From positions 30,987,432 through 31,051,431 of the forward strand of contig NC_134026.1 of assembly GCF_964204645.1 (NCBI RefSeq): 64,000 nucleotides of DNA, given 5' to 3'. Positions 1 through 64,000 of this stretch are shown piece by piece; the stretch's first letter is position 1, and the number at the start of each line of letters is the position of its first letter. Under the pieces are notes generated by a model, which saw only the letters and a list, made by a program, of their open reading frames with translations, did no database searches and had not been told where the DNA came from. The position numbers and the translations under genes were made by a program. Source of the stretch: Tubulanus polymorphus (Eukaryota; Animalia; Nemertea).

Positions 1-109
1 ATCTGGAACTCTGCTAACTATCTGGAACTCTGCTGGGATTTTCTGATGTCATCATAGCTGCTAAATTCGTCATCAGTTATTGTCTGGTCATCTCATCTCA
101 TGGCTTCAT

Positions 110-3100
110 TTTGAAACATTCAGCTGGAAAGAAATGATATTTTTGAGGTGTACAATCCGTTCGAACATCTTATTATTTTACATGGAGAAGTTAAAATCAG
201 TCCCTGTCGTTTACAATTGCAATAATTGTATTATTTGATCAGTGATTGTCAATAAACCCCCGATTGATTAGTATTAGTAGCGTTAGTTAATCACTATTTA
301 AGACAGTGATCATTAACGTAGATTTCTCTGATACAAGATCAGTTAACGTTGATTTTATACAAAGTCCGCAGTGTCTTTAAAAAGACATTGAGATCCTACT
401 GAACCTCATTGTCCGAGGAGTTTTGATTTTCTTTTGACATTTTTCGGGGCTGTCTATTCTAAGACGATTTTTCTTTGATTAGGCGGGAAAAGGACTAATT
501 GGAGTTTGTTAAGTTGGGAGCTAATAGAGAGACTGGTAACGCCACCTATTGCTCAGGCCTTTTAGTCTCTGCGCTCTGATAGGAATAGACAGTACTAAAA
601 GGTGGATGTGCGAGTTCTAGGCGACTGGTAACGCCACCTATCGCTCGTCACCATCCTACCTTTAGCACTGAGAGTTGGGAGCTATAGGAAGGCTGGTAGC
701 GCCACCTATTATTGCTCAGGCACCATAGTCTCTGCGCACTTACCCGATGCTCTGATCAAAGTTTAATGTATTTTTAGTTTTAGGGGAGTTTTTGAGATCT
801 AAGAGCTATAGGAAGGCTGGTAGCGCCACCTATTGCTCGGACACCATCATCTCCGCACACTTACCCGAAGCTCTGATTGTAAGGTTTCAGTGATCTTGGG
901 AGAGTTTGAGAGGATGGTAGCACCACCTATTGGTCAGGAATGGTCTACTCTTTGTCTCTGATAAGGCTGAATGCGTGGCTACCACAAGTGGCCAAGTGTC
1001 AAGTCAAACACAACTCATTGTGATAAGTAATTACAGTCTCATGGATGAAACCAACTTCTTATTAATGCATTTCAAGAGGCACAAAATGTGACAGAACACT
1101 TTTAAACCAGTGTGCACTAAATATCAGTAAATCATATGAAAATATCAACTTGTCATCAAAAAGTGAAGCTTTGATTGAAAGAGATCTTGAAATGACTCTT
1201 TTTGAAATTGAGATTCCACAAACAAAGATTGAGCCTTCAGTAAGAAGACATTTCAAATATTGTCAAAACTCTTGATATTGAGAATCAAGTAACAAAGATT
1301 CACTGACAACACTTGATATATCAATATCTACTAATTGATGATATATCAAAATACTGATAGAAGTGACACAGTAATTAGCAACTAACATTCATAATTTCAC
1401 ATCAAAGGTTTCTCAAATTCTTTTTCATGGATGATATTATCAGCGACTGGCTCTGAAATTCTCGATATCCTACAGTTTTTTTCAGTCAATAAGAAAAACA
1501 CAAAAATTCTAATGAGTTTTTTCCGTCAAATAGAAAAAACAGAACTGAAGTTTTTCCGTCAAAATGAAAAACTCAATGTTAAGTGATACAGTAATTTTGT
1601 ATTTCAAGTTTCAGATGAAATAGCGACAACCATTATTCATGCAGGTTTCATCTCTCAAATATTATTAGTCTGGTTTTCTGAATTCAAACTTAAGGAGTAG
1701 CGCAGCAGCAGCAGCAGCAGCACCAAACAAACATAGAAATCACCAAATAATTTTGAGAAATTCTTTCACATTTTAACTGATGACATTCAGAATACAATAC
1801 ATGTGATTAAAACAAATATAATGATTATGCAAATGAGATTGGAGAGAGTGCCACAAATGAATCGGGACTTTCATCTAATACGAGCACGCTGAAAACAGAA
1901 ACATGTGTTAAATTGAATGAGGCAAACCATAATGTATAAGACACGAATGAGTTCGCGGTGGTCCTTTTTGACCGGTTAAACTGACTTAACAAAGAAAGAA
2001 TGGTGAAATGTTGAATTGTAAATTTGTACTCGGAGAAGTCCCAAAACGACACCTCATCACTCATTTATTTTATCTCTAACCTAATCTAAACCGGTGTAAA
2101 TATTGAACTCAACAGAACTTCACATAAAATGAGATTGAATCATTAAGATGAAATTTGAAATATACATCAAAATTACGATATTTTGATAAAGTGCCATTGA
2201 GTGTATAAAGGACTTCAGTCTAATACGAGTACAAACAAATTAACGGTAAAAAATATGTGAAAAATATGAATGAAGGTAAATTGATTGAAATCGAACCATT
2301 TATGCAGAGCATTACATAAAATAACTACTACATAAATAAGTTCACACTAGTGGCCTTGAATTAGACCAGATTGAAACTGATAAATCTTTAGAATTGTACT
2401 CGGACAAGTCCTGTATTAATTTCAAAAAAGGCACTTCATTTTTTTCTAGTTCCTTATCATTCTATTGACACTGGTATCACTGATATTTATTATCAGCAAA
2501 AATATATTAAACTAAATTTGAAGTGAAGTTTCAAAGCGTCAAAGCTTTTACTCACTACACTTTATTTCCAGGGATTTCTACTTTTGATTGTTTGGTGCAA
2601 ATTTAATCAATTAGAGTATTTTAAATAACCAGACATTTTTTCATTTTGACTGAAACCTGCTCCAAGAAGGTTGCGCAGATTTGTATATAATTGATAATAA
2701 ACAGATTAAATTTCTACTTAATTTCAATAATTCTATAAGATATTCATATCTATATAAATATCAATATTCAATATCGAAATTAATTTTTTCGACTTTACTT
2801 CAAATTGAATTCACTTACGGAATTTCATTTTTCAAAACAATGAATTCGAAGGTAAGAACTTCCCTTGATTTTCTGAGAAACAATAGTTTTGTATCGAAAT
2901 GATATTTCATGAACAAAGTGAGAAGGAAATTCAATCGATTCCTTTCAAAATAAAGATATAACTAACAAAGATGGAATGACGATTCTTTTACGATCAATTT
3001 TCACAAGATTCAGACGATTGACTAAGATTAAAATGAGATACTTCAATTGATTCAATTCAACTTTTTAACTTCACTTCTAAAAGCATTTGATCATCATCGA

Positions 3101-4880
3101 TATTGAAATATTGATGTATAAAAATATTGGATTTATTGTGAATCCTTTGCAAAATAGAGATTTCAGTAACTAAGATGGAATGATGATTTTTCTTCAGAAG
3201 ATCAAGATTTCACTATAAATTCTGTAAGTTGACCTTAATTTGCCTAACACTTACTGGGAATCCAGAACTTTCAAACAAGTAAAACTAAATATCAACTCCA
3301 CATCAAAATATGAGGCTTCATTAAAAGAGATCTCGATGATTCTTTTTTAAATTGAGATTGAGAAATCGGTAAGAAAATATTTGGAATATTGCAAATACTT
3401 AAGCGATTACGATTTCAAGTAAAAAAATACTGAACACCCCGAGATTTTACACATTTCTACAGAGACAATTAACAAATTAATTAAAAGAATTTATCTTTAA
3501 GAATTTATTTCAAATTGAGGAATAGGAACTTTGACGATAAAATGATTAAAACAGAGCTTGCGGAGATGATCTTATTACACGTAAAGGCACAAGACAAGCG
3601 TGCTCACCACTGAACCGATAGAACTTAAGTCTAATTAGTCAGTGATTAAACAGCGCTTGATTTCGTTATACAAAATACTATGAGAAACTAGTAACTATTT
3701 TAAACAGTTTCTAGTTTCTATAATACACCTTTCACAGAGCTCACAGAGACAATTTGAACTTTGTTAGTAGGATTTAGGGGGGCTAGCGATCGAACTAATG
3801 GTTATACACCTTCATATAATCTTTTCAGTCAAACAAACTGTAACAACTAATATTCTATATTATATTCTCTCCTATATTGAGTCACATTATTTCTCTATCA
3901 CAGAACTTTATAAAGATAAACGTTTAATACTTTTTGGGCTAGTGAGACTATGTTTAGTTAGTACATCTAGCCAAGTGAACTAGCGTCCACGCGACTAGTG
4001 ACTAAACAGCTTATAAAATACTATAACGAGACAACTTATTTTCAGACGCTGCAAGCGTGCTCAGCATTAGACCTAGAGAACAAGTCAACTAGGCTAAAAT
4101 ATACACCTTTTAACAGTTACACATTTCAGAACAGATACTGAATTCATAACAGCTTACAATGATTTAAGGCAAGCTCATTAAACCACTCAACATTTACAAG
4201 ATTATTACTGATCAATAACTATATCAAATTACTGCTTGGCAGATGTAATAAGAATTTACTAACACTTTTACAAAGCAAGTTCTTTCTATCTTAACACACG
4301 AGTAAAGCTAATATACGTTATATTAATTCCAGCACAGAGCTAACAGAGACAAGATCTTTTTTTGAACGATTTTGTTAGCAAAATTTTGGCCCAATAGAGG
4401 TTTTGTTATGAGGCTGATAAAGAGAAAAGTCGTTTTACGATCTTTTCCTTTAAGTTTTCTTATGTGAAGTAATGATTGTGAACTCGTGCGGTGCAGACAC
4501 AGAACATCGTTTAACGATTTTGTGTCATTTGGATGATTTTTTTTCTTTTCACTTTCAGTTAGATATTAAGCGTTAGAAATCTAAGTTTTTTGAGAGGAGC
4601 TTTTAAAAAAGCTTTTCGACACCTCATTCTTAGTGTATTTTTACACATTCTACTTTTGGGTTTTGTAAACCCTGTAGCGCTCCACTCTATCCTTTCTCTC
4701 CCGCAATAGAAAAATAAATCAAACTTAGCTTTTTTATATTGCGACAATCATCAGTGTGGATCAACTGCGAGGTAGTGTGGATCAACTGGTGGTTCCACGA
4801 TGCATCTGTTGGATTCTTCTGGTAGTATTTATGAACATGACTGTGCTAATTCCGCAGCATTACTTATCGTCTAGATTTAT
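110..4880. repeat. Macro tandem repeat copy 1 (~4.64 kb non-coding unit plus 127-bp junction segment)
   Basis: Sequence from 110 recurs at 4881 and 9701 (periods 4771 and 4820) with ~98-99% identity. Only short ORFs. Unit ends at ...gcgacaatcatca (4753), followed by junction gtgtggatcaactgcgaggtagtgtggatcaactgg...ctagatttat. Confidence 0.9.
516..960. repeat. Internal sub-repeat cluster: 5 diverged copies of a ~90-130 bp unit carrying the motif GGTA(A/G)CGCCACCTAT(T/C)GCTC
   Basis: Motif at ~536, 627, 692, 817, 907. Same block recurs in copies 2 and 3 at ~5287-5735 and ~10087-10535. Confidence 0.8.
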
Positions 4881-7800
4881 TTTGAAACATTCAGCTGGAA
4901 AGAAATGATATTTTTGAGGTGTACAATCCGTTCGAACATCTTATTATTTTACATGGAGAAGTTAAAATCCGTCCTTGTCGTTTACAATTGCAATAATTGT
5001 ATTATTTGATCAGTGATTGTCAATAAACCCCCGATTGATTAGTATTAGTAGCGTTAGTTAATCACTATTTAACACAGTGATCATTAACGTAGATTTCTCT
5101 GATACAAGATCAGTTAACGTTGATTTTATACAAAGTCCGCAGTGTCTTTAAAAAGACATTGAGATCCTACTGAACCTCATTGTCCGAGGAGTTTTGATTT
5201 TCTTTTGACATTTTTCGGGGCTGTCTATTCTAAGACGATTTTTCTTTGATTAGGCGGGAAAAGGACTAATTGGAGTTTGTTAAGTTGGGAGCTAATAGAG
5301 AGACTGGTAACGCCACCTATTGCTCAGGCCTTTTAGTCTCTGCGCTCTGATAGGAATAGACAGTACTAAAAGGTGGATGTGCGAGTTCTAGGCGACTGGT
5401 AACGCCACCTATCGCTCGTCACCATCCTACCTTTAGCACTGAGAGTTGGGAGCTATAGGAAGGCTGGTAGCGCCACCTATAATTGCTCAGGCACCATAGT
5501 CTCTGCGCACTTACCTGATGCTCTGATCAAAGTTTAATGTATTTTTAGTTTTAGGGGAGTTTTTGAAATCTAAGAGCTATAGGAAGGCTGGTAGCGCCAC
5601 CTATTGCTCGGACACCATCATCTCCGCACACTTACCCAAAGCTCTGATTGTAAGGTTTCAGTGATTTTGGGAGAGTTTGAGAGGATGGTAGCGCCACCTA
5701 TTGCTCAGGAATGGTCTACTCTTCGTCCCTGATAAGGCTGAATGCGTGGCTACCACAAGTGGCCAAGTGTCAAGTCAAACACAACTCATTGTGATAAGTA
5801 ATTACAGTCTCATGGATGAAACCAACTTCTTATTAATGCATTTCAAGAGGCACAAAATGTGACAGAACACTTTTAAACCAGTGTGCACTAAATATCAGTA
5901 AATCATATGAAAATATCAACTTGTCATCAAAAAGTGAAGCTTTGATTGAAAGAGATCTTGAAATGACTCTTTTTGAAATTGAGATTCCACAAACAAAGAT
6001 TGAGCCTTCAGTAAGAAGACATTTCAAATATCGTCAAAACTCTTGATATTGAGAATCTAGTGACAAAGATTCACTGACTGCACGTGATATATCAATATCT
6101 ACTAATTGACGATATATCAAAATACTGATAGAAGTGACACAGTAATTAAACTAACATTCATAATTTCACATCAAAAGTTTCTCAAATTCTTTTTCATGGA
6201 TGATATTATCAGAGGACTGGCTCTGAAATTCTCGATATCCTACAGTGTTTTTCAGTCAAAAAGAAAAACACAAAAATTCTAATGAGTTTTTTCCGTCAAA
6301 TTGAAAAAAACAGAATTGAAGTTTTTCCGTCAAAATGAAAAACTCAATGTTAAGTGATACAGTAATTTTGTATTTCAAGTTTCAGATGAAATAGCGACAA
6401 CCATCATTCATGCAGGTTTCATCTCTCAAATATTATTAGTCTGGTTTTCTGAATTCAAACTTAAGGAGTAGCGCAGCAGCAGCAGCAGCAGCAGCAGCAA
6501 ACAAACATAGAAATCACCAAATAATTTTGAGAAACTCTTTCACATTTTAACTGATGACATTCAGAATACAATACATGTGATTAAAACAAATATAATGATT
6601 ATGCAAATGAGAGTGGAGAGAGTGCCACAAATGAATCGGGACTTTCATCTAATACGAGCACGCTGAAAACAGAAACATGTATTAAATTGAATGAGGCAAA
6701 CCATTATGTATAAGACATGAATGAGTTCGCGGTGGTCCTTTTTGACCGGTTAAACTGACTTAACAAATAAAGAATGGTGAAATGTTGAATTGTAAATTTG
6801 TACTCGGAGAAGTCCCAAAACGACACCTCACCACTCATTTATTTTATCTCTAACCTAATGCTATTAATAGAACTCCACACAAAAAAACATAAAACAGCCT
6901 TAAATAAATGATATTGAATATGAATTTTACCTCAAAATACCTCAAAATTACTATATTTTGAAAAAGTGCCATTGAATGTTGAAGGACTTCAGTCTAATAC
7001 GAGTACAAACAAATTAACGGTAAAAATATATTCAAAATTTGAATGAAGGTAAATTGATTGAAATCGAACCATTTATGCAGAGCATTACATAAAATAACTA
7101 CTACATAAATAAGTTCACACTAGTGGCCTTGAATTAGACAAGATTGAAACTGATAAATCTTTAGAATTGTACTCGGACAAGTCCTGTATTTATTTCAAAA
7201 AAGGCACTTCATTTTTTTCTAGTTCCTTATCATTCTATTGACACTGGTATCACTGATATTTATTATCAGCAAAAATATATTAAACTAAATTTGAAGTGAA
7301 GTTTCAAAGCGTCAAAGCTTTTACTCACTACACTTTATTTCAAGGGATTTCTACTTTTGATTGTTTGGTGCAAATTTAATCAATTAGAGTATTTTAAATA
7401 ACCAGACATTTTTTCATTTTGACTGAAACCTGCTCCAAGAAGGTTGCGCAGATTTGTATTAAATTGATAATAAACTGATCAAATTTCTACTTAATGTCAA
7501 TAATTCTATAAGATATTCATATCTATATAAATATCAATATTCAATATCGATATTAATTTTTTTGACTTTACTTCAAATTGAATTCATTTACGGAATTTCA
7601 TTTTTCAAAACAATGAATTCGAAGGTAAGAACTTCCCTTGATTTTCTGAGAAACAATAGTTTTGTATCGAAATGATATTTCATGAACAAAGTGAGAAGGA
7701 AATTCAATCAATTCCTTTCAAAATAAAGATATAACTAACAAAGATGGAATGACGATTCTTTTACGATCAATTTTCACAAGATTCAGACGATTGACTAAGA

Positions 7801-9700
7801 TTATATTTACATTCGAAATTACATGAACAAAATGAGAAACTTCAATTGATTCAATTCAACTTTTTAACTTCACTTCTAAAAGCATTTGATCATCATCGAT
7901 ATTGAAATATTGATGTATAAAAATATTGGATTCATTGTGAATCTTTTGCAAAATAGAGATTTCAGTAACTAAGATGGAATGGTGAGTCTTCTTTAGAAGA
8001 TCAAGATTTCACTATAAATTCTCTAAGTTGATCTTAATTTACCTAACACTTACTGGGGAATCCAGAACTTTCAAACAAGTAAAACTAAATATCAACTCCA
8101 CATCAAAATATGAGGCTTCATTAAAAGAGATCTCGATGATTCTTTTTTAAATTGAGATTGAGAAATCGGTAAGAAAATATTTGGAATATTGCAAATACTT
8201 AAGCGATTACGATTTCAAGTAAAAAAATACTGAACACCCCGAGATTTTACACATTTCTACAGAGACAATTAACAAATTAATTAAAAGAATTTATTATTAA
8301 GAATTTATTTCAAACTGAGGAATAGGAACTTTGACGATAAAATGATTAAAACAGAGCTCGCGGAGATGATCTTATTACATGTAATGGCACAAGACAAGCG
8401 TGCTCACCACTGAACCGATAGAACTTAAGTCTAATTAGTCAGTGATTAAACAGCGCTTGATTTCGTTATACAAAATACTATGAGAAACTAGTAACTATTT
8501 TAAACAGTTTCTAGTTTCTATAATACACCTTTAACAGAGCTCACAGAGACAATTTGAACTTTGTTAGTAGGATTTAGGGGGGCTAGCGATCGAACTAATG
8601 GTTATACACCTTCATATAATCTTTTCAGTCAAACAAACTGTAACAACTAATATTCTATATTATATTCTCTCCTATATTGAGTCACATTATTTCTCTATCA
8701 CAGAACTTTATAAAGATGATGTTTAATACTTTTGGGCTAGTGAGACTATGTTTAGTTAGTACATCTAGCCAAGTGAACTAGCGTCCACGCGACTAGTGAC
8801 TAAACAGCTTATAAAATACTATAACGAGACAACTTATTTTCAGACGCTGCAAGCGTGCTCAGCATTAGACCTAGAGAACAAGTCAACTAGGCTAAAATAT
8901 ACACCTTTTAACAGTTACACATTTCAGAACAGATACTGAATTCAAAACAACTTACAATGATTTAAGGCAAGCTCATTAAACCACTCAACATTTACAAGAT
9001 TATTACTGATCAATAACTATATCAAATTACTGCTTGGCAGATGTAATAAGAATTTACTAACACTTTTACAAAGCAAGTTCTTTCTATCTTAACACATGAG
9101 TAAAGCTAATATACGTTATATTAATTCCAGCACAGAGCTAACAGAGACAAGATCTTTTTTTGAACGATTTTGTTAGCAAAATTTTGGCCCAATAGAGGTT
9201 TTGTTATGAGGCGATAAAGAGAAAAGTCGTTTTACGATCTTTTCCTTTAAGTTTTCTTATGTGAAGTAATGATTGTGAACTCGTGCGGTGCAGACACAGA
9301 ACATCGTTTAACGATTTTGTGTCATTTGGATGATTTTTTTTCTTTTCACTTTCAGTTAGATATTAAGCGTTAGAAATCTAAGTTTTTTGAGAGGAGCTTT
9401 TAAAAAAGCTTTTCGACACCTCATTCTTAGTGTATTTTTACACATTCTACTTTTGGGTTTTGTAAACCCTGTAGCGCTCCACTCTATCCTTTCTCTCCCG
9501 CAATAGAAAAATAAATCAAACTTAGCTTTTTTATATTGCGACAATCATCAGTGTGGATCAACTGCGAGGTAGTGTGGATCAACTGGTGGTTCCACGATGC
9601 ATCTGTTGGATTCTTCTGGTAGTATTTATGAACATGACTGTGCTAATTCTCCGTAGAATCTTCCGTTGGTCTCGCAGCATTAGTTATCGTCTAGATTTAT
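4881..9700. repeat. Macro tandem repeat copy 2 (plus 150-bp junction containing a ~35-bp extra insertion)
   Basis: Collinear with copy 1. Small indels and SNPs, e.g. (CAG)n length differs at ~6475. Confidence 0.9.
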
Positions 9701-12700
9701 TTTGAAACATTCAGCTGGAAAGAAATGATATTTTTGAGGTGTACAATCCGTTCGAACATCTTATAATTTTACATGGAGAAGTTAAAATCAGTCTCTGTCA
9801 TTTACAATTGCAATAATTGTATTATTTGATCAGTGATTGTCAATAAACCCCCGATTGATTAGTATTAGTAGCGTTAGTTAATCACTATTTAACACAGTGA
9901 TCATTAACGTAGATTTCTCTGATACAAGATCAGTTAACGTTGATTTTATACAAAGTCCGCAGTGTCTTTAAAAAGACATTGAGATCCTACTGAACCTCAT
10001 TGTCCGAGGAGTTTTGATTTTCTTTTGACATTTTTCGGGGCTGTCTATTCTAAGACGATTTTCTTTGATTAGGCGGGAAAAGGACTAATTGGAGTTTGTT
10101 AAATTGGGAGCTAATAGAGAGACTGGTAACGCCACCTATTGCTCAGGCCTTTTAGTCTCTGCGCTCTGATAGGAATAGACAGTACTAAAAGGTGGATGTG
10201 CGAGTTCTAGGCGACTGGTAACGCCACCTATCGCTCGTCACCATCCTACCTTTAGCACTGAGAGTTGGGAGCTATAGGAAGGCTGGTAGCGCCACCTATT
10301 ATTGCTCAGGCACCATAGTCTCTGCGCACTTACCTGATGCTCTGATCAAAGTTTAATGTATTTTTAGTTTTAGGGGAGTTTTTGAAATCTAAGAGCTATA
10401 GGAAGGCTGGTAGCGCCACCTATTGCTCGGACACCATCATCTCCGCACACTTACCCAAAGCTCTGATTGTAAGGTTTCAGTGATTTTGGGAGAGTTTGAG
10501 AGGATGGTAGCACCACCTATTGCTGAGGAATGGTCTACTCTTCGTCTCTGATAAGGCTGAATGCGTGGCTACCACAAGTGGCCAAGTGTCAAGTCAAACA
10601 CAACTCATTGTGATAAGTAATTACAGTCTCATGGATGAAACCAACTTCTTATTAATGCATTTCAAGAGGCACAAAATGTGACAGAACACTTTTAAACCAG
10701 TGTGCACTAAATATCAGTAAATCATATGAAAATATCAACTTGTCATCAAAAAGTGAAGCTTTGATTGAAAGAGATCTTGAAATGACTCTTTTTGAAATTG
10801 AGATTCCACAAACAAAGATTGAGCCTTCAGTAAGACGACATTTCAAATATCGTCAAAACTCTTGATATTGAGAATCTAGTGACAAAGATTCACTGACTGC
10901 ACGTGATATATCAATATCTACTAATTGACGATATATCAAAATACTGATAGAAGTGACACAGTAATTAAACTAACATTCATAATTTCACATCAAAAGTTTC
11001 TCAAATTCTTTTTCATGGATGATATTATCAGAGGACTGGCTCTGAAATTCTCGATATCCTACAGTGTTTTTCAGTCAAAAAGAAAAACACAAAAATTCTA
11101 ATGAGTTTTTTCCGTCAAATAGAAAAAACAGAATTGAAGTTTTTCCGTCAAAATGAAAAACTCAATGTTAAGTGATACAGTAATTTTGTATTTCAAGTTT
11201 CAGATGAAATAGCGACAACCATCATTCATGCAGGTTTCATCTCTCAAATATTATTAGTCTGGTTTTCTGAATTCAAACTTAAGGAGTAGCGCAGGAGTAG
11301 CGCAGCAGCAGCGGCAGCAGCACCAAACAAACATAGAAATCACCAAATAATTTTGAGAAACTCTTTCACATTTTAACTGATGACATTCAGAATACAATAC
11401 ATGTGATTAAAACAAATATAATGATTATGCAAATGAGATTGGAGAGAGTGCCACAAATGAATCGGGACTTTCATCTAATACGAGCACGCTGAAAACAGAA
11501 ACATGTGTTAAATTGAATGAGGCAAACCATTATGTATAAGACATGAATGAGTTCGCGGTGGTCCTTTTTGACCGGTTAAACTGACTTAACAAATAAAGAA
11601 TGGTGAAATGTTGAATTGTAAATTTGTACTCGGAGAAGTCCCAAAACGACACCTCACCACTCATTTATTGTATCTCTAACCTAATGCTATTAATAGAACT
11701 GTACACAAAAAAAACATAAAACAGCCTTAAATAAATGATATTGAATATGAATTTTACCTCAAAATACCTCAAATTACTATATTTTGAAAAAGTGCCATTA
11801 AATGTTGAAGGACTTCAGTCTAATACGAGTACAAACAAATTAACGGTAAAAATATATTCAAAATTTGAATGAAGGTAAATTGATTGAAATCGAACCATTT
11901 ATGCAGAGCATTACATAAAATAACTACTACATAAATAAGTTCACACTAGTGGCCTTGAATTAGACCAGATTGAAACTGATAAATCTTTAGAATTGTACTC
12001 GGACAAGTCCTGTATTTATTTCAAAAAAGGCACTTCATTTTTTTCTAGTTCCTTATCATTCTATTGACACTGGTATCACTGATATTTATTATCAGCAAAA
12101 ATATATTAAACTGAATTTGAAGTGAAGTTTCAAAGCGTCAAAGCTTTTACTCACTACACTTTATTTCAAGGGATTTCTACTTTTGATTGTTTGGTGCAAA
12201 TTTAATCAATTAGAGTATTTTAGATAACCAGACATTTTTTCATTTTGACTGAAACCTGCTCCAAGAAGGTTGCGCAGATTTGTATTAAATTGATAATAAA
12301 CTGATCAAATTTCTACTTAATGTCAATAATTCTATAAGATATTCATATCTATATAAATATCAATATTCAATATCGAAATTAATTTTTTTGACTTTACTTC
12401 AAATTGAATTCATTTACGGAATTTCATTTTTCAAAACAATGAATTCGAAGGTAAGAACTTCCCTTGATTTTCTGAGAAACAATAGTTTTGTATCGAAATG
12501 ATATTTCATGAACAAAGTGAGAAGGAAATTCAATCAATTCCTTTCAAAATAAAGATATAACTAACAAAGATGGAATGACGATTCTTTTACGATCAATTTT
12601 CACAAGATTCAGACGATTGACTAAGATTATATTTACATTCGAAATTACATGAACAAAATGAGATACTTCAATTGATTCAATTCAACTTTTTAACTTCACT

Positions 12701-14379
12701 TCTAAAAGCATTTGATCATCATCGATATTGAAATATTGATGTATAAAAATATTGGATTCATTGTGAATCTTTTGCAAAATAGAGATTTCAGTAACTAAGA
12801 TGGAATGGTGAGTCTTCTTTAGAAGATCAAGATTTCACTATAAATTCTCTAAGTTGATCTTAATTTACCTAACACTTACTGGGGAATCCAGAACTTTCAA
12901 ACAAGTAAAACTAAATATCAACTCCACATCAAAATATGAGGCTTCATTAAAAGAGATCTCGATGATTCTTTTTTAAATTGAGATTGAGAAATCGGTAAGA
13001 AAATATTTGGAATATTGCAAATACTTAAGCGATTACGATTTCAAGTAAAAAAATACTTAACACCCCGAGATTTTACACATTTCTACAGAGACAATTAACA
13101 AATTAATTAAAAGAATTTATCATTAAGAATTTATTTCAAATTGAGGAATAGGAACTTTGACGATAAAATGATTAAAACAGAGCTCGCGGAGATGATCTTA
13201 TTACACGTACTGGCACAAGACAAGCGTGCTCACCACTGAACCGATAGAACTTAAGTCTAATTAGTCAGTGATTAAACAGCGCTTGATTTCGTTATACAAA
13301 ATACTATGAGAAACTAGTAACTATTTTAAACAGTTTCTAGTTTCTATAATACACCTTTCACAGAGCTCACAGAGACAATTTGAACTTTGTTAGTAGGATT
13401 TAGGGGGGCTAGCGATCGAACTAATGGTTATACACCTTCATATAATCTTTTCAGTCAAACAAACTGTAACAACTAATATTCTATATTATATTCTCTCCTA
13501 TATTGAGTCACATTATTTCTCTATCACAGAACTTTATAAAGATAAACGTTTAATACTTTTTGGGCTAGTGAGACTATGTTTAGTTAGTACATCTAGCCAA
13601 GTGAACTAGCGTCCACGCGACTAGTGACTAAACAGCTTATAAAATACTATAACGAGACAACTTATTTTCAGACGCTGCAAGCGTGCTCAGCATTAGACCT
13701 AGAGAACAAGTCAACTAGGCTAAAATATACACCTTTTAACAGTTACACATTTCAGAACAGATACTGAATTCAAAACAACTTACAATGATTTAAGGCAAGC
13801 TCATTAAACCACTCAACATTTACAAGAATATTACTGATCAATAACTATATTAAATTACTGCTTGGCAGATGTAATAAGAATTTACTAACACTTTTACAAA
13901 GCAAGTTCTTTCTATCTTAACACACGAATAAAGCTAATATACGTTATATTAATTCCAGCACAGAGCTAACAGAGACAAGATCTTTTTTTGAACGATTTTG
14001 TTAGCAAAATTTTGGCCCAATAGAGGTTTTGTTATGAGGCTGATAAAGAGAAAAGTCGTTTTACGATCTTTTCCTTTAAGTTTTCTTATGTGAAGTAATG
14101 ATTGTGAACTCGTGCGGTGCAGACACAGAACATCGTTTAACGATTTTGTGTCATTTGGATGATTTTTTTTCTTTTCACTTTCAGTTAGATATTAAGCGTT
14201 AGAAATCTAAGTTTTTTGAGAGGAGCTTTTAAAAAAGCTTTTCGACACCTCATTCTTAGTGTATTTTTACACATTCTATTTTTGGGTTTTGTAAACCCTG
14301 TAGCGCTCCACTCTCTCCTTTCTCTCCCGCAATAGAAAAATAAATCAAACTTAGCTTTTTTATATTGCGACAATCATCA
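9701..14379. repeat. Macro tandem repeat copy 3 (array ends at 14379 without a junction segment)
   Basis: Collinear with copies 1 and 2. Diverges after caatcatca at 14379. Confidence 0.9.
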
Positions 14380-14384
14380 CTGGG

Positions 14385-14680
14385 AGGTAGTGCTCTCAGT
14401 AGTTCTAGTAGTAGTAGTTCATTTTCTAGGAGTTCATCTTTTAGTTCTAATAGTTCATTGGACCCTAGTAGTGCCGTAGTTACTAGTAGTAGTTCATTTT
14501 CTAGGAGTTCATCTTTTAGTTCTAATAGTTCATTGGACCCTAGTAGTGACGTAGTTACTAGTAGTAGTTCATCTTCTAGGAGTTCATCTTCTAGTTAGAA
14601 TAGTTCATTGGACCCTAGTAGTGCTGTGGTTTCTAGTAGTAGTTCATCTTCTAGTAGTTCTAGTAATTAGTTCATCTTCT
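14385..14680. repeat. Minisatellite, ~75-bp unit x ~3.7 (agtagttcatYttctaggagttcatcttttagttctaatagttcattggaccctagtagtgNcgtagttactagt)
   Basis: Direct tandem copies visible. The Ser-rich ORF at 14365-14598 is an artefact of it. Confidence 0.85.
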
Positions 14681-15059
14681 CGATGTTCTAGGTCGTGGCT
14701 GGTCGACAACTTGGTTCATCTTGCATTTGATGCATTCTTCTGACGGTCTCCATAAAAAAACACTTTCTGCGGCTGGAAATAAAGAAAATAGTAGATAATT
14801 TCTTGGAATCAGAATGTTAACGTTTACAATATGAAGCAAAGAAAAAAATATAGTTCAATCTCTGCGAGTAGAAACATGGATTATTACAACAAAATGAAAA
14901 TAAATTGGGAATACAAAAAATTACGATTTATGAAAATGATTCTATGAAATTGTTATCAAAGTGTTCACAACAACTTTATTAGATGCAATGTTACTGGATA
15001 TAAGACAATTACAATCAATCCATAATTTAGAATTCAAACTTTCTCACCATGAAAACGGA

Positions 15060-15420
15060 TGTTCTTGTTCTTGTTTTATTTAATTCAGCCCAGCACATCA
15101 GGACAGCATACAGGCAGCACGGTGGCTCAGACATGAGTGCGGCGATTTAGACAGGGCGCCAACTGCTCTCAAACCTATTGACGCGTTACCGGATTAGGTT
15201 GGGAGACTATAGGCAACGGGCTGGCATTTTTACAGTGACCAATCAGAGAGAGCATCGTCCTTGAATAGATTCACCGCGCGAGGTCGAGGTTGACTCGTTC
15301 CGCTCTGGCCGACTCGAAACCCTTCACCGCCGCCCGTTCCGCTAATAAACACCGGACTCGAACAGACCCTTCCACATTCATAGTGTATTTCATTATTACG
15401 ATAGAAAGAATTAATCAAAT
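15060..15420. promoter_or_regulatory. GC-rich island with CCAAT box (gtgaccaatcag at ~15237) between the macro-repeat and the SNRNP27-like gene
   Basis: Local GC far above the AT-rich background. CCAAT/Y-box motif present. B-box-like GTTCGAGTCC on the minus strand (~15352-15361) but no foldable tRNA. Confidence 0.25.
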
Positions 15421-16009
15421 CTTAGAGATCTTAAAATCTAATTCTTAAAGTGGCCCGCCCGTCTCTCACTCGTGACAAAAAAGCATTTTTTCAACTGGAT
15501 GTGGTTTAGACATTTTAAAACCCGATTTTCAATTAACTCAGATTTAAGACTGCACTTGGAATCAAGCCTCCAATCGGCTCCGAGAGGCAATATTATATCT
15601 CAGACAGTAGCGAGAGAGTCTGACTGATGTCATTTCGAATTCAAATTCTGGTGTCATCTCTGAATCCTCAAAGTCCCTGACTCGTTGATTCGTGATCAAA
15701 CTCAATTAGATTCACTCTCTTATAGTCCCGAGAGGTCTCGGAGCCCGCGCCTCCTCAAAATTGAGAAAATTTTGAAAATTTGCCTGCTCAAATGGCATAT
15801 TGATACCGGACCCATACGAAACTAGAAAAATATGGAAATTGTATCGACGGCGTAATCGATTCATTTTAAAAATAATATAGATCAATCTTTCGGACAAATC
15901 AGCTGATGTAAAATAAGTCTCAGTGGGGCTCGAATCGCCAAAAGTTTGTACAGGGCTGTCGAGACTGTGATTAAGAAATAACCGATTCAATATTCAATTC
16001 AATTCAATA

Positions 16010-16046
16010 ATGGGTCGCAGTAGAAGTCGTTCACCAAATCGTAGAG
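16010..16046 (+). CDS. SNRNP27: SNRNP27-like (U4/U6.U5 tri-snRNP 27 kDa protein), exon 1/6: MGRSRSRSPNRR
   Basis: ATG followed by RS-dipeptide repeats. Donor G|gtaaaa. Phase consistent with exon 2. Confidence 0.65.
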
Positions 16047-16262
16047 GTAAAAATCATTCGATTCTCAGCGTTCTGGTTCTCGATTCAAATGCAAGATGAA
16101 AATTCAGTTTAATTCAATGATTTTGTGAAACTTTTGCGTTAATTAAAGTCTTTGATCGCGCTTAAAATTGCAGAGAAAATGAGTATAATTTTAGTTTGAT
16201 AGTCGACCGCTAGGCGATAGAATAGTCGATTTGTTTTCATTTGTTTCGTCGCCTTTTTGTAG

Positions 16263-16328
16263 AAACACGAAGAAGATCGAGATCAAGAGAAAGGGATCGA
16301 AAACGTGACAGAGACGTTAGAGATAGAG
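16263..16328 (+). CDS. SNRNP27: SNRNP27-like exon 2/6 (RS/RD-rich)
   Basis: Acceptor ttttgtag, donor G|gtactt. Encodes ETRRRSRSRERDRKRDRDVRDR. Confidence 0.6.
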
Positions 16329-16868
16329 GTACTTGACTGTTTCATCTGAGAGTGAGAAATTGCCGAAATTCACAACTATATCCATAAAAAATGCAAAAAT
16401 AGCTACAATGTTACTGAAAGTGAAAGAAAGCTTGTGGGAATGGAGAAGGCTCAAATAACAATATGCTTTTTAAATTTTAGAATTATCTCCAGTAGTTTTC
16501 GAGATATCGCAAATTTAAGTTTGAAAATTTTGAACGAAAAGTGTCTTCATGTTTCAATACGCTTAAACTGTGATCTAAAAGTCACTACTTGCTATTTACC
16601 ACCACCTCCTCGTGTGCATGCTGTGTGCTGGTCTTTTTGAAACGATTGTAGTCATCAATCAGTATCCAGATGCTTGATGCATAATTCTCATGCTGATGCA
16701 TAAAGATTTTATATATTTCATGACACTGAACCCAGGAAATGAACTGTAGGAGTTCAAAGAGTTAACTCTAACTCACAACTGGAAAACTGGTCCAAAAAGA
16801 GTGGGTTCAAACAACTGCTAGAAATAAAATAAATCGGTGTAGAAATGTTTTCTCATTATATTTTACAG

Positions 16869-16947
16869 ACAGGGATCGTTACAATAGAAGGTCAAGGTCG
16901 AGGTCACCGGTGATTCTTCCTCGTAGGAGGTCAAGGTCGCGATCTAG
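16869..16947 (+). CDS. SNRNP27: SNRNP27-like exon 3/6 (RS-rich)
   Basis: Acceptor ttttacag, donor AG|gtaaat. Encodes DRDRYNRRSRSRSPVILPRRRSRSRS. Confidence 0.6.
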
Positions 16948-17030
16948 GTAAATATAGGCCTATATCTTACAGGGTTTCCCTGTGTTCTACTCTGCAGAAA
17001 TGCCTAAGATGTTTTTTATTTTTCCTTCAG

Positions 17031-17107
17031 GGATCGCTCAGAAAAACAGAATGTCAACACATCAGGTCCAACTAATCCGAAATTATTGTCGAAACCTGAA
17101 GTCAGCG
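17031..17107 (+). CDS. SNRNP27: SNRNP27-like exon 4/6
   Basis: Acceptor ttccttcag, donor G|gtgagt. Phase-consistent. Confidence 0.55.
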
Positions 17108-17267
17108 GTGAGTTTGAGTTTTATTGAATTGAGAACCCAGTTTTACGCCTTAAATTACAGTTAAAACATTGGAAATAAACTCACTTTAACTCTTTGAATC
17201 AAACTAGACCTACGTGTTCTGTGTTTACAATTGAGTCCTGGTCCACTGTACTTCAATCTCTAAGTGA

Positions 17268-17470
17268 GGTCTAAAACCTTCAGACCGGTCTTAAGTTCTA
17301 AGTTTTGTTATAAAACTAGAATGAGCTTAGACTGGTCTTAAGTTGCCTTAGATTGGTTATAGAACCAAAATGAGCTTAGACTGGTCTTAAGTTGTTAGAT
17401 TGGTTATAGAACCAAAATGAACTTAGACTGGTCTTAAGTTGTTAGATTGGTTAGAATTAGACTGGTCTTG
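17268..17470. mobile_element. MITE family A cluster (core gaccagtcttaagttgttagattggttatagaaccaaaatgagcttag) in SNRNP27 intron 4
   Basis: Same element at 26385-26470, 36462-36785, 47935-48140 and 53800-53940. Confidence 0.7.
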
Positions 17471-17528
17471 CTGTGGAAAAGCCTTGACTATGAAACTGGT
17501 CCAATACGTATGTTGTATCTATTTACAG

Positions 17529-17608
17529 AGGCAGAAGCAGCTGAAATTTCTCCCGAAGATCAAGAGATGATGAAAGTTATGGGTTTTGGAGGTTTTGATA
17601 CAACAAAG
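17529..17608 (+). CDS. SNRNP27: SNRNP27-like exon 5/6 (EAEAAEISPEDQEMMKVMGFGGFDTTK)
   Basis: Conserved DUF1777/SNRNP27 C-terminal motif MMK.MGF.GFD.TK. Acceptor atttacag, donor AAG|gtttct. Confidence 0.8.
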
Positions 17609-17693
17609 GTTTCTATTTCACTGCTGTTATTGAGAACTCTCTTCATGATGTAATTATTATAATATGACAAAACGATTTGCTGTTTACTTTCAG

Positions 17694-17810
17694 GGTAAAC
17701 AAGTCGATGGCAATAACATTTATCAAGCAAATTTATTACGAAAAAGACGTTACAGACAATACATGAACAGGAGAGGTGGATTTAATAGACCACTAGATTT
17801 TATAGCTTAA
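17694..17810 (+). CDS. SNRNP27: SNRNP27-like exon 6/6 (...[22 protein letters not shown])
   Basis: C-terminus matches the SNRNP27 family signature [17 protein letters not shown]. Stop TAA at 17808-17810. Confidence 0.85.
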
Positions 17811-18057
17811 ATGATGTTGCGTAACCGTCCTGTGGTGCGAACTTTATGAACTCTGTAGTGTGTCGGTGTCCCCCTAGGGGTCACTGAAGCTCGAAGATAC
17901 TGATATTTGTGAGAGATGTTTTATTTAAAAATCGATCTGCTATTATGTAAATGAACGGAAATAAATGTTGTAAATAACTTCGATTTTCTTTGTATTCGTT
18001 TGTGACTGTAGGTATATCCCCGCTGGTCACATCTGACGTCATTCGAGGATTTCCAAC

Positions 18058-18350
18058 ATGGCCGCGCCCATGAAAATACACGTTTTATTGAATATTTCTC
18101 GGTTTTTACGTTTTCCTAGTTTGCCTCTGATCGTATGTAGTCGGTTTAACGGTAGAATCAGTAAAGGGAAATTTAGGACGGTTTCCGAGGAGCAGAAACT
18201 AAAATTCCAGAGAAAAACTGGCGGTAGACTGCGTGATCGTACTGAGTACCAAAATGAACCGATTTACAGCAGCCATAACCAACAAGAACTAAAAACTCCA
18301 ACTTCAGAACTGAAATATTTGAAACTTGAAGATGGGGACCGGCGATTTGT
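18058..18350 (+). CDS. MRM3: SpoU/TrmH-family RNA 2'-O-methyltransferase (MRM3/RNMTL1-like), exon 1/4 with presequence-like N-terminus
   Basis: ATG at 18058, ORF to donor GT|gtaagt. N-terminus is basic and hydroxylated (MAAPMKIHVLLNISRFLRFPSLPL). Confidence 0.6.
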
Positions 18351-18729
18351 GTAAGTTACGAATTCTCGGTTTAAGTCGGATGTGAGAAGCATGGGTTTTT
18401 GGAGCGACTGCTGCAGTTTGTGTCCCTCTGTTATTACGTATCGCCTATCGGTACAAAAAGCCACACAGTAGAAAGGTGACCTTAGATGCAGTTAGACCGC
18501 CAGCATGTAAGCTCTCAGTACATCCAGTACTCAGAGCGCAGCTAATCGACGGCCACTCTCTGGACTTGATGAAACTTTATGATGAAGTTTTCCTGTCCAA
18601 GTTTTGGTCACCTTCCCACTTCCCACTTGCGTTATTAGTACAGTTATGGTTGTCTTAGGTACAGACAACTGCAGTCTCTCATACGGTTATATTGAAAATT
18701 CAGTCGTTCTATTTTATTTTCTGTTTTAG

Positions 18730-18980
18730 TAAAGTTGTCAGCTCCGCAAAATCGAGGAAATATCGCGAGGAAGAAGAGTTAATTCTACTGGAAGGAAAAC
18801 GACTGATAAATGATGCGTTATCTTCGGGAGTGAAATTAAAATCTCTTTATTTCACTCGGAAAGATCTGTTAAACGAACTTCAATCTTTATCGCAGTTAGA
18901 ATACAAATATCAGTTATACAAAATACAGTATCAAAGTTTAAAAATCTGGTCAGATGTAAAAACACCATCAGGATTACTGG
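18730..18980 (+). CDS. MRM3: MRM3-like exon 2/4 (SpoU substrate-binding-like region LLEGKRLINDALSSG)
   Basis: Acceptor ctgttttag, donor G|gtaaat. Phases link exon 1 to exon 3. Confidence 0.65.
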
Positions 18981-19216
18981 GTAAATAGTGTAGAACCTAT
19001 CTGTGCAGTAAAATTCACACATGGCTTCAATCAAACTTATCTTGAACTTGCTGTAAAATGAAATGAATTCTGATTTTGTTTGATCGTAAACTTGGAACTA
19101 ATTTTGTCTCTCGTACCAGTTTGTAATAGTAAGGACTGGGCGAGGTTTACTGGTACGTGAAGTTTCTTCGACAGATCATCATCTCAATTATTGATTTCAA
19201 GTTTTTTTACTTGCAG

Positions 19217-19366
19217 CTGTGTTTAAGAAACCGCCTCCAGTCGCCGCGCCGCAATCACAATTCCCTTTAACCATCGTTTGTGATAACATCAGAGACCCAG
19301 GAAATATGGGGACAATCATCCGATCAGCTGCAGCAGCTGGATGTCAGAGGATTCTATTCTCAAAAG
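19217..19366 (+). CDS. MRM3: MRM3-like exon 3/4 (SpoU motif 1: IVCDNIRDPGNMGTIIRSAAAAG)
   Basis: Acceptor cttgcag, donor AAAG|gtttta. Classic SpoU MTase motif. Confidence 0.8.
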
Positions 19367-19684
19367 GTTTTATTTGATATATTCAATTCACTGAATTCTG
19401 GGTGGTCACTGACCTGACAAAACTTGAGGAATCAGAAAAAAACGGGGACAATTTGGGGAATTCAAATAATGTTATTGTTCTTGATCAATACTTGATTCAA
19501 TGAAAAATATATGAATTGTAAGATTTTGAATCTTGAAATTTCTCTGATTCACTCCTGGAATTGTGTTATAACGTGGACAAATCAGCGAAAACTCAGGGGA
19601 TTTAGGTAACTGGGTGGAAAGTGGCCTCACAGGAATGTAATGAACGTTTTAAGATAGTTTCAATTGTTAATTGTATTTTTGTAG

Positions 19685-20244
19685 GATGTGTTGATGTTTG
19701 GGAGCCGAAAGTATTACGTTCTGCAGCCGGTGCTCATTTCAAAATTCCTCTAATCGATAATCTCGAATGGTCGACGATATCCGCTTATATCCGACAAAAT
19801 TCGGCGGTGTTCCTCGCGGATATCACTAAAAACAACGACGGAGACGAAATCAATCGCGATCAATTACTAGCGGAACTCGAGAATGAGGAAAACACGTACG
19901 AGATTCCGGATTCGGGAATTGATAATGATAACGAAATTCGGTCGGAAAACAACGAGGACGATTCATCGTCCGAAACTGAATTTCATAAACACCTCGCTAT
20001 TTCAAATAAACCGTATTACGCTATAAACTACGCTAGGAACGATAGCGTAACGTTAGTGATCGGTGGTGAAACTGAAGGCATCAGTAGCGCCGCCTATAAA
20101 CTCGTATTTGATAGATTCGGCGAGAAAGTCTTTATTCCGATGATTAAAGGAATCGATAGTTTGAATTCAGCGATCGCCTGCAGCGTCATCGCCTTCGAGA
20201 TTAAGAGACAATTTCAACAATTGAAAGATAATGAAAACGATTAG
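19685..20244 (+). CDS. MRM3: MRM3-like exon 4/4 (SpoU motifs 2 and 3: LVIGGETEGIS, IPMIKGIDSLNSAIACSVIAFE) with acidic insertion
   Basis: Acceptor tttttgtag. ORF to TAG at 20244. SpoU C-terminal knot motifs present. Confidence 0.8.
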
Positions 20245-21236
20245 GAACAATTCACCGACTCTTCCTTCGATTCAACTCTTCCTTCGATTCAACTCTTTCT
20301 TCGATTCAACTCTGACATCTTCGCAGAATTAGAGAATATATAAATATACAATGGATATTGATTGAGATATTGTTCTGTATTTATTGAGCACCTTTTACTA
20401 CAATACTTCAATGTATGATATGCAAATATATCATTAAGCCAAATTTACAAATGCGATTGTTACTAATATAAAATTGATGAAATCAATTGGATCAATATTA
20501 ACAGTCAATATTTGTTGCTATAGAGATTGTTTGAATATTGAGCAGATTTTGGTGGGCGTTGTGTTGCTAATAGTGATGATTATTTTCACATTTCTCATGT
20601 TTTGATTTGAAATTAACATAAAAACGTGCAGTACAACTTAATTGAATCGTCGCATTATTGAATTTGTCTTGAATTCAATCCGATTTAAGTGTTTATTTGG
20701 ATAAGTCGTCAACATGTCCGAACTACGACAAGATAACCAAGTTTGCTGGTGGCGGAAAAGTTCCGTTTTAATAATCTCCTAATGTAAACAGTTAATATAT
20801 AATTCTATAAAGATGAAACAAACAAACAGCAGTTTGATTCAAATGGACGCTTCCTCTCGGTACAAACGTGTTACAAAAAAATCGATACAAATACAAGTAC
20901 GGTACTTGAGTCTAAAATATCAACTTTAACAGTAAAATAATTCACTATAAAACTGATTTAGCACCTTTATTTCATACTTTCTCAGTTGACTGTGCCGCCT
21001 GCCACAAAGCCAATCTTAGGATTATCATGCGTCACCGAGCAAGGATTATCATTTTATCACATTACCTTTGGATTACCTTTTCCAATTCATGAGATAATGA
21101 CCGATTGACTGGCCAGCAATCTACACGCCCCCTCACAGAGATACAACAGTACCGATCGGCGATCTGAAGCAAGCGCACAGTCTAACGTACAAATCTATAT
21201 TTACAAAAACCGGTTTTAATAAAACAAAATGAGAAT

Positions 21237-21452
21237 CTAAACAGTATCGAAGCACATGATGTCATAACTGAAGACGGTTAGAACAATGATTGACAGGTAC
21301 AATCTGACAGCTGCTGCTGCTGCTGTCGATGAAGAATGGAATAACGAACTTCCTCCATTGATCTGTAAACTCAGCGTTAAATTCTGTATAACATGTCGTC
21401 CTTCTTTAACGTGAATATTCACTTTCTCTGAGGAAAAATTGGAATTCTCTGC
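21237..21452 (-). CDS. M14B carboxypeptidase (CPD/CPM/CPE-like), terminal exon 8/8: end of transthyretin-like domain, Ala-run, hydrophobic TM-like segment LYLSIIVLTVF, short tail
   Basis: Acceptor ttttcag. Frame continues from exon 7. Stop at 21237-21239. The 3' end could alternatively be spliced. Confidence 0.5.
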   Translation of the reverse strand, partial: AENSNFSSEKVNIHVKEGRHVIQNLTLSLQINGGSSLFHSSSTAAAAAVRLYLSIIVLTVFSYDIMCFDTV

Positions 21453-21496
21453 CTGAAAAATTAACATATGCATGTTTAATAATGAAGTGCTGAATT

Positions 21497-21722
21497 CGTG
21501 GCTGGTTATTTCCAAGATGATGTTTTATTCGTGTCTAGTTATTTCCGCGATGTTTAATTTGTGGCTAGTTATTTCCAAGATGATGTTTTATTCGTGTCTA
21601 GTTATTTCCGCGATGTTTAATTTGTGGCTAGTTATCTCCACAGATGCTTTATTCATGGGTGGTTATTTCCACGATGATGTTTTATTCGTGCCTAGTTATT
21701 TCTGCTTTTACCTTGATTTGAT
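21497..21722. repeat. 41-bp tandem repeat x ~6 (gtggctagttatttccaagatgatgttttattcgtgtctag) inside carboxypeptidase intron 7
   Basis: Direct tandem copies. ORF 21472-21789 is an artefact of it. Confidence 0.85.
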
Positions 21723-21857
21723 AATTTCCCGGTATCAGAATCCTCCAATATTCTCCTTGTCGCGACGTTTTTATGAATCGATGATTTAAACCATTCACAA
21801 CAATGACAGCGTTAGCGACCGGGTTTCCATGCAAATCTTTGACGTAACCATACACAC
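21712..21857 (-). CDS. Carboxypeptidase exon 7/8 (transthyretin-like domain: GVYGYVKDLHGNPVANAVIVVNGLNH...GEYWRILIPGNYQIK)
   Basis: Matches CPD/CPE post-catalytic domain pattern GxxGFVxDxxGNPIxNAxIxV...DGDYWRLLxPGxY. Donor AAG|gtaaaa. Confidence 0.75.
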
Positions 21858-21999
21858 CTCAAAAATATAAATTATCAATGAGGACATGAACATGGATGCT
21901 CGGTAGATTAAAATCTGGGCTGTTGACGATTGTTAAACTGTCAGTCTAACAATCGTCCATTGTTAAACTGAGCCTGAAATTAAACATCATATCACATAC

Positions 22000-22152
22000 C
22001 TGTATAAACTTGCTGAAGAAAATGAATCATTGATTGTTTGTTCCTGTTCCAATGATCTTCTAACTGATTGTTATTGGGATATTTACAACAGGAAATCTCG
22101 AGTGTCAGTTCTAAACATCCGGCATGGACATAATTATAATCCTGCATGCCAC
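22000..22152 (-). CDS. Carboxypeptidase exon 6/8 (GGMQDYNYVHAGCLELTLEISCCKYP...)
   Basis: Hallmark M14B motif GGMQDYNY...E.TLELSCCK. Acceptor tacatatag, donor G|gtatgt. Confidence 0.85.
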
Positions 22153-22199
22153 CTATATGTAAAATAGTGAATTAACTTTGAGCGGTTCTAAAATAACAG

Positions 22200-22292
22200 A
22201 TCCAGTTTCACAGTTGTGAGCTATTGAAGTTAAAATTAGTTTATTTTCAATCAAGAGGACTCAAATCTCAACTCAGCAACTGTGGAAGTATG
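22200..22292. mobile_element. MITE family B copy (TIR ggatccagttccacagttgtgag ... ctgtggaa) in carboxypeptidase intron
   Basis: Related copies at 42481-42600 and 61105-61215. Tandemised forms at 23821-23932, 33757-34217 and 53135-53470. Confidence 0.65.
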
Positions 22293-22332
22293 CCCCGGTT
22301 AATCTGGATGAGCACGGATGATGGATACATAC

Positions 22333-22503
22333 CCGCGACAGTGTACCAGTGAGCACCGTTAGTAATACCGCCCGGGAATATCTCTCCATCGCAGCCGATT
22401 GTTGCCATCGTCGGGTGATTCGTAGCGTAAACTGACGCGATTCGTTTGAACAATGAATCGTCGGGGGAGGCGTGATATTCAGGTTCATCGTTTACGTAGC
22501 TTC
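22333..22503 (-). CDS. Carboxypeptidase exon 5/8 (SPDDSLFKRIASVYATNHPTM...FPGGITNGAHWYTVAG)
   Basis: Conserved M14B motifs SPDD and FP.GITNGA.WY. Acceptor ctattttcag, donor G|gtatgt. Confidence 0.85.
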
Positions 22504-22619
22504 CTGAAAATAGATTTCAAATCCGACCGACTAGCGACACCTGGCGATGGATCCTTGCTTGCCGCAGTAGAGAGAGTCGTTATTACAATAACCATAGCAA
22601 ATCAAAAGTTCATAAATAC

Positions 22620-22813
22620 CTCCTTTTATGTTATCGTACGGATAATTAGCGACTAGGATTCCTCCGTGTAGTTGCGCCGATAAAACAAACGGTATTTCTT
22701 TCAACCATTTCATCACAGCTACAGTTTCAGGTTGTATCGGAGGATGAGGCGTCGAGGATGGCTCGAAGATGTACGGAAAATTCCGGTTCAAATCCTCATT
22801 GTTTGCGTTATAT
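22620..22813 (-). CDS. Carboxypeptidase exon 4/8 ([11 protein letters not shown]...[21 protein letters not shown])
   Basis: Catalytic-core motifs NRNFP and [15 protein letters not shown]. Acceptor atgtttag, donor G|gtattt. Confidence 0.85.
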
Positions 22814-23265
22814 CTAAACATTGAAAATATTCATCAGAAACGTTGAATAAGAACATAGCTCAGTGCTTAGTCCTATACAGCTCAGTGCTTAAGTAAAAAT
22901 TTTGCTAGGAAATTTCAGCAAAAAGTGATCATATTATTAGATAAAATGTTTAATGTAAATACCAGGATGAGGGTTTGTAGCCGCAGTCGGACTGAGATGA
23001 AAGTCAGCACTTTTTCCTGGCATAGCACTTTTTGATTTAGGATTTTGTCTATGATAATTAAGCATCAATCAGGGCCTATCCTAGTTTTTTCCAAAAGCTT
23101 TTCAGACTTTGTCCGACAGACTCATTCGAAACCCTGTTAATAAGTCAATAGGGGTTAATATAACCTGAATTACACAGAGTGTGAATTATCAAACAAATCA
23201 AATCAGGGCAACACCATTAACAACAATAGAGGCAGTTAAAACAAACTAGAACTACGTGTAATTAC

Positions 23266-23438
23266 CTTCCGACAATGTCGTAACAATCACCTTCATGTGC
23301 AATTTCAAAACCATCAGGATTCATACTAATTAACAAGTGAATTCGAGTTGATTGAATTAATTTCGTAATCGTGGAATTTTTGCCGTATTCACTGAGCAAA
23401 TAAACAGCTAAATGTAACAATAATTCCTTCCCGACCGG
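23266..23438 (-). CDS. Carboxypeptidase exon 3/8 (PVGKELLLHLAVYLLSEY...IHLLISMNPDGFEIA)
   Basis: Matches PVGRELLL.LA.YL and IH..PS.NPDGFE. Donor AG|gtaatt. Confidence 0.8.
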
Positions 23439-23668
23439 CTGAAAAAATTCAACATTTTGAGTTTAGTTTGAATCTAGAGACAAAGAAAATCTGGTTAAAA
23501 TCAAACTCAAACTGACTTTGCCACAGTTGGGACAATTATCAGATTCATTACTCATAACCAAATGAAGACAAATACTTTAAATTGGAAATAAAAATTGGGA
23601 ATCAAAAATAGAGATGACTTCAGTGAGGACCTAAACTAGTTTGACTACCGGGTACTTGAATAGATTAC

Positions 23669-23766
23669 CTCATTTCCATGGATATTTCCGACATATTTAA
23701 TTTCTGGAATGAGTGCAGAGTGGACAGCAGGACGAGTACCGATAGCTAGAACCCATAATTCACGCC
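23669..23766 (-). CDS. Carboxypeptidase exon 2/8 (GRELWVLAIGTRPAVH...EIKYVGNIHGNE)
   Basis: Zn-binding HxxE region motif KY.GN.HGNE. Acceptor tgaacag, donor GAG|gtaatc. Confidence 0.8.
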
Positions 23767-23820
23767 CTGTTCAAAAATTTAAAAACTTAAACATTTAATT
23801 ATATACAATAATAAGAACAG

Positions 23821-23932
23821 CGGAACTGGATCCTAAACTGTGGAACTGGATCCTGAACTGTGGTACTGGATCCTGAACTGTGGAACTGGATCCTGAACTG
23901 TGGAACTGGATCCTGAACTGTGGAACTGGATC
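23821..23932. repeat. 22-bp tandem array (gaactgtggaactggatcct x ~5) of family B in carboxypeptidase intron 1
   Basis: Direct tandem copies. Same unit forms the larger array at 33757-34217. Confidence 0.8.
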
Positions 23933-23954
23933 TTGGATAGTTTTTGATACATAC

Positions 23955-24138
23955 CTTGGACGGATTTGCCAATGCTATAAATGTGAGTTGTATTCGGATA
24001 TTGTTTGTGAATATTCTGAAGTAATTGCGACATTGATGCGTATTCATGATATCCAAAATCGACAGAGATTGAATTCACCGAAATCAACAGCAAAACTGTA
24101 ACAGTATAAAACAAGCATAGCTTTGACTGTGACATCAT
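23955..24138 (-). CDS. Carboxypeptidase exon 1/8: signal peptide MMSQSKLCLFYTVTVLLLISVNS plus N-terminus ...HIYSIGKSVQG
   Basis: ATG at 24138 (minus). Hydrophobic signal peptide. Motif H.YSIGKSV.G typical of the M14B N-terminus. Donor G|gtatgt. Confidence 0.75.
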
Positions 24139-26384
24139 GAACCTGTTGAAAAAACAATAAACAGAGAAATAAATTTAATATCTTTTGAATAAGACTTCTC
24201 ATTTTCAGCAATTTTATAATCATTTTCTGATCTATAAATCGATGTGTAAAAATTAAACCAAACCCGATGAAAAAAAGGAATGACCTTTTCTATGTTCCAC
24301 AACAAAATACTATTCTCTGATGGCAATCCTGCAAATGGACTTAATTCCTTTTACCAGTAGCAGCACTACCTCAGAGTCTGCACCTGCTATCGACGTTACA
24401 TCACAGGTGGAATCAGACATGATGTTATATATAGATAATTATTGTCATCATGATAATAACTGTTTGCACTATAAACATAACTAATAATAATCTATAAGGG
24501 TCGAAACTGTATCACCATGGTGATCAATTATACATCTTGTAACGCTGTATTGTGCATTAACATAACAGCTATGATCTCTGATAATATCATCATAAAAGGA
24601 AATATCGTTATATATGGTATCAATAATATCCATCCCTGTAAACATATTATCTCTCATCTTTATGATAACAAGCTTCATTTAGGCCTATCAGTCTCCTGTA
24701 TCAACTTAGAACTCAAACATCTAAATCAATGAAAGGTCACATCAGACTCTCCTGCTGGACTCACTGGTCGGTTAGGATTCCCCACAGATGCTCATCATGA
24801 TAGCTAAGGGGTCCAAAATCAAAGATTCGACCCACAGGTATCATACCAATGAAAATTTTGTTCAATCTTTAATTAGGCCTGTTGCGCCGTACCTATAATC
24901 GTAAGCTTTTGTAATCTAATGACAGGCTGTGGTATTAAAAGCTTACCACCATTAATAGTTAATAAGTACTGATACAGACAGGTTTGGACGGGGTCCTAGG
25001 ATACTGGTTGGAATATCTAATTTTGGACCCCTCTTCTATCGATTGTGATCCCGTGGTGGGTTTTTTTCACTTGTTGAGTGACTGAACTCAATACCATACT
25101 GAGTAATTAAAGGTCATCGTCATCCACTAATCAGGGTGTTTGGAACTTAACCTACTAAAATTACTCTGTGAGGAGGAGAGATACAGCAGCTGAGGGTCTA
25201 AATGTCATCATCTCCTCAGGCTCAGCATCTTCGCGGCACATCCGTAATGTGCTGCCCTCTACAGTAAATCATATTTACTAAACGATTTCTGTTTCACAAT
25301 AACGCTGCGCTACTTCATCTATTTTGTATCTGTGTTTGTCCGTAATTATAGCTTTACTGTCAAATTCATGATACGATGGAATGTGTACCGCACGTGGAGA
25401 TGTTATTGTTTACATACTCGCATACCACGGTAAGAATACCGATTAGTGTCAAAGCCTAACCGTCAAGTGCTGCCCCTATGCAAAACATTGACGGCAAATA
25501 TGCGAACTAACATTTTACTCGCATGCCACAGTCGGGAATCACCGCGGTCGGGTTAGTTCACTGATTCGCCGTCAATGTAATATATAGAGGCAGCACGTTA
25601 CGGTAGCCAAGCTCTGACTTGACTACATAATCGGGAATAAAGATATTTCCTGATCAAATCCCGGTAGTGGGAAATTCAAAAATGTATGCTCTTACTCAAC
25701 GTGTATCTTGAAATGTTTCTTCTCTATGATAGAAATAGCTGTTGCCCAACTGATTCAGGCACCAAAATCACCAAAAATGAAAAATCGAAACATTTATTAT
25801 TTTCAAAGTCACTTCATTCCCATCTTTTATTATGATTTAAATGTTCCAAAGCATCAACAAGAAATCGATTTGGACGCATTGATTTTCCTGATATCGCTTC
25901 ACGCAATTTCCTCCATTTTTCATCTTGTTTTTCTTTCATCGACCCGTGTTCTTGCTCCTTAAAAACAAACAAGAATCAAATACAGGAAAATTAAGAGACC
26001 TTTTCAAACTCAAAACTCATCAAACTCTGGTTGGGATCTGTGGGTAACATTTCTAACTTTTACAAGAATAAGCTTATTGGACAAAATAGAGCCTTTGTTA
26101 ACAGAAATTGCTTTATTGGACAGTTTATTGGATTTATTTTTGCACAAAATTGAGCGCCCCGACGCATGCCCCTGGACCCAGTTGCCCCAAAAAAGAGATG
26201 AAAAAAGGCAAACATGAAAGATTGAATGAAAGAATTATATGGATTTAAGTGCTTCACCCTGGACACAGTTTAACAACAAGGATTTCAATTACCGGTATCA
26301 ACTCTAAAATCGATCTCATTTCCACATCAATTCAATTTAATTTTCACTTAAACTCATCAGGACCACATGAGTTGCACAGTCGTG

Positions 26385-26470
26385 GCTTCAGTCCAAAAGT
26401 GGTCCAAAAGACTGGTCTTAAGTTGTTAGATTGGCTTAAGAACTTAGTTGGTTTTAGACTGGTCTTAAAG
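26385..26470. mobile_element. MITE family A fragment
   Basis: agtccaaaagtggtccaaaagactggtcttaagttgttagattgg... shared with the other family A copies. Confidence 0.6.
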
Positions 26471-27797
26471 TCTAAGCTATGCAAATGACCCCTGAATTCA
26501 AAGATTCTAAACTTTCTTACCCGAGTTAGATATGGAACGGCTAAATATTCTCTATTTTGTTCTTCTAATAAAAGTTGATTGACAGCAGCTCTTTTCTGTG
26601 AGATTGTAACTGGTTCATATAAACGATGCTTTCTGCAAAATAGAATAATTCATCAGTTCATATCAAGCAGATCAGTCATTCACTGCAGAATGAGTACCCT
26701 CCCTCAGGCCTCACGACGGTTGGTCCGGTTTTACTTACCCAGTCCAGATGTTGCCTGGCATGATCTTTGCAGGAACATATGGATCTCTAATTTTAGATTT
26801 CACAGTTTTTAGAAGATACTGTGTCAGACGCATCTGAAAGTGAAAATGGAGTGAATTTGTTGAATAAAATGGACGAATTGATTCGATTGGTGCTGGTTGT
26901 TTGACCTTCTTGCTTCGTTTTGACTTACTTTTGTTAATGTGTGCGTCTGTTTCTGTGTTCGAGAAGTTTTTGCCTCTGTTGTTGTTGTTTATTTATTTCT
27001 GAAACAACACGATAGTCCGCGGTTGTCTGTACACTGTCCTTAATCACAGTTATAATTAGCAATCACACCGAAACGAATTTAATTGAATTGGTTTTACCCA
27101 CGTAACCTTGGCCATACTTGCTTGCCAGAGCTGCTACTGGCAAGCGAGTAATAGATTAGTTTTCATATTTACCGCTAGCGTTATATTTAGGGGCAGCACC
27201 TGACAGTCCAAATCAGACTAGTATATTGTATCGTTGTTGTCTAAAACTGATCAAATTCAAATATATTACTTATTTTTAGACTGAAAAAAGAAAATTATTT
27301 TCTTAATCTGGCTGATAATTACAACAAAAATCATTTTTGTGTTAATTGTATTGCAGAAAAACATCAGTACAACCAACTCTTTCCACAAACCAGTTTTCCA
27401 TTACCAAATTTTTGACTGAAGAAAAATAGATTTTTAGATTTCATAAATCTTGAATTTTCAATCTCTAGACACTTTTGAAATTCAGCTTCCTCGGAATGGC
27501 AGTATGATAAAAGCAACTCTTACAACAGTGGAACTCTGGATCCATGGCAACAATAGACTGGCTCCAAAAATATCTCTTCATAAAACAACTTTCAGGCATG
27601 GATTTAAATTGTGACAATCTCAAAATATTTTTCGTTTTATTAGTAACAGAAAGTTTAGAAGTACAATAATGATGGCATAATGCCCCCAAAACAACATATT
27701 ACACATCTCTTACCCATCCCAGCTCCGACTACCCTGGAATTCGCGTAGAACCTCAGAGAGAAGTTACTGGTCCTAGGAGTTCCGAAGCAAACGAAGT

Positions 27798-28428
27798 TTA
27801 CTGCAATAAATGACTATATGTTCTTGGTGAATTGTTGACGTTTTTATCAGGAGGTACAACAACATCAGTAGCGGCAGCAGCAGCAGCAGCGGCAGCGGCA
27901 GTGGGACAGATTTCAACGTGTAGGTCTTTGAGATAATTGTCTACAGATTGCTGACTAGTGTTCTGAGAAACCGGACTAGCAGCACTGGTAACGGGGTCGC
28001 TAGCCCTGGCAGTTGAGGATGCTGTTGAATTATCATTGGACACCATATAAACATGTACTAAACCGGAGTCAGAATTATCATCGGACGGTTGACGAACTGT
28101 TAGTAAAATCACCTCTCCTGGTTTTAACGAACTGACATCGACACCGGCGGGAGGTAGCGACTGGTCGGGTACCGGGGGTGGACTCATTAACACACGCGGA
28201 GGACTCATTATTCTCGGAGATTCTATATCCCCCGACGACCCGATACTCTCGGAATGTTTTCGAACTCGCGACATTATCTGTTCAACGTTCATGTATTGGA
28301 CTTGTTTCGGTGTGTGATTCTGGGCGCTCGGCGTTCCAGCCACGACAGGACGACCACACGTCGGCGTACCAGTAGCATCGGCTGACAATACAGTTGATTT
28401 CCCCTTATTGTTTGTCTCCATGGTTTTT
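27798..28428 (-). CDS. BDP1: BDP1 (TFIIIB B-double-prime) terminal exon 10/10: low-complexity Pro/Ser-rich C-terminal region with poly-Ala run
   Basis: Acceptor tttgctag is in phase with exon 9. ORF continues to stop at 27798. C-terminal region not alignable by eye. Confidence 0.5.
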
Positions 28429-28725
28429 CTAGCAAATATAAATGATGAGAATTTTTGTAGAGGAGCCAGTGTCAACTTAGAATCACATCAGTAAACATGG
28501 AAACAGGTAGTTATGCGGTGTAGCAGGTTTAACTGATATTAGAAATCACAAGTTTCGGCAACTTGTGCATAGAGTTGCTTAATCAGGTCAATGAGTTCAA
28601 TCAATGGAGATTCGAAAGTATCATTCACTACTACATGAATACTGTTGTTTTACTCATTTACCTGACAAAGCTACTCTATTAGACTAGTAGCGAAAGCTCG
28701 CAATCTCAGATCAGATAATCGCAAA

Positions 28726-28890
28726 GGGATCATTCATTTATTACGTACGCATAAAATTTGAATTTTTCTACCCACCCCTCCCCCTCTGTACGCAAAATCG
28801 GCCATTTTTTCATATACATTAAGCATTACAGTACGCAATTGCACTGACCCCTCCCCCTCCCCTAATGCGTACGTAATAAATGAATGACCC
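28726..28890. mobile_element. Palindromic MITE family C (~165 bp, TIR gggatcattcatttattacgtacgca)
   Basis: Perfect ~26-bp terminal inverted repeats. Second copy at 50809-50973 in the SLC2A13-like intron. Confidence 0.8.
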
Positions 28891-28936
28891 TAAATCAGTT
28901 AACCTACAATTACTATCTATTTTCACACTTATTTAC

Positions 28937-29039
28937 CTGTTCTTTACGGAATCTGCCGATCCATCTATACTTTCTTCCATTTCTTTCAGAATATCTTCAA
29001 TTTCCGATTCATTTTCATCCGAATTCGAATCACCATCAA
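28937..29039 (-). CDS. BDP1: BDP1 exon 9/10 (acidic: VDGDSNSDENESEIEDILKEMEESIDGSADSVKN)
   Basis: Acceptor ctcaatag, donor AG|gtaaat. Phase-consistent. Confidence 0.55.
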
Positions 29040-29349
29040 CTATTGAGAAATAAATATATCAACGATTCACTCCTGTTAGTTTTATCATTATAATTTTGCT
29101 AATCTCTAAATCAAGCCCACAGCCAGCCCTGTATATGAGGGAGGTTTGATTTTCACAAAAGCGGAACTTTCAGAAGGTGCCCACATGCCATATTTTCAAT
29201 CGAGGTTTGATCTAAAATAGGATGTTTTGATTCAAACAACATTTTCAAATAAACTCTGAAGATGGTTTGAAGGATTGTTTAAATTGATATTGATAGTTTC
29301 TCTCAATCATATTCTTCAAGACTGGAAATAGTCGGAACTATTTACAAAC

Positions 29350-29523
29350 CTGTTTTTTTAATTCGTTTTTTACGCGACCGCGTAGCGACTGTTGTTCCAG
29401 TTCCGGCAGTTCCTCCTGTTCTCGTTTCTTTTTGCTGTTTGCGTTTATTTGATTTTGGTTTTGGTTCGATCTCTTCGTCGGACGACTCGTCAAATATCGA
29501 TGAATCGAAATTCCGTCTCTCGG
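29350..29523 (-). CDS. BDP1: BDP1 exon 8/10 (...SSDEEIEPKPKSNKRKQQKETR...RSRKKRIKKT)
   Basis: Acceptor ttttccag, donor G|gtttgt. Phase-consistent. Confidence 0.55.
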
Positions 29524-29924
29524 CTGGAAAAATAAAAAAACTATTTATTATCGAAATTCATAGAGTATTTGAAACAGCCACAACAGAATCACAACTATAA
29601 CAAATTCATCCTTGAAAATAATATCATTACAATACGATTGATTATCTGATGAGGCCGAAATTGATTGTGCTATCATTTTTCAAGGATAAATTTTATTTTA
29701 GTTCTGAACGTTCGACTCTCTCTCTCTACTAAAAGAAACGGCCCTTTCTTTGTTAAGTCTTCTATGCATCTTGAGGAAGGTCAAAAATTGTGTGTAAACA
29801 CAAACAAATCACAAACAATTTTTCCGAACATTCCCCCTAAACAGTAAAGTTCAGATCAGTAAAAAGTTTGCGAGTTCAAAACAAATTGAAGAGAACATTT
29901 TAAAGGGTGTAATTTCAGACATAC

Positions 29925-29979
29925 CTATAGCCATATCAATCAGCGATTTATTTATTCTCTCTTCACGTTTGAATTTATT
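29925..29979 (-). CDS. BDP1: BDP1 exon 7/10 (NKFKREERINKSLIDMAI): C-terminal end of extended SANT domain
   Basis: Matches BDP1 NKFKREEK.NP.LI.KAL. Acceptor gaattcag, donor G|gtatgt. Confidence 0.8.
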
Positions 29980-30069
29980 CTGAATTCAAAATAAAGTAAA
30001 AAGAATGAATTCTATTTTTCGATAAAAACAGAATGAATGATACTATTGAGAGTGATCGGTATTTCTTAC

Positions 30070-30164
30070 CTTCAGTTGAGTTCGTGTTCTCTTTGGAAAC
30101 ATTTTCTGAATCAGCGAGAAATCTGTACCTAACGTACTGATTGCTTTATAGAATCTTTTAGTTT
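30070..30164 (-). CDS. BDP1: BDP1 exon 6/10 (SANT/Myb domain: ETKRFYKAISTLGTDFSLIQKMFPKRTRTQLK)
   Basis: Close match to BDP1 SANT E.E.F..A.S.VGTDFSLI.QLFP.R.R.EIK. Acceptor tttgcag, donor AAG|gtaaga. Confidence 0.85.
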
Positions 30165-30285
30165 CTGCAAATGAAATTCAAGAGTTTCGATAAGTAGGTA
30201 AAACATGGCAAGGTTTTGATGCAATCAGGTTCGATTCCCGGTCGAGGGAGGTACGACCAGGTTCAAACCCCTATATCAAATATAC

Positions 30286-30422
30286 CTCTTTCAGTCCATG
30301 TTTTTGTAGGAATATAATTTCTGTAACTCAGCGATGTTGTAAAATAATTCTCATCTTCTTCTACGGTATTGGTTTCGTTGATCGGGGATTTAGGGCCATC
30401 ATTTTCAGCCGGGACGAACAAA
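30286..30422 (-). CDS. BDP1: BDP1 exon 5/10 (...YRNYIPTKTWTER)
   Basis: Acceptor tttctag, donor G|gtatat. Phase links exon 4 to exon 6. Confidence 0.6.
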
Positions 30423-30462
30423 CTAGAAATGTACATCACATTACATCATCAGTACGCACAGG

Positions 30463-32495
30463 TAGGCTCACCTAGATAGGCACAGGTAGGCTTATCTAGA
30501 TAGACACTGATAGGCTTATCTATCTAGATAGGCACAGGTAGGCTTATCTAGATAGGTACAGGTAGGCTTATCTAGATAGGTACAGGTAGGCTTATCTAGA
30601 TAGGCACAGGTAGGCTTATCTAGATAGATAGGCACAGGTAGGCTTATCTAGATAGGTACAGGTAGGCTTATCTAGATAGGCACAGGTAGGCTTACCTAGA
30701 TAGGCACTGATAGGCTTATCTATCTAGATAGGCACAGGTAGGCTTATCTAGATAGGTACAGGTAGGCTTATCTAGATAGGCACAGGTAGGCTTACCTAGA
30801 TAGGCACTGATAGGCTTATCTATCTAGATAGGCACAGGTAGGCTTATCTAGATAGGCACAGGTAGGCTTACCTAGATAGGCACTGATAGGCTTATCTATC
30901 TAGATAGGCACAGGTAGGCTTACCTAGATAGGCACAGGTAGGTTTATCTATCTAGATAGGCACAGGTAGGTTTATCTAGATAGGCACAGGTAGGCTTATC
31001 TAGATAGACACTGATAGGCTTATCTATCTAGATAGGCACAGGTAGGCTTATCTATCTAGATAGGCACAGGTAGGCTTACCTAGATAGGCACAGGTAGGCT
31101 TATCTAGATAGACACTGATAGGCTTATCTATCTAGATAGGCACAGGTAGGCTTATCTAGATAGGCAGAGGTAGGCTTATCTAGATAGACACTGATAGGCT
31201 TATCTATCTAGATAGGCACAGGTAGGCTTATCTAGATAGGCACTGATAGGCTTATCTATCTAGATAGGCACAGGTAGGCTTATCTAGATAGGTACAGGTA
31301 GGCTTATCTAGATAGGCACAGGTAGGCTTACCTAGATAGGCACTGATAGGCTTATCTATCTAGATAGGCACAGGTAGGCTTATCTAGATAGGTACAGGTA
31401 GGCTTATCTAGATAGGCACAGGTAGGCTTACCTAGATAGGCACTGATAGGCTTATCTATCTAGATAGGCACAGGTAGGCTTATCTAGATAGGTACAGGTA
31501 GGCTTATCTAGATAGGCACAGGTAGGCTTACCTAGATAGGCACTGATAGGCTTATCTATCTAGATAGGCACAGGTAGGCTTATCTAGATAGGTACAGGTA
31601 GGCTTATCTAGATAGGCACAGGTAGGCTTATCTAAATAGACACTGATAGCCTTATCTATCTAGATAGGCACAGGTAGGCTTATCTAGATAGGTACAGGTA
31701 GGCTTATCTAGATAGGCACAGGTAGGCTTACCTAAATAGACACTGATAGGCTTATCTATCTAGATAGGTACAGGTAGGCTTATCTAGATAGGCACAGGTA
31801 GGCTTATCTAGATAGACACTGATAGGCTTATCTATCTAGATAGGCACAGGTAGGCTTATCTAGATAGGTACAGGTAGGCTTATCTAGATAGGCACAGGTA
31901 GGCTTATCTAGATAGGCACAGGTAGGCTTATCTAGATAGGTACAGGTAGGCTTATCTAGATAGGCACAGGTAGGCTTATCTAGATAGGCACAGGTAGGCT
32001 TATCTAGATAGGTACAGGTAGGCTTATCTAGATAGGTACAGGTAGGCTTATCTAGATAGGTACAGGTAGGCTTATCTAGATAGGTACAGGTAGGCTTATC
32101 TAGATAGGCACAGGTAGGCTTATCTAGATAGATAGGCACAGGTAGGCTTATCTAGATAGGTACAGGTAGGCTTATCTAGATAGGCACAGGTAGGCTTATC
32201 TAGATAGATAGGCACAGGTAGGCTTATCTAGATAGGTACAGGTAGGCTTATCTAGATAGGCACAGGTAGGCTTATCTAGATAGGCACAGGTAGGCTTATC
32301 TAGATAGATAGGCACAGGTAGGCTTATCTAGATAGGTACAGGTAGGCTTATCTAGATAGGTACAGGTAGGCTTATCTAGATAGGCACAGGTAGGCTTATC
32401 TAGATAGGCACAGGTAGGCTTATCTAGATAGATAGGCACAGGTAGGCTTATCTAGATAGGCACAGGTAGGCTTATCTAGATAGGCACAGGTAGGT
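30463..32495. repeat. Giant minisatellite: ~2.03 kb of a 24-bp unit ataggcacaggtaggcttatctag, ~85 copies, in BDP1 intron 4
   Basis: Variants ataggtacagg..., atagacactgataggcttatctatctag. ORF 31828-32139 (YLDKPTCT...) is an artefact. Confidence 0.95.
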
Positions 32496-32515
32496 TTGGA
32501 GTGTAGGACACATAC

Positions 32516-32743
32516 CTTGCCTCATTGAGTATGATACTACCATCAGGTCCGACCGTAAGCTGAGGAGCAGGAGCTGCAGTCTGCTCTTCCTCTTCAAGCT
32601 CCTGCTGCTCCTTGCTATGAGTTGATTCGTCATTGCCCGCCACCGACGAGCGATCATCTTCCGTTGCCCGAGGCGATGAAGATTCTATTGTTGTATCGTC
32701 ACTCTCTTTCGATGTTTTCGCTTTTTTGTTTTTTAATGTGTAT
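32516..32743 (-). CDS. BDP1: BDP1 exon 4/10 (...EQTAAPAPQLTVGPDGSIILNEA)
   Basis: Conserved BDP1 motif PQ.K.GP.G.I..DE.SL preceding SANT. Acceptor cactag, donor AG|gtatgt. Confidence 0.7.
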
Positions 32744-33190
32744 CTAGTGAAAAAGACGAGGTGAGTTATAAAACCATTATAACATACAATAAATAGACAA
32801 TACAGTAAACCTCGCTCAACTCTAACTCTGACAAACAACAAAATCATTTTCTGACTTGCAAACATATTTTCCGATACTCGAACTTACGCTTGAGTTTCTG
32901 CGGCTTCAAATGTTACAATTCATTCATTTTTCATTGAATCCCGTATTGATAAAGAGACATGAATATTGAATATCCAATTTCCCTTAGTTTTCTGATTCCC
33001 CCGAGTTTTCCCGTTTTTACACTTCAATGATCTATGATTAAGATATCGCAACAGCATATTTTCAAGTTATCAAGACAAAACGACCACTTTCCGCCCGTTT
33101 ACAAATCCCAAGAGTTTTCAATGTGATAACTGCATAGGAAATTCTCATTCGAACTAAATAAAGTAGATCAGTCCCAAATGATGTGGATTT

Positions 33191-33448
33191 AACCCTTCAG
33201 TGCGTCTACACCGCAGTGCGGTGTATGAATCAGTAATAAGTAATTAGTTTTTGTTTTTGTTTTTATTTTTTTAAATGGCAGCACCTGTCAAACATAGTGA
33301 AATTCTAGTAACTAACGATACACCGCGCCGCGGTGTAGACGCACTCTAGTGGTATTCCTGTTATTCAGCACACTAGGGCGGATTTTTTCAAAATTTTCAA
33401 ATTATCTCCAGCACTATAGGGTATTGATTAGTCAGCACTGAAAGGGTT
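33191..33448. mobile_element. MITE family D (TIR aacccttcagtgcgtctacaccgc ... gtgtagacgcac ... cactgaaagggtt) in BDP1 intron 3
   Basis: Terminal inverted repeats visible. Related copy at 59888-60216. Internal gacaggtgctgcc motif also at ~25560 and ~27185. Confidence 0.7.
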
Positions 33449-33473
33449 AAGCAGATTTTGAAGCGATTCTTAC

Positions 33474-33592
33474 TTCATAGGGTTTGATGATGGATTCCAG
33501 TGAATGAGATCTCTCATTGTCATTTTAGTTCGATCTGGTGGATTCTCCGGGTCAAAACTCACTTTATAACGAGGAGCACGCGATTTTTTTGG
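33474..33592 (-). CDS. BDP1: BDP1 exon 3/10 (PKKSRAPRYKVSFDPENPPDRTKMTMRDLIHWNPSSNPM)
   Basis: Matches BDP1 conserved TMRDLI.YNP..NPM. Acceptor ttttccag, donor AA|gtaaga. Confidence 0.8.
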
Positions 33593-33756
33593 CTGGAAAA
33601 CAAAAAATGCAAAATATGAAATTTTGGGAATTCTCTTTCACGCGCTTTCTTATCATAGAAACTAACTTTGTACATGTAATTTCACTAGATTTCAAAGTTT
33701 AAAGTCCACAGTCGATTCAAGTATAAGCCATTTTGAAGAGTAATTTGAGACATCAG

Positions 33757-34217
33757 GAACTGAATTCTGAACTGTGGAACTGGACCCTGAGCTGTGGAAT
33801 TGAGTCCAGAACTGTGGAACTGTACCCAGAACTGTGGACCTGGATCCAGAACTGTGGAACTGGACCCTGAACTGTGGAACTGGACCCTGAACTGTGGAAT
33901 TGAGTCCAGAACTGTGGAACTGAGTTCAGAACCGTGGAACTGAGACCAGAACTTTGGAACTGAGTTCAGAACCGTGGAACTGAGTTCAGAACCGTGGAAC
34001 TGAGTCCAGAACTGTGGAACTGAGTCCAGAACTGTGGAACTGAGTTCAGAACTGTGGAACTAGTTCCAGAACTGTGGAACTTGATCCAGAACTGTGGAAC
34101 TGGGTTCAGAACTGTGGAACTGTATCCAGAACTGTGGAACTGGACTCAGAACTGTGGAACTGGGTCCTGAACTGTGGAACTGGACCCTGAACTTTGGAAC
34201 CCTGAACTGTGGAACCT
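33757..34217. repeat. 22-bp satellite array (gaactgtggaactggaYcctga x ~21) in BDP1 intron 2
   Basis: Family B unit tandemised. Copies diverge (ggacc/gagtc/gagtt variants). Confidence 0.9.
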
Positions 34218-34232
34218 GGTGTAAATATTTAC

Positions 34233-34434
34233 CTTGTGAGTTGTGGTAGTTTGAATTTTACTTGTTGATTTTTGAGTATTTTTTACTATGGTCTCCTTTT
34301 CAGCAGATGTAACTGTAACTACTGCTGCTGCTGCTGCTGCTGTTGCTGCCGACGATACTGTTGTTGTTGTCGCTGATGTCGTTTTCTTTTCAACTATTGC
34401 TGCATCAGATTTTTTCATCGTTATTGATTTGATG
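34233..34434 (-). CDS. BDP1: BDP1 exon 2/10 (Thr/Ala-rich low-complexity ...TTSATTTTVSSAATAAAAAAVVTVTSAEKE...)
   Basis: Acceptor ttttttcag, donor AAG|gtaaat. Phases link exon 1 to exon 3. Confidence 0.6.
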
Positions 34435-34514
34435 CTGAAAAAACAAAAATGAAAAATGTTTGTAAATATTCCCACAATTATTCTCGGTATTTCTAGACTG
34501 AATAATCAACTTAC

Positions 34515-34762
34515 GGGTTTCGTTGTATAGGTGGAGGAGTTGTTACTACGGCAACCTCTGAATGCGATGTTGCTGCAACTGTTGCTGTGGTAACCACTGT
34601 TGCATTGTGACTGATTTTCTCGCCACTCGAAACGACAGGGCTGACGGCAGGTTTCTTAGCGACGGATGAAGACGTTTCCGCGGTAACGCTTTGACGAGTT
34701 GAAACACGACTGGACGATTTAAGCGCCAGATTCGGCTTCACTTGAATTCTCGATCTACGCAT
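34515..34762 (-). CDS. BDP1: BDP1 exon 1/10 (MRRSRIQVKPNLALKSS...): conserved BDP1 N-terminus
   Basis: Human BDP1 begins MFRRARLSVKPNV. ATG at 34762-34760, donor CC|gtaagt. Confidence 0.8.
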
Positions 34763-35159
34763 GATGAGATTTCAAGTTTGTGAATTCCTAAAATAGAAAT
34801 TCAAGCTTTCTTATACGACATAGCAGCAGGGGGTACCCAGCAGGGGTATAGAACTATTTCAGACTCCCTGGCCTAATGTGGTTCACTTTTTAATTTTTGT
34901 GACGGTGGTAGCAATAAATTTTAATTTGATTGCTTTTATCCCAGTTAAAAAGGTCGACGTATGTTTTAGATCGATGTCACTGATTCCCTTACGGATTCTC
35001 TGCAGCAGTGATTCATATCAGTGATTCCTATCGAGAACTACGTTAAGAATGATGTAAAACATAGGCCTACCCACCACACAAACTTTTGAATTGTGACTGT
35101 CATGAATTGAATTGTTTTTCTAGCGGGAATTCTGTGAACTAACAGTCAGGCCAACCCAA

Positions 35160-35310
35160 CGAGTTCCTACGTTTTACACCAACAACCGGTCTAGGGTTAC
35201 TACACTCACAAGGCTAACCCTAGGGTTTTATAAGCTTCACAACAAGAAGGCTAACCCTAGGGTTTCTACGTTTTACACCCAGGCCAAGCCTAGGGTTAGA
35301 GGGCCAGCAA
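35160..35310. promoter_or_regulatory. Cluster of 4 palindromic telo-box-like motifs (ggctaaccctagggtt) ~50-200 bp upstream of the TMEM17-like start
   Basis: AACCCTAGGGTT palindrome x4 within 130 bp. Position consistent with a promoter element. Confidence 0.3.
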
Positions 35311-35360
35311 TTACAACAATAAATTTCAAATTGAATTGAATTGTTGCTAATGAAGCTATA

Positions 35361-35463
35361 ATGGCGGCTCTACGTAAAACTCTCACTCAATTTACAGATG
35401 TTGTTTTTCCTACTCATAAACTGTCTCAGAGTCTCATTCCTGCGCATCATTTAATCAAATCAG
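35361..35463 (+). CDS. TMEM17: TMEM17-like exon 1/4 (MAALRKTLTQFTDVVFPTHKLSQSLIPAHHLIKS)
   Basis: ATG at 35361, donor G|gtaaaa. In phase with exon 2. Confidence 0.6.
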
Positions 35464-35659
35464 GTAAAATATTTTCCCTTCACGAATTAGGTCCGCATTT
35501 CTCTTCTGAAATAGCCTAGAATCATCATGAATTTTTTGTTTTTGTCTGAAACTAGGCCTATATTTTATTTTCTTCTCATCCGACTCATGTTGGACTCAAA
35601 CCTCGACTGTCAATGTCAGTGTCTAATGAAAGTTAAATTAATATTTTGTATTTTTGCAG

Positions 35660-35763
35660 GGAATGAATATGTATCTAGTTTACCGTTACAAATGGCTCTT
35701 TATTTTAACGGATTTTATTTTCCGTTCTGGTTCATTTGTGTCATCATGTCATTTGTAATGAAG
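35660..35763 (+). CDS. TMEM17: TMEM17-like exon 2/4 (NEYVSSLPLQMALYFNGFYFPFWFICVIMSFVMK)
   Basis: Matches human TMEM17 NEMVSSLALQMSLYFNTYYFPLWWVSSIMMLHMK. Acceptor tttgcag, donor AAG|gtaagg. Confidence 0.85.
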
Positions 35764-36158
35764 GTAAGGCATCAGGGAGGGAGGGGCTCAGTCAGTAACC
35801 TGTCTGTGGTTTGGTTTAACGATCGGATAATTTCACAAACCACATAAGTATAAGCTCATCCAATTTTAAAAAGCTTACCACCAACGATTAGGTAACTAAC
35901 TAGGAGGGGCTGTAGTGTAGTTGGTCAAAAGTTGGTTAGAGTTAACCACTGGATAGTCTAGTACCTAGCCGTGGTTCCACAAACAACACCCGTAACAACG
36001 ACTGGTATTTAGACTAACCAATGGATAGTTGATAGTCTATTCGCATCATCGCTATATTATCTTCAATTTTGGAAAACTTACGCAGAAAATAAAGTTACGG
36101 AAACTTATGTCGAGAAATTTGAGAATTATCTGATTGATGAAATGAATTTATTTTACAG

Positions 36159-36272
36159 TATAATTACTTATCGATGCTGTATCGAATTATTCTGATCGCG
36201 ATCATCCTTACGCTGACAATTGTTGAAATAGTCCGACTATATATTGGATTCATGGGAAATCTCACTGAAAAG
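36159..36272 (+). CDS. TMEM17: TMEM17-like exon 3/4 (YNYLSMLYRIILIAIILTLTIVEIVRLYIGFMGNLTEK)
   Basis: Matches TMEM17 ...IIILILIEAIRLYLGYVGNLQEK. Acceptor ttttacag, donor AAG|gtaact. Confidence 0.85.
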
Positions 36273-36461
36273 GTAACTATCACTATAAACTCTAGTTAAT
36301 GCTTCAGTATCTTTCATCATCATCAATATCATGGACGGTTAGAGGTCTATTGATGTGCGGCTCTTTTGGCAATAAATAGACATGATTAAGGTGACTGGAT
36401 TTCTAAAATCTTTCTGCTTTATCTAAAAGTGCCTTAGTCATTTCTTCTGCCTCTGGGGCCG

Positions 36462-36785
36462 GTTCCATAGTCATTGCTTAGACTTAAGACCAGTCTAAAA
36501 CTATCTTAGTTCTATAGCCAATCTAACAACTTAAGACCAGTTTAGCTTATTTTGGTTTTATAGCCAATCTAACAACTTAAAACCAGTTTAGCTTATTTTG
36601 ATTTATAGCCAATCTAACAACTTAAAAACCAGTCTAAAACTACCTTAGTTCTATAGCCAATCTAACAACTTAAAAACCAGTCTAAAACTACCTTAGTTCT
36701 ATAGCCAATCTAACAACTTAAGACCAGTCTTAAGATTTAAGACCACTTTCGGGCTTAAGTCTCGACTATGGAACCAGCCTCTGAT
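36462..36785. mobile_element. MITE family A, complete-looking copy with inverted termini (ggccggttccatagtcattgcttagacttaag ... cttaagtctcgactatggaaccagcc) in TMEM17 intron 3
   Basis: Terminal inverted repeats ~30 bp. Internal tandem of the ccaatctaacaacttaa(g/a)accagt unit. Confidence 0.8.
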
Positions 36786-36928
36786 TCTTAAAGCATGTAC
36801 GCAACTTCTAACATACGTTGGAGGAGAAGATCAGATTCTCTTAACAAATTGAAGATGATTGTCTTGTGATTGTCCTGCTGGATTTCAAAATTGTCTAAAC
36901 CTGTCACAATGAATTTATATATTTGTAG

Positions 36929-37243
36929 GTTCCGGAGCTGGCTGGTTGTTGGTTACTGACGATTATCATCCAGTTTCCGTTGACATTGTTCATCTTATTA
37001 AACGAAGCCACTTGGATTTTACCACTAGAGCGCGCCGCTAACATCGTCCTTCTCGCGTTCCTCGTCGTTCAGATGATATCCGGTTATTTCGCGATTCGTT
37101 CCATGGTTCATTTACAAGTGACGAAATTTCATTTGAAACAATTTCATGACCTCGAAGATTTAGACGGCGGTTTGCCTTTATACGAGGAGAACGGCAGTGG
37201 AGAAAACATCAGACATAGAATCAATTCCTCAAATAGAGCTTAG
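36929..37243 (+). CDS. TMEM17: TMEM17-like exon 4/4 (VPELAGCWLLTIIIQFPLTLFILLNEATWILPLERAANIVLL...*)
   Basis: Matches TMEM17 VPELAGFWLLSLLLQLPLILFLLFNEGL.NLPLEKA. Stop TAG at 37241-37243. Confidence 0.85.
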   Translation, partial: VPELAGCWLLTIIIQFPLTLFILLNEATWILPLERAANIVLLAFLVVQMISGYFAIRSMVHLQVTKFHLKQFHDLEDLDGGLPLYEENGSGENIRHRINSSNRA

Positions 37244-37972
37244 ACTTTAAAGAAACTTTGTTCACTTTAGGGTAGATATTTACCGGGTCCCTATTACTCC
37301 TTGATTAATGGACAATGATTTTAAAGATGCTTGAAACTCGTTTACAAAATGCACGAAACTCCTATCAATTTCGAGAATAGGCAATTTGAAATGTTCTCTT
37401 TTAAAACTCCATGAATGACTGATCTGTAGAGACCCTGATTTATCATGTCAGTCAAAAATAGTGTGAATTTCAGATGATGTTATAGGTTACTAGTTAGACT
37501 AGACTTAAGTGTAGTTGGTATGTAGCTAATTCAGTCAAGGTAACCCCAGTATATTTTTAAGTCCCAGTTAATGCCGCCTGGACCATAAAACTAGGCCCAT
37601 TGTATCAAAACAAGTTTATAGTCAAATTTCTGATCGATTCAAATGTATATTTAAAGTGTAAAATGTATATTATTTTTGATAGTTATTTTCTTAATAAAAA
37701 CTTCATATTTCATATAGCGTTAACTATTTGTGAACTTGTATTTTATGGTTTTTACAACGCGACAAGAAATCTAGTTCCACCTTCACAAATCCAGAATGAA
37801 AAAGATGAAATGTATTTTTAAGTTGGAAAATTTCACAGCGCAAATTTTCACACATGATTCTTTCATCGTGGTTTAACTCGAGATATACAACGCGATAATT
37901 TCGCTGGTTTTCGTCCTCCATAAAATCAATCAATAAATATCAATTATCATCTTATTGTAGACTTTCCATTAA

Positions 37973-38117
37973 TCAAGTTTTTGTTTCTCCCGAATTTTGT
38001 TCTAAATTTTTCCGGTAACACGCTAAACTACAAAGTCGAACCGAAGTCTTTGAACAATTGTACTTTTTGGGATTATTGCAACCTTCAACACCACACATTT
38101 CCTTCGCTTTAGGTGGC
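37973..38117 (-). CDS. INO80B: INO80B/PAPA-1 exon 8/8 (zf-HIT: CGVEGCNNPKKYNCSKTSVRLCSLACYRKNL...*)
   Basis: HIT zinc-finger Cys pattern like INO80B C.V.GC..PRRY.CS......CSL.CY. Stop at 37975-37973. Confidence 0.85.
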
Positions 38118-38351
38118 CTGAAAATATATATCAAAATTCCTTAAAAAATCATCGATTCAATTAAGACACAGTGACCACTTTCAGCCAATTTACAAATTCC
38201 TCGAGTTTTCCCTGATTTTTTCATGTTATATCAGAAAATTCCGAGGATTTTCTTTGTTTAAAATGTTACGATTAATTCATTTTTCATTGAATAACGTATT
38301 GATAAAGAGATATGCGGTCAGTAAAATTATCCAAATTTTATCACTACTTAC

Positions 38352-38470
38352 GGTAATGGTTCAGCTGATACAAGTGGATACTGAAATCCATGTGGAATAC
38401 TGACTCTGATACCAGATTTATTTGATAAATATCTGACTCGAGGAATATTCATCTTCTTGGAACCTTTCGA
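38352..38470 (-). CDS. INO80B: INO80B exon 7/8
   Basis: Acceptor gtttttcag, donor CC|gtaagt. In phase with exon 8. Confidence 0.6.
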
Positions 38471-38968
38471 CTGAAAAACACCCAAACAATTGATACAATC
38501 AAACAATCATGTAGTAATTTACTCATTATTTTTGTTTAGTCGCCGTTTATAAACTACATTATCAAAATTGCGATGATTTTCAACCCCTTCTGACGATGCA
38601 TATTACCAAAAATGTATTTTTGATATTACATAATATGAGAGGAAAGGCAGTACAAGTACTTTTAGGATACAACACCCTCTATTATCATTATCATTATTAT
38701 TACCATATTTAGTGCTCTGTACAAGGTACAAATACATGCTCCAAAGCACTTACAGCATATATTGGTTGACACAGACAATAACCGATTTATATGACAGATC
38801 CTAGAAGTTTGTAAATCCCCTAATAATCATGATCATCATCAATAATCATCATAATGTACAAAACAGGTCTCTACAAATGATGACGTGTGTCACATGCACC
38901 TCTATGAAGAAGAGGCCAATGTTTGTCCCTGTCTTCCTCCCTACGGTTGAGTATGAATAGCATCTTAC

Positions 38969-39025
38969 CCTCATTGCCTTATTCTTTGATTCCTGTTTCT
39001 TTAACAGGCGTTCTAATGTTAATTT
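38969..39025 (-). CDS. INO80B: INO80B exon 6/8 (KLTLERLLKKQESKNKAMR)
   Basis: Matches INO80B ...QTIERLTKT region. Acceptor ctttgcag, donor AGG|gtaaga. Confidence 0.65.
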
Positions 39026-39114
39026 CTGCAAAGAAGATGAAATAATCAGATTGTGAAAATAAATTATCTAAACCATCATCTAAAAACTAGTCAAATCATG
39101 TTTCAAATTCAAAC

Positions 39115-39215
39115 CTTATCTTTCTCCTGTTTTTCATGAGCCTGCTGCCGTCGTCTGCTGGCTGTTTGTTGGCGTCGAGCCAACTGTTCTTTAGTCAATT
39201 CCACTGATTTCGTTT
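39115..39215 (-). CDS. INO80B: INO80B exon 5/8 (basic coiled region TKEQLARRQQTASRRRQQAHEKQEKDK)
   Basis: Resembles INO80B LLKREERARKRRLQAARRAEEHKNQ. Splice sites ttcag / AAG|gtttga. Confidence 0.65.
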
Positions 39216-39359
39216 CTGAAACATCAATCAAACGATCATTATCTCCAGTTTTCTAAAATGAAATTTCCCCGACTTTCCCCTGATATTCTGGTAAGAGGCG
39301 CCACCCTGTAATCACAATTTCTGTACTATTGTTATTAAAAGGGCAGTTAGTGTTTTTAC

Positions 39360-39539
39360 CGATTGGTAACTGTAACAATTCTTTTTCTTTTTTTCCGTGA
39401 AGTAACGCTTTCTGACGAGTTGTCAATAGTTTTTTATCTTTTGATTTTTTCAGTTCGCCATTATCATCTAAATCTCCTTTCTCTAAAGCATCTAACCACT
39501 GTTTCTCTTCATCTGAAGTATCATCATTTTCATCCTTTA
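39360..39539 (-). CDS. INO80B: INO80B exon 4/8 (PAPA-1 region: DEEKQWLDALEKGDLDDNGELKK...LLTTRQKALL)
   Basis: Near-identical to human INO80B EEEEQRWLDALEKGELDDNGDLKKEINERLLTARQRALL. Acceptor tatttcag, donor G|gtaaaa. Confidence 0.9.
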
Positions 39540-39629
39540 CTGAAATATCAAGTCAGAAAAAAAAACCATTGAATAAATTTTCATCTCAGGAGAGAAACAC
39601 AATTTCAAAGTTGATATTTATTTACCGAC

Positions 39630-39688
39630 CTCCTTTAGATGCCGAGATGGGTAGAACTTCAGCGCTTGCCAGGGCTGTTTTAGTAACG
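39630..39688 (-). CDS. INO80B: INO80B exon 3/8 (SVTKTALASAEVLPISASKG)
   Basis: Matches human GTKSVPTFTVIPEGP region. Acceptor ttatacag, donor G|gtcggt. Confidence 0.6.
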
Positions 39689-39888
39689 CTGTATAAAACA
39701 ATACCATCAATTATTAGTATAAAATAGTAAACCATATAAACGAAATGAATGATGTCATTCAGAAACTCTTCAGTAAAACTTGCTGCTGGTTATAGTTGTC
39801 ACAATTATTTTAAAATTTGGATTCAATAATAGAAGAGACAACTTATCCGTAGCAAGTTTAACTGTAGCTTCAATAACTATATCTATAC

Positions 39889-40057
39889 CTGGTCGTGCCC
39901 AAGGTTTCTTTACCAATTTTGATTTTAAGTTTGATGGCAGGTTTAGGGCTATCGTCATCGACACTGATATATTCAGATGACTGATCCGCTGTTTCGCCAT
40001 GTTTACTCTTTTTGTGTTTCTTTTTATGTTTCTTGTGTTTTTTGTGAGGTGGTGTTT
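39889..40057 (-). CDS. INO80B: INO80B exon 2/8 (HKKHKKHKKKHKKSKH...SPKPAIKLKIKIGKETLGTT)
   Basis: His/Lys-rich tract plus KLKIKLGG motif as in human INO80B (HKKKHKKHKKKHKKKHH...QLKLKIKLGGQVLGTK). Acceptor cttacag, donor AG|gtatag. Confidence 0.85.
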
Positions 40058-40425
40058 CTGTAAGAAATAACATGTAGCCGGTTTTTGTATGAACATAGAA
40101 TTCAAGCTGGTATGCTAGACACAGACACAGACCAGTTCAGCTCCAGCCGACAGGCCAGCAACATCCGACCAATCGGCACCACTCACTACTCCGGGGTGCC
40201 TGTGAGAGTGAGTATACCAGTATACTGGAGGGCTTTTTAACAGACAATCTGTCAAGAGAAGCTTGATGTAGTGGGCCCTAGCTGAGAAAAATTACATTTC
40301 TATGAGGAGAGGAGTGAAAACTAGACTCAGTTCAGTACCCAGTTCACAGACGGACTCTCTCTACTGACTACTCTCCTCACTCAGACTGCTCGCGGCGGTA
40401 TTATTGTCTAAACTATTTATTCTAC

Positions 40426-40591
40426 CTGGCTCTAAATCAAGGCTCGGGGCCGGGCATACGGCAGTTGTATCTACGTCTTCTGATTCTACAACTCCTCTTT
40501 TCTTTCCCATTTTGTTCGATTTTTTTCCTTGTTTCAGCAATTTATCGGTGTCTTTCACTAAATAGTGCGACGTATGCGACTTCCGGTTCAT
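40426..40591 (-). CDS. INO80B: INO80B candidate exon 1/8 (MNRKSHTSHYLVKDTDK...CPAPSLDLEP)
   Basis: ATG at 40591-40589. Donor CCAG|gtagaa gives phase 1 matching exon 2. Alternative start would be the in-frame ATG at 40073 inside exon 2. Confidence 0.45.
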
Positions 40592-40932
40592 CAATAAAAT
40601 TAGATTGCATTGAATTGCTGACTATAAAATAGTCATTTCAAACGGAAACATCGATTATAAGAAAAAAAAATTACTTTAGCTGACATAGTGGCTTACGTTA
40701 AAAATCCTTAAATTATTTGCTTTAAGCATGAACTACTTTAATTATTTTGATATTGAAAATTATTATTTTGATTATTTTTTTTGTTATTTAAACGCGGGTT
40801 TCTGTCATCATCGTTTCAGGTGCGCTCTTATATAACGCACACATGTTCATGTTCTCGTTACATGCGGAAACTTGTCTTGGAGTTTTTCTAGTGCTTATTT
40901 ATTAGTCTTGGTTGCCAGCAGTTTTTTGTGTA
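40592..40932. promoter_or_regulatory. Putative bidirectional promoter between divergent INO80B-like (-) and TLCD1-like (+) starts, ~340 bp
   Basis: Head-to-head gene starts. AT-rich with T-runs. No CpG island obvious. Confidence 0.35.
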
Positions 40933-41216
40933 ATGACTGGAAGTATGAATGAGTTGAAATCAGACTCTGCAGCAGCTGCAGCAGATGCTGGAGACAGTTT
41001 ACTATCCATGCACAATATACGAGTTGTATCTATAATTCTCATGTCGTTCGTATGTTTCCAATGTATCGATCAATTTCTGTACGTTGTATTCGATAAGATT
41101 CTTCCTCTGCGAATATCTGAACGAATTGTAGCCGTTAGAAGCTCGCAATGGCGATTCAACAATATATTTATTTCGTTCATACATTCCTGTTTGTCTGGAG
41201 TCGGATCGGTTTTGTG
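40933..41216 (+). CDS. TLCD1: TLC-domain protein (TLCD1/calfacilitin-like) exon 1/5 (...RSSQWRFNNIFISFIHSCLSGVGSVLW)
   Basis: Matches human TLCD1 LRTWRWHNLLVSFAHSIVSGIWALL. ATG at 40933, donor TG|gtaaga. Confidence 0.75.
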
Positions 41217-41531
41217 GTAAGAAAAAGAGCTTTTACTTTTTATTTACCACTTTCTTCTTAGTAGTTAGTATTAGTAATTTCTAATAATACAAAGTTTGCC
41301 TTCTTCATGGGTGTGGCCGGGGCTTGGTTAATCTATATATTAGAAGGGCTTCGTGTAATTTGCGATAAGTCATTACAATTGGTTTTAAACGATACAAATG
41401 ATGAGTAAGTCTGTCTAATTAGTAATGGGAGGGGCTAAGGGGGGCCAGGGCTGTTGAGTAGGGTGAGTGTGTCCGTAAGGGTTAGACTCTTTAACTTGTT
41501 GTTAAACATAATGTCTCAAATTGTATTGTAG

Positions 41532-41614
41532 TTTTTACTGGTTTCCACACATGGCTGAAAATATGTTCACATCTCACAACATTTATTCAATTTGTCTGGT
41601 GTCATTTTCTACTG
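41532..41614 (+). CDS. TLCD1: TLCD1-like exon 2/5
   Basis: Acceptor attgtag, donor G|gtaaga. Phase-consistent. Hydrophobic. Confidence 0.6.
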
Positions 41615-41927
41615 GTAAGAACCACTATAGTGCTGGATTTCAGATTCACAACTGTTAAAGAAATCAACTAGATTTAATTGAAGAACTGTTGAATGGGATC
41701 TTGTTTATAAATTAGGATCAACACTTATTACAATATTGACTTGAGCTTTAGAGTTGAATTGAACCGTGTAGGCCTATGCTGTGCATTTCATATCCTGCAA
41801 TCTCATTCATTATGAAATATTAATCGGGCATCATGACTTCATTGGTTGATTGAATTAACCACGTTGTCCTAATTCAGGATTTTTTTTGTTGGTTTGTAAT
41901 CAAGCTAATTGTTTGTCCTAATTTCAG

Positions 41928-42010
41928 GATATTTTCTACATGATTTTGTTCATAATACACATGGTGATAGTAAACGTAGTGCTCAAGAAATAATGGGTCA
42001 TCACGTAGTT
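41928..42010 (+). CDS. TLCD1: TLCD1-like exon 3/5 (GYFLHDFVHNTHGDSKRSAQEIMGHHVV)
   Basis: Matches TLCD1 GYFIHDTVDIVASGQTRASWEYLVHHVM. Confidence 0.8.
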
Positions 42011-42480
42011 GTAAGTTTGAACCTGTTTTAAATGTGAAATAAATGAAGAACATTTTAAACTTTGAATTCATTGTTAGAATGTTCATGATAAATACAATAG
42101 GAAGATAGATTGAATAGCGAAATTAATGGGTTTATCAGATTAACCAGCTGTTGGATTAATGCCAAATATTTGTGGTTAGATTTTTACCTGTATCAATTCA
42201 AATAGTAGTCAATATACATAGTAGACAAATCAATATTCAAGTCAAGCTTTTGATTTTGAAAATAATTTCATCCAATTTTCATGGCAGAACCGTTTCATAG
42301 AAATTGAGAAAGAAATTTAGCCTAGCAAATGAGTTCTACGGAGCTGTTCGTCGGTTCATCTCAATAGTGAAATCAATCAGCTGAGAGCCAAGAACCATGA
42401 AAAGTTTGTTATAAATTTAACTTCATGTATCAGAATGCTGTTTTAATTGTGCACTGGTTAAAACTTCATCCACTTTAATC

Positions 42481-42600
42481 AACTGGAGCCAATTCAACAG
42501 TTGTGAGTTGGAGTAAACTCAGAGTTAAAAAGTTAGTTTATTTTCAATGAGCAGACTCAAATCTTAATTCACACTGTGGAACTGGGTCCTGTTGGATCCT
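42481..42600. mobile_element. MITE family B copy in TLCD1 intron 3
   Basis: cagttgtgagttggagtaaactcagagttaaaaagttagtttattttcaatgagcagactcaaatcttaattcacactgtggaactgggtcc. Shares an internal core with 22200-22292 and 61105-61215. Confidence 0.7.
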
Positions 42601-42656
42601 TGTTTACCTGATCCCCTTTGCTGAAAAGTGATTAAGTGTTTTTTCTTGTGTTTTAG

Positions 42657-42828
42657 GTGATGGCTTGTTTTAGTTTTAGTTTATTCGCGCAGAAATACAT
42701 CACATATAGTTTAGTGTCGCTATTGGTTGAAGTAAACAGTATATTCCTGCACTCACGACAACTGATGCAGATTGCTAACATTTCACGCTCATCCATGACT
42801 TATCGGTTAAACAGTTTAGTCACAGTTG
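42657..42828 (+). CDS. TLCD1: TLCD1-like exon 4/5 (...SLLVEVNSIFLHSRQLMQIANISRS...)
   Basis: Matches TLCD1 LLVEVSNIFLTIRMMMKISN. Acceptor ttttag, donor G|gtaagt. Confidence 0.8.
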
Positions 42829-42867
42829 GTAAGTCATTCAATTCAGTCTAGAAAATATGTGATAATC

Positions 42868-43245
42868 CACAAGCAGTATTGGACCTGGTGGCATGCTCCT
42901 TGCTGCACCAGCAGTATCGCACCAGGTGGGGTGCTCCATGCTGCACCATCAGTATCGCGCCAAGTGGCGTGCTCCATGCTGCACCAGCAGTATCGCACCA
43001 GGTGGGGTGCTCCATGCTGCACCAGCAGTATCGCGCCAAGTGGCGTGCTCCATGCTGCACCAGCAGTATCGCACCAGATAGCGTGCTCCTTGCTGCACCA
43101 GCAGTATCACACCAGATAGTGTGCTCCATGTTGCACCAGCAGTATCGCACCAGGTGGGGTGCTCCATGCTGCACCAGCAGTATCGCACCAGGTGGGTAGC
43201 TCCATGCTGCACCAGCAGTATCGCACCAGGTAGCTATCGTCCCAC
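42868..43245. repeat. ~39-41-bp tandem repeat x ~9 (cagcagtatcgcaccaggtggggtgctccatgctgcac) in TLCD1 intron 4
   Basis: Direct copies. Overlapping ORFs on both strands (42826-43255) are artefacts. Confidence 0.9.
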
Positions 43246-43395
43246 CTATTCTCAATCATTTCTTAGTTCTAACTAGCGACACCAGGTGGATACTCATTTG
43301 CCACAAGTGGAATCTTTGATTGCCACAGTCGACTCCAAACATCAAAACAAATCCACAAATTACACGTTTATAAATGTTTTGTTTGTTTGTTTCAG

Positions 43396-43586
43396 GTACT
43401 TATATATTTTTCCGTATATCGACATTGAGTTGGCTGACTCGTTGGATCATGTTGAATAAGGATAGTATACCTATCCCAGCGTTCGCCCTCGGTAGTAGCG
43501 GCCTCTTTATAATGACTGTTATCAATATAGTTCTATTTATTCGTCTATTGAAATCAGACTTTTTTCGCAAAAACAAAGAAAGTTGA
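43396..43586 (+). CDS. TLCD1: TLCD1-like exon 5/5 (...FIMTVINIVLFIRLLKSDFFRKNKES*)
   Basis: Matches TLCD1 C-terminus IIYFSRLLRSDFCPEH. Acceptor gtttcag. Stop at 43584-43586. Confidence 0.8.
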
Positions 43587-44584
43587 ATCATAATTTTTTT
43601 TTTAGGTTGATATTTTTTGTCAAATTGTACAGTAAACTGGTTTGCTCAATTCATTATTTAATTAATGAATAGTTTTTCTGATTGTTAAAGTATAAGACCG
43701 AGCTGCCTCAGATCTAACTGGACCAATAAATACCCTCTCATGTACTCGGAATTCTTGGGCAGACGGAGCAAGGATGGGTCGTCATTATATGAATTTTGAG
43801 TATGAAAATTTCTTTTAAATGTATTTACGGTCAGGGGGCAGCAAGTGATAATCTGAAGCCGTCTGCTGCGCGGTAAACGCAGTCTGAGATCGATCGACTT
43901 ATGTTTACTCAATGTGTAAAACAAGATTACTGTTGTATTTGTAGAAGAGTTTGATACTGTTAAAATACAGCGGAACCTCGTAACAACGAACTCAGAAACA
44001 ATGATTCATCAGATATAACAAATATAGAATTTCGTCGCACATAAGAAAATTCAATCTATCGGTTATAATGAACATATTTTCTGGTCCCGTGAAGTTTGCT
44101 GTAACGAGGTTCTACTCTATTTACTTGTTGTGGTTCAATTATATAGTTGTAGTTCACGTATTTGTAAGATCAAAAGTATTTTTAAAAAGCCAGTTTGCAC
44201 TGAAATGTTTATTATAAAGGCAGCTTTGAAGATGGATACTGATTAAATCAATACGTGGTGAACTATAGGTATCAGTATCCTTTTCAGAATGTCTCGATTG
44301 ATAGAACTTCGAAGTTTTAATAATTAATTTGTCACATTTTTTATGAAGATTTATTTTCGTAGATCTACTTAGAAGAATTATACATTTTACAAATAACCCT
44401 TGATAATTATAAGCTAATGCGTAAATGTATCCGTCAAAAAAGGCTAGATATTCTTAATATGCAATGCTCAGGTAGCCTATTATCAGGGTTAACCCGTATC
44501 AGATCGGATGGTATTTATCAGGGAGTTTTACAAAATGTGGTCAAAACTACCATTTTTGTAAATTTGTTTTGACATAGAACGAAT

Positions 44585-44630
44585 ACATGTAAAATAGCAC
44601 ATCATCAATATGATGTGCTATTTTACATGT
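44585..44630. repeat. Perfect 21-bp-arm palindrome (acatgtaaaatagcacatcat caat atgatgtgctattttacatgt)
   Basis: Exact inverted repeat with 4-nt spacer. Intergenic. Confidence 0.85.
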
Positions 44631-45207
44631 GCATACTCAGGTGTGTACATTCTGTTGTTGGTATATCGATAATATGTGTTCCGTCCGATAGGTGGCGGCC
44701 ATGAAGCTTCTGGCTTGTACATGTAGTGTCCACGATAATAAATAAACATCTCTGTGATTGTTATTACTAGTAAACATGCCATTTTTTCGTCGATTTTATT
44801 TTTCATGGATCTGAGGAAATCAACAGTCGCCAGCCAGTTTATCATCGAGAATTATTTCCCCTGACAAGAGACATTATGATTTTTAATTGAAAATGCAATA
44901 CAAACACTACAGACATAGACATTCATCGGTACACTTTCAAAAACTGATCGTCCACACTTCACTTGGGTTCAGAACATTCGATCAGGATGAGGACTTGCTG
45001 TGGCTGATTGCACAGGGAACGGTTGGCCCGGGTCTGAAAACTACACTGAAGTCCTCGCGACATTGTAACACGTTTAGTCAAATGAACGACCTCATTATTA
45101 TTGCAAATGCAACTATCGTCATTATTGTAATTGTAAATAACTAATAGATACAGAATTCAGCGCTGCCTGTATTATATATACTGCATTGAGTGGGATAGAT
45201 CAGCAAA

Positions 45208-45777
45208 ATGTCTACGATTTGGATTTTGATGTTTATGGCGCTTCATTTTAATGTCAACGATAGTGCCTACATCAAAAGAACTGACACCTGTCAGGATATA
45301 ACGATTCCGATGTGTAAAATAGGATTGTCATACAATCAAACAAAAATGCTGAATGTCTTCAATCGGAACCAAGAAGAAGCTCTTTGGGACTTGTTTTTTT
45401 GGCCGCGGATAAATTGCAGCGATTCCCTGAATGAATTTCTATGTGCACTATACGCACCGCCGTGTTCCTCGGAACCGCCGTGTAAATCGCTATGCGAAGA
45501 AGTTACAAAAGCGTGTGAAGCTGCGATGAATAGCCTGGGATTTCTTTGGCCACACAAACTGAGGTGCGAAAATTTCAAACGGGAAACATCTTGTATCGGA
45601 GCCCGAGGTATTGAAAAATCTCAAAATCACGGACAGCTGAGTGTGATGACATTGATGGATCTGGAAAATCGTGTTGATTTCCTCGAATCACGAATAGAAA
45701 ACAGTGAAACATTTCGCGATAAAGTAAAAAATTTAGAGCAGCGAATTGAAGCTCTTGAACGCATTTTATTGAAGTAA
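45208..45777 (+). CDS. Secreted Frizzled-type cysteine-rich-domain protein with C-terminal coiled coil, paralog A (189 aa, intronless)
   Basis: Signal peptide MSTIWILMFMALHF. Ten Cys in FZ-CRD spacing (C..IPMC...GLSYN.T.M.N...Q.EA...CS..L..FLC..YAPPC...PC.SLCE..C....WP..L.C..F). Heptad-rich C-terminus [41 protein letters not shown]. Confidence 0.8.
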   Translation: MSTIWILMFMALHFNVNDSAYIKRTDTCQDITIPMCKIGLSYNQTKMLNVFNRNQEEALWDLFFWPRINCSDSLNEFLCALYAPPCSSEPPCKSLCEEVTKACEAAMNSLGFLWPHKLRCENFKRETSCIGARGIEKSQNHGQLSVMTLMDLENRVDFLESRIENSETFRDKVKNLEQRIEALERILLK

Positions 45778-46230
45778 CTATTTTAAATAATTCTGTAAAG
45801 AAACGATCAAATTTCAACAACAACAAAGATATAATCTCTGCGGTTAAATGATCGTTCAACTCATAAATCTTTAATTTCTCTTTTTTGAGTCATTGAATAA
45901 AAGATCTTTCTTCAAGAACTTCCACAAAAATCTGGTGATCTAGTTTTTTTTCGATTTTTCCTTTCCAACAACTTACACGAACCGGAGTTCGGAGTGAATC
46001 TGCTGTAATTTGTGCGGATAGGGGTGAATTCTGTTCCCACAGTGTCAACAACAGTTTCGTCATTAATGTTGTCATATTTCCAGGGTAGCGGGTGATCTAA
46101 TTGCAGAATTTACTAATATTGCCTCCTCTAATGACGTATCAAATTGTATGGGTGACCTAAACCTTTATTGGCATTTGGTTAGACTGGTTGCTGGTAGTTG
46201 AAGCTGCGCTAAACCGAATAGATCCACAAA

Positions 46231-46893
46231 ATGTCTCCAATTTGGATTTTCACGTTTTTTATGTTTTATTTTGGCGTCGGTGAAAGTTTTTTCAGGACAA
46301 GTGAAAACTGTGAGAATATACAGATGCCACTGTGTAAAGTAGGATTGTCGTACAATCAAACAAGAATGCCGAATATGTTTCATCATCAAAACCAAGAAGA
46401 AGCAGGTCTGGAGTTACATCAGTTTTTTCCGTTGGTTAAGGTGAGATGCAGTCCGAATTTAAAGGAGTTTCTATGCGCTATGTACGCACCACCTTGTTCT
46501 TCTGAACCACCGTGTAAATCACTCTGTGAACTTGCAAGAAATGGTTGTGAAACCCTCATGAACAGATTCGGATTTCAATGGCCAGAAAAAATGAACTGTA
46601 ACCATTTTCGAGATAATGAACCTTGTATCAGTGGAACTGCGACTCCAGCACCGCCAACAACACAGGAGCCGTCGACTCCACCACCAACCGAGGAGCCCTC
46701 TACTCCAGCACCAACCGAGGAGCCTTTGACTCCTGTGACGTCGAATAAACCGTTGAGCGTGAAATTAATGGATTTAGAAAATCGCGTTGAATTCCTCGAA
46801 TCGCTGATAGAAAACAGTGAAACATTTCGCGATAAAGTGAAAAATTTAGAACAGCGAATTGAAGCTCTTGAACGTATTTTATTGAAGAATTGA
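46231..46893 (+). CDS. Secreted Frizzled-CRD plus Pro/Thr linker plus coiled-coil protein, paralog B (220 aa, intronless)
   Basis: Signal peptide [17 protein letters not shown]. Same 10-Cys [27 protein letters not shown] mucin-like linker. C-terminal 40 aa nearly identical to paralog A. Confidence 0.8.
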
Positions 46894-47384
46894 TTTATAA
46901 AATTTGAATGAACAATATGTTTATACATAATTATATATATATATACATACACCTAGTGAAAAATACACGTTTGATCCTTACTGATGTACATCATCGAGTT
47001 GGAAATTTCGGATATTCTATAATATTCTATAATATTTCATATCCATTAATTCTTTCTTAATTATTTTACTGTTTATCCATTCAGTTTTACCGAGGAGGTT
47101 TTTCCCATCTTCCTGGTTTTACCGTGGACAGTAAGAATCCAAACGAAAGATAAGAAAGAATGTACAGCCTAACGGCCAGTATGACTCATAACGGATTTGT
47201 GTTTAATCCCTGGAGAAGCCACGTTCATTCAAACTCTTGCCCTATAGTATATATTCCTTTTTTGTGACAGAAAAATAGCCACGGACTTGAAATTCAGAAT
47301 TGCTTAAAACAATTCCTGTCAATGGGCCTTATTAAGAGACTGTGCAATCAGAATGATAGCGGGGATTGTTAGTGAATAGTCACC

Positions 47385-47470
47385 ACACCCGACTGGTCAC
47401 CAGTCACCACACCTGACTGGTCACCAGTCACCACACCCGACTGGTCACCAGTCACCACACCTGACTGATC
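47385..47470. repeat. 26-bp tandem repeat x ~4 (gactggtcaccagtcaccacacc(c/t))
   Basis: Direct tandem copies. Confidence 0.8.
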
Positions 47471-47527
47471 ACCAGTCACAGCTACACATAACTGGAAACC
47501 ACACGCAGGCCAATAAACAACAACTCA

Positions 47528-47592
47528 TTGGTCTAGTGGTTAGAGCGTCGGACTTGTGCGCCGGTGATCACGAGTTCGCAACCCTACCTAGG
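47528..47592 (+). mobile_element. tRNA-derived SINE-like fragment / tRNA pseudogene (box A tagtggttagagc, box B gagttcgcaaccc)
   Basis: Pol III A and B boxes at tRNA-like spacing, but no acceptable cloverleaf (D and T stems unpaired). Confidence 0.4.
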
Positions 47593-47934
47593 TTTAGGGT
47601 TAGCTGGCGGATGAGGTAGAGATTACTTTTTGCGAATACACGTCCTTTCTGAAAGAAACTCCTCGAATAGAGACTAATCCTTAAAAGAGATATCTTGTTT
47701 TCCTTTTTATTAATCTCAGTAACGAATTGTAGCTGCCATCTGTGAAGAATACCGCTCCATTCAGAAAACATTTCTCGCGACAAGAACAAGTAATACACAT
47801 ATACAAATAACATAATATATAGGCTATTGGTCTTTATTTGATGATAATCTTTGGAAGAAATTACATTTATAAAAATAAAGATAAAACGATGACTTGATTG
47901 AACATACAGTGCATATTTATAGAACTAAGAACTA

Positions 47935-48140
47935 TTGGGGCCAGTTCCACAGTCATGTTTTGGCTACAAGACTAACTTCTATAACCGATCTAGCAACTTA
48001 AGACCAGTCTAAGCTCATTTTAGTTCAATCACCAATATAACAACTTAAGACCAGTCTAAGCTCATTTTGGTTATATATCCAACCTAACAACTTAAGATGA
48101 TAAGTCTTAAGATTTAAGACCACTTTTTGGACTTTTGGTC
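47935..48140. mobile_element. MITE family A copy
   Basis: ggggccagttccacagtcatgtttt... aacttaagaccagtctaagctcatttt x2 ... cttaagatttaagaccact. Confidence 0.7.
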
Positions 48141-48667
48141 AAGCTTTACTTTTGGTAACAGCTTTACTTCATCACTCGCATTGTACCAATGACAAAGAGA
48201 TTGTACCTTTCCAGGATTCCAATTTCTAGCTGGTTAATAAAACAAATCTATTGTAGACCTACAGTACATAGACATAATCATTATACACAATATAAAATAA
48301 TACTTCATACATTAGCTGTAAACACGAATATCGCACAAATAATATAGTACAGTATAACATAAAGGCAATATAGAAATCCCAAACTAAGAATGAAAAGAGT
48401 CTAAAATGTCTCCATGAGTTTATTATTTAGTTCAGCACATCAACTTTATCTAAATCGCCATCTTCAAGAATAAGTGTTTTCACAACTAGCCGAATAGTCA
48501 TCTGCTGGAATACCAGAGTAATACAAGGAATTCAGCACTATCTCATGAAGAGTGCTAGTAGGATCTATCTCCAGGAAACATTGTGGACTTTTTAAATTCT
48601 TAGTATCGGATTATCATTTTTAACAACATGAACTCAGAGTGTTTTAAACAATATTACTCCGATAAAT

Positions 48668-48788
<121 letters not shown>

Positions 48789-48811
48789 TGTTGTAAGCTG
48801 AATATTCATCA

Positions 48812-48929
48812 TTATAACACATGAGACGATAATGGATCGTTTATAACTGGTTGATAATTGTGTTCAACACGAATATTGTGTTGCTTCAAACACCAGCATC
48901 TGTACTGCATCAATCTCTCCAATAATGAT
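48812..48929 (-). CDS. SLC2A13: SLC2A13/HMIT-like sugar transporter, terminal exon 13/13 (cytoplasmic tail ...*)
   Basis: Acceptor attttcag. In phase (phase 2) with exon 12. Stop TAA at 48814-48812. Confidence 0.5.
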
Positions 48930-48994
48930 CTGAAAATAAATTTGAAAATGTTACATTTTGATCAGTTTAATTTACGATGATTACAGTTAAGTAG

Positions 48995-49125
48995 ACTGCC
49001 CTCAACTCAGAGATAACTGCTCAACCCAGAGATAACTGTTTTACTCAGAGATAACTGTCTACCGGTAACTCAGAGATAACTGTTTAACTCAGAGATAACC
49101 ATTTAACTCAGATATAGCCCTGACC
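48995..49125. repeat. ~19-bp tandem repeat x ~7 (actcagagataactgtttA)
   Basis: Direct copies. Confidence 0.8.
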
Positions 49126-49589
49126 TACATTGAACTCAGATATCACTCTCAAGTCGGACCTATTTTTACAGTTTCCAAAAATGTCTGAATTGAGAAGAGT
49201 CTACCGTATGATACCCTCAACCATATCCAACTAATCACTAAGTGAAATTAGATAGAACTGAAAACTAAGATCATGACCTCCACCGCAATCACTTCCTTAA
49301 AAACCAAATAAGACCAAAAAACCCAAATGATAACCTTTAGTTAAGCACACCGTAGTTGAATAATACATACTCAAATCAGACAGCAATCATGTGACCTTTT
49401 TACAGCAATGTAGGTTTTTTACGATAATCCTGATTAAACATGACGATTTATCATTATTTTAGACATAAAAAAGAACAGACAGACTTGCAGATTTGAAGTT
49501 AACAATAATCCTGACAAAACATGGCGATTTATCATTATTCATGACCTAAAAAAACAGAGTTTCAGAATTGATTTCAATTAATTTCTTAC

Positions 49590-49722
49590 CCTTTATTCAG
49601 ATCTGCAGATATTTGTTCTAATGTTCTATTCTTAGTTTCCGGTACGAGAAGAAATATGAACACAACAGCTATCGCGCATATCATACTGTATAACAGGAAT
49701 GTCACTGATACTCCTAAACCAT
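49590..49722 (-). CDS. SLC2A13: SLC2A13-like exon 12/13 (TM12: GLGVSVTFLLYSMICAIAVVFIFLLVPETKNRTLEQISADLNK)
   Basis: MFS/GLUT C-terminal signature VPETKG..LE.I. Acceptor tttgtag, donor GG|gtaaga. Confidence 0.75.
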
Positions 49723-50011
49723 CTACAAATACAAGCAAAATAAATATCCAACAATTACGTAAAGAAGGGCATTATAAGTGACACTTTGAGACAGGAGACT
49801 GAATTAAAGACAACTGCTCAGCTCTAGGGCAAGCAGAGTCTGTACATGTGCCTAAGAATAACGTTATAAAGTATTAGGCTGCAGGATTCAGTTCCGTCGT
49901 TGAGCACAAACTACAGTTAACTCTTCCACTGAGTTAACATCCAGTCAAACTGTGGAACTGAGTTCAGAACTCCTTCAAAGTAAATAGATGAACATAAGTA
50001 ACTAAACTTAC

Positions 50012-50134
50012 TCATAACATGTAGAAATGTTAATGAAATAATAAGATTCGTTCCCCAATTGAATATCGTCACCAAAGAAATCGCTCTTCCTTTTATAGTG
50101 GAAGGAAAAATCTCGCTTAATATCAACCAAACTC
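50012..50134 (-). CDS. SLC2A13: SLC2A13-like exon 11/13 ([41 protein letters not shown])
   Basis: Sugar-porter motifs E.FP...RG.A.S and NW..N. Acceptor ttttgtag, donor A|gtaagt. Confidence 0.8.
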
Positions 50135-50298
50135 CTACAAAAAATAACAATCAAATTCAGTTAAAATCATTGTCAACTGGATTCAGTTCTCAGTTTTAAC
50201 AGTTTAAAAACATTGAAAATGAACTGATTCTGACTCAGACTGCGGAACTGGAAAAAGATTTTGAAAGAACTCTTGATTCGAAATAATTGTAAATTCAC

Positions 50299-50629
50299 CT
50301 GGTCCAAAACTAAATGCATATCCAGCAACGAAAACTAACAAAGCTATAAATGAAATCCATTTGGAAATAACAGACTGCATCTGATCCTGGTGCGGTTCAA
50401 GAACAGGTGCCGATTCCTCGAGACTGATGTTTGAACCGATAGTTCTATTGACTGGTATCATAGTAACTCCATCGTGACAAATGACCGACACATCCTCGAC
50501 TTGTTGTAAAGTAAATGTAACGATCCCGAGAATGAAAATACTTAAAGCCATTAACGTTGATCCGGACAGTAAGAATTTACGTCTTCCAGCCTTGTCAAAC
50601 AACGACAGAGACACTACAGTAGCTATAAA
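50299..50629 (-). CDS. SLC2A13: SLC2A13-like exon 10/13 (TM9, DKAGRRK motif, long extracellular loop, TM10)
   Basis: Motif D.AGRR..LL.GS of the GLUT family. ~45-aa loop between TMs as in HMIT. Acceptor tatttcag, donor G|gtgaat. Confidence 0.8.
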
Positions 50630-50808
50630 CTGAAATATCAATGAAAATCATGCGTTAGATTTTTGATCCTTTACAGGGAACAGTTTCACAAAAAAATCTC
50701 CTTGTTAAACTCTTATTTCATTTCATTTCCTCATTAATCTAGTTCTAATCGATTTAAGAGTTAATCATTTTTGTGATGAGACTGGATCTATAGGAAATAC
50801 GGTACATT

Positions 50809-50973
50809 AGGGATCATTCATTTATTACGTACACATTAGGGTAGGGGAAGGGGTCAGTGCAATTGCGTACTGTAATGTTTAATGTATATGAAAAAATGGC
50901 CGATTCTGCGTACATGGGGGGAGGGGGGTTGAAAAAGTCAAATTTCATGCGTACGTAATAAATAAATGATCCC
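50809..50973. mobile_element. Palindromic MITE family C, second copy (in SLC2A13-like intron)
   Basis: Same TIR gggatcattcatttattacgtac as 28726-28890. Confidence 0.8.
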
Positions 50974-51162
50974 ATAACATTAATTTCAAGTCCAATTCGC
51001 TCAGTCGTCACACCACTGAAGTCATGTCTATATTTGAATCTCAGTTTGTATTTCCAATTCAATTTAAGTCTAAGTCATGATTTCAAGTCAATAATCGCCA
51101 TAATCATAGTCACAACTGACTCCATAATCGGCGAGTTTTCAATGTAATTATTGATAGTTTAC

Positions 51163-51273
51163 CTTGACGATGCCCAGACCAACTGTCGCTAATGTTGCAG
51201 CTAGATTTGATTCGAAACCCAACGATTGATAAATAGTAGGAGCGTAATATAATACATTAGGCTGACCGCTGAA
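51163..51273 (-). CDS. SLC2A13: SLC2A13-like exon 9/13 ([20 protein letters not shown]...)
   Basis: GLUT motif Q.SG.N...YY...IF. Acceptor tatttcag, donor AAG|gtaaac. Confidence 0.8.
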
Positions 51274-51648
51274 CTGAAATAAAACAATTAAAACTCAGTT
51301 AGAATCAATGGATGATCAGTTTTTGAAAATGTCTGGTTTTTGTAGTTCATTTTCCATTAGAAATGTCTCAGGTGAAGCACTGAACACATGTGAAGTGTGG
51401 ACGATCAGTTTTTGAAAGAGTGTTGATAAAATGTCCAATATCTGGTGTTTGTAGTTCATTTTTGATGTTTCAGGTCAAGTCCTTAACACATGTGAAATGT
51501 GTGGACGATCAAAAATAGGAAGGAGACATTAAATGGCTGAGGATTGCACAATCCAGACTTGGGGGTTGGTACATTTTGTCCAGGCAGCAGACTGATACCA
51601 TCATAGTTCACACCCAGTATTTAAAGAATATTGACCAGAAATAGATAC

Positions 51649-51735
51649 CTGTGCTAGGAATACCAGTCCAGCTCCAATAAACATTCTACCCCTCATATTA
51701 TCAGTTGAGCTAAATAGATCACATACACCATGATT
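51649..51735 (-). CDS. SLC2A13: SLC2A13-like exon 8/13
   Basis: Acceptor gtttttag, donor CAG|gtatct. Phase 0. Confidence 0.65.
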
Positions 51736-51822
51736 CTAAAAACGAAACAAGACATCAGTTAAAAAGATAACGGTATCTATTGATTTATAAACACTAATAC
51801 AGATACTGTAGATAGATAGAAA

Positions 51823-51909
51823 CCTGTTCGATAGTGATTCCGAGTTTCATTGTTTTGAGTTCAGCCGATACATCTGATTCTCCTCTTAATTTCTGTAGTA
51901 CAACTTCAG
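51823..51909 (-). CDS. SLC2A13: SLC2A13-like exon 7/13 (AEVVLQKLRGESDVSAELKTMK: central cytoplasmic loop)
   Basis: GLUT loop motif ...L.KLRG..DV. Boundaries +/-1 bp. Confidence 0.7.
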
Positions 51910-52393
51910 CCTGAAATCAAAACATCATCATTACTGATACAAGTGAGAGAACTTCCCCCCCCCCCCCCCCCATATACAGTGAGTCATCATCGTTGGGACG
52001 ATTACCCGGTATCATGTTAACTACTCATTCAAAAGACAACTTTAACTTGGTGCACTGAATTAGAGATTAGGTCTCAAAAAGTCTTAATTCAGCCTGAAGA
52101 AGACTTCTGATTTGAAAGAGCTTTCCCTATGTATACAGTGAAACTTGCAGCTCAAGTTGTCGTAATTGGAATAAACATTATGTTGATGACTTAATAATCC
52201 AAATGATGATTTACACTTAGTTAATTGAATTGGGAAATACAAATTGGGACTCAAACATAGAGACGATTTTAGTCGACTTAACTTGATAACGATTGATAAC
52301 GACTTACGCTTAGTAAATTGAATTTGAAATAAAATAAGGACTCAAAAATAGAGACGACTTATCAAAATGATTTTTGACTGTTTTGATTCTGAC

Positions 52394-52502
52394 CTCTTGA
52401 TCTTTTTTCTGTAAAAGCAAAAATCTTGGACTCGAGGGGAGAAAGAACATTCCTATCCCCTGAACAACGGCAGGTATCATCGATAATCCAAACATGTACT
52501 TC
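52394..52502 (-). CDS. SLC2A13: SLC2A13-like exon 6/13 (WKYMFGLSMIPAVVQGIGMFFLPSSPRFLLLQKK)
   Basis: Motif PESPR(W/F)L of sugar porters. Acceptor tttgtag, donor GAG|gtcaga. Confidence 0.8.
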
Positions 52503-52585
52503 CTACAAAATCATATAACAATTCATAACAAACACGAACATTAAATCAATATTATTGATTCATATAGGAATAATTAAACACTCAC

Positions 52586-52689
52586 CATCCATCTGTTTTA
52601 TTGATAAATCCATAGTTAACAACATACGCTAACAGAAGCCCGACTGTTATACCGAGTTCATTAAATGTGACCAATAAACCTCGTTTATT
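52586..52689 (-). CDS. SLC2A13: SLC2A13-like exon 5/13
   Basis: Acceptor tgaacag, donor TG|gtgagt. Confidence 0.65.
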
Positions 52690-52800
52690 CTGTTCAATAG
52701 AAAACAGTTCGCATTCAATCGACTCAATACAAAATTCATCATTCATTCTAAAATACGAAATTGTAACAGATGTTTTTGAATTAATGCTCTAATTACTTAC

Positions 52801-52884
52801 AGCAGGAGCTATTTCTGATATGTAAATACATTCGCCTATAGCAGATAATGATACTGCTAAACCTAAAATAAATCTCCCCACTAC
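52801..52884 (-). CDS. SLC2A13: SLC2A13-like exon 4/13 (VVGRFILGLAVSLSAIGECIYISEIAPA)
   Basis: MFS motif GR...G.G.G......Y..E..P. Acceptor tattacag, donor GCT|gtaagt. Confidence 0.8.
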
Positions 52885-52967
52885 CTGTAATAGAAACACA
52901 GCCATTGCCACAAACTGTAGTGAATAATATTGATTTATGACAATGAAAGATGGGTTTGAAAACTTAC

Positions 52968-53074
52968 CAGGGACAGAAAGGAAGGAGAAATGACTAGAAT
53001 GATAGCACCGATAATAAACACTATAGAATTCAGAATTATTGTTCGTCTTCGGCCCCAATAATCAATTATAAAAC
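52968..53074 (-). CDS. SLC2A13: SLC2A13-like exon 3/13 (GFIIDYWGRRRTIIL...)
   Basis: MFS loop 2-3 motif G...D..GRR. Acceptor atttctag, donor CTG|gtaagt. Confidence 0.8.
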
Positions 53075-53134
53075 CTAGAAATAGAAGAGTTCCACAGGTC
53101 TGCGTTAAAAATACGATTCTACTTCAGTCAGCAG

Positions 53135-53470
53135 GGGGTGGGTTAAGGGGTCCTGAGTTCACTCACAGTGGAACTGGATCCTAACTCTAACTCACAACAG
53201 GTGGATCAATGGTGTTGCATTATGCTCATTTTGGATTAAGTTTAAAATGTGTGGAGTTTATGCCCTGAATCAGGATCAAGTTTCATAGTTGTGAGTTCAG
53301 AGTAAACTCTAAATCAAAACTGTGGAACTGGATCCAGAGTTCAGAGTAAACTCTAACTCACAACTGTGGAACTGGATCTTGAGTTCAGAGTTAACTCTAA
53401 CTCACAACTGTGGAACTGGATCCTGAGTTCAGAGTTAACTCTAACTCACAACTGTGGAACTGGATCCTGC
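53135..53470. repeat. Family B cluster: ~44-bp unit (gagttcagagttaactctaactcacaactgtggaactggatcct) x ~4 plus partial copies, in SLC2A13-like intron 2
   Basis: Direct tandem copies. Same TIR sequence as MITE family B. Confidence 0.85.
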
Positions 53471-53566
53471 ATTTTTTGAATGGCCAAATGCAGTAAAGGG
53501 AGATCCACGACGACCGCTGATCTGGTCTAGAGCAACAACCTGTGCTACAGGTGGAATTCTAGTTAC

Positions 53567-53683
53567 CTCCAAATATAGAACTAACAACTGCCCCGATCAG
53601 CATCGAACTGACGACCATCTCACGCTGGAAACAATTCAATGAAAACGCCACCTTTAGTTGTAACAACGCACCAGATATTATAC
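53567..53683 (-). CDS. SLC2A13: SLC2A13-like exon 2/13 ([39 protein letters not shown])
   Basis: Matches HMIT [31 protein letters not shown]. Donor G|gtaact. Confidence 0.75.
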
Positions 53684-53799
53684 CTTCAAATAGAATAAAT
53701 ATCTTATGATAAGTTTTAAATCCTGCGCTCAGCTGTAGAGTTCAACTGTATGAGATGCTACAATACTCTGTAATACTACGGTAGACTCGACTTGAGGAA

Positions 53800-53940
53800 C
53801 CAGGGGCCAGTTGCACAGTCGTGACTTAAGTCCAAAAGTGGTCTTAAATCTTAAGACTGGGGTTAAGTTGTTAGATTGGCTATAGAACTAAGATATTTTT
53901 AGACTGGGCTTAAGTCTAAGCCATGACTATGCAACCGGCT
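53800..53940. mobile_element. MITE family A copy in SLC2A13-like intron 1
   Basis: gaaccaggggccagttgcacagtcgtgacttaagtcc...ggttaagttgttagattggctatagaac...aagccatgactatgcaaccggctcc with inverted termini. Confidence 0.75.
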
Positions 53941-53958
53941 CCGGTTTATATAACTTAC

Positions 53959-54190
53959 CAACATCATAGCCGAATAACACACCACCAAGAGCTGCCATGA
54001 AAGACGCGCCGATAACGTAGGATGTGATCCTCTGAGATTTAGGGGGTAGTTGTAACTCCTGATAATCCGTCGGTGTATTTTGTAATTCGATTTCATCCGA
54101 TCCATACTGTAATTGTGGATCTTGTAGTAAACCAGCTAGAAATATACAACAGAAATAATACACTGAAATAATCCATCCTGAATATGACAA
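53959..54190 (-). CDS. SLC2A13: SLC2A13-like exon 1 (candidate; ...ITSYVIGASFMAALGGVLFGYDVG)
   Basis: TM1 motif GG.LFGYD.G. In-frame ATG at 54190. True start could lie in a further upstream exon (possible acceptor tttctag at ~54140). Confidence 0.5.
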
Positions 54191-55802
54191 TATGAGACAG
54201 ATTTAATATCAAATTTAAACTCGATTAAGTCATCATTGTATAAGTCGGCTCATTAACCTAAATGGTCTCTATTTTTTGTCCTATTTTGAAAATTTCCTCA
54301 TTCAATTTACTAAATGTAAATCATAATTTGGATAATTCATCACATTACTGATGTCATCTCTAGTCCTAGTATTTCTACATTTAAGTCATCATTTGGATTA
54401 TGTAGTCACATCACTGAAGTCATCTCTATTTTGAGTCTTATTCAATTTACTGAGTGTAAGTCATAATTTGGATCAGTCGTTGACAATAATGATCATTACA
54501 ACTACAACGACTGAAGCATCAATTTGCATTTTATTTCACATACCAGTAACATCAGTAAGATCCATCGAACGAACTCCAGTTTATCCCATAGAAATACTCT
54601 ATTCCTTTTTCAAATACTCAATTCCTTTTTCAAATGCTCTATTACTTCCACAGGAATCATTGTACAGAGCTACTGCTGAACATCTGTCATTCTTAGAGTA
54701 CAGCAGTTATTCAAACAATATTTCAGCACTGACAATAACTCAGTAATAATCTCGGTAGGCTAACTACAAAGAATATATACTGTTTTGACCCTGTATATGA
54801 AATATATACTTGTACTGTCCAACCTGGATATAACTCTCGAGCCAAATTATGTCCAAAACTGATTCGACTTGAGCAAAGCCTACTGTACGAATTTATCTTA
54901 TGTTTGTTCATTCTTTTGTTGATATTTCATAAATATTCATTAATTGCAAATAAAAAATCCAATCAGAATTCTAAAATCTTTCAAAAATTCTTCTCCTGGG
55001 TAAAAAAACAATGATAGAAAATAATGATTGGCTTTTATTGAATTTAATGATTTATTTCAGATATCTAATGCAATATAGAACGACAGATGTGAATAAGAGT
55101 CTTCAATACTGGGAGCCTACAATCAAATAACAGCTGTTAGGGCTCGTGTTGTTATCAGTTTTTTAACCCTCCGTCTGTAAGAATCAAATTTCCACATATA
55201 TGATCGAAAACAATGAGCGACTGAACTTCAATAGTACATTTGTAAACGAGTTATTTTTGATGAATTGATGAGGCCTCTTTTAGAATTCAGCCACTGGAGT
55301 TGTTCGGTGACCATTCCATTGTGTATTGCATTATAACAATTTCATCATCATCTTGTTTATTATGTTGAAGAAATAAAGTTATTATTACAATTCAATGTGA
55401 AAATCATCTATTTCTAAATTCACGTTTTAGCGTTTGGACCAAAGGAAAGTTACTAAGGCTGATATTAAACACATTACATTGAGTAACAAGAAATAGAGTA
55501 AAAGATCTTACGACCATCATTCCTGATGAGATTAAATCATTTCATTACTTATTAACTCAAGGTTAACTCAACTTTTAAGCTTAATAACTCAATTTTTATT
55601 TCAAGGTTTGAAATGTAACAATTCATTTTTCTTTGAATCTCGTATATGATAAAGAAACACGAGGTCAATTTCGAATTCCCCGAGTTTTTCTGGCCAGTGA
55701 AAGGACATGATGTTACAAACAACTCAATGGCTAAATAAAGAAATAGTTTTTTACAAAAATGTTCATGAAAATGACTTTGATTATTTCAATATCTATGAAT
55801 AG

Positions 55803-56252
55803 TCAATTTTGATCGTCGTAAAGAACTCGAACGCTTAATGAACACGAACAACAGCAGACGATATCAACAGAAAACTGTTTATCACAATCGTTTAATGTAT
55901 AAAACCCTCCGCATCTACACGGATAAACTAAAACATCGTCGTCATCGGCAACGACGTCAAATTCTGACAATGAAATTGTATCCTGAATCGGGAATTTCTG
56001 CGCGAGGCATCTTTGACTCCAAGCGGCGTCGTATTTATTCCTCATCTCCTCGTCTCGTAATATTTTCCAAGCTTTGTCGATGGCGACGAATTCATCGCGG
56101 AGTTCACTCAGTTGTCGTTCGGTCAAATCGCGATCGTCTTTTCTATCGCGTTTATCCGGATGAAATTCAAGCACTAGTTTCTGATACGATTGTTTTAACG
56201 TTTCTTTACTCGCGCCGGAATCACATTTCAATATCGCGTACAAATCTTCCAT
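55803..56252 (-). CDS. DNAJC24: DPH4/DNAJC24 (J-domain plus CSL zinc finger), intronless, 149 aa
   Basis: J-domain DLYAILKC...LVLEFHPDK. CSL-type zinc finger YPCRCGGFYTLND...VCCCSCSL. ATG at 56252. The ORF-track start at 56300 is an upstream TTG. Confidence 0.85.
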   Translation of the reverse strand: MEDLYAILKCDSGASKETLKQSYQKLVLEFHPDKRDRKDDRDLTERQLSELRDEFVAIDKAWKILRDEEMRNKYDAAWSQRCLAQKFPIQDTISLSEFDVVADDDDVLVYPCRCGGFYTLNDCDKQFSVDIVCCCSCSLSVRVLYDDQN

Positions 56253-56759
56253 TTCGCTCTTAATTCGCGTGAAATGAAAATCTTCCGATTTATGTTTCAA
56301 ATCCCCTCAAAAATTCCCTGAAAAGACACGAAATAAAAACCAAAACGTATTTTAAGATTTTGTTTGTTACGCATTTTGAAATGTGAGCCCCATTCACGCG
56401 AGTCTACTGCGGCAGTTGTGTATCCCTACCTTTCTCCTTCGTCGATGTCATTTTATGATAATCCTTTACAGGTTTATTCTCTCTTATTCACTTTGTAAAA
56501 TTCATACTTTATAAGACTAGACGACTAACATAAAGATAGTCTCAAAAAATAATCCGTAATGTGTGCAGTCAGTACGTGTTTTGTATGTGACACTGACACA
56601 ATATTAATCAGTTGGTAACATATGTAACCCACCGGTACGCAGCACGCTTATTCAATATTACATCTATCACTCTGTATAAAAATCCCACAATAATTTGATT
56701 AAAAGAAGTCCGAAATGTTAATGATTTATTCAAAGTTTCAACTAAATCCTAATAGTCTG

Positions 56760-56920
<161 letters not shown>

Positions 56921-58294
56921 CTGTGTTTACTCGTATATATTCAAAGTCAACATTCCGTTTCTAATCCCAGTCACAGTTCCACAAAACAAGGCACGATATT
57001 TGTAATACTGCACACGATTTACGTTATGCGGAGAGTTGATCAACACGAGAAAATAAACTACTGTTGAAATATACAGTCTTCATAAAGTCATCTTCAGGAA
57101 TATTAGCGTTATCACACAATTATTAGATATATATGTAAATATCTCAATCCAGAACAAAGGGACAAATTGAGTAAATAAGATGTGATTATACAAACTAAGG
57201 GTACATACAACATACGAACACTTAACAAACTAAACACATTTCAAGCAGAGCAAACTGGAGAACTATCTTTTTATTCTTATTGTGGGGTTCTTATATTATC
57301 TTTACAAAATGGACGGAGTGGTAATCAACCTATCAGTGTCATACTGTGTTAGTTCAGGGAGTACCGGTACATACTATGGTCATTGTCGGGATATCTGGTG
57401 TCTTTTTAAATATAGATCATGATCTCCTTTTCTATGCCCACTTTATGCAATTTTTCAGAATTAAGAATTAACTATAACTAAAGTGAAGTATACCCTATGA
57501 AGCTCTATTAACAGGAATCGAGAATGATTAGTTGATTATCTGTTTTTGGTGCCTTTTTTGTTCTTTTCTGTTGGTACTATGGTTGCAAATCAAATTTGGA
57601 CTGGATCCATCCTGCTCACAGGTCTGGGGTCTGAGGGTCTTAACAATTCTTAACAAAGAAAGATTAACTGGCAGCAATAGCCATTTTAGACAGAAATACT
57701 TTTTTGAATAATTTTCGAAAAAATTGTGCCCATTTTCTTTTTCAGAAAATTCCCTTAACAGAATCCATTAGGCTACACACATGTCATTACTACGGAAACA
57801 ATAATTACCATGGAAATAAAATCAGGACTTTTTCGGAATTAAAACAGAAAAGTTGAATTGGGAAAAAATAAGAGCTTTACCTGAATCTGAACAGTCACCG
57901 GTTAATATAAAATCTATCTCATCTTCATTAGACATCATCATCGCATCAACAACTTCAAATAATCATCTGAAATGAAATGAGAAAATTAAAACTTGTCCGA
58001 TGTTGGGGCCATTCACAGGGGCAGGGGCCGAGTGGTAGCCTTGTATCTAGCTGTTGTTTTTTAGATCTCATCAGATCATCTGGTAGTAATCAGAAATCAG
58101 TTTAGGCCTACTATAGACCAGAGTAGGGGGCACTTCTAGACTTTGTAACATTTGTTGGACCCAATATGTTATGAAATTGGATTTTATTAATGGCACCAAT
58201 ATCGATCATCATCTCATACTAATATATTATTATGGACAAGGTGCTTATTAATCAACGTACAGATGATGCACACAGCACAATCCAATAAATACTC

Positions 58295-58390
58295 GCCAAA
58301 CGGCACAAGAGGTGAGGGTGCGAGAGGTGAGGGTGCAAAGGTGGGGGCACGAGAGGTGAGGGCGTGAGAGGTGAGGGCGCGAGAGGAAAT
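58295..58390. repeat. GC-rich 12-bp imperfect tandem repeat (gagaggtgagggYg x ~7)
   Basis: Direct copies. Accounts for part of the dubious ORF 58214-58687. Confidence 0.7.
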
Positions 58391-59183
58391 GTTTGGGAGA
58401 GTGAAGGGTACTACAGAGAAAAGAAGGACGACAGATCGCGGCTGCTTATGATAGATAGTGATGCTGCTGCTTTCCTTGCTTGGTTGTTGTTTGTTAGAAT
58501 AGATGAAACGTGGAGATGTTTTTCGTTTCGGTGATCCGCCTTGCTTTATCCTCCATGGGCCTACGGTTTTGGCCTTAGTATCTGCTTGAATTTGATAAAA
58601 ATCATAATATGAGATATTGACCTCGATATATTTCAGCTTGGTCACAACAGAAATCAGAGGAGAGGAGAGTGAATCAAATCGCTTCATCGATTCATTATCA
58701 TTAAATTAGACATACGCAACGACCTTCAGCCGGGATACAAGTGCGCATATTGTGCAGAGTTGGATTATCTCGGAGCCAACCCACTTCGGCGACACTCGGA
58801 ACAGTCCAAACCAAAGACTGGTTACGTGTAGAAAACGGTAACCAGTCTCTCCAAACTCGTATCGCCACCTAGTGTCGACCGAGATATACGCGGATTTTTC
58901 AAGGATGGAAAGAAAGTTTTGAGGATAAAATCGTCAAAAAAGAAATATACTGAAATTGATAGAAGCCAAAGTTGCAGCCAGCGCCCGATCCCGGAGGAGG
59001 AGAACACCGACACCGTGTTCATTTAAAGAACAAAATCTGACTCTAATTTATGGCCTATCATCAATCAGCTTCTGCTGGCTGGCCTTGTTTTTGACGTTGC
59101 TGGGTCGGGAGGCTGTGGGGAAGGACAGTGAATGTAGGTTGTAACTGAGTTATAATGGATTGTAGTAAACAGCGTCACTTGTT

Positions 59184-59251
59184 ATGAAAATGTTCCAGTT
59201 AAGAAGAATCGGTTTACCATCAACCATAGAACGTGTCACAAACTTGATGAG
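59184..59251 (+). CDS. TCF19: TCF19-like (FHA plus PHD finger) exon 1 (MKMFQLRRIGLPSTIERVTNLM)
   Basis: Human TCF19 starts MLPCFQLLRIGG. Donor AG|gtaatg. Phase matches exon 2. Confidence 0.65.
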
Positions 59252-59589
59252 GTAATGCTGGAGAACTTATTGATTGACAAGTTTAAGTATTGAAGTCTCT
59301 ATTAAAAACTTAACGTGACGGGTACCGTATCAGAGTTGTAGTAGGTACTGTTTAAAGCAGTTTTTGATTGCTGCTGTTAATTGACGATTTTTTACAGCTA
59401 ACATTGCAGCGGTGAATTTACTTCAATTTTTTCAAAACATGATATTTAAAAAAATTTTTTTTGCTTCTGACGCTGCACTTCCCACGCCACTGCTTTAACT
59501 CTGGTTAAGAGCCCTAAGGCCTAGTGGGTGTGAGTTGCTTCATACTGACTGATTAACTGACACTACTGTTTGTTTTTAATCCCTTACAG

Positions 59590-59773
59590 TTTAAATGAAT
59601 CTGAAATATCAGTCGGACGAAGTTTAGAAAACGATATCTATTTAGATTCGTCGCAGCTGAAAAACTTCATCTCGAGAAATCATGCGAAATTCACACGATC
59701 TATTATCGATGAGAAAGTTTATTACGTTTTGACTGATTTGAGTTTAAACGGAACTTACGTTAATGATGTGAAG
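59590..59773 (+). CDS. TCF19: TCF19-like exon 2 (FHA domain core: SVGRS.ENDIYLDS...ISRNHAKF...YYVLTDLSLNGTYVNDVK)
   Basis: FHA signature GR....D..L.....SR.HA......Y.L.DL.S.NGT.VN. Acceptor ccttacag, donor AAG|gtaatt. Confidence 0.85.
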
Positions 59774-59887
59774 GTAATTTTCAAATCTTGATTTAACGCT
59801 TTCAGCGCTGACTAATTGAATACCCGTAAAATGCTGGAGATAATTTGAAAATTGTACCCTACTAGTGGGTAAGATAATGGACATGCC

Positions 59888-60216
59888 GCTTTAGCATCTA
59901 CACCGCTGTGCGGTGTATCCTTAGTTACAAGTATTTCACTATTTTTGACAGGTGCTGCCATCTTTCAATAAGGATAAGAAATGATCACTAATAGCGAAGT
60001 CATCACTGAGTTATACACTGCACTGTGGTGTAGACACACCGCAGTGCTGTGTATTCTTAGTTACAAATATTTCACTATTTTTGACAGGTGCTGCTACGTT
60101 TCAATAAGGATAAGAAATGAACACAAATAACTATCAATACACCAGTCATCGCTGATTTATACACCGCGCTGTGGTGTAGACACACCGCGCTGCGGGGTAG
60201 ACGCACTGAAAGGGTT
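59888..60216. mobile_element. MITE family D copy (internal ~120-bp duplication) in TCF19-like intron 2
   Basis: catctacaccgctgtgcggtgtatcc...gacaggtgctgcc... x2 ...gtagacgcactgaaagggtt. Same termini as 33191-33448. Confidence 0.7.
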
Positions 60217-60255
60217 AATTGAACTGTATCTGATAGAAATGCAATAAATATTCAG

Positions 60256-60393
60256 ATGTTCTGCGATGAATTTCAGCTCGCCGGTCCATGCACGCTCGTT
60301 GAGGGAGATGTTATTAAGTTCGGCCACGTGCAAGGTTTTAAAATGAAAAAAGGAGCTTACTGTCCTCAACCGCTGACTGAGTTCACATTCCTG
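60256..60393 (+). CDS. TCF19: TCF19-like exon 3 (FHA C-terminal strand ...LVEGDVIKFGHVQGF...)
   Basis: Acceptor attcag, donor CTG|gtaaga. FHA terminal motif L..GD.I.FG. Confidence 0.7.
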
Positions 60394-60558
60394 GTAAGAG
60401 TTAGACTCCTCTCCGATGAGAAGAGTTGTAAGGGAGGAGCCATCTCTCTCGGTTTGTTATGTCTAAATAATTTGAATACTTTGAAAAGTAACGCTTGAAT
60501 AAGGTTAAAATCTTCATTCGATATGAAATGAATTATTTGTTATTTCGATTATTTTCAG

Positions 60559-61001
60559 TACAGTGAAGTTAAATCTGCGAAAAACGGACTAAAAACCGAA
60601 TCGACTAAAAATATTTGGGATATTCCCGTAGAATTACCGCCGATTATTCCTAAAGTTCACATGTACAATGACTTCGTAAATTCAACACGACCTTCACCTT
60701 CGTCGGACGTGAAACACGCGATTATACCCCATTCTACACCTCTGATCGATCTGCAGAATGTTTATAAACATGAAGCTACAGGTTCTAGTCCGCTACAACT
60801 CGGTAGTCCGGTGATACCTTTATTAGATACGGTACCGAGTAGTCCAGTGATACCGCTATTAGACACACTACCCGATAGTCCGGTCATACCAGTATTAGAC
60901 AGATTAAAACACGAATCAATACCTGTGGAAATTAATGATTTATATCAACCGAAGTGTGCTATATCTCTGAATGACAAAGATAATCCCACTAAAGATCTAC
61001 G
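60559..61001 (+). CDS. TCF19: TCF19-like exon 4 (Pro/Ser-rich linker with SPVIPLLDT repeats)
   Basis: Acceptor ttttcag, donor CG|gtaagt. Matches ORF 60661-61005 frame. Confidence 0.7.
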
Positions 61002-61104
61002 GTAAGTTTAGTCTGGAAAAACCCCAGGGCCCAAATCGATCTACGATAAACTGAATCAATGAAGAAATTAAATCGATTTCAGAGTTAAACCTTTTTGTGA
61101 AACT

Positions 61105-61215
61105 GGGCCCTGGGCCCGGTTCCACTGTTGTGAGTTAACTCCGAGTTAAAATCAGTTCATTTTCGATGTTTTAACTCTAGAGTCAAATTTAACTCAGAAA
61201 TGTGGAACTGGATCC
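61105..61215. mobile_element. MITE family B copy in TCF19-like intron
   Basis: ggttccactgttgtgagttaactccgagttaaaatcagttcattttcgatg...aaatgtggaactggatcc. Confidence 0.7.
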
Positions 61216-61355
61216 AGATCGAAAGAAAAACTATGCAAGTTATTTTAAAGTTAATTTGGGGATAATGAATAACAAGGCGAATGCGTAATTCTAGTTTAAG
61301 ATAAAATCAGTTTCACTCGTGGATTATTGTTTCATGTAAAATTTGCTGATTTCAG

Positions 61356-61396
61356 AAATGTGTCGGGAAAAGAGAATACTGGAACCGATACTGATG
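61356..61396 (+). CDS. TCF19: TCF19-like candidate micro-exon 5 (41 nt). Needed to restore frame between exon 4 and the downstream exon.
   Basis: Acceptor gatttcag, donor G|gtattt. Phase 2 to 1. A second candidate exon at 61481-61577 (acidic DNDYSLSSDEDIFIE, like human DDESEPPENPP) could not be fitted in phase. Confidence 0.3.
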
Positions 61397-61788
61397 GTAT
61401 TTTATATCGAATTCATTCTTCCGAACAACTCGGATGTCAGATTTATTCATTCAAACTCTTTATTGTATATTGATTTACAGATTGTCTTACGGCGCTGGCT
61501 TCACAAGCAATCGATAATTTCCATCCAGAGGATAATGATTATTCCTTATCTAGTGACGAAGATATATTCATTGAAAGTACGTTCAATTTGAACCTGCGTT
61601 GTTTCAGTTTTATCTCGGTTCCACGGTTCGTGGTCAAAATTTGAATCGAGAGTCTAAAAACAACTTAGGAATTAAACTACTGTAGACTCTGCTCAGAGTC
61701 GGAACAATTCATTGTTGTATTGACAACTAGTCAAATTCAAGAAAAATTGTGAAACTGGATGATATTTATTTGTTTATATTTTCTATAG

Positions 61789-62034
61789 AAGCAGCTGATA
61801 ATTCAAAACCTGTCCGACAACAAACGTCTTCAATAGATCTAGTTATTGAAGAAGTTGTCAATAATCCTGACTCGGTATTAGAACCACAACAAACCGACAA
61901 AACCGTACTGAAACCTAATACCGGTAATACCGGTACGCAGTCGGCGGTCAAAAGTAAAAAACTGACTGTTTGTTCATCTTCGGCGCAGGATTCTCATCAC
62001 AAGAAACGTCCCGGAAGACCTCGCAAAAACTCAG
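61789..62034 (+). CDS. TCF19: TCF19-like exon (...SAQDSHHKKRPGRPRKNSG): AT-hook-like GRPRK as in human TCF19 NRRGRPRKYP
   Basis: Acceptor ttctatag, donor G|gtattt. Frame matches ORF 61749-62111. Confidence 0.7.
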
Positions 62035-62118
62035 GTATTTCATTATCTCCAGTTCTGAGAGAAAGTGCTTCCATCTGGGAGATTTTAATGACACTAATCG
62101 GTACCTGTTAATCCTTAG

Positions 62119-62222
62119 GTTCAGCGAGTAAAAAACCGAAAACCGATGAATCTCGTTATTACTCAGACGGCAAGTGTTCATATATCGATTGTGATAGTCC
62201 AGTTGGAGACCACATTACATGG
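62119..62222 (+). CDS. TCF19: TCF19-like exon (first half of PHD finger: ...DGKCSYIDCDSPVGDHITW)
   Basis: Acceptor ccttag, donor TGG|gtaggt. C..C......W precedes VQCD in the next exon. Confidence 0.75.
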
Positions 62223-62662
62223 GTAGGTGAGATTCTTCTCTATTAGATACTGCGGTATTGAAAGCCAGGTTTCAATTGGTCTCTGATTTGGGAATACTCT
62301 TCTGGCGCATCCATTTCAACCAATAGAGAGTTTGTAATCTGGGGACCTAGATATGCTCTACCTATTCCAGAATAATATGTAAACCTGTAGAGAGTAGAGA
62401 GTTTATAATCCAGAGCCCGGTTTCATAGACTGAGTATCAAAGTTATCCCTAGGGATAACTCCTAAATTTGGGTGACTACCACCATAGTAACACCATGGTT
62501 ATAACTCACAAATTTCAAAATGTTCCCAGGGACTATTTTGCTTCCACGTTTATGAACCCCAGCCCAGGTTTACTAAAACTGAATTCCTTATTGGCATATA
62601 CCCGTACCACTGGTATGCCTTATGAACTAATTGAGATATTGTATATATATATTTCTACGTAG

Positions 62663-62767
62663 GTTCAATGCGATGATTGTGATAAATGGTATCATACTGG
62701 TTGTGTTGGATGCAGTTATCAAAATGTGAAGAGAACTAATACACAATTTCATTGTGGATGTACATAA
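62663..62767 (+). CDS. TCF19: TCF19-like terminal exon (PHD: VQCDDCDKWYHTGCVGCSYQNVKRTNTQFHCGCT*)
   Basis: Human TCF19 WVQCDGCDVWFHVACVGCS...FRCPGC. Acceptor tctacgtag. Stop at 62765-62767. Confidence 0.85.
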   Translation, partial: VQCDDCDKWYHTGCVGCSYQNVKRTNTQFHCGCT

Positions 62768-62820
62768 AACACTAGTCACCGTAGAACGATAACCTGTGCA
62801 CTCAAACGTGGTGAACGGAT

Positions 62821-63040
62821 AATAAGATAAAAACCCACCATCTACAGATTAAAAGAATTTAAGAACAAGAATTTATTTATTCAATCTAAAATATATAGAA
62901 TACACGACGTTTCGATCTCCTCACCCTAGAGATCATCGTCAGGTGTGAGAACGTCGTGTCTTATATATATTTTAGATTGAATAAATAAATTCTTGTTTTT
63001 AAATTCTTTTAATCTGTAGATAGTGGGTTTTTATCTTGCT
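62821..63040. repeat. Long foldback palindrome (~220 bp; ~85-bp near-perfect inverted arms around a self-palindromic core acacgacgtt...aacgtcgtgt), 54 bp downstream of the TCF19-like stop
   Basis: Arms ataagataaaaacccaccatctacagattaaaagaatttaagaacaagaatttatttattcaatctaaaatatata / tatatattttagattgaataaataaattcttgtttttaaattcttttaatctgtagatagtgggtttttatcttg. Confidence 0.85.
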
Positions 63041-63218
63041 AGTCACTGTTTTTTTACTGTTATTCCAGCTTGATTAAGTCGTTGTTCGGATAAGTCGTTT
63101 CATAACTTTCATGTTAGTCGTGTAAGTCAAAATCGTCGACATCATGATTGTCGCAACAATGACAGCGTAAGCATCAAGGTTGATCGTGTTCAATATCAAT
63201 ATGGAATCATAGTTAGAG

Positions 63219-63255
63219 CATGGACGTATAAACTAGACTAGTTTATACGTCCATG
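63219..63255. repeat. Perfect 18-bp-arm palindrome (catggacgtataaactag a ctagtttatacgtccatg)
   Basis: Exact inverted repeat. Confidence 0.85.
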
Positions 63256-64000
63256 GTTAGAGCAACCGCTCAGAAAGTTATAACAAATTTTAGTTTATTA
63301 TTTCAACTATCTTATTTTTTTCTGTGCTTTCCTCGAATGTAACCGGCAATAATTGCATGTTATTGTATTGGATATAGTTTGTGCATGAATCTTTGTGTAA
63401 AATACATGAGTAAAGATTGAAATGTTTTGATAAAGAGTTTTAACCTTTGTATTGAAAAACTGAAAAAAATAGATTTATATCGGTACATAAAAAAAAATAT
63501 GTTTGAGTTCAATTCTTCATTGTACTGCTCGAGGGACCAAATGTGACTCGTACGCCATCTATCGTATACATTAGAAATAATGTGGAATGAGATATTCGCT
63601 TCCCAGGGTTTGAATGCTCCCGCCAATCGACCCCTAGCAAGCGAGGATGGTGACATCGGGCCGGACAAAATTTTCGTTGACAAAAACCACGCCGAGAAAT
63701 TTGGTGGCAGCACCATACGGTCATTTCAGCGATAAGCGGGTGATTTGCTCTGGTACAAGTGTACCTTTTGTCTAATGGTTCTAAATGAGTTTGCGACCAA
63801 TGGTGAGCGCGCCGCCCCATTTTAGTTGGTAGAACTCCCACAGAGTTTGCTAGGCCATTTATTTCATCTTAACTATTAAAATGATGGATGTTCTGTTGAA
63901 CTTGGTAACTTTTTGGATGGTAGCAACGCCGTTATAATCGGCACAAGAATTGGTCCTGTGACACTGATGAACGGCTGACTCCGAGTCCCGCGACTGATAT

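Follow-up and report, generated by a model that had tools for sequence, protein, structure and literature searches.

The question raised by this locus is how three nearly identical copies of a long non-coding unit came to lie in tandem at the start of a stretch of 64 kb of DNA (the window, i.e. the whole stretch that was analysed), and whether they have any function there. The array is likely to be young and of local origin, a low-copy tandem duplication in which about 4.8 kb of repeat-rich, non-coding DNA was copied and then expanded by unequal crossover. Within the window it consists of three copies (U) in the same orientation, arranged head-to-tail in a constant register and joined by two junctions (J), with the kilobase-scale unit uninterrupted in tandem. 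The copies, junctions and flanks are located as follows.

Positions 1–107, no strand assigned: left flank L, cut by the window edge and opening with two 19-bp direct repeats (ATCTGGAACTCTGCT..).
Positions 108–4753, plus strand: copy U1, 4646 bp, the most divergent copy, with 81 substitutions against U2 and U3 jointly.
Positions 4754–4878, plus strand: junction J1, 125 bp, which lacks a 23-bp segment found in J2.
Positions 4879–9550, plus strand: copy U2, 4672 bp, a chimera with a U3-like 5' and central part and the last ~600 bp U1-like.
Positions 9551–9698, plus strand: junction J2, 148 bp.
Positions 9699–14379, plus strand: copy U3, 4681 bp, 99.1% identical to U2.
Positions 14380–14700, no strand assigned: right flank R, with the first 13 nt common to J, adjoining a 75-bp minisatellite.

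The copy and junction coordinates bear out the U-J-U-J-U layout proposed in an earlier sequence-only reading, and also its three tandem copies of about 98–99% identity with start-to-start periods of 4771 and 4820 bp, the ungapped identities being 97.8% for U1/U2, 97.8% for U1/U3 and 99.1% for U2/U3. The junctions, given there as 127–150 bp, are real, with measured lengths of 125 and 148 bp. The count of "exactly three" agrees with the copies that are visible but is overstated, because the window opens only 107 bp to the left of U1, and the copy number used here is that of the copies visible in the window. No further copies of U or J are found in the other 50 kb of the window. The unit is AT-rich with a GC content of 29–37%, and indels of 1, 2, 7, 11, 23 and 26 bp are dispersed across U and J. 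The heterozygosity of marine invertebrates typically ranges over values that include about 2%, and the divergence of ~2% between U1 and U2/U3 lies within that range, as would be the case if heterozygous haplotypes or collapsed reads had been stitched together in tandem by the assembly. Such an artefact is highly improbable, as the window contains no Ns or gaps, the two junctions are defined and nearly identical, copy-specific indels are found all along U1, U2 and U3, and the chimeric pattern described below has a biological explanation.

Nothing in the array points to a gene, a transposon or a known RNA, and it is non-coding. The longest ORF is 79 aa, in agreement with the previous claim of none above 80 aa, and the ORFs are not kept between the copies, the 79-aa ORF of U1 being shortened to 44 aa in U2. 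A Pfam search with 38 frames of the array gave nothing below E = 0.03, no Rfam family reached its gathering score over the array, and no tRNA genes were detected in the array by ARAGORN, so that the ORF, Rfam, tRNA and Pfam searches uphold the statement that no rRNA, 5S, snRNA, SL-RNA or histone sequence is recognizable. The best Rfam signal is one histone stem-loop lookalike per unit with 20.9 bits against a cut-off of 34, and a histone array was rejected, the lookalike being sub-threshold and a histone ORF absent nearby. Two presumptive tRNA-derived SINE heads on the minus strand near 3600 and 4070 were suspected by eye, and ARAGORN reported nothing at these positions. Metagenome scans with the core of the sub-repeats (described below) and with the J-to-U boundary gave 0 matches, and four repeat cores searched as text strings had no match in the literature. 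Open Ser-rich or Leu/Glu-rich frames of tens of codons are found in the flanks, and a repetitive protein gene could be imagined in which L, J and R serve as short exons and U is a duplicated intron. However, no frame of R is free of stop codons, all frames are shifted by the 23-bp indel between J1 and J2, Pfam gives no match, and inspection of the J borders by eye showed no convincing splice sites, which makes an exon–intron arrangement extremely unlikely.

The order of events can be read from the variant sites. There are 81 sites of type 23|1, where U1 differs from U2 and U3, versus 19 and 20 private sites, and the variants fit the simple tree (U1,(U2,U3)). The 81 sites of type 23|1 make U2 resemble U3 over roughly positions 300–4150 of the unit, whereas the last 593 bp of U2 are U1-like, with 0 sites of type 23|1 versus 5 of type 12|3. 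The ratio of 23|1 to 12|3 sites is 81:14 up to position ~4160 and 0:5 beyond that point (Fisher p = 1.5e-4, and p = 7e-4 once the hypervariable block is left out). This chimerism of U2 is the signature of one unequal crossover that took two copies to three. A weaker second departure from the prediction of one crossover is seen in the first 195 bp of the unit, where the ratio is 1:3 (Fisher p = 0.01). Because the middle copy is a chimera, a history of tandem duplication followed by unequal crossing-over, as suggested previously, is directly supported. The evidence put forward at the same time for gene conversion is weak, as the variants quoted as "mosaic" are each either private to one copy or tree-like and show no mosaicism; the gatgatgtttaat variant is found in copy 2 alone, and the changes at ~6050 and ~10850 reflect the (U1,(U2,U3)) tree. 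One short region in U1 stands apart from this pattern.

Positions 2080–2180, no strand assigned: hyper-divergent patch in which U1 is only ~62% identical to U2/U3.

The U1-specific substitutions are concentrated around it, with 32 of the 81 located at 2086–2270, and no template for either version of the patch is found in the window. A patch of ~100 bp with 62% identity between U1 and U2/U3 therefore calls for at least one event beyond one crossover, either a conversion from elsewhere or a complex replacement.

The two junctions are 100% identical over the first 99 bp and 96% identical over the last 26 bp, and differ by one 23-bp indel and one substitution. J starts with a local 11-nt duplication, in which GTGTGGATCAACTG occurs twice, plus a 13-mer from the right flank, J positions 12–24 (CTGCGAGGTAGTG) being the same as the first 13 nt of R at 12/13 positions. 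By our own estimate the chance of such a boundary-anchored match is ~1e-4 to 1e-3, and the 13-mer common to J and R would mark the breakpoint of the first duplication. A template search of the window gave no source for the remaining ~100 bp of J. A local alignment of L 19–85 to J1 50–119 shows ~65% identity, which is borderline, with a score of 15.5 versus a shuffle maximum of 15.0 (0/500 shuffles reach it). If the joint is read as right-flank followed by left-flank sequence, the 13-mer matches R at 12/13 positions, whereas L and the remainder of J are just ~65% similar. The description of J as "filler DNA" is consequently appropriate for the ~100 bp without a detectable source in the window but not for its start, which is a local duplication with a right-flank 13-mer, and the claim that J is absent from both outer ends of the array holds in part, given the nucleotides shared between R and J 12–24 and the borderline similarity of L to J 50–119. 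Had the body of J been taken over from the left flank in the first duplication, an identity of ~98% with L would be expected, and the observed value of ~65% counts against the two-step history given next.

The local duplication that we favour would have taken place in two steps. In the first, which we infer from the sequence, a segment that begins with U and includes the first 13 nt of the right flank would have been duplicated head-to-tail, with a product in which the joint J of ~125–150 bp consists of the 13-mer, the short GTGTGGATCAACTG duplication and ~100 bp for which no source was identified. Minisatellite-like DNA is present in both flanks and would be a likely fragile substrate for the breakpoints; in R a minisatellite of 75 bp with 3.4 copies (14409–14660) abuts the array. 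More than 20 other tandem arrays are found in the window, and the region is duplication-prone because the window is full of mini- and microsatellites. In the second step, which the variant pattern shows, the copies first diverged by about 1–2%, and in a single unequal crossover the right copy of one chromatid then recombined with the left copy of the other at about position 4150–4200 of the unit. The product was a middle copy with the 5' and central part of the right copy and the 3' end of the left copy, together with a second, identical J. Private changes of ~0.4% in each of U2 and U3, and the 23-bp indel in J, arose afterwards.

The three copies might instead form the right end of a macrosatellite that is longer and older, extends to the left of the window and is subject to concerted evolution, with L as a diverged outer junction. 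The window opens 107 bp before U1, L opens with a doubled ~19-mer and J with a doubled 14-mer, the similarity of L to J is borderline, and U1 as the outermost visible copy is also the most divergent, as expected of array edges. The identity falls abruptly from ~99% to ~65% at position 108, however, with no gradual decay, and the first 195 bp of U1 are no more divergent than the rest of U1. Moreover L is not J, indicating that any further copy must be joined differently. We regard a longer array as unlikely and retain the local duplication as the preferred explanation.

The unit is itself composed of smaller repeats, and all the motifs listed in the sequence-only reading are present. A GCCACCTAT core recurs in five sub-repeats per unit, ttttccgtcaaa is found as three repeats of ~35 bp, the (CAG)n is variable, and there are two pairs of inverted motifs along with the cacagagc..acagagacaa motifs. 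The larger elements are the following.

Positions 495–975 (U1), 5266–5746 (U2) and 10085–10565 (U3), plus strand: sub-repeat block, five degenerate sub-repeats with the core CTGGTARCGCCACCTATYGCTC.
Positions 1863–2043, no strand assigned: MITE-like element A, with imperfect terminal inverted repeats GGGACTT..CGAGCAC / GTACTCG..AAGTCCC.
Positions 2209–2412, no strand assigned: MITE-like element B, a diverged paralogue of A.

Elements A and B are homologous along their length and constitute two diverged copies of a ~190-bp MITE-like element, and the paired inverted motifs are the ends of these two copies. The inverted motifs were also considered as an RNA structure, which was rejected with fold z = +0.55 for element A and -1.55 for element B. 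Other ~190-bp dispersed repeats are located inside the unit (5911–5986 versus 8087–8159). Such debris, together with the sharp boundaries between unit and flank, would be in line with U being a non-autonomous transposable element or a composite, either inserted twice nearby or amplified as a tandem transposon array. This is nevertheless a most improbable origin, as no TSD, TIR, LTR, poly-A or Helitron 5'-TC or 3'-CTRR ends are detected at the unit (best TIR score 7), U2 and U3 show no TSD at the unit termini ATTTTGAAAC... and ...CAATCATCA, Pfam finds no transposon protein domains, and the other 50 kb of the repeat-rich window contain no dispersed copy or fragment of U. J1 and J2 are in addition identical, indicating that J was copied along with U and is not independent target DNA.

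The sub-repeats have periods of 68–124 bp and are all in one orientation, with 5 per unit and 15 in all. The core is the 22-bp sequence CTGGTARCGCCACCTATYGCTC; the listed core GCCACCTAT has 15 matches in the window, 13 inside the array and 2 outside, versus 0.2 expected by chance. An nhmmer profile of the sub-repeat matched the 15 copies and nothing else in the window, and in the most diverged sub-repeats only the core still aligns by self-BLAST, with 90–96% identity. The 22-bp core is thus conserved far better than its flanks, which hints at constraint on a putative binding site and as such is an observation against neutrality. The array is located 1.6 kb upstream of an SNRNP27-like (housekeeping) gene in a mollusc-like (lophotrochozoan) genome, and the neighbouring genes are ordinary as judged by Pfam (SNRNP27, SpoU methylase, Fz, Sugar_tr). 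Two intronless proteins from the window had no exact match in look-ups, and in a homology search DPH4 reached 51% identity at most, the top named matches being from molluscs. A region at ~15200, in the SNRNP27 promoter, was by eye taken for a sub-repeat lookalike, and the nhmmer profile gave it no support even at E <= 10. A core-related site, ATCGCCACCTAGTG, is found at 58861 within promoter-like DNA.

These sub-repeats might be read as a functional multi-site binding platform, i.e. an insulator/boundary or a promoter-proximal regulator, with 15 CTCF-like sites amplified by the duplication. The core persists where the flanks of the sub-repeats no longer align, it is far more frequent than expected and has the related site at 58861, and its reverse complement, GCAATAGGTGGCGCT, agrees at 13/15 positions with the CTCF consensus CCASYAGRKGGCRSY. 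CTCF is present in spiralians, where its motifs mark promoters or TAD borders (PMC7854359, PMC10658181). The 2 mismatches, on the other hand, are no better than those of sites scattered in the window, and the one at 37022 has only 1. The sub-repeat block has a GC content of 0.43–0.48 and a CpG o/e of 0.5–0.8 versus 1.1–1.6 at the neighbouring promoter, and is not CpG-island-like, three copies at 1–2% divergence are too young to reveal selection, and aligning the sub-repeats by their core involves some circularity. A binding platform is thus a decidedly doubtful reading, and the array, an ordinary structural feature, most likely has no sequence-specific function and would behave as a neutral structural variant.

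Taken at face value the array matters little, but it offers a clean, datable case of the step from two copies to three via one unequal crossover in a tandem-repeat-rich lineage, and could be of use as a structural-variant marker or in testing assembly quality. Many tandem arrays are likewise described for bivalve genomes, which contain scattered short satellite arrays and tandem-repeat-containing elements of MITE or Helitron type (PMC8268682, PMC3879986). The window resembles them in being filled by short arrays, some within dispersed elements, and the unit in holding MITE-like copies and a sub-repeat block. In the bivalve arrays the monomers measure tens to hundreds of bp and many genomic loci are involved, whereas the 4.8-kb monomer here is at a single locus within the window and has no transposon termini.

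The mammalian CTCF-binding macrosatellites DXZ4 (a 3-kb unit in 12–100 copies), ICCE and FIRRE, and the 7.3-kb tRNA VNTR at 1q23.3 (PMC3287207, PMC6125249, PMC6985041, PMC4041453), have in common with the array a kilobase-scale non-coding tandem unit and same-orientation motifs resembling a CTCF site. The array differs from the DXZ4 type in that it has three visible copies, against the tens to hundreds, polymorphic in number, of the DXZ4/D4Z4 macrosatellites, is AT-rich and not CpG-rich, carries a loose candidate CTCF motif with 2 mismatches and resides in a spiralian host, and the GC-/CpG-rich unit with a promoter or CTCF element that is a trait of the DXZ4/D4Z4 macrosatellites is not seen here. 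By this analogy the 15 sub-repeats with the 22-bp core CTGGTARCGCCACCTATYGCTC would be a spiralian counterpart of CTCF-bound DXZ4/FIRRE/ICCE, i.e. a strong directional boundary or anchor beside a housekeeping promoter at an early stage of expansion, which we find very unlikely. Only if the core were a bound insulator or architectural site would the array matter more, as little evidence for boundary elements of the CTCF type has so far come from spiralians (PMC10658181).

The array is also comparable to low-copy segmental duplications expanded by unequal crossing-over, such as the two-to-three-copy expansions of gene clusters, with which it shares copies arranged head-to-tail, a novel joint that is identical between successive copies, a middle copy that is a chimera with a single switch point, and a divergence of 1–2% between the copies. 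It departs from the classic gene-cluster expansions in two respects, namely that no gene is duplicated, the content being non-coding and repeat-rich, and that its joint carries the ~100 bp for which no source was identified.

The array is best read as a tandem duplication of non-coding DNA, young and low in copy number, that a single unequal crossover enlarged in a repeat-prone region; structural features of this kind are well known. Repeat finding and MAFFT alignment give a unit, U, that occurs three times head to tail within the window, which is about 36% GC and contains zero Ns:

108–4753, copy U1, 4646 bp
4754–4878, junction J1, 125 bp
4879–9550, copy U2, 4672 bp
9551–9698, junction J2, 148 bp
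9699–14379, copy U3, 4681 bp

The start-to-start periods are 4771 and 4820 bp, and the ungapped identity in the MAFFT alignment is 97.8% for U1/U2, 97.8% for U1/U3 and 99.1% for U2/U3, and on repeat finding and alignment the coordinates, periods, identities and internal landmarks of the sequence-only reading are correct. The count of three holds for the window and not for the locus, since only 107 bp of the window precede U1. J1 and J2 agree at every position of their first 99 bp; beyond that, a 23-bp indel sets them apart, and their last 26 bp contain one substitution.

No ORF of the array exceeds 79 aa, and the longest one is shortened to 44 aa in U2. Pfam was scanned with 38 open frames, 36 of them stop-to-stop frames of at least 40 aa from one unit and the junctions and two from the right flank, and no frame had a match beyond chance; the best E-values, 0.03–0.1, are at chance level because 38 frames were queried. 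Indels of 1, 2, 7, 11, 23 and 26 bp are dispersed across U and J, and there is therefore no protected reading frame. A protein-coding unit is rejected on these grounds, the ORFs being at most 79 aa and truncated between copies, with frame-breaking indels and Pfam at chance. An RNA gene is likewise rejected, since Rfam at gathering thresholds gives no family in the whole window, ARAGORN finds no tRNA, and the sole match in a permissive Rfam scan of one unit is a histone stem-loop look-alike (20.9 bits, cut-off 34) that has no histone ORF near it. A transposon identity for U is rejected because terminal inverted repeats, target-site duplications, a poly-A tail and Helitron-type ends are all missing from the unit, and neither U nor J has an additional copy in the other 50 kb of the window. 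The paired inverted motifs in the unit are the termini of two diverged paralogous copies of a MITE-like element of about 190 bp, and a structured RNA at these motifs is rejected (z = +0.55 and -1.55 vs shuffled sequence).

There are 121 substitution sites in the copies; U1 differs from both U2 and U3 at 81, 19 are private to U3, 20 to U2, and one is different in all three, which is the pattern of a plain (U1,(U2,U3)) tree. Two "mosaic" examples had been taken as gene conversion, and they turn out to be one tree-consistent class of sites and one cluster private to copy 2, so that neither speaks for conversion. The site patterns are uneven along the unit, and in the last 593 bp U1-specific sites are absent and five sites set U3 apart from U1 and U2, vs 81:14 elsewhere (Fisher p = 1.5e-4, or 7e-4 without a hypervariable block). 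This switch to a U1-like state is a prediction of one unequal crossover. The starting state would have been L-Ua-J-Ub-R, where L and R are the left and right flanks, and Ub of one chromatid would have paired out of register with Ua of the other; an exchange near position 4150–4200 would then give L-Ua-J-[Ub 5' part + Ua 3' part]-J-Ub-R. By this crossover the first J would be copied to give the second, and the observed likeness of J1 and J2 agrees. J contains an 11-nt local duplication and then a 13-mer, CTGCGAGGTAGTG, that agrees with the start of the right flank at 12 of its 13 positions, and the right breakpoint of the first duplication is therefore placed 13 nt into R. The breaks of the first duplication probably fell in minisatellite-like flanks. 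Tandem duplication followed by unequal crossing-over, the main history proposed from the sequence, has direct support in the chimeric middle copy and is largely right.

The remaining ~100 bp of J have no source within the window, and the left flank is about 65% similar to J, which is borderline against shuffles; either J is true filler, or the minisatellite-like flank has altered fast since the duplication. A patch of about 100 bp (2080–2180 in U1 vs 6854–6960 in U2 and 11680–11786 in U3) shows only ~62% identity of U1 to the other two copies, vs 98–99% in the rest of the unit, and no template for either version was found in the window. The first 195 bp of the unit also depart from the one-crossover model (p = 0.01). 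These three features require at least one further event beyond the one crossover, e.g. ectopic conversion or a complex replacement.

An SNRNP27 gene on the plus strand (Pfam 1.4e-28) lies 1.6 kb downstream of the array's end; it is followed by a SpoU-type methyltransferase gene and, further right, by two Fz-domain genes and a sugar-transporter gene. The promoter region at 15000–16500 has a CpG o/e of 1.1–1.6 and nothing comparable is found in the array; values of 1.8–2.3, unusually high against the window mean of 0.82, occur at 19501–20250, in the terminal exon of the SpoU-methylase-like gene. The Fz (Frizzled cysteine-rich) genes form an intronless tandem pair (45208–45777 and 46231–46893; Pfam 3.7e-21 and 5.5e-30) with 86% identity over the last 146 bp, each encoding a small secreted protein with a signal peptide, the Fz domain and a C-terminal coiled-coil-like tail, and the second has no exact match in the protein collection. 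The best named relatives of a DPH4-like protein encoded in the window are from molluscs, with at most 51% identity, which points to a mollusc-like lophotrochozoan source.

More than 20 further tandem arrays lie elsewhere in the window, e.g. 24-bp x 81, 20-bp x 22, 38-bp x 9.6 and 47-bp arrays within dispersed elements, and a 75-bp minisatellite immediately adjoins the right end of the array, so tandem duplication is a general tendency of the region. This agrees with the pattern reported for bivalve genomes (PMC8268682, PMC3879986). The 24-bp unit (GCACAGGTAGGCTTATCTAGATAG) is repeated ~81 times in a 2-kb minisatellite at 30456–32494, with higher-order periods of 76 and 100 bp, and this minisatellite overlaps the beginning of a minus-strand ORF of 129 aa that looks spurious; the 38-bp repeat at 42868–43231 gives a spurious 135-aa ORF, also on the minus strand (WCDTAGAAWS... 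repeats). Related 20-bp (GGAACTGGATCCTGAACTGT) and 44-bp arrays at 23822–23932, 33756–34200 and 53292–53469, three separate loci, thus constitute a dispersed family of short arrays. Arrays of 47/48 bp (AGACTGGTCTTAAGTT...) lie in both orientations at 17282–17453, 36482–36730 and 47994–48097, with inverted matches also at 53791–53942, and an intron of the SNRNP27-like gene contains one of the arrays; they resemble a mobile element that has dispersed and carries tandem repeats internally, as reported for bivalve MITE or Helitron-type elements. An 88-nt inverted repeat (62824–62911 / 62950–63037, 95% complementary) has a 38-nt spacer and hence is a foldback or MITE-like hairpin, and both its arms are weakly matched by an AT-rich run of 31 nt in the array unit (8280–8310). 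An inverted pair of 121 nt, 92% complementary and 22 kb apart (28775–28895 / 50806–50926), is probably two copies of another dispersed repeat. Pure long microsatellites are (ATG)40 at 48666–48786 and (CTGC)42 at 56757–56923.

The one hint of function in the array comes from its sub-repeats. Each unit contains five degenerate sub-repeats in one common orientation (495–975 in U1), and the most diverged pairs align just over a 24–31-bp core (CTGGTARCGCCACCTATYGCTC) with 90–96% identity. The motif GCCACCTAT has 15 matches in the window vs 0.2 expected, 13 of them inside the array, and a profile derived from the sub-repeats has no matches in the window beyond the sub-repeats themselves. The reverse complement GCAATAGGTGGCGCT agrees at 13 of 15 positions with the CTCF consensus (CCASYAGRKGGCRSY). 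Scattered sites in the window outside the array match this consensus equally well or better, and the sub-repeat block is not CpG-island-like. Two isolated sites resemble both the core and the consensus, one at 58861–58875 (ATCGCCACCTAGTGT) in CpG-rich promoter-like DNA, and one at 44685–44699 (CCGATAGGTGGCGGC), ~520 bp upstream of the first Fz-domain gene. The resemblance is a lead, and it is very improbable that the sub-repeats would act as functional CTCF-like sites. The array would gain importance only if it proved to be a long array of variable copy number, were shared with related species or bound an architectural protein. Spiralians have CTCF, and in these animals its motifs are markers of promoters or of TAD borders (PMC7854359, PMC10658181). 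Macrosatellites of mammals, DXZ4 among them, bind CTCF (PMC3287207, PMC6125249, PMC6985041).

Follow-up and report, generated by a model that had tools for sequence, protein, structure and literature searches.

Three short tandem arrays in the 64,000-nt window (the whole stretch of DNA analysed here) are probably head-to-tail amplifications of the 3' end of family B, a group of MITEs with a putative source of the PHIS/NuwaI type. On local evidence the arrays are transposon-terminus-derived minisatellites. Their lengths are 120, ~475 and 176 bp, and the label 'satellite' in the initial annotation overstates arrays of 0.5 kb or less. Transposon-born tandem repeats are a recognised source of satellites, and the route from transposon to tandem repeat is already well known; this locus adds a compact example. 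Within 40 kb it holds, all anchored at the terminus, an intact element, a mini-element, a tail-to-head junction, a 10-nt re-duplication and the three arrays. If this extends genome-wide, it could help to test whether inverted repeats generally begin to turn into satellites through a duplication anchored at the terminus.

Family B copies and their ends

The 16-mer CTGTGGAACTGGATCC is the motif common to the dispersed inverted-repeat elements of family B, which measure ~80-108 bp, and the three arrays. Allowing up to three mismatches it gave 38 matches against 0.30 expected from shuffles, a more than 100-fold enrichment. The copies at ~22198, ~42483 and ~61110 were homologous to one another (blastn E 1e-8 to 5e-10) and returned nhmmer E values of 5e-23 to 5e-29 with a profile whose own model includes all three; their inverted termini fold as hairpins (z = -6.0, -2.4 and -2.7). 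Family B has the terminal inverted repeats of a MITE, with arms of 27-29 nt that are 79-89% complementary, and also the small, non-coding and dispersed character, with at least eight copies of 65-108 nt, devoid of ORFs, within 45 kb (Table 1). It is an old, non-coding, non-autonomous family of cut-and-paste transposons. Its ends read 5'-(CWG)GRKCCAGTTCCACAGTTGTGAGTT...AACTCACAACTGTGGAACTGGMYC(CWG)-3', and the inverted repeat would reach two bases further than first described (CW...WG).

The core motif occurred only at 22228, 61144 and 17168 (minus strand), and with an indel at 42523. The core that the initial annotation ascribed to four dispersed copies is present at 22200, 42481 and 61105 and absent from the element at 49885, which matched at its ends only and gave no significant whole-length profile match (E 1.2). 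That annotation had also overlooked the copies at 50177-50254 (minus), ~17132-17232 (minus), 61611-61762 (minus), 16729-16799 and 53271-53337.

Directly 3' of the copy at 42483..42591, ~10 nt of the terminus is re-duplicated (42592-42602, TTGGATCCTTG), and the fragment at 61070..61112 abuts the best-preserved copy tail-to-head, with one CTG common to both (61107-61112).

Table 1. Family A and B elements and tandem arrays in the window
Position	Strand	Feature	Support
16729..16799	+	Mini-element, two inverted repeats only	nhmmer E 2e-3
17132..17232	-	Degenerate family B copy, core recognisable	nhmmer E 6e-5 for 17136-17193
17231..17504	+	Family A, 3.6 internal 47-bp repeats	
22197..22295	+	Family B copy with core; 3' end degenerate	nhmmer E 5e-23, in model
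23816..23935	+	Six 20-nt units, AACTGTGGAACTGGATCCTG	Own parse; TRF
33748..34221	+	~23 units of 20 nt	Own parse; TRF
36453..36783	+	Family A, 5.3 internal 48-bp repeats, CTG...CTG flanks	
42483..42591	+	Family B copy with core, CTG...CTG flanks	blastn, nhmmer
47935..48130	+	Family A, 2.2 internal repeats, 3' end lost	
49882..49971	+	Related element, B-type ends (CAG...CAG), without core	
50177..50254	-	Family B copy with core	nhmmer E 1e-14
53140..53212	+	Two to three decayed units, like 44-mer units, same orientation	
53271..53337	+	Mini-element: CAG, 5' inverted repeat, 3' inverted repeat, CAG	E 2e-7
53294..53469	+	Four 44-nt units; units 3 and 4 identical	TRF 4.0 copies, 94%
53801..53944	+	Family A, single internal unit, CAG...CGG	E 4e-3
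61070..61112	+	3' half of another family B copy, 5'-truncated	3'-end motif at 61094
61110..61217	+	Best-preserved family B copy, CTG...CAG, 29-nt inverted termini	79% complementary, z -5.97, E 5e-29
61611..61762	-	Divergent relative, similar ends (TCGGTTCCACGGT ... ATTGTGAAACTGG)	nhmmer E 1e-4

Tandem arrays matching the 3' end

TRF recovered the arrays where they had been annotated, with a short period of 20 rather than the 22 bp first given (23822-23932, 5.6 copies, 96% matches; 33756-34200, 22.2 copies, 85% matches). The 20-nt unit consists of the element's last 17 nt plus CWG, and CWG stands between all units. The smaller array stops exactly at the element terminus (..GGATCTTG, followed by gatag). 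The larger is built of blocks of variant units (GGACCC, GAGTCC, GAGTTC and others) that differ mostly by transitions. A hypervariable GGATCC centre in this array was considered and rejected, as the extreme cell-count test was inflated by block inheritance. Complementarity between adjacent units, a sign of hairpin-templated changes, was not significant there (p 0.40).

The 44-nt unit likewise consists of the element's last 41 nt plus CWG, and its array ends at ..GGATCCTG, followed by catttt. Four such units had been annotated at 53135-53470; they are present, with a clean extent of 53294-53469, and the stretch at 53140-53212 holds decayed units. A 5' inverted repeat (53271-53293) directly precedes the array, and unit 1 is the last 44 nt of the mini-element at 53271..53337, whose inverted repeats are 86-89% complementary (hairpin z -4.86). 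The 44-mer array is therefore one mini-element with three extra 3' halves.

When aligned, units of both lengths ran colinear with the dispersed copies at their 3' ends and stopped at the same base, and the right edges of all three arrays are the element terminus, ..GGATC(C/T)TG, followed by unrelated flank. Together with the motif enrichment and the blastn matches, this bears out the proposal that arrays and ~100-bp element are related, the repeated unit being the terminal sequence of the element.

Sequence identity alone gives no direction for the 20-mers, and a pre-existing 20-bp minisatellite could in principle have been captured as an element end. Nothing specific speaks for this order of events, which we regard as extremely unlikely: the terminal 17 nt recur in two otherwise unrelated families, as expected of a transposase recognition site; the units take in the flanking CWG and run no further than the terminus; and the 44-mer unit includes subterminal MITE sequence (85% over 40 nt).

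Origin of the arrays

Only for the 44-mer array, which has kept its junction with a 5' inverted repeat, is the direction from MITE end to array, as claimed in the initial annotation, directly supported. No MITE body was detectable beside the 20-mer arrays (p 0.055-0.97), nor any homology to the body of the 49885 element, so that only an identity of 17-20 nt points to their origin from a resident MITE. Candidate remnants of a 5' inverted repeat upstream of the arrays were short matches (shuffle p 0.002-0.008) and were rejected, since one sits within a coding exon of a sugar transporter and an exon intervenes between another and its array.

The novel junction CWG/AACT is identical in both 20-mer arrays and at the 3' end of the 49885 element, which argues against independent local events. 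In addition, that 3' end plus 4 nt (49948-49971) is identical at 24/24 positions to GAGTTC-variant 20-mer units. Given both observations, a single seeding event followed by spread or exchange appears no less likely than separate seeding at each locus. The novel junctions showed no consistent microhomology.

The same features would suit arrays that are the repeated termini of a separate element, either a foldback or Tetris-like non-autonomous transposon or an autonomous parent, making MITE and arrays siblings. The 20-mer arrays would then have no need of an adjoining MITE body, the junction and derived variant common to two arrays and the 49885 end would be inherited mobile termini, and the use of one terminus by several families is already evident from A and B. 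A precedent exists in Tetris and DAIBAM of Drosophila virilis (PMC4079207), two non-autonomous families that share no more than the last part of the inverted repeat, that were probably moved by one autonomous element and whose inverted-repeat-associated repeats also form stand-alone tandem arrays. In Tetris, however, repeats of ~220 bp lie inside long inverted repeats in both arms (foldback), and kb-size arrays are found in beta-heterochromatin (PMC4079207), whereas the present arrays repeat the extreme terminal 20 or 44 nt, span at most 0.5 kb and lie in one orientation in introns. Tandem repeats in both arms, in inverted orientation, are not a feature of these arrays: all units are on the plus strand and no inverted partner array was found anywhere in the window. 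The upstream 5' inverted-repeat candidates, equalled by a match in a coding exon, lend no trustworthy help, and a mini-MITE visibly underlies the 44-mer array. We therefore consider a separate element unlikely.

For amplification of the family B 3' end, the first duplication would have been anchored at the terminus and would have come about through template switching or slippage of replication, perhaps while a transposase cut was under repair. Slippage or unequal exchange may then have extended the arrays, yielding blocks of variant units, and the 20-mer form probably arose once before it spread or was exchanged between loci. Should CWG be a target-site duplication, each 44-nt unit would include the flanking duplicate, and the 44-mer array would have formed after insertion.

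A stronger role for the transposase has a slim chance of being correct. Repeated cleavage and repair would copy the terminal recognition sequence and CWG into tandem functional ends, leaving the arrays as by-products. This would explain the exact terminus start of the three arrays, the re-duplication at 42592-42602 and the junction at 61107. Satellites would then arise from inverted repeats by a route that is driven by the transposase and anchored at the terminus, and the arrays could serve as alternative ends or transposase sinks.

Serial insertion would account for the junction at 61107-61112 and its single common CTG, as well as for the CWG between all units: a CWG target recreated at the element end would lead to tandem dimers, and later 5' truncations and unequal exchange to arrays. 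Dimers formed by double insertion through insertion preference are documented (PMC5932611), and the tail-to-head junction resembles them, but its left partner is a fragment of ~40 nt and the arrays are made of truncated ends, not whole elements. Uniform 20-nt and 44-nt units would require identical truncations every time, units lacking a 5' end could not transpose alone, and the flanking W of the 61110 copy differs from side to side. Taken together, this makes serial insertion very unlikely.

Amplification of the 3' end also differs from other MITE-derived tandem repeats, which are documented in reviews (PMC6947457; PMC8268682). As these reviews summarise, Xstir and other examples (Hikosaka and Kawahara 2004; Izsvak et al. 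1999) likewise consist of tandem repeats from MITE sequence, and the mechanisms put forward depend on inverted-repeat stem-loops during replication. There, whole or central MITE segments are repeated between the inverted repeats. In contrast, here the outermost end alone is repeated and the array reaches the terminus.

Transposon source and intronic setting

Family A has the terminus GGGGCCGGTTCCATAGTC, and the outer 17 nt are common to families A and B; the same transposase therefore probably moved both. CW preceded the hexamer at 16 of 22 ends, compared with ~11% expected from base composition. W was identical on both flanks in four of five informative elements, and one of the five pairs showed the inverted type. 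At three right ends the sequence is CAA or AAA. CWG could be a target-site duplication or part of the inverted repeat instead. Outside CWG no target duplication of 2, 3 or 8-10 bp was seen, nor one of TA, TTAA or TWA.

The most likely source of both families belongs to the NuwaI type within the PHIS (PIF/Harbinger-ISL2EU-Spy) superfamily. The defining features of NuwaI are a CWG duplication together with a GGG start; in a mollusc, the oyster C. gigas, it is represented by four families (PMC4482050). Like these, the elements described here have CWG on both flanks and an inverted-repeat length in range, and family A begins with GGG (CWG/GGGCCAG...). Family B differs in starting GAT or GGC, and CWG is here a putative duplication, read from the flanks. 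Autonomous NuwaI elements have genes for a DDE transposase and a Myb/SANT protein (PMC4482050); neither a DDE_Tnp_4 transposase nor a Myb/SANT partner ORF was found within the window. As a lead only, GGATCCAG fits the Spy terminal motif GGANNNNG (PMC4122938). Spy-type insertion between AAA and TTT without duplication was rejected, the flanks being CW/WG; beyond these, AA/TT occurred in a minority of copies only. Metagenome contigs scanned for exact matches to 25 nt of the inverted repeat and to a 20-mer dimer of 30 nt yielded no further copies, look-ups of two genes of the window by exact protein sequence gave no record, and a literature search for the motif returned unrelated primers only. 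If the pattern extends genome-wide, two MITE families would gain a provisional superfamily, the CWG-duplicating PHIS elements.

Family A, whose centre contains between 1 and 5.3 units of 47-48 bp, resembles bivalve MITEs that contain tandem repeats, such as DTC84 of Donax trunculus (PMC3879986), which are likewise short and non-autonomous and vary in the copy number of a central array. DTC84-like (pearl-like) elements carry repeats of ~160 bp and a microsatellite (PMC3879986), and in oysters such arrays are part of Helentron elements (PMC8268682). Unlike these, the termini of families A and B are clearly inverted and flanked by CWG.

Pfam matches on flanking exons place all element copies and arrays in introns, as initially annotated, within carboxypeptidase, BDP1, TLC, sugar-transporter and FHA genes. 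The TLC-domain exon at 42657-42848, downstream of the 42483 copy, gave a weak match (E 0.0034), and the array at 33748..34221 lies within an intron of BDP1, identified by its Myb_DNA-bind_7 exon. In protein comparisons the best named matches of DPH4 were from molluscs, at 31-48% identity, and a carboxypeptidase query of 376 aa found matches of 45-53% in all animal phyla. Intron flanks were unrelated between copies. Introner-like elements were rejected as an identity, the element ends lying 12-45 nt inside the introns and not coinciding with splice sites.

Functional intronic arrays under selection, for example as protein-binding or splicing-regulatory sites, might be suspected from the little variation in the AACTGTGGAACTG part of the units and from the position of the array at 23816..23935 within carboxypeptidase intron 1, at 22 nt from its donor site. 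The probability of this is close to negligible: the uneven variation is largely due to block amplification of a few variant units, the arrays are in unrelated genes and in both transcriptional orientations, and Rfam returned no family at the gathering threshold. Nothing indicates a host function, and the arrays appear to be tolerated intron filler. For annotation, the intronic repeats described here are neither genes nor regulatory RNAs. The elements can make up much of a short intron: the copy at 22197..22295 takes up ~62% of a carboxypeptidase intron of ~150 nt, and that at 50177..50254 about half of a sugar-transporter intron of ~146 nt.

Array units are terminal sequence of the element

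The relationship between dispersed elements and tandem arrays proposed in the initial annotation is real and was correctly recognised, with corrections due to the period, the array limits, the copy at 49885 and the list of copies. Each repeat unit consists of sequence from the end of the element, all arrays are anchored at that terminus, and a mini-element underlies one of them. On joint alignment the units followed the 3′ ends of the dispersed copies colinearly and closed on the same final column, which relates the arrays to the ∼100-bp element as had been claimed. TRF returned a period of 20 instead of 22 bp for 23822-23932 (5.6 copies, 96%) and 33756-34200 (22.2 copies, 85%). For the array placed at 53135-53470 the period of 44 was reproduced, but its limits were not (TRF span 53292-53469, 4.0 copies, 94%).

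When phased from the array edges, the units read AACTGTGGAACTGGATC plus CWG (W = A/T; 20 nt) and AGTTCAGAGTWAACTCTAACTCACAACTGTGGAACTGGATC plus CWG (44 nt), which correspond exactly to the last 17 and 41 nt of the element, each with CWG added. The right edge of every array is the element terminus, and the sequence beyond is unrelated. A 5′ inverted repeat at 53271-53293, 86-89% complementary to the units, opens the 44-mer array; we therefore read this locus as a mini-element (CAG...CAG) followed by three more 3′ halves, the last two of which are identical and therefore the youngest. The same habit, element sequence restarting directly after the terminus, was observed in three other features: behind the 42591 end ∼10 nt are duplicated anew, a ∼40-nt 3′ fragment meets the 61110 copy tail-to-head and has one CTG in common with it, and decayed units occupy 53140-53212.

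The initial duplication would have had one breakpoint at the terminus, and arrays may have grown afterwards by slippage or unequal exchange. Tandem repeats of MITE origin have been explained in the literature by stem-loops that the inverted repeats adopt while DNA is replicated (Hikosaka and Kawahara; Izsvak et al.; in PMC8268682) or, alternatively, by tandem dimers arising through insertion preference (PMC5932611). Either could apply to these arrays; consistent microhomology singling out one mechanism was not found. The phenomenon itself is already known, many conversions of transposons to tandem repeats having been catalogued, MITE-derived cases included (PMC6947457 Table 1). Two points merit genome-wide pursuit: how regularly the arrays are anchored at the terminus, and the likely affiliation of the elements with a CWG-type group.

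Two element families with common termini

Searching for CTGTGGAACTGGATCC with up to three mismatches gave 38 occurrences against 0.3 expected. Three family B copies (22197-22295, 42483-42591 and 61110-61217) are homologous end to end, have inverted termini of 27-29 nt and fold into hairpins well above shuffled controls. The internal core previously ascribed to four copies is present in these three but not in the 49885 copy, which has the ends only; core-bearing copies at 50177-50254(-) and about 17132-17232(-) had been overlooked. Setting the 22 recognisable ends in register yielded the conserved terminus GRKCCAGTTCCACAGT, preceded by CW at 16 ends, where base composition predicts about 11%.

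Inside family A elements lies a 47-48-bp tandem repeat whose copy number varies (1, 2.2, 3.6 and 5.3), making this family itself a MITE that contains tandem repeats. It has only the terminal 17 nt in common with family B (GGGGCCAGTTCCACAGTC). When non-autonomous families that are otherwise unrelated have termini in common, this usually marks the work of one transposase, and on this ground a single transposase probably served both. No target duplication outside CWG was visible at the element flanks. W was identical in the left and right CWG of four of five informative elements, as a 3-bp target duplication predicts and opposite to the prediction of an inverted repeat, although five pairs prove nothing.

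NuwaI belongs to the PIF/Harbinger-ISL2EU-Spy (PHIS) superfamily and has CWG duplications, a usual GGG start and inverted repeats of 12-61 bp; the oyster Crassostrea gigas harbours four of its families (PMC4482050). The candidate elements resemble it in their CWG flanks and in the GGG with which family A starts after CWG. The Spy group has the terminus GGANNNNG, compatible with GGATCCAG here, and the target AAA|TTT (PMC4122938); a Spy-type assignment was rejected, as the element flanks do not fit this target. Judged by these sequence features, a CWG-type PHIS affiliation is likely, and a NuwaI-like identity is the leading assignment, with about an even chance of being correct.

Origin of the 20-mer arrays

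Seeding by a MITE terminus is directly supported for the 44-mer array, on its mini-element. Beside the two 20-mer arrays no significant match to an element body was found, and the sequence upstream of them shows no relationship to the 49885 element. Short inverted-repeat-like matches upstream were rejected as 5′ remnants: one falls within a coding exon of a sugar transporter, and between another and its array there is an exon. A 12-nt match to the inverted repeat (AGTTCCACAGGT) at 53088-53099, in coding sequence of a sugar-transporter exon and directly at its 3′ splice site, most likely arose by chance and shows how short motifs can mislead.

Both 20-mer arrays have a novel junction, CWG|AACT, in common with the 49885 3′ end. 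There, 49948-49971 is identical (24/24) to GAGTTC-variant units from the middle of the 33748 array, a variant three transitions from GGATCC. Since the same junction is unlikely to have arisen at three loci through separate local events, it is more economical that the 20-mer form had one origin and was then dispersed together with the element family or through ectopic exchange. Less probably, the 20-mer arrays belong to another element whose termini are themselves repeated, like Tetris/DAIBAM (PMC4079207); against this, inverted arrays are completely absent.

Variant units of the 33748 array occur in blocks, and variation is focused on the four middle positions of the hexamer GGATCC. Striking raw cell counts were discounted as mostly amplification of a few variant units, and when neighbouring units were tested for compensatory changes of the kind that hairpin templating would leave, the result was negative. 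We regard this array as an ordinary minisatellite.

Intronic setting and neighbouring features

Every copy and array lies between exons, in agreement with the initial annotation. In introns 22172-22321, 50151-50296, 53124-53561 and 23771-23949, elements and arrays of families A and B make up 50-75% of the sequence; several short introns thus consist mostly of these repeats, which largely set intron length here. A splice donor lies 22 nt from the start of one array. Intron creation by the elements was rejected, as their ends do not fall on splice sites. No Rfam family matched, and nothing points to a host function.

Features of the window
Feature	Position	Strand	Remark
Peptidase_M14 (carboxypeptidase) exons	23950-24138, 23265-23462, 22531-22821	minus	
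BDP1-type Myb_DNA-bind_7 exon	30046-30177	minus	
Sugar_tr exons	between 49.6 and 54.0 kb	minus	
TLC-domain exon	42657-42848	+	weak match
FHA exon	59561-59788	+	
Family A elements	17231-17504, 36453-36783, 47935-~48130, 53801-53944		fragment near 26364
Mini-elements	16729-16799, 53271-53337		two inverted repeats and no more
Divergent relative	61611-61762		
Tandem repeat	105-14385		~4.79-kb unit, three copies, 96.7-97.6% identity
Minisatellite	30456-32494		about 81 copies of 24-bp GCACAGGTAGGCTTATCTAGATAG; BDP1 intron; higher-order periods 76 and 100 bp
Minisatellite	42868-43231		38 bp, 9.6 copies; starts about 20 nt past TLC-domain exon
Dispersed repeat	28726-28893, 50807-50973	inverted	92% identity; unrelated to families A/B
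Dispersed repeat	33200-33450, 59793-60039	inverted	74% identity; unrelated to families A/B
Microsatellites	48666-48786, 56757-56923		(ATG)40, (CTGC)42

The window is eukaryotic and bears animal genes with introns; it has a G+C content of 36% and numerous micro- and minisatellites. The ∼4.79-kb unit holds no ORF of at least 90 aa, the edges of the large BDP1 minisatellite carry no family A or B termini, and the 38-bp minisatellite, with several reading frames open, gave no Pfam match. The carboxypeptidase query (376 aa) was 45-53% identical to matches from all phyla; the best named relatives of DPH4, a single-exon gene, are molluscan, with only 31-48% identity. These matches mark the host as an invertebrate lacking near relatives among the sequences searched. 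Two neighbouring, probably single-exon genes (45208-45777 and 46231-46893; 69-88% nucleotide similarity) encode similar secreted Fz (frizzled cysteine-rich) domain proteins (Pfam E 4e-21 and 6e-30) with a common C-terminal coiled segment.

What the first reader, a model, noticed from the sequence alone, without database searches (positions are those of the whole stretch)
45208..46893. Tandem pair of intronless genes encoding a secreted Frizzled-CRD fused to a C-terminal coiled coil. Architecture unlike sFRP, Frizzled, CPZ or collagen XVIII.
Both ORFs have a signal peptide and a 10-cysteine FZ-type CRD with conserved spacing (C..IPMC, GLSYNQT.MPN, FLCA.YAPPC...PPCKSLCE..C....WP..L.C). Both then have a heptad-rich ~40-aa C-terminus ([39 protein letters not shown]) that predicts an oligomerising coiled coil. 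There is no netrin (NTR) domain as in sFRPs and no 7TM. Paralog B additionally carries a mucin-like PT-rich linker ([24 protein letters not shown]). A small secreted, probably multimeric Wnt-binding module of this form is not a described family as far as I know. It may be a lineage-specific Wnt modulator.
Basis: partly seen in the sequence, partly recalled or inferred. Interest (0 to 1): 0.75.

Follow-up and report, generated by a model that had tools for sequence, protein, structure and literature searches.

The report
Secreted Frizzled CRD with coiled-coil tail
Two neighbouring genes of the ribbon worm Tubulanus polymorphus encode small, probably secreted copies of the Wnt-binding head of a Frizzled receptor joined to a short self-pairing helix: a lineage-specific and apparently undescribed twist on the known soluble Frizzled decoys, but untested for expression or function.

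Summary
ORF A (45208-45777, 189 aa) and ORF B (46231-46893, 220 aa) lie in tandem on the + strand. Each has a hydrophobic N-terminus, a Pfam Fz domain (E 4e-21 and 6e-30) with all 10 Cys, a linker and a 40-aa heptad helix. Neither has a 7TM or NTR domain.

- **CRD type:** B's CRD is of Fz1/2/7 type. It is about 56% identical to human FZD7/2, its AF2 model superposes at 1.1-1.4 A, and it keeps 10/10 lipid-groove residues. A keeps 6/10.
- **Selection:** both genes are under purifying selection. The tail is far more constrained (omega 0.04) than the CRD (0.31).
- **Tail:** all 11 a/d core positions are hydrophobic and all four g-e' pairs are K/R-E, which fits a parallel homo- or A/B hetero-oligomer. 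The tail has no detectable homologue elsewhere.
- **Identity:** the organism is the nemertean Tubulanus polymorphus. B is RefSeq XP_074642963.1 ("frizzled-1-like"). A is not in the protein collection.

Secreted CRD-only Frizzled relatives are already known (Platynereis fzCRD-1 to -3), as are multimeric CRD decoys (collagen XVIII, engineered Fzd8-CRD-Fc). This is therefore a new variant of a known kind. An unidentified organism has a similar CRD-linker-coil gene, possibly by convergence. Expression, oligomerisation and Wnt binding are untested. Interest is moderate.

The parts
45208..45777 (+). ORF A, 189 aa plus stop: signal-like N-terminus, divergent Fz CRD, 16-aa linker, coiled-coil tail
   Evidence: ORF. 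Pfam Fz E 3.7e-21. AF2 mean pLDDT 83.3, CRD 91-95. The exact sequence is not in the protein collection.
45289..45597 (+). CRD of A (Cys28 to Cys130, 10 Cys)
   Evidence: All Cys columns align with B. 6 of 10 FZD2 lipid-groove positions are retained: Q75 and L79 equivalents deleted, L124 to A, F128 to L. The groove helix is shortened to residues 55-62.
45649..45774 (+). Coiled-coil tail of A (residues 148-189, [41 protein letters not shown])
   Evidence: AF2 helices 149-165 and 167-188, with the break at the heptad register shift. Heptad z = 2.85. 87.7% nucleotide identity to B's tail.
45896..45901 (+). AATAAA polyadenylation-like signal, 119 nt after A's stop codon
   Evidence: Pattern scan. 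Consensus match only.
46231..46893 (+). ORF B, 220 aa plus stop = RefSeq XP_074642963.1 'frizzled-1-like' of Tubulanus polymorphus
   Evidence: ORF. 100% match to P0001. Accession. Pfam Fz E 5.5e-30.
46231..46281 (+). Predicted signal peptide of B (residues 1-17, [17 protein letters not shown] | ES)
   Evidence: Hydrophobic stretch modelled as helix 4-14. G-V-G fits the -3/-1 rule (inference; SignalP not available).
46309..46629 (+). CRD of B (Cys27 to Cys133, 10 Cys; N-glycosylation sequon N42-Q-T)
   Evidence: PDB phmmer hit to FZD2/7/1 CRDs, E about 1e-42. AF2 pLDDT 94-98. Foldseek to FZD7/FZD2 CRD, rmsd 1.1-1.4 A, 56% identity. 10 of 10 lipid-groove residues conserved.
46630..46764 (+). 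PT-rich, mucin-like disordered linker of B (residues 134-178)
   Evidence: AF2 pLDDT about 50 with no secondary structure. Contains a 27-nt tandem repeat, 2.6 copies, at 46664-46733.
46765..46890 (+). Coiled-coil tail of B (residues 179-220, [42 protein letters not shown])
   Evidence: AF2 helix 182-219, pLDDT 79-96. a/d positions L L V L I | F V L I L L. g-e' pairs K-E, R-E, K-E, R-E. 3-residue register shift at ENSET. omega = 0.04 against A.

Best explanation
A and B are old tandem duplicates of a Tubulanus-specific gene family. There are at least three members; the third is XP_074641452.1, elsewhere on the same chromosome. [quoted passage not shown]

Each gene encodes a small protein that enters the secretory pathway and folds into a disulphide-bonded CRD. 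A flexible linker (16 aa in A; about 46 aa, probably O-glycosylated, in B) ties the CRD to a 40-residue amphipathic helix. The helix most likely zips into a parallel, in-register coiled coil. A dimer is the best guess from beta-branched 'a' and Leu 'd' core positions; a trimer is not excluded. Because the tails are nearly identical, A/A, B/B and A/B assemblies should all be possible.

The result would be a soluble, bivalent or multivalent CRD. B retains the complete palmitoleate-binding groove, so it most likely captures lipidated Wnt outside the cell with avidity. The two tethered CRDs may close around one Wnt lipid, as in FZD5/7/8 CRD dimers. B would then act as a decoy that competes with membrane Frizzleds: a natural counterpart of the engineered Fzd8-CRD-Fc. 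At low dose it could instead solubilise and spread Wnt. A, with a remodelled groove, is a diverged partner or a specificity variant.

Shown: ORFs, Fz domain, fold, groove conservation, helix, heptad pattern, purifying selection.
Inferred: secretion, oligomerisation and its stoichiometry, Wnt binding, and the direction of the effect on signalling.
For: - **Domain and fold:** Fz domain well above threshold in both. B's CRD is closest to FZD2/7/1 (E about 1e-42), ahead of FZD5/8 (1e-36), sFRP3 (6e-26) and Sizzled (1e-15). The AF2 model superposes on FZD7/FZD2 CRD crystal structures at 1.1-1.4 A.
- **Lipid groove:** all ten groove positions taken from PMC6333880 are identical in B.
- **No other domains:** no TM segment in B after the signal region, and no NTR or 7TM anywhere in the window.
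- **Tail:** one long confident helix. All 11 core positions are hydrophobic, all four g-e' pairs are basic-acidic, and the periodicity is z = 2.9.
- **Selection:** CRD omega 0.31 (p = 1e-5 against neutrality). Tail omega 0.04 with dS 0.49 (p = 7e-6). The tail is significantly more constrained than the CRD (p = 1e-8). This fits a tail that must keep pairing.
- **Gene model:** RefSeq's model for B is exactly this ORF.
- **Precedents:** soluble CRDs bind Wnt and inhibit or biphasically modulate signalling. Examples are Fzd8-CRD-Fc (PMC3248130), soluble Fz8-CRD with a biphasic effect (PMC4068752) and the collagen XVIII FZ module (PMC3267734, PMC2270346; titles and abstracts). FZD5/7/8 CRDs dimerise around one fatty acyl chain (PMC6333880).
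Against: - **No transcript evidence:** B's 90% cluster has a single member from NCBI/UniRef and no Logan (SRA-assembly) member. ORF A is absent from the protein collection altogether.
- **No oligomerisation test:** only monomer predictions were possible.
- **Signal peptide:** no signal-peptide predictor was available, and A's cleavage site is not canonical.
- **A and P0002 grooves:** A has lost 4 of 10 groove residues. P0002 has a 4-residue deletion in the FGF-motif region, and its model ends inside the linker. Wnt binding may therefore not be the selected function across the family.
- **Tail register:** the tail has a 3-residue register shift, modelled as a helix break in A.
- **Other ligands:** CRDs also bind free fatty acids, Norrin and bacterial toxin TcdB, so the ligand need not be Wnt.
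Confidence: 0.5

Rival explanations
1. The protein is a secreted CRD whose ligand is not Wnt. It could be a fatty-acid or lipid carrier, a mucus or venom component, or a decoy for toxins that target Frizzled CRDs. Under this reading the tail and mucin-like linker serve multimerisation or anchoring in the mucus or matrix.
For: FZD CRDs bind free fatty acids, and C. difficile TcdB uses FZD1/2/7 CRDs (PMC6333880). A spider venom-gland transcript encodes a CRD-only protein, U68-Liphistoxin (P0048). B has a mucin-like PT repeat. The family evolves fast: A and P0002 have altered grooves. Nemerteans secrete abundant mucus and toxins (titles and abstracts of nemertean toxin papers).
Against: B is 56-60% identical to bona fide Wnt-binding FZD2/7 CRDs, with every lipid-groove residue conserved. 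That is what Wnt binding needs. No tissue or proteome data link these proteins to mucus or venom.
Confidence: 0.15
2. The tail is not a self-association module. It is a docking helix for a different partner, such as an extracellular matrix or cell-surface protein, and localises a monomeric CRD.
For: The tail is the most conserved part of the protein (omega 0.04), which would also fit a conserved heterologous interface. There is a register discontinuity in mid-tail. Oligomerisation was not tested.
Against: All 11 a/d positions are hydrophobic and all four g-e' pairs are complementary K/R-E. That is the signature of parallel homomeric coiled coils. The closest PDB sequences are designed helical oligomers and GCN4 variants.
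Confidence: 0.15
3. One or both ORFs are non-functional relics (decaying duplicates), or are exons of a larger Frizzled or sFRP gene. The architecture would then be an artefact.
For: ORF A is not present as an annotated protein and has a degraded lipid groove. No transcript evidence was found for either gene. The related P0002 model is truncated.
Against: Both ORFs are intact despite dS of about 0.8-1.0. All 10 Cys and the N-glycosylation sequon are conserved, and omega is significantly below 1 in both CRD and tail. Both ORFs end with a stop 0-1 codon after the same conserved tail. There is no 7TM or NTR coding potential in the 64-kb window. RefSeq models B as exactly this ORF. A is confidently predicted to fold.
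Confidence: 0.1

Closest known systems
fzCRD genes of Platynereis dumerilii (fzCRD-1, -2, -3; Bastin et al. 2015, PMC4669655)
   Same: Small lineage-specific proteins (fzCRD-1 is 208 aa) with a signal peptide and a single Fz CRD carrying all 10 Cys and the NxT/S sequon. They have no 7TM and no complete NTR, and are proposed to sequester or modify Wnt.
   Different: fzCRD-1 derives from sFRP3/4 and keeps a possible NTR remnant (CXC). The Tubulanus CRD is of Fz1/2/7 type. It has a Cys-free tail forming a heptad helix, which has not been reported for fzCRDs. The two are not orthologous.
Secreted Frizzled-related proteins (sFRP1/2/5, sFRP3/4, Sizzled)
   Same: Secreted CRD-bearing Wnt binders that act as antagonists or range-extenders.
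   Different: sFRPs carry a C-terminal NTR domain, which is absent here. B's CRD is much closer to the FZD2/7 receptor CRD (E 1e-42) than to sFRP3 (6e-26) or Sizzled (1e-15).
Engineered soluble decoy Fzd8-CRD-Fc (and soluble Fzd7 ectodomain decoys)
   Same: A soluble Frizzled CRD made bivalent by a C-terminal dimerising module through a flexible hinge. It inhibits Wnt signalling (PMC3248130; PMC9124529 abstract).
   Different: It is artificial and dimerised by an IgG Fc rather than a coiled coil. The function of the Tubulanus proteins is untested.
Collagen XVIII long variant (V3C18) with its FZ module
   Same: An extracellular protein that carries an Fz CRD. The released FZC18 module binds Wnt3a and inhibits Wnt/beta-catenin signalling (PMC2270346 and PMC3267734, abstracts). 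That collagens are trimeric, which would make it a natural multimeric CRD, rests on established knowledge and was not tested here.
   Different: It is a very large multidomain collagen, multimerised by a collagen triple helix, and its CRD is of a different subfamily. Nothing here is collagenous.
Unnamed CRD-PT linker-coiled coil proteins P0005/P0128 and P0023 (ENA assemblies, organism unknown)
   Same: Same layout: signal-like N-terminus, Fz1/2/7-type CRD with 10/10 groove residues, PT-rich linker, C-terminal heptad-rich helix ending in ...LERQLRRN, and a single-exon ORF.
   Different: The tail is longer and not significantly similar to the Tubulanus tail (phmmer E about 5; Smith-Waterman shuffle p about 0.05). 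There is an extra CxC in the linker. The CRDs never group with the Tubulanus clade (0/100 bootstraps), and shared rare characters are at control level. Homology of the whole architecture is unresolved, and convergence is possible.

Membership tests
Frizzled-type cysteine-rich domain (Pfam Fz, PF01392) | Profile match above the curated gathering score | tested here: met
   A scores 76.2 bits and B 104.6 bits against a cut-off of 32.1.
Frizzled-type cysteine-rich domain (Pfam Fz, PF01392) | Ten conserved cysteines in canonical spacing, and a mainly alpha-helical CRD fold | tested here: met
   10 Cys align in A and B and with FZD2. The AF2 model of B matches FZD7/2 CRD structures at rmsd 1.1-1.4 A, TM(target) 0.8-0.88. 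A folds with pLDDT 91-95.
Frizzled-type cysteine-rich domain (Pfam Fz, PF01392) | Hydrophobic lipid-binding groove residues (FZD2 Q75, F76, P78, L79, V82, L124, M125, F128-G-F130) | tested here: met
   B has 10/10 identical. A has only 6/10, so the feature is met for B and only partly for A (residue list from PMC6333880).
Frizzled receptors (class F GPCR) | Seven-transmembrane Frizzled domain (PF01534) after the CRD | tested here: not met
   Pfam gives Fz only. No hydrophobic segment follows the signal region in B. tblastn with 11 Frizzled post-CRD/7TM sequences finds nothing in the window (best E 0.4). An in-frame stop follows the tail.
Secreted Frizzled-related proteins (sFRP) | C-terminal netrin-like (NTR) domain with its conserved cysteines | tested here: not met
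   No NTR hit in Pfam. There are no Cys after the CRD in A or B. tblastn with an SFRP1 NTR (sequence recalled from memory) was negative.
CRD-only secreted Frizzled relatives ('fzCRD' kind, Bastin et al. 2015) | N-terminal signal peptide, a single Fz CRD and no other known domain | tested here: met
   Pfam finds Fz only, and there is a hydrophobic N-terminus. The signal peptide itself rests on heuristics only.
CRD-only secreted Frizzled relatives ('fzCRD' kind, Bastin et al. 2015) | Orthology with Platynereis fzCRD-1 (CRD of sFRP3/4 descent) | tested here: not met
   B's CRD is nearest to FZD1/2/7 (E 1e-42), not to sFRP3 (6e-26). The Tubulanus genes form their own clade with a unique 5-residue loop between the fifth and sixth cysteines. 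The Platynereis sequences themselves were not available for a direct tree.
Parallel alpha-helical coiled-coil oligomerisation module | Continuous helix with heptad a/d hydrophobic core and complementary e/g charges | tested here: met
   AF2 helix 182-219 in B. 11/11 a/d positions are hydrophobic, 4/4 g-e' pairs are K/R-E, and z = 2.9 against shuffles. There is one 3-residue register shift.
Parallel alpha-helical coiled-coil oligomerisation module | Actual self-association and its stoichiometry | not testable with these tools
   Only monomer structure prediction was available. The preference for a dimer is inferred from beta-branched a / Leu d positions (Harbury rules, established knowledge).
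Matrilin/COMP-type C-terminal coiled coils (e.g. Pfam Matrilin_ccoil) | Profile match to the family | tested here: not met
   No such hit at E <= 1 in Pfam. The tail-only PDB search finds only designed helical proteins and GCN4, at weak scores. The exhaustive search of 1.84 billion representatives gives five generic coiled-coil hits at 35-39 bits.

The most novel reading that the evidence does not exclude
Soluble Frizzled CRDs pre-assembled by a C-terminal coiled coil are a natural, recurrently evolved class of high-avidity Wnt traps. They would have arisen independently in Tubulanus and in the unidentified P0005/P0023 lineage. The tether would hold two CRDs so that they clamp a single Wnt palmitoleate, as in the crystallographic FZD5/7/8 CRD dimers. 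A/B heteromers would diversify specificity.
Probability: 0.3. Interest if true: 0.6.

Novelty: new variant of a known kind. Interest (0 to 1): 0.42.

Why it matters
If these proteins are expressed and oligomeric, they are a natural version of a design that pharmacologists built by hand: a Frizzled CRD dimerised through Fc. They would give an evolutionary test of whether CRD dimerisation around the Wnt lipid matters outside the crystal.

They would add a new extracellular Wnt regulator to a spiralian phylum whose Wnt toolkit is barely studied. They would also illustrate how easily the Fz1/2/7 CRD is copied and joined to new tails. Several other unnamed tails were seen in oysters, a crab, Owenia and hemichordates.

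In practical terms, genes currently labelled 'frizzled-1-like' or 'frizzled-5-like' in RefSeq are not receptors. They would inflate Frizzled counts in comparative surveys.

Tried and rejected
1. **Tail-only indexed search** of 5.8 billion proteins. No candidate was found.
2. **Tail-only exhaustive HMMER search** of 1.84 billion representatives. It gave five weak hits (35-39 bits), all long generic coiled-coil proteins by Pfam. Caveat: the query's own protein was not returned, so the 50% representative library may not contain this tail at all. The negative result has limited power.
3. **Tail patterns against JGI metagenome contigs.** 432 pattern matches, none a relative.
4. **P0005 against metagenome contigs.** Two loci were found, and both are ordinary 7TM Frizzleds once translated.
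5. **Exact-sequence look-up of encoding contigs for B and P0002.** Neither is on record. The third paralogue's locus, and the question of whether it has a tail, could not be examined.
6. **Common origin of the Tubulanus genes and the P0005/P0023 group.** Four tests gave no support: an NJ bootstrap tree (0/100), shared rare residues (1-3, against a control median of 1 and maximum of 4), a tail phmmer search (E about 5) and a Smith-Waterman shuffle (p about 0.05). The question is left unresolved rather than rejected.
7. **Lower dS in the tail as evidence of gene conversion.** The difference (0.49 against 1.03) is not significant (p = 0.15).
8. **Matrilin-like tail,** an idea from memory. No profile support.
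9. **Janda et al. 2012** could not be retrieved, so site-2 (Wnt index-finger) contact residues were not evaluated.
10. **The organism behind P0005** could not be identified from its 14-kb locus. The only other recognisable gene there is a single-exon P450.
Full report
**1. What is there**

The window carries two uninterrupted ORFs on the + strand, 453 bp apart: A (45208-45777, 189 aa) and B (46231-46893, 220 aa). tblastn finds no further copy in the 64 kb.

Pfam calls a single domain in each, Fz (PF01392). A scores 76.2 bits (E 3.7e-21) and B 104.6 bits (E 5.5e-30), against a gathering score of 32.1.

A and B are 50% identical overall, and all ten cysteines align. The last 41 residues are 39/41 identical.

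B has a PT-rich linker of about 46 residues. Its DNA is a 27-nt in-frame tandem repeat, 46664-46733, 2.6 copies. A has only a 16-residue linker.

**2. Source and annotation**

B is 100% identical to XP_074642963.1, 'frizzled-1-like' of the palaeonemertean Tubulanus polymorphus, on a 31.9-Mb scaffold. The RefSeq CDS therefore equals the single-exon ORF.

A third family member, XP_074641452.1 ('frizzled-5-like', 167 aa, 78% identical to B), lies elsewhere on the same scaffold. Its model stops inside the PT linker and lacks four residues of the FGF-motif region.

ORF A's exact sequence is not in the 15-billion-protein collection. No differently spliced Tubulanus version surfaced, even when A was part of the query profile. 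A appears to be unannotated.

**3. The CRD**

Against PDB sequences, B is closest to human FZD2/7/1 CRDs (E about 1e-42). FZD5/8 follow (1e-36), then FZD10 and sFRP3 (1e-26), FZD3/6/4 (1e-22 to 1e-24) and Sizzled (1e-15).

AF2 with a 71-sequence alignment gives pLDDT 94-98 across the CRD. Foldseek superposes it on FZD7 and FZD2 CRD crystal structures at 1.1-1.4 A with 56% identity.

The fatty-acyl groove residues come from the JBC review (PMC6333880): FZD2 Q75, F76, P78, L79, V82, L124, M125 and the F-G-F motif. All are identical in B. A has lost two by deletion and changed two more (L to A, F to L). Its groove helix is modelled shorter, 55-62 against 55-71 in B.

The three Tubulanus genes share a 5-residue loop between the fifth and sixth cysteines, found in no other of about 130 CRDs examined. 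They form a clade with weak support (bootstrap 50).

**4. The tail**

AF2 models residues 182-219 of B as one helix (pLDDT 79-96), after a disordered linker (pLDDT about 50). In A the model gives 149-165 and 167-188.

The sequence forms two heptad blocks. Every a/d position is hydrophobic (L L V L I | F V L I L L). All four g-to-e' pairs are K/R to E.

The blocks are offset by three residues at 'ENSET', which is where A's model kinks. The 3.5-residue hydrophobic moment exceeds shuffles (z = 2.9, p about 0.006).

Beta-branched a and Leu d positions suggest a parallel dimer by the Harbury rules. This rests on established knowledge and was not tested here.

There is no TM-like or GPI-like hydrophobic end in B.

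The tail has no recognisable relative:
- Pfam finds nothing at E <= 1.
- PDB gives only designed helical proteins and GCN4.
- The indexed search finds nothing.
- The exhaustive search gives five generic coiled-coil proteins at 35-39 bits.
- The metagenome pattern scan finds nothing.

Caveat: the exhaustive library did not return the query's own protein, so its power here is limited.

**5. Selection**

Nei-Gojobori estimates between A and B are as follows.

| Region | dN | dS | omega | Test against neutrality |
|---|---|---|---|---|
| CRD | 0.31 | 1.03 | 0.31 | p = 1e-5 |
| Tail | 0.021 | 0.49 | 0.04 | p = 7e-6 |

Non-synonymous change is far rarer in the tail than in the CRD (p = 1e-8). The lower tail dS is not significant (p = 0.15).

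The duplication is therefore old, both genes have been maintained, and the tail is the most constrained element. This argues against pseudogenes. It fits a tail that must keep pairing, including between A and B.

**6. Not part of a larger gene**

Both ORFs stop within one codon of the same conserved tail end.

tblastn with eleven Frizzled post-CRD/7TM sequences and an SFRP1 NTR (recalled from memory) finds nothing in the window (best E 0.4, none downstream on the + strand).

Neighbouring coding pieces are unrelated: a SpoU methylase exon, a sugar-transporter exon and a DnaJ-CSL gene.

An AATAAA lies 119 nt after A's stop. For B the first AATAAA is 619 nt downstream.

**7. Relatives and precedent**

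A profile search returns many short proteins with only an Fz1/2/7-like CRD: Owenia, Ptychodera, Saccoglossus, Glandiceps, oysters and a spider venom-gland transcript. It also returns multi-CRD proteins in shrimp, oysters and fish. Several are truncated receptor fragments.

Only one other group has a heptad tail after a PT linker: P0005/P0128 and P0023, single-exon ORFs in ENA assemblies of unknown origin. Oyster P0068 (basic helical tail) and fish P0090 also passed the heuristic heptad screen but were not examined further.

The P0005/P0023 tails are not significantly similar to the Tubulanus tail, and their CRDs do not group with Tubulanus. Common origin is unproven, and convergence is plausible.

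In the literature, secreted CRD-only Frizzled relatives are described for Platynereis: fzCRD-1, -2 and -3. fzCRD-1 is sFRP3/4-derived and expressed in the embryo. The same paper describes a vertebrate fz4 splice variant (PMC4669655).

The catalogue of Fz-CRD architectures contains no coiled-coil form: Fzd, sFRP, MFRP, CPZ, corin, COL18A1, SMO, MuSK, ROR (PMC6747125). Three full-text searches found no description of one.

**8. Mechanism**

The best-supported reading is a secreted, coiled-coil-assembled, bivalent or multivalent Fz1/2/7-type CRD that binds lipidated Wnt extracellularly.

Supporting analogies:
- Fzd8-CRD-Fc is a potent pan-Wnt inhibitor (PMC3248130).
- Soluble Fz8-CRD modulates Wnt3a biphasically (PMC4068752).
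- The collagen XVIII FZ module inhibits Wnt/beta-catenin signalling.
- FZD5/7/8 CRDs dimerise around a single acyl chain (PMC6333880). A pre-formed dimer could favour that arrangement.

Secretion, oligomerisation, the ligand and the sign of the effect are all inferred. Rivals are a non-Wnt ligand or a mucus/venom role, a heterologous docking helix, and non-functional or mis-modelled ORFs. The last is disfavoured by the selection data.

**9. Verdict**

The architecture is real and apparently undescribed, but it is a lineage-specific variant of a known kind (soluble Frizzled-CRD decoys). One copy is already in RefSeq under a receptor-like name, and there is no expression or functional evidence. 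Interest is moderate (0.42). Novelty: new variant of a known kind.

Noticed in passing
window 42868-43231: A 38-bp minisatellite, 9.6 copies, 89% matches. It creates spurious overlapping ORFs on both strands just upstream of the gene pair.
   Followed up: no
window 48666-48786, 47378-47479 and 47994-48097: A trinucleotide microsatellite (40 copies), a 24-bp repeat (4.2 copies) and a 47-bp repeat (2.2 copies), all downstream of ORF B.
   Followed up: no
window 55803-56300 (-): A single-exon 165-aa ORF with a DnaJ domain and a CSL zinc finger (DPH4/DNAJC24-like).
   Followed up: partly
window 19621-20244 (+) and 50204-50641 (-): Exon-like ORFs matching the SpoU rRNA methylase family and the sugar (and other) transporter family. 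They are parts of multi-exon neighbours unrelated to the finding.
   Followed up: partly
proteins P0113 (crab Petrolisthes manimaculis) and P0007 (Logan contig): Two Fz1/2/7-type CRD proteins share a different conserved C-terminal motif of about 55 aa after a T-rich linker...ELCxEKDE..VFGEYIAA..K.L...A.ATVKH.INNIIY.AELG.FD.PSEN. Pfam names only the Fz domain. This looks like another unnamed CRD-plus-tail family.
   Followed up: partly
proteins P0014-P0022, P0003: Proteins with 2-4 tandem Fz1/2/7-like CRDs and no 7TM domain, in shrimp, oysters and fish (for example Macrobrachium, annotated 'atrial natriuretic peptide-converting enzyme-like').
   Followed up: no
L001 10001-10789 (ENA ERZ25068762, contig of 49,979 bp): A single-exon ORF (P0005, 262 aa) with the same layout: CRD, PT linker and a C-terminal heptad helix. 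It sits in a more GC-rich, unidentified eukaryote, next to a single-exon cytochrome P450 (L001 1012-2568). A near-identical copy (P0128) lies on a second contig.
   Followed up: partly
RefSeq XP_074641452.1 (P0002), not in the window: The third Tubulanus paralogue is annotated 'frizzled-5-like'. Its model ends inside the PT repeat and lacks four residues of the LMNxFGF groove motif. Either the gene is decaying or the model is truncated in the repeat.
   Followed up: partly
window 45195-45207 and 46218-46230: Similarity between the two genes begins only 13 nt upstream of the ATG (GATC[A/C][G/A]CAAAATGTCT) and ends about 11-15 nt after the stop. A TATATAT lies 35 nt upstream of A's ATG. The 5' UTRs are therefore either very short or interrupted by an upstream intron.
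   Followed up: no

Follow-up and report, generated by a model that had tools for sequence, protein, structure and literature searches.

Selection on a C-terminal helix and fast evolution of one CRD as the probable causes of uneven divergence between two tandem Frizzled-CRD genes of Tubulanus polymorphus

The nemertean (ribbon worm) Tubulanus polymorphus carries two adjoining tandem single-exon genes, here called A and B, which are old duplicates of each other and have diverged very unevenly along their length. This pattern is probably explained by selection on the C-terminal tail combined with fast evolution of the Frizzled CRD of A. Two processes are shown by the data: the C-terminal helix is held by very strong purifying selection at the protein level, and A's CRD evolved in an accelerated and one-sided way following the duplication. 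Each protein is composed of a signal peptide, a Frizzled-1/2/7-type CRD, a variable linker, and a C-terminal amphipathic heptad helix of ~44 residues.

Gene A (45208..45777 (+), 189 aa) is a single ORF encoding the signal peptide, the CRD, a short linker, and the C-terminal helix, and gene B (46231..46893 (+), 220 aa) is also a single ORF, encoding a Frizzled-CRD protein predicted to be secreted. B corresponds to XP_074642963.1 of T. polymorphus, named "frizzled-1-like" (100% match to P0001). The exact product of A was absent from the protein collection searched, and the current protein annotation appears to be without gene A. Fz is the single significant Pfam match in both proteins. Frizzled receptors (class F GPCRs) carry a 7TM domain after the CRD, whereas the seven-transmembrane Frizzled domain PF01534 was not found after the CRD of A or B, whose ORFs end at 189 and 220 aa; therefore, the NCBI name fits the CRD of B only. 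A Pfam search at E<=1 also revealed no NTR/netrin-like domain in either protein. The signal peptide was read directly as a hydrophobic N-terminus, with an AF2 helix at residues 3-14. Having a signal peptide and a single CRD, without 7TM and without a complete NTR, A and B are of the CRD-only secreted type. Rfam and tRNA scans of the 64-kb window (the whole stretch of DNA analysed, 64,000 nucleotides) gave no match.

The putative amphipathic helix, or coiled-coil module, occupies 45652..45774 (+) in A (41 codons) and 46765..46890 (+) in B (41 codons plus the terminal Asn). When the tails were aligned in register (A 45652-45774 vs B 46765-46887), 112/123 nt were identical (91.1%), and the 11 differences comprised 9 synonymous changes and 2 replacements (D/E and R/L), leaving 39/41 aa identical. 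The initial annotation had the tails differing by ~10 nt, mostly synonymous, which agrees with this count; the block that it described does exist, its coordinates deviating by 1 nt for A and by 7 nt for B. Three codons (LSV) upstream of the 41-codon tail also align, and the BLASTN match of the tail runs over 45647-45792 vs 46760-46904 with 87.7% identity.

The AF2 monomer model of B predicts a single helix at residues 176-219 (pLDDT 81-94), and this C-terminal helix is without cysteine. The hydrophobic moment of the tail peaks at 103-105 degrees per residue, and two heptad segments can be recognized, with V/I at position "a" and L at position "d" and a register shift near ENSETF. With a long predicted helix and a heptad (3.5-residue) hydrophobic periodicity, the tail qualifies as a predicted coiled coil. 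As the helices of A and B are nearly identical, they present no complementary (hetero-specific) pattern, and homo-oligomers explain the constraint on the tail equally well as heteromers; nothing specific speaks for the heteromeric coiled coil proposed at first.

That divergence between A and B is uneven, as had been proposed by eye, was confirmed far beyond chance (Fisher p=1.3e-7 for nucleotides and p=6.6e-7 for residues). The check by dN/dS over regions of the pairwise alignment gave the same answer, equal omega being rejected by a codon-model LRT (p=6.9e-10). NG86 estimates were dN 0.021 and dS 0.49 for the tail and dN 0.326 and dS 1.0 for the CRD, and by ML the tail had an omega of 0.05, as compared with 0.27 for the CRD and 0.34 for the remaining alignment. 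In the tail, omega=1 was rejected (p=1.6e-5), and replacements account for 2/11 changes though non-synonymous sites make up 80% of the total (binomial p=2.2e-5). Results clearly showed that the C-terminal helix is under strong purifying selection. Such a constraint would most likely reflect a role of the helix in oligomerisation or docking, with almost all of its residues being important.

Gene conversion or purifying selection had been offered from the start as the 2 possible causes of the near-identical tails. Purifying selection is shown by the omega of 0.05 and its p value, recent conversion is excluded by a tail dS of ~0.5, and conversion was not demonstrated. A recent or ongoing conversion keeping the tails identical, in a strict concerted evolution, would be in line with the nucleotide identity of 91% in the tail vs 68% in the CRD, but it is refuted by the synonymous differences: besides the 11/123 nt that differ, 7/38 conserved residues use different codons (including 5/13 six-fold codons), and the synonymous distance has a 95% profile interval of 2.9-11.2, which does not come near 0. 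Moreover, the similarity never passes the stop codon. We give this explanation virtually no chance.

Nucleotide-level conservation of the tail block for reasons other than the protein (e.g., a folded mRNA, a regulatory element, or an antisense gene) is very improbable. The antisense frame is indeed open in both A and B and synonymous divergence is somewhat low, but among the six frames conservation is highest in the sense frame, with 2 residue differences vs 4 in the open antisense frame, and 9/11 differences fall at sense third positions. The antisense-gene reading was rejected on this basis. RNA folding stability was not in excess (z = 0.70 and -0.81), so the RNA-structure reading was rejected as well, and the block had no Rfam match.

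The CRD lies at 45289..45585 (+) in A (Pfam Fz residues 28-126, E=3.7e-21) and at 46309..46617 (+) in B (residues 27-129, E=5.5e-30), scoring 76.2 and 104.6 bits against PF01392, whose gathering cut-off is 32.1 bits. B's is a conservative Fz1/2/7-type copy, and A's the fast-evolving one, with gaps within its HQFFPLVKV motif. In view of the Fz8-Wnt8 structure (4F0A), such gaps would be expected to alter how A binds Wnt or palmitoleate. The closest solved relatives of B are the CRDs of human FZD2, FZD7, and FZD1 (PDB 7n95, 5t44, 8j9n; E=5.6e-42), as against 6.5e-26 for sFRP3, which places this type of CRD nearer to the Fz1/2/7 class. With this class A and B share PF01392 and ten cysteines, the second of which is followed by an N-x-T sequon. 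The ten cysteines of A, B, and P0002 align with those of human FZD2 with canonical spacing, and 8/10 fall in columns that do not vary across the family alignment of four sequences; a 4-residue deletion is common to A, B, and P0002 and not found in FZD2.

Between A and B, the CRD proteins are identical at 60/110, 59/102, or 60/105 positions depending on the alignment (55-58%). The CRDs had been said to differ at about one third of residues, which has to be corrected to 42-45%, one third being the nucleotide figure (106/330 nt differ, 68% identity). Over the first three quarters of the coding sequences, from the start codon to the late CRD, BLASTN gave an identity of 69.5%. The CRD of B is identical to that of human FZD2 at 64/100 positions (64%) vs 57% to that of A. 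Tajima's relative-rate test with the metagenomic protein P0005 as outgroup counted 20 A-unique vs 3 B-unique CRD changes (p=5e-4), and with human FZD2 as outgroup 19 vs 6 (p=0.015). A's CRD has accelerated one-sidedly after the duplication, and this acceleration accounts for much of the contrast between tail and CRD. It could reflect either a relaxed constraint or a shifted ligand specificity; the fold of A is still constrained, considering that all ten cysteines are retained.

Synonymous sites also bear on an old partial gene conversion, or mosaic origin, by which A and B would later have been made alike at both ends of their coding sequence (the start region with the first ~60 codons, and the last ~45 codons) or, in a variant, a third paralogue would have donated the middle of one of the copies. 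According to this scenario, the duplication would be ancient, the middle being saturated and the flanks unalignable, and afterwards the N-terminal part would have drifted, with the tail held by purifying selection. We estimated 0.29 synonymous substitutions per codon for the tail and 0.84 for the CRD; the synonymous distance of the tail is ~2.6-fold below the rest (LRT p=0.016-0.027; stratified permutation p=0.03); the a-priori tail-vs-rest tests at p=0.027 and p=0.03 speak for old conversion. In a three-partition model both ends have equally low synonymous distances (t=6.0 and 5.7) and the middle is saturated (t=37; LRT p=2e-4, with the breakpoint chosen post hoc). This result and the low synonymous distance of the tail count against an account by selection only. 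In addition, the first 60 codons look neutral-like, with differences of 0.28/0.24/0.28 over codon positions, an omega of 0.75, and a divergence of only 26%, a flat pattern that is not easily explained by protein-level selection alone and that would agree with the ends having coalesced more recently. Old conversion is further favored by the 3' flank, in which no similarity between A and B was found (local score 11 vs a shuffle mean of 11.7, while a neutral divergence of 0.5 would predict ~85), and by the fact that, in other samples, proteins of the same architecture do not have unusually conserved helices.

The conserved start region lies at 45190..45231 (+) in A and 46213..46254 (+) in B, spanning -18 to +24 in both. 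The motif around the ATG (ATAGATCnnCAAAATGTCTnCnATTTGGATTTT) is present as initially noted; positions -40..-1 of A vs B gave a local alignment with p=0.01 against shuffles, and upstream of the conserved start region no further A/B similarity was found.

On the other side, the breakpoints of the old tracts were picked post hoc, and an unbiased scan for heterogeneity of synonymous differences gave p=0.20; its statistic with stratified permutation approximates a GENECONV-type run test on synonymous sites. Half of the synonymous excess of the middle is at CpG third positions (9/17 mid-CRD synonymous codon differences), and without CpG sites the contrast falls to p=0.13 between mid-CRD and tail and to p=0.06 between the middle and both ends. 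GC3 is 0.29 in the tail and 0.35-0.45 elsewhere; being lower in the tail, it gives no sign of a GC-biased conversion. On one side the tract would have to end at most ~15 nt from the stop codon and on the other precisely where the linker is, in a block of just ~135 nt, and two sequences are too few to reveal phylogenetic incongruence. The limits of the A/B similarity, at the stop codon and the linker, coincide with domain boundaries. Taken together, the signal of an older event is weak and varies with the model, and we consider old conversion possible but unlikely. Selection on the tail with fast evolution of A's CRD is the explanation that we prefer; an old conversion over the gene ends may add to the lower synonymous divergence of the tail, but it would be unneeded for the pattern.

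A large protein search with B recovered only two T. polymorphus proteins, and the tail was found in no other protein of that search. A further T. polymorphus paralogue, XP_074641452.1, has a PT linker. A metagenome scan with the tail peptide gave 600 pattern matches, 0 of which were confirmed as relatives, and DNA look-ups for B and P0002 returned no record. A profile search over 1.84 billion representatives yielded P0005, P0100, and P0104, uncharacterised proteins of the same architecture from three different metagenome samples (ENA). They are single ORFs with the part order of A and B, namely signal peptide, CRD, PT-rich linker, and C-terminal helical region; their CRDs are 54-58% identical to that of B, and their helix ends in …L(R/K)(R/K)N. 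Unlike in the Tubulanus proteins, their helix is preceded by a Cys-x-Cys motif. We also considered their helices as homologues of the Tubulanus helix, which was not demonstrable (hhalign probability 1.6%), so that the comparison is one of architecture only. Among the three, the helix is 45-60% identical, no better than the CRD (59-63%), and therefore the extreme constraint on the tail is not general to this architecture. The P0005 locus contained no second CRD gene.

Among known systems, the sFRPs (sFRP1/2/5, sFRP3/4, and Sizzled) are extracellular Wnt binders and antagonists. Like A and B they combine a signal peptide with a Frizzled CRD, and they are secreted, as is predicted for A and B, but they carry a C-terminal NTR, in place of which A and B have the cysteine-free coiled-coil tail. 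A literature search for a CRD-plus-coiled-coil protein or for the A/B pair itself returned relatives in kind only, namely the fzCRD genes of the annelid Platynereis dumerilii and the Frizzled module of collagen XVIII. The fzCRD genes are lineage specific, their secreted products being made up of a Frizzled CRD behind a signal peptide and of a C-terminal region that varies (Bastin et al. 2015, PMC4669655); they are thought to be born by CRD-only duplication and to bind Wnt extracellularly, and a soluble FZD4 splice variant is mentioned alongside them (PMC4669655). One of them, FzCRD-1, groups with sFRP3/4 and has a possible NTR remnant (PMC4669655). The likeness of A and B to the fzCRD proteins (signal peptide, CRD, and variable C-terminus) is one of architecture, and no coiled coil is described for the latter in PMC4669655, while A and B have a coiled-coil tail. 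The Frizzled module of collagen XVIII is reported to inhibit Wnt/beta-catenin signalling (PMC2270346); as proposed for A and B, it is a Frizzled CRD on an oligomerising non-receptor extracellular scaffold, with the difference that the collagen triple helix oligomerises a very large protein, whereas A and B have a short C-terminal coiled coil. A CRD-plus-coiled-coil protein is mildly unusual, and the divergence pattern of the pair is ordinary.

The coiled coil may gather several CRDs on flexible stalks, giving a multivalent secreted decoy or carrier that would bind Wnt or lipid. A and B could co-assemble if co-expressed, as their tails are nearly identical. A rather improbable extension of this idea would make the helix a common assembly module, held nearly identical in A and B by selection for co-assembly (possibly with conversion), so that CRDs of differing ligand preference (B conservative, A divergent, and perhaps others) are mixed into hetero-oligomers. 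If that were true, the pair would form a secreted Wnt-binding complex of combinatorial composition, and Wnt modulation of this sort is undescribed for sFRPs or fzCRD proteins; if the coil simply oligomerises CRDs, the result would be an extracellular protein that binds Wnt in a multivalent manner and differs from the known sFRPs. The family is of modest interest for Wnt biology, as a receptor-free Frizzled-1/2/7-type CRD joined to a mucin-like stalk and a coiled coil. As a gene pair, A and B are a textbook case of duplicate-gene evolution, with domain-specific constraint and asymmetric divergence, and they teach that a short near-identical block between paralogues should not be taken for gene conversion until synonymous sites are checked.

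The linkers differ between the copies. That of A (45604..45651 (+), ~16 aa) is short, not PT-rich, and alignable to that of B only at the terminal LSV. The linker of B (46630..46764 (+), ~45 aa) is PT-rich and predicted to be disordered, with AF2 pLDDT <50 at residues 139-173, and is a PT-rich repeat of O-glycosylation type. The linker shows no constraint and evolves through indels and repeat expansion; in B, Tandem Repeats Finder detected a tandem repeat at 46664-46733, with a period of 27 nt and 2.6 copies.

Two uninterrupted open reading frames on the forward strand, gene A (45208-45777, 189 aa) and gene B (46231-46893, 220 aa), lie head-to-tail with 453 nt between them, and both are intact genes encoding a protein made of a Frizzled cysteine-rich domain (CRD) and a C-terminal helix. 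Each contains one Pfam Fz domain (76.2 bits for A and 104.6 bits for B, with a curated cut-off of 32.1 bits) and no other significant Pfam domain, and by tblastn they are the only Fz copies in the window. B is 100% identical to XP_074642963.1, a "frizzled-1-like" protein of Tubulanus polymorphus. The exact A product is absent from a collection of 15 billion proteins, and A was not among the protein matches to B, though its expected score there is about E=1e-60; the NCBI annotation of T. polymorphus seems to lack it. A third paralogue, P0002 (XP_074641452.1, 167 aa), maps to the same chromosome outside the window, with a CRD 88-89% identical to that of B; its model lacks four residues (MNRF) and stops inside the PT-rich linker without the C-terminal tail, which may reflect either truncation of the gene or an error in the model.

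The order of parts is the same in A and B: a hydrophobic N-terminus, probably a signal peptide, then the CRD, a linker and the C-terminal segment. The CRD is a standard Frizzled CRD, a known domain, with all ten cysteines and an N-Q-T sequon after the second cysteine; the nearest solved structures are the CRDs of human FZD2, FZD7 and FZD1 (E=5.6e-42 for B, 1.9e-26 for A), while those of sFRP3 and Sizzled are far more distant. The linker, unconstrained and repeat-expanding, measures about 16 residues in A and about 45 in B, where it is PT-rich and predicted to be disordered (pLDDT <50). The roughly 30 additional residues of B are due to expansion of a tandem repeat (46664-46733, period 27 nt, 2.6 copies, 86% matches) encoding EEPSTP(A/P)PT units, a repeat type shared by P0002. 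In the AlphaFold2 prediction, B residues 176-219 form one unbroken helix (pLDDT 81-94). Its hydrophobic moment is maximal at 103-105 degrees per residue, corresponding to heptad periodicity. Its heptads fall into two segments, in which V/I occupy "a" and L occupies "d", and the register shifts near ENSETF.

The initial annotation had described nearly identical tails next to diverged CRDs, and this uneven divergence was upheld. The last 41 codons align in register over 123 nt (45652-45774 in A, 46765-46887 in B, forward strand) and differ at 11 of 123 nt, 9 synonymous and 2 replacing a residue (D/E, R/L), leaving 39 of 41 residues identical, close to the "~10 nt, mostly synonymous" originally counted. 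The CRDs retain 68% identity in DNA and 55-58% in protein, so that the reported difference at one third of residues was too low and corresponds to nucleotides instead. Divergence is not uniform along the alignment, as revealed by Fisher's test (p=1.3e-7 for nucleotides, p=6.6e-7 for residues) and by a codon-model likelihood-ratio test (LRT) of one versus two omega values (38.05, p=6.9e-10).

This contrast is asymmetric, a point missed in the initial annotation. With P0005, a metagenome protein of the same architecture, as outgroup, the CRD of A carries 20 unique residues versus 3 in B (p=5e-4), and with human FZD2 as outgroup 19 versus 6 (p=0.015). The CRD of B is 64% identical to human FZD2, 58% to P0005 and 57-58% to A. 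The near-invariant HQFFPLVKV motif of the Frizzled CRD family, present in B at 46420-46450, is gapped in A (45395-45420), which reads LF-FWP--RIN and lacks some of the motif's residues. We take this stretch to line the lipid-binding groove, as in the Fz8-Wnt8 complex (PDB 4F0A), and its loss in the fast-evolving copy suggests that A may have an altered ligand groove. The fold of A is still constrained, since all ten cysteines are kept. Considering that the CRD of A is accelerated while both copies have the same tail, a large part of the CRD/tail contrast is due to the rapid change of one copy in its putative ligand-binding domain.

Purifying selection and gene conversion make different predictions at synonymous sites. 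We used Nei-Gojobori dN/dS and a pairwise codon model (F3x4) whose rate was left unnormalised, making synonymous distances comparable across partitions. Nei-Gojobori gave dN 0.021 and dS 0.49 for the tail, and 0.326 and 1.0 for the CRD. The codon model put omega at 0.05 for the tail, compared with 0.27-0.34 outside it, and rejected omega=1 for the tail (p=1.6e-5). Non-synonymous sites make up 80% of sites, yet just 2 of the 11 changes replaced a residue (p=2.2e-5). Therefore, the encoded C-terminal helix is under strong purifying selection, one of the two readings first proposed, whatever other events took place.

The other reading, gene conversion, did not stand for a recent event: 7 of 38 conserved tail residues use different codons (5 of 13 among six-fold codons), and the 95% profile interval of the tail synonymous distance (2.9-11.2 model units) is far from zero. 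An older exchange between A and B involving both gene ends, which we consider unlikely, meets evidence in both directions. Synonymous distance in the tail is 2.6-fold lower than in the rest (5.8 versus 14.9, LRT p=0.027), and a permutation stratified by codon degeneracy gave 7 differing tail codons versus 11.1 expected (p=0.03); however, GC3 of the tail is 0.29, below the 0.35-0.45 found elsewhere, and an unbiased scan statistic across all segments was not significant (p=0.20). A three-partition model (LRT p=2e-4, with breakpoints picked after inspecting the data) assigned distances of 6.0 to codons 1-60, 5.7 to the tail and a saturated 37 to the middle and C-terminal CRD. Yet of the 17 codons differing synonymously in the middle, 9 do so at third positions forming a CpG in one copy (CpG counts in that part are 15 in A and 7 in B), and upon removal of such positions the comparison gives p=0.13 for middle versus tail and p=0.06 for middle versus both ends.

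At the 5' end, the conservation noted around the ATG is real and extends from -18 to +24, with no A/B similarity upstream of -18. The start regions and first ~60 codons (45190-45390 and 46213-46410) have a synonymous divergence as low as that of the tail, and replacement changes there are almost as common as synonymous ones. The three codon positions differ to a similar extent (0.28/0.24/0.28, omega 0.75), resembling neutral divergence within less time; either homogenisation of a second segment or nucleotide-level constraint near the start could account for this stretch. At the 3' end, the tail block is just ~135 nt long and its similarity is bounded by the stop codon and the linker, the limits of the constrained domain; the 300 nt following the stop score 11 versus 11.7 when shuffled, where a neutral divergence of 0.5 would give about 85. 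The pattern thus does not require an old exchange, nor can two sequences demonstrate one, and purifying selection on the helix is the part of the earlier interpretation that is shown.

Other explanations of the tail block were rejected. Its folding stability is not unusual (z = 0.70 and -0.81), arguing against an RNA structure, and Rfam found no family in the window. An antisense gene was also discarded, as the frame is open but less conserved than the sense one (4 versus 2 residue differences); open antisense frames are common opposite coiled-coil codons. The CpG observed/expected ratio is 1.95 and 2.52 in the two tails (45652-45774 and 46765-46887) versus 0.82 in the window, these CpGs being mostly kept in both copies and mostly located at sites whose substitution would replace a residue.

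Among 1.84 billion representatives, a profile search matched 3354 Fz-domain proteins. Many, including many of P0014-P0049, are very large proteins with 4-15 tandem CRDs separated by linkers, such as one of 1834 aa with 13 matches and another of 6305 aa with 15; P0105 combines a CRD and a coiled coil with what appears by eye to be a terminal C-type lectin domain. Three proteins, P0005, P0100 and P0104, each a single ORF from a separate metagenome sample, resemble A and B in having a signal peptide, a CRD, a PT-rich linker like that of B and a C-terminal helix, whose similarity to the Tubulanus helix is not significant (hhalign probability 1.6%). Among the three, helix identity (45-60%) does not exceed CRD identity (59-63%). 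Therefore, extreme tail conservation is not a general rule here, which keeps both conversion and co-assembly alive as ideas for the Tubulanus pair. The tail was not found in other nemerteans in the protein collections and DNA records searched.

Unlike Frizzled receptors and sFRPs, A and B have neither a 7TM nor an NTR domain. They fit a loosely defined, lineage-specific class of CRD-only secreted Frizzled-related proteins, differing from it by a Fz1/2/7-type CRD joined to a predicted C-terminal coiled coil, an arrangement of which our literature search found no description. As an evolutionary pattern, constraint specific to one domain combined with asymmetric divergence of paralogues is ordinary.

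A and B would be secreted, their helix forming a parallel coiled coil that joins several CRDs through flexible stalks, which are probably O-glycosylated. The complex might bind Wnt-type lipidated ligands outside the cell as a decoy or carrier, a role proposed for sFRPs and for the fzCRD proteins of Platynereis, which are CRD-only (PMC4669655). The initial annotation had suggested a heteromeric coiled coil. Being almost identical, the two helices have no hetero-specific pattern, and homo-oligomers are enough to account for the constraint; A and B might also mix in one oligomer, given co-expression.

The gene pair is flanked by satellite-like repeats at 42868-43231 (38 nt, 9.6 copies), 47378-47479 (24 nt, 4.2 copies) and 48666-48786, the latter being (ATG)40. 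Between them, a stretch at ~47520-47600, called by neither ARAGORN nor Rfam, looks tRNA-derived and may be a SINE fragment.
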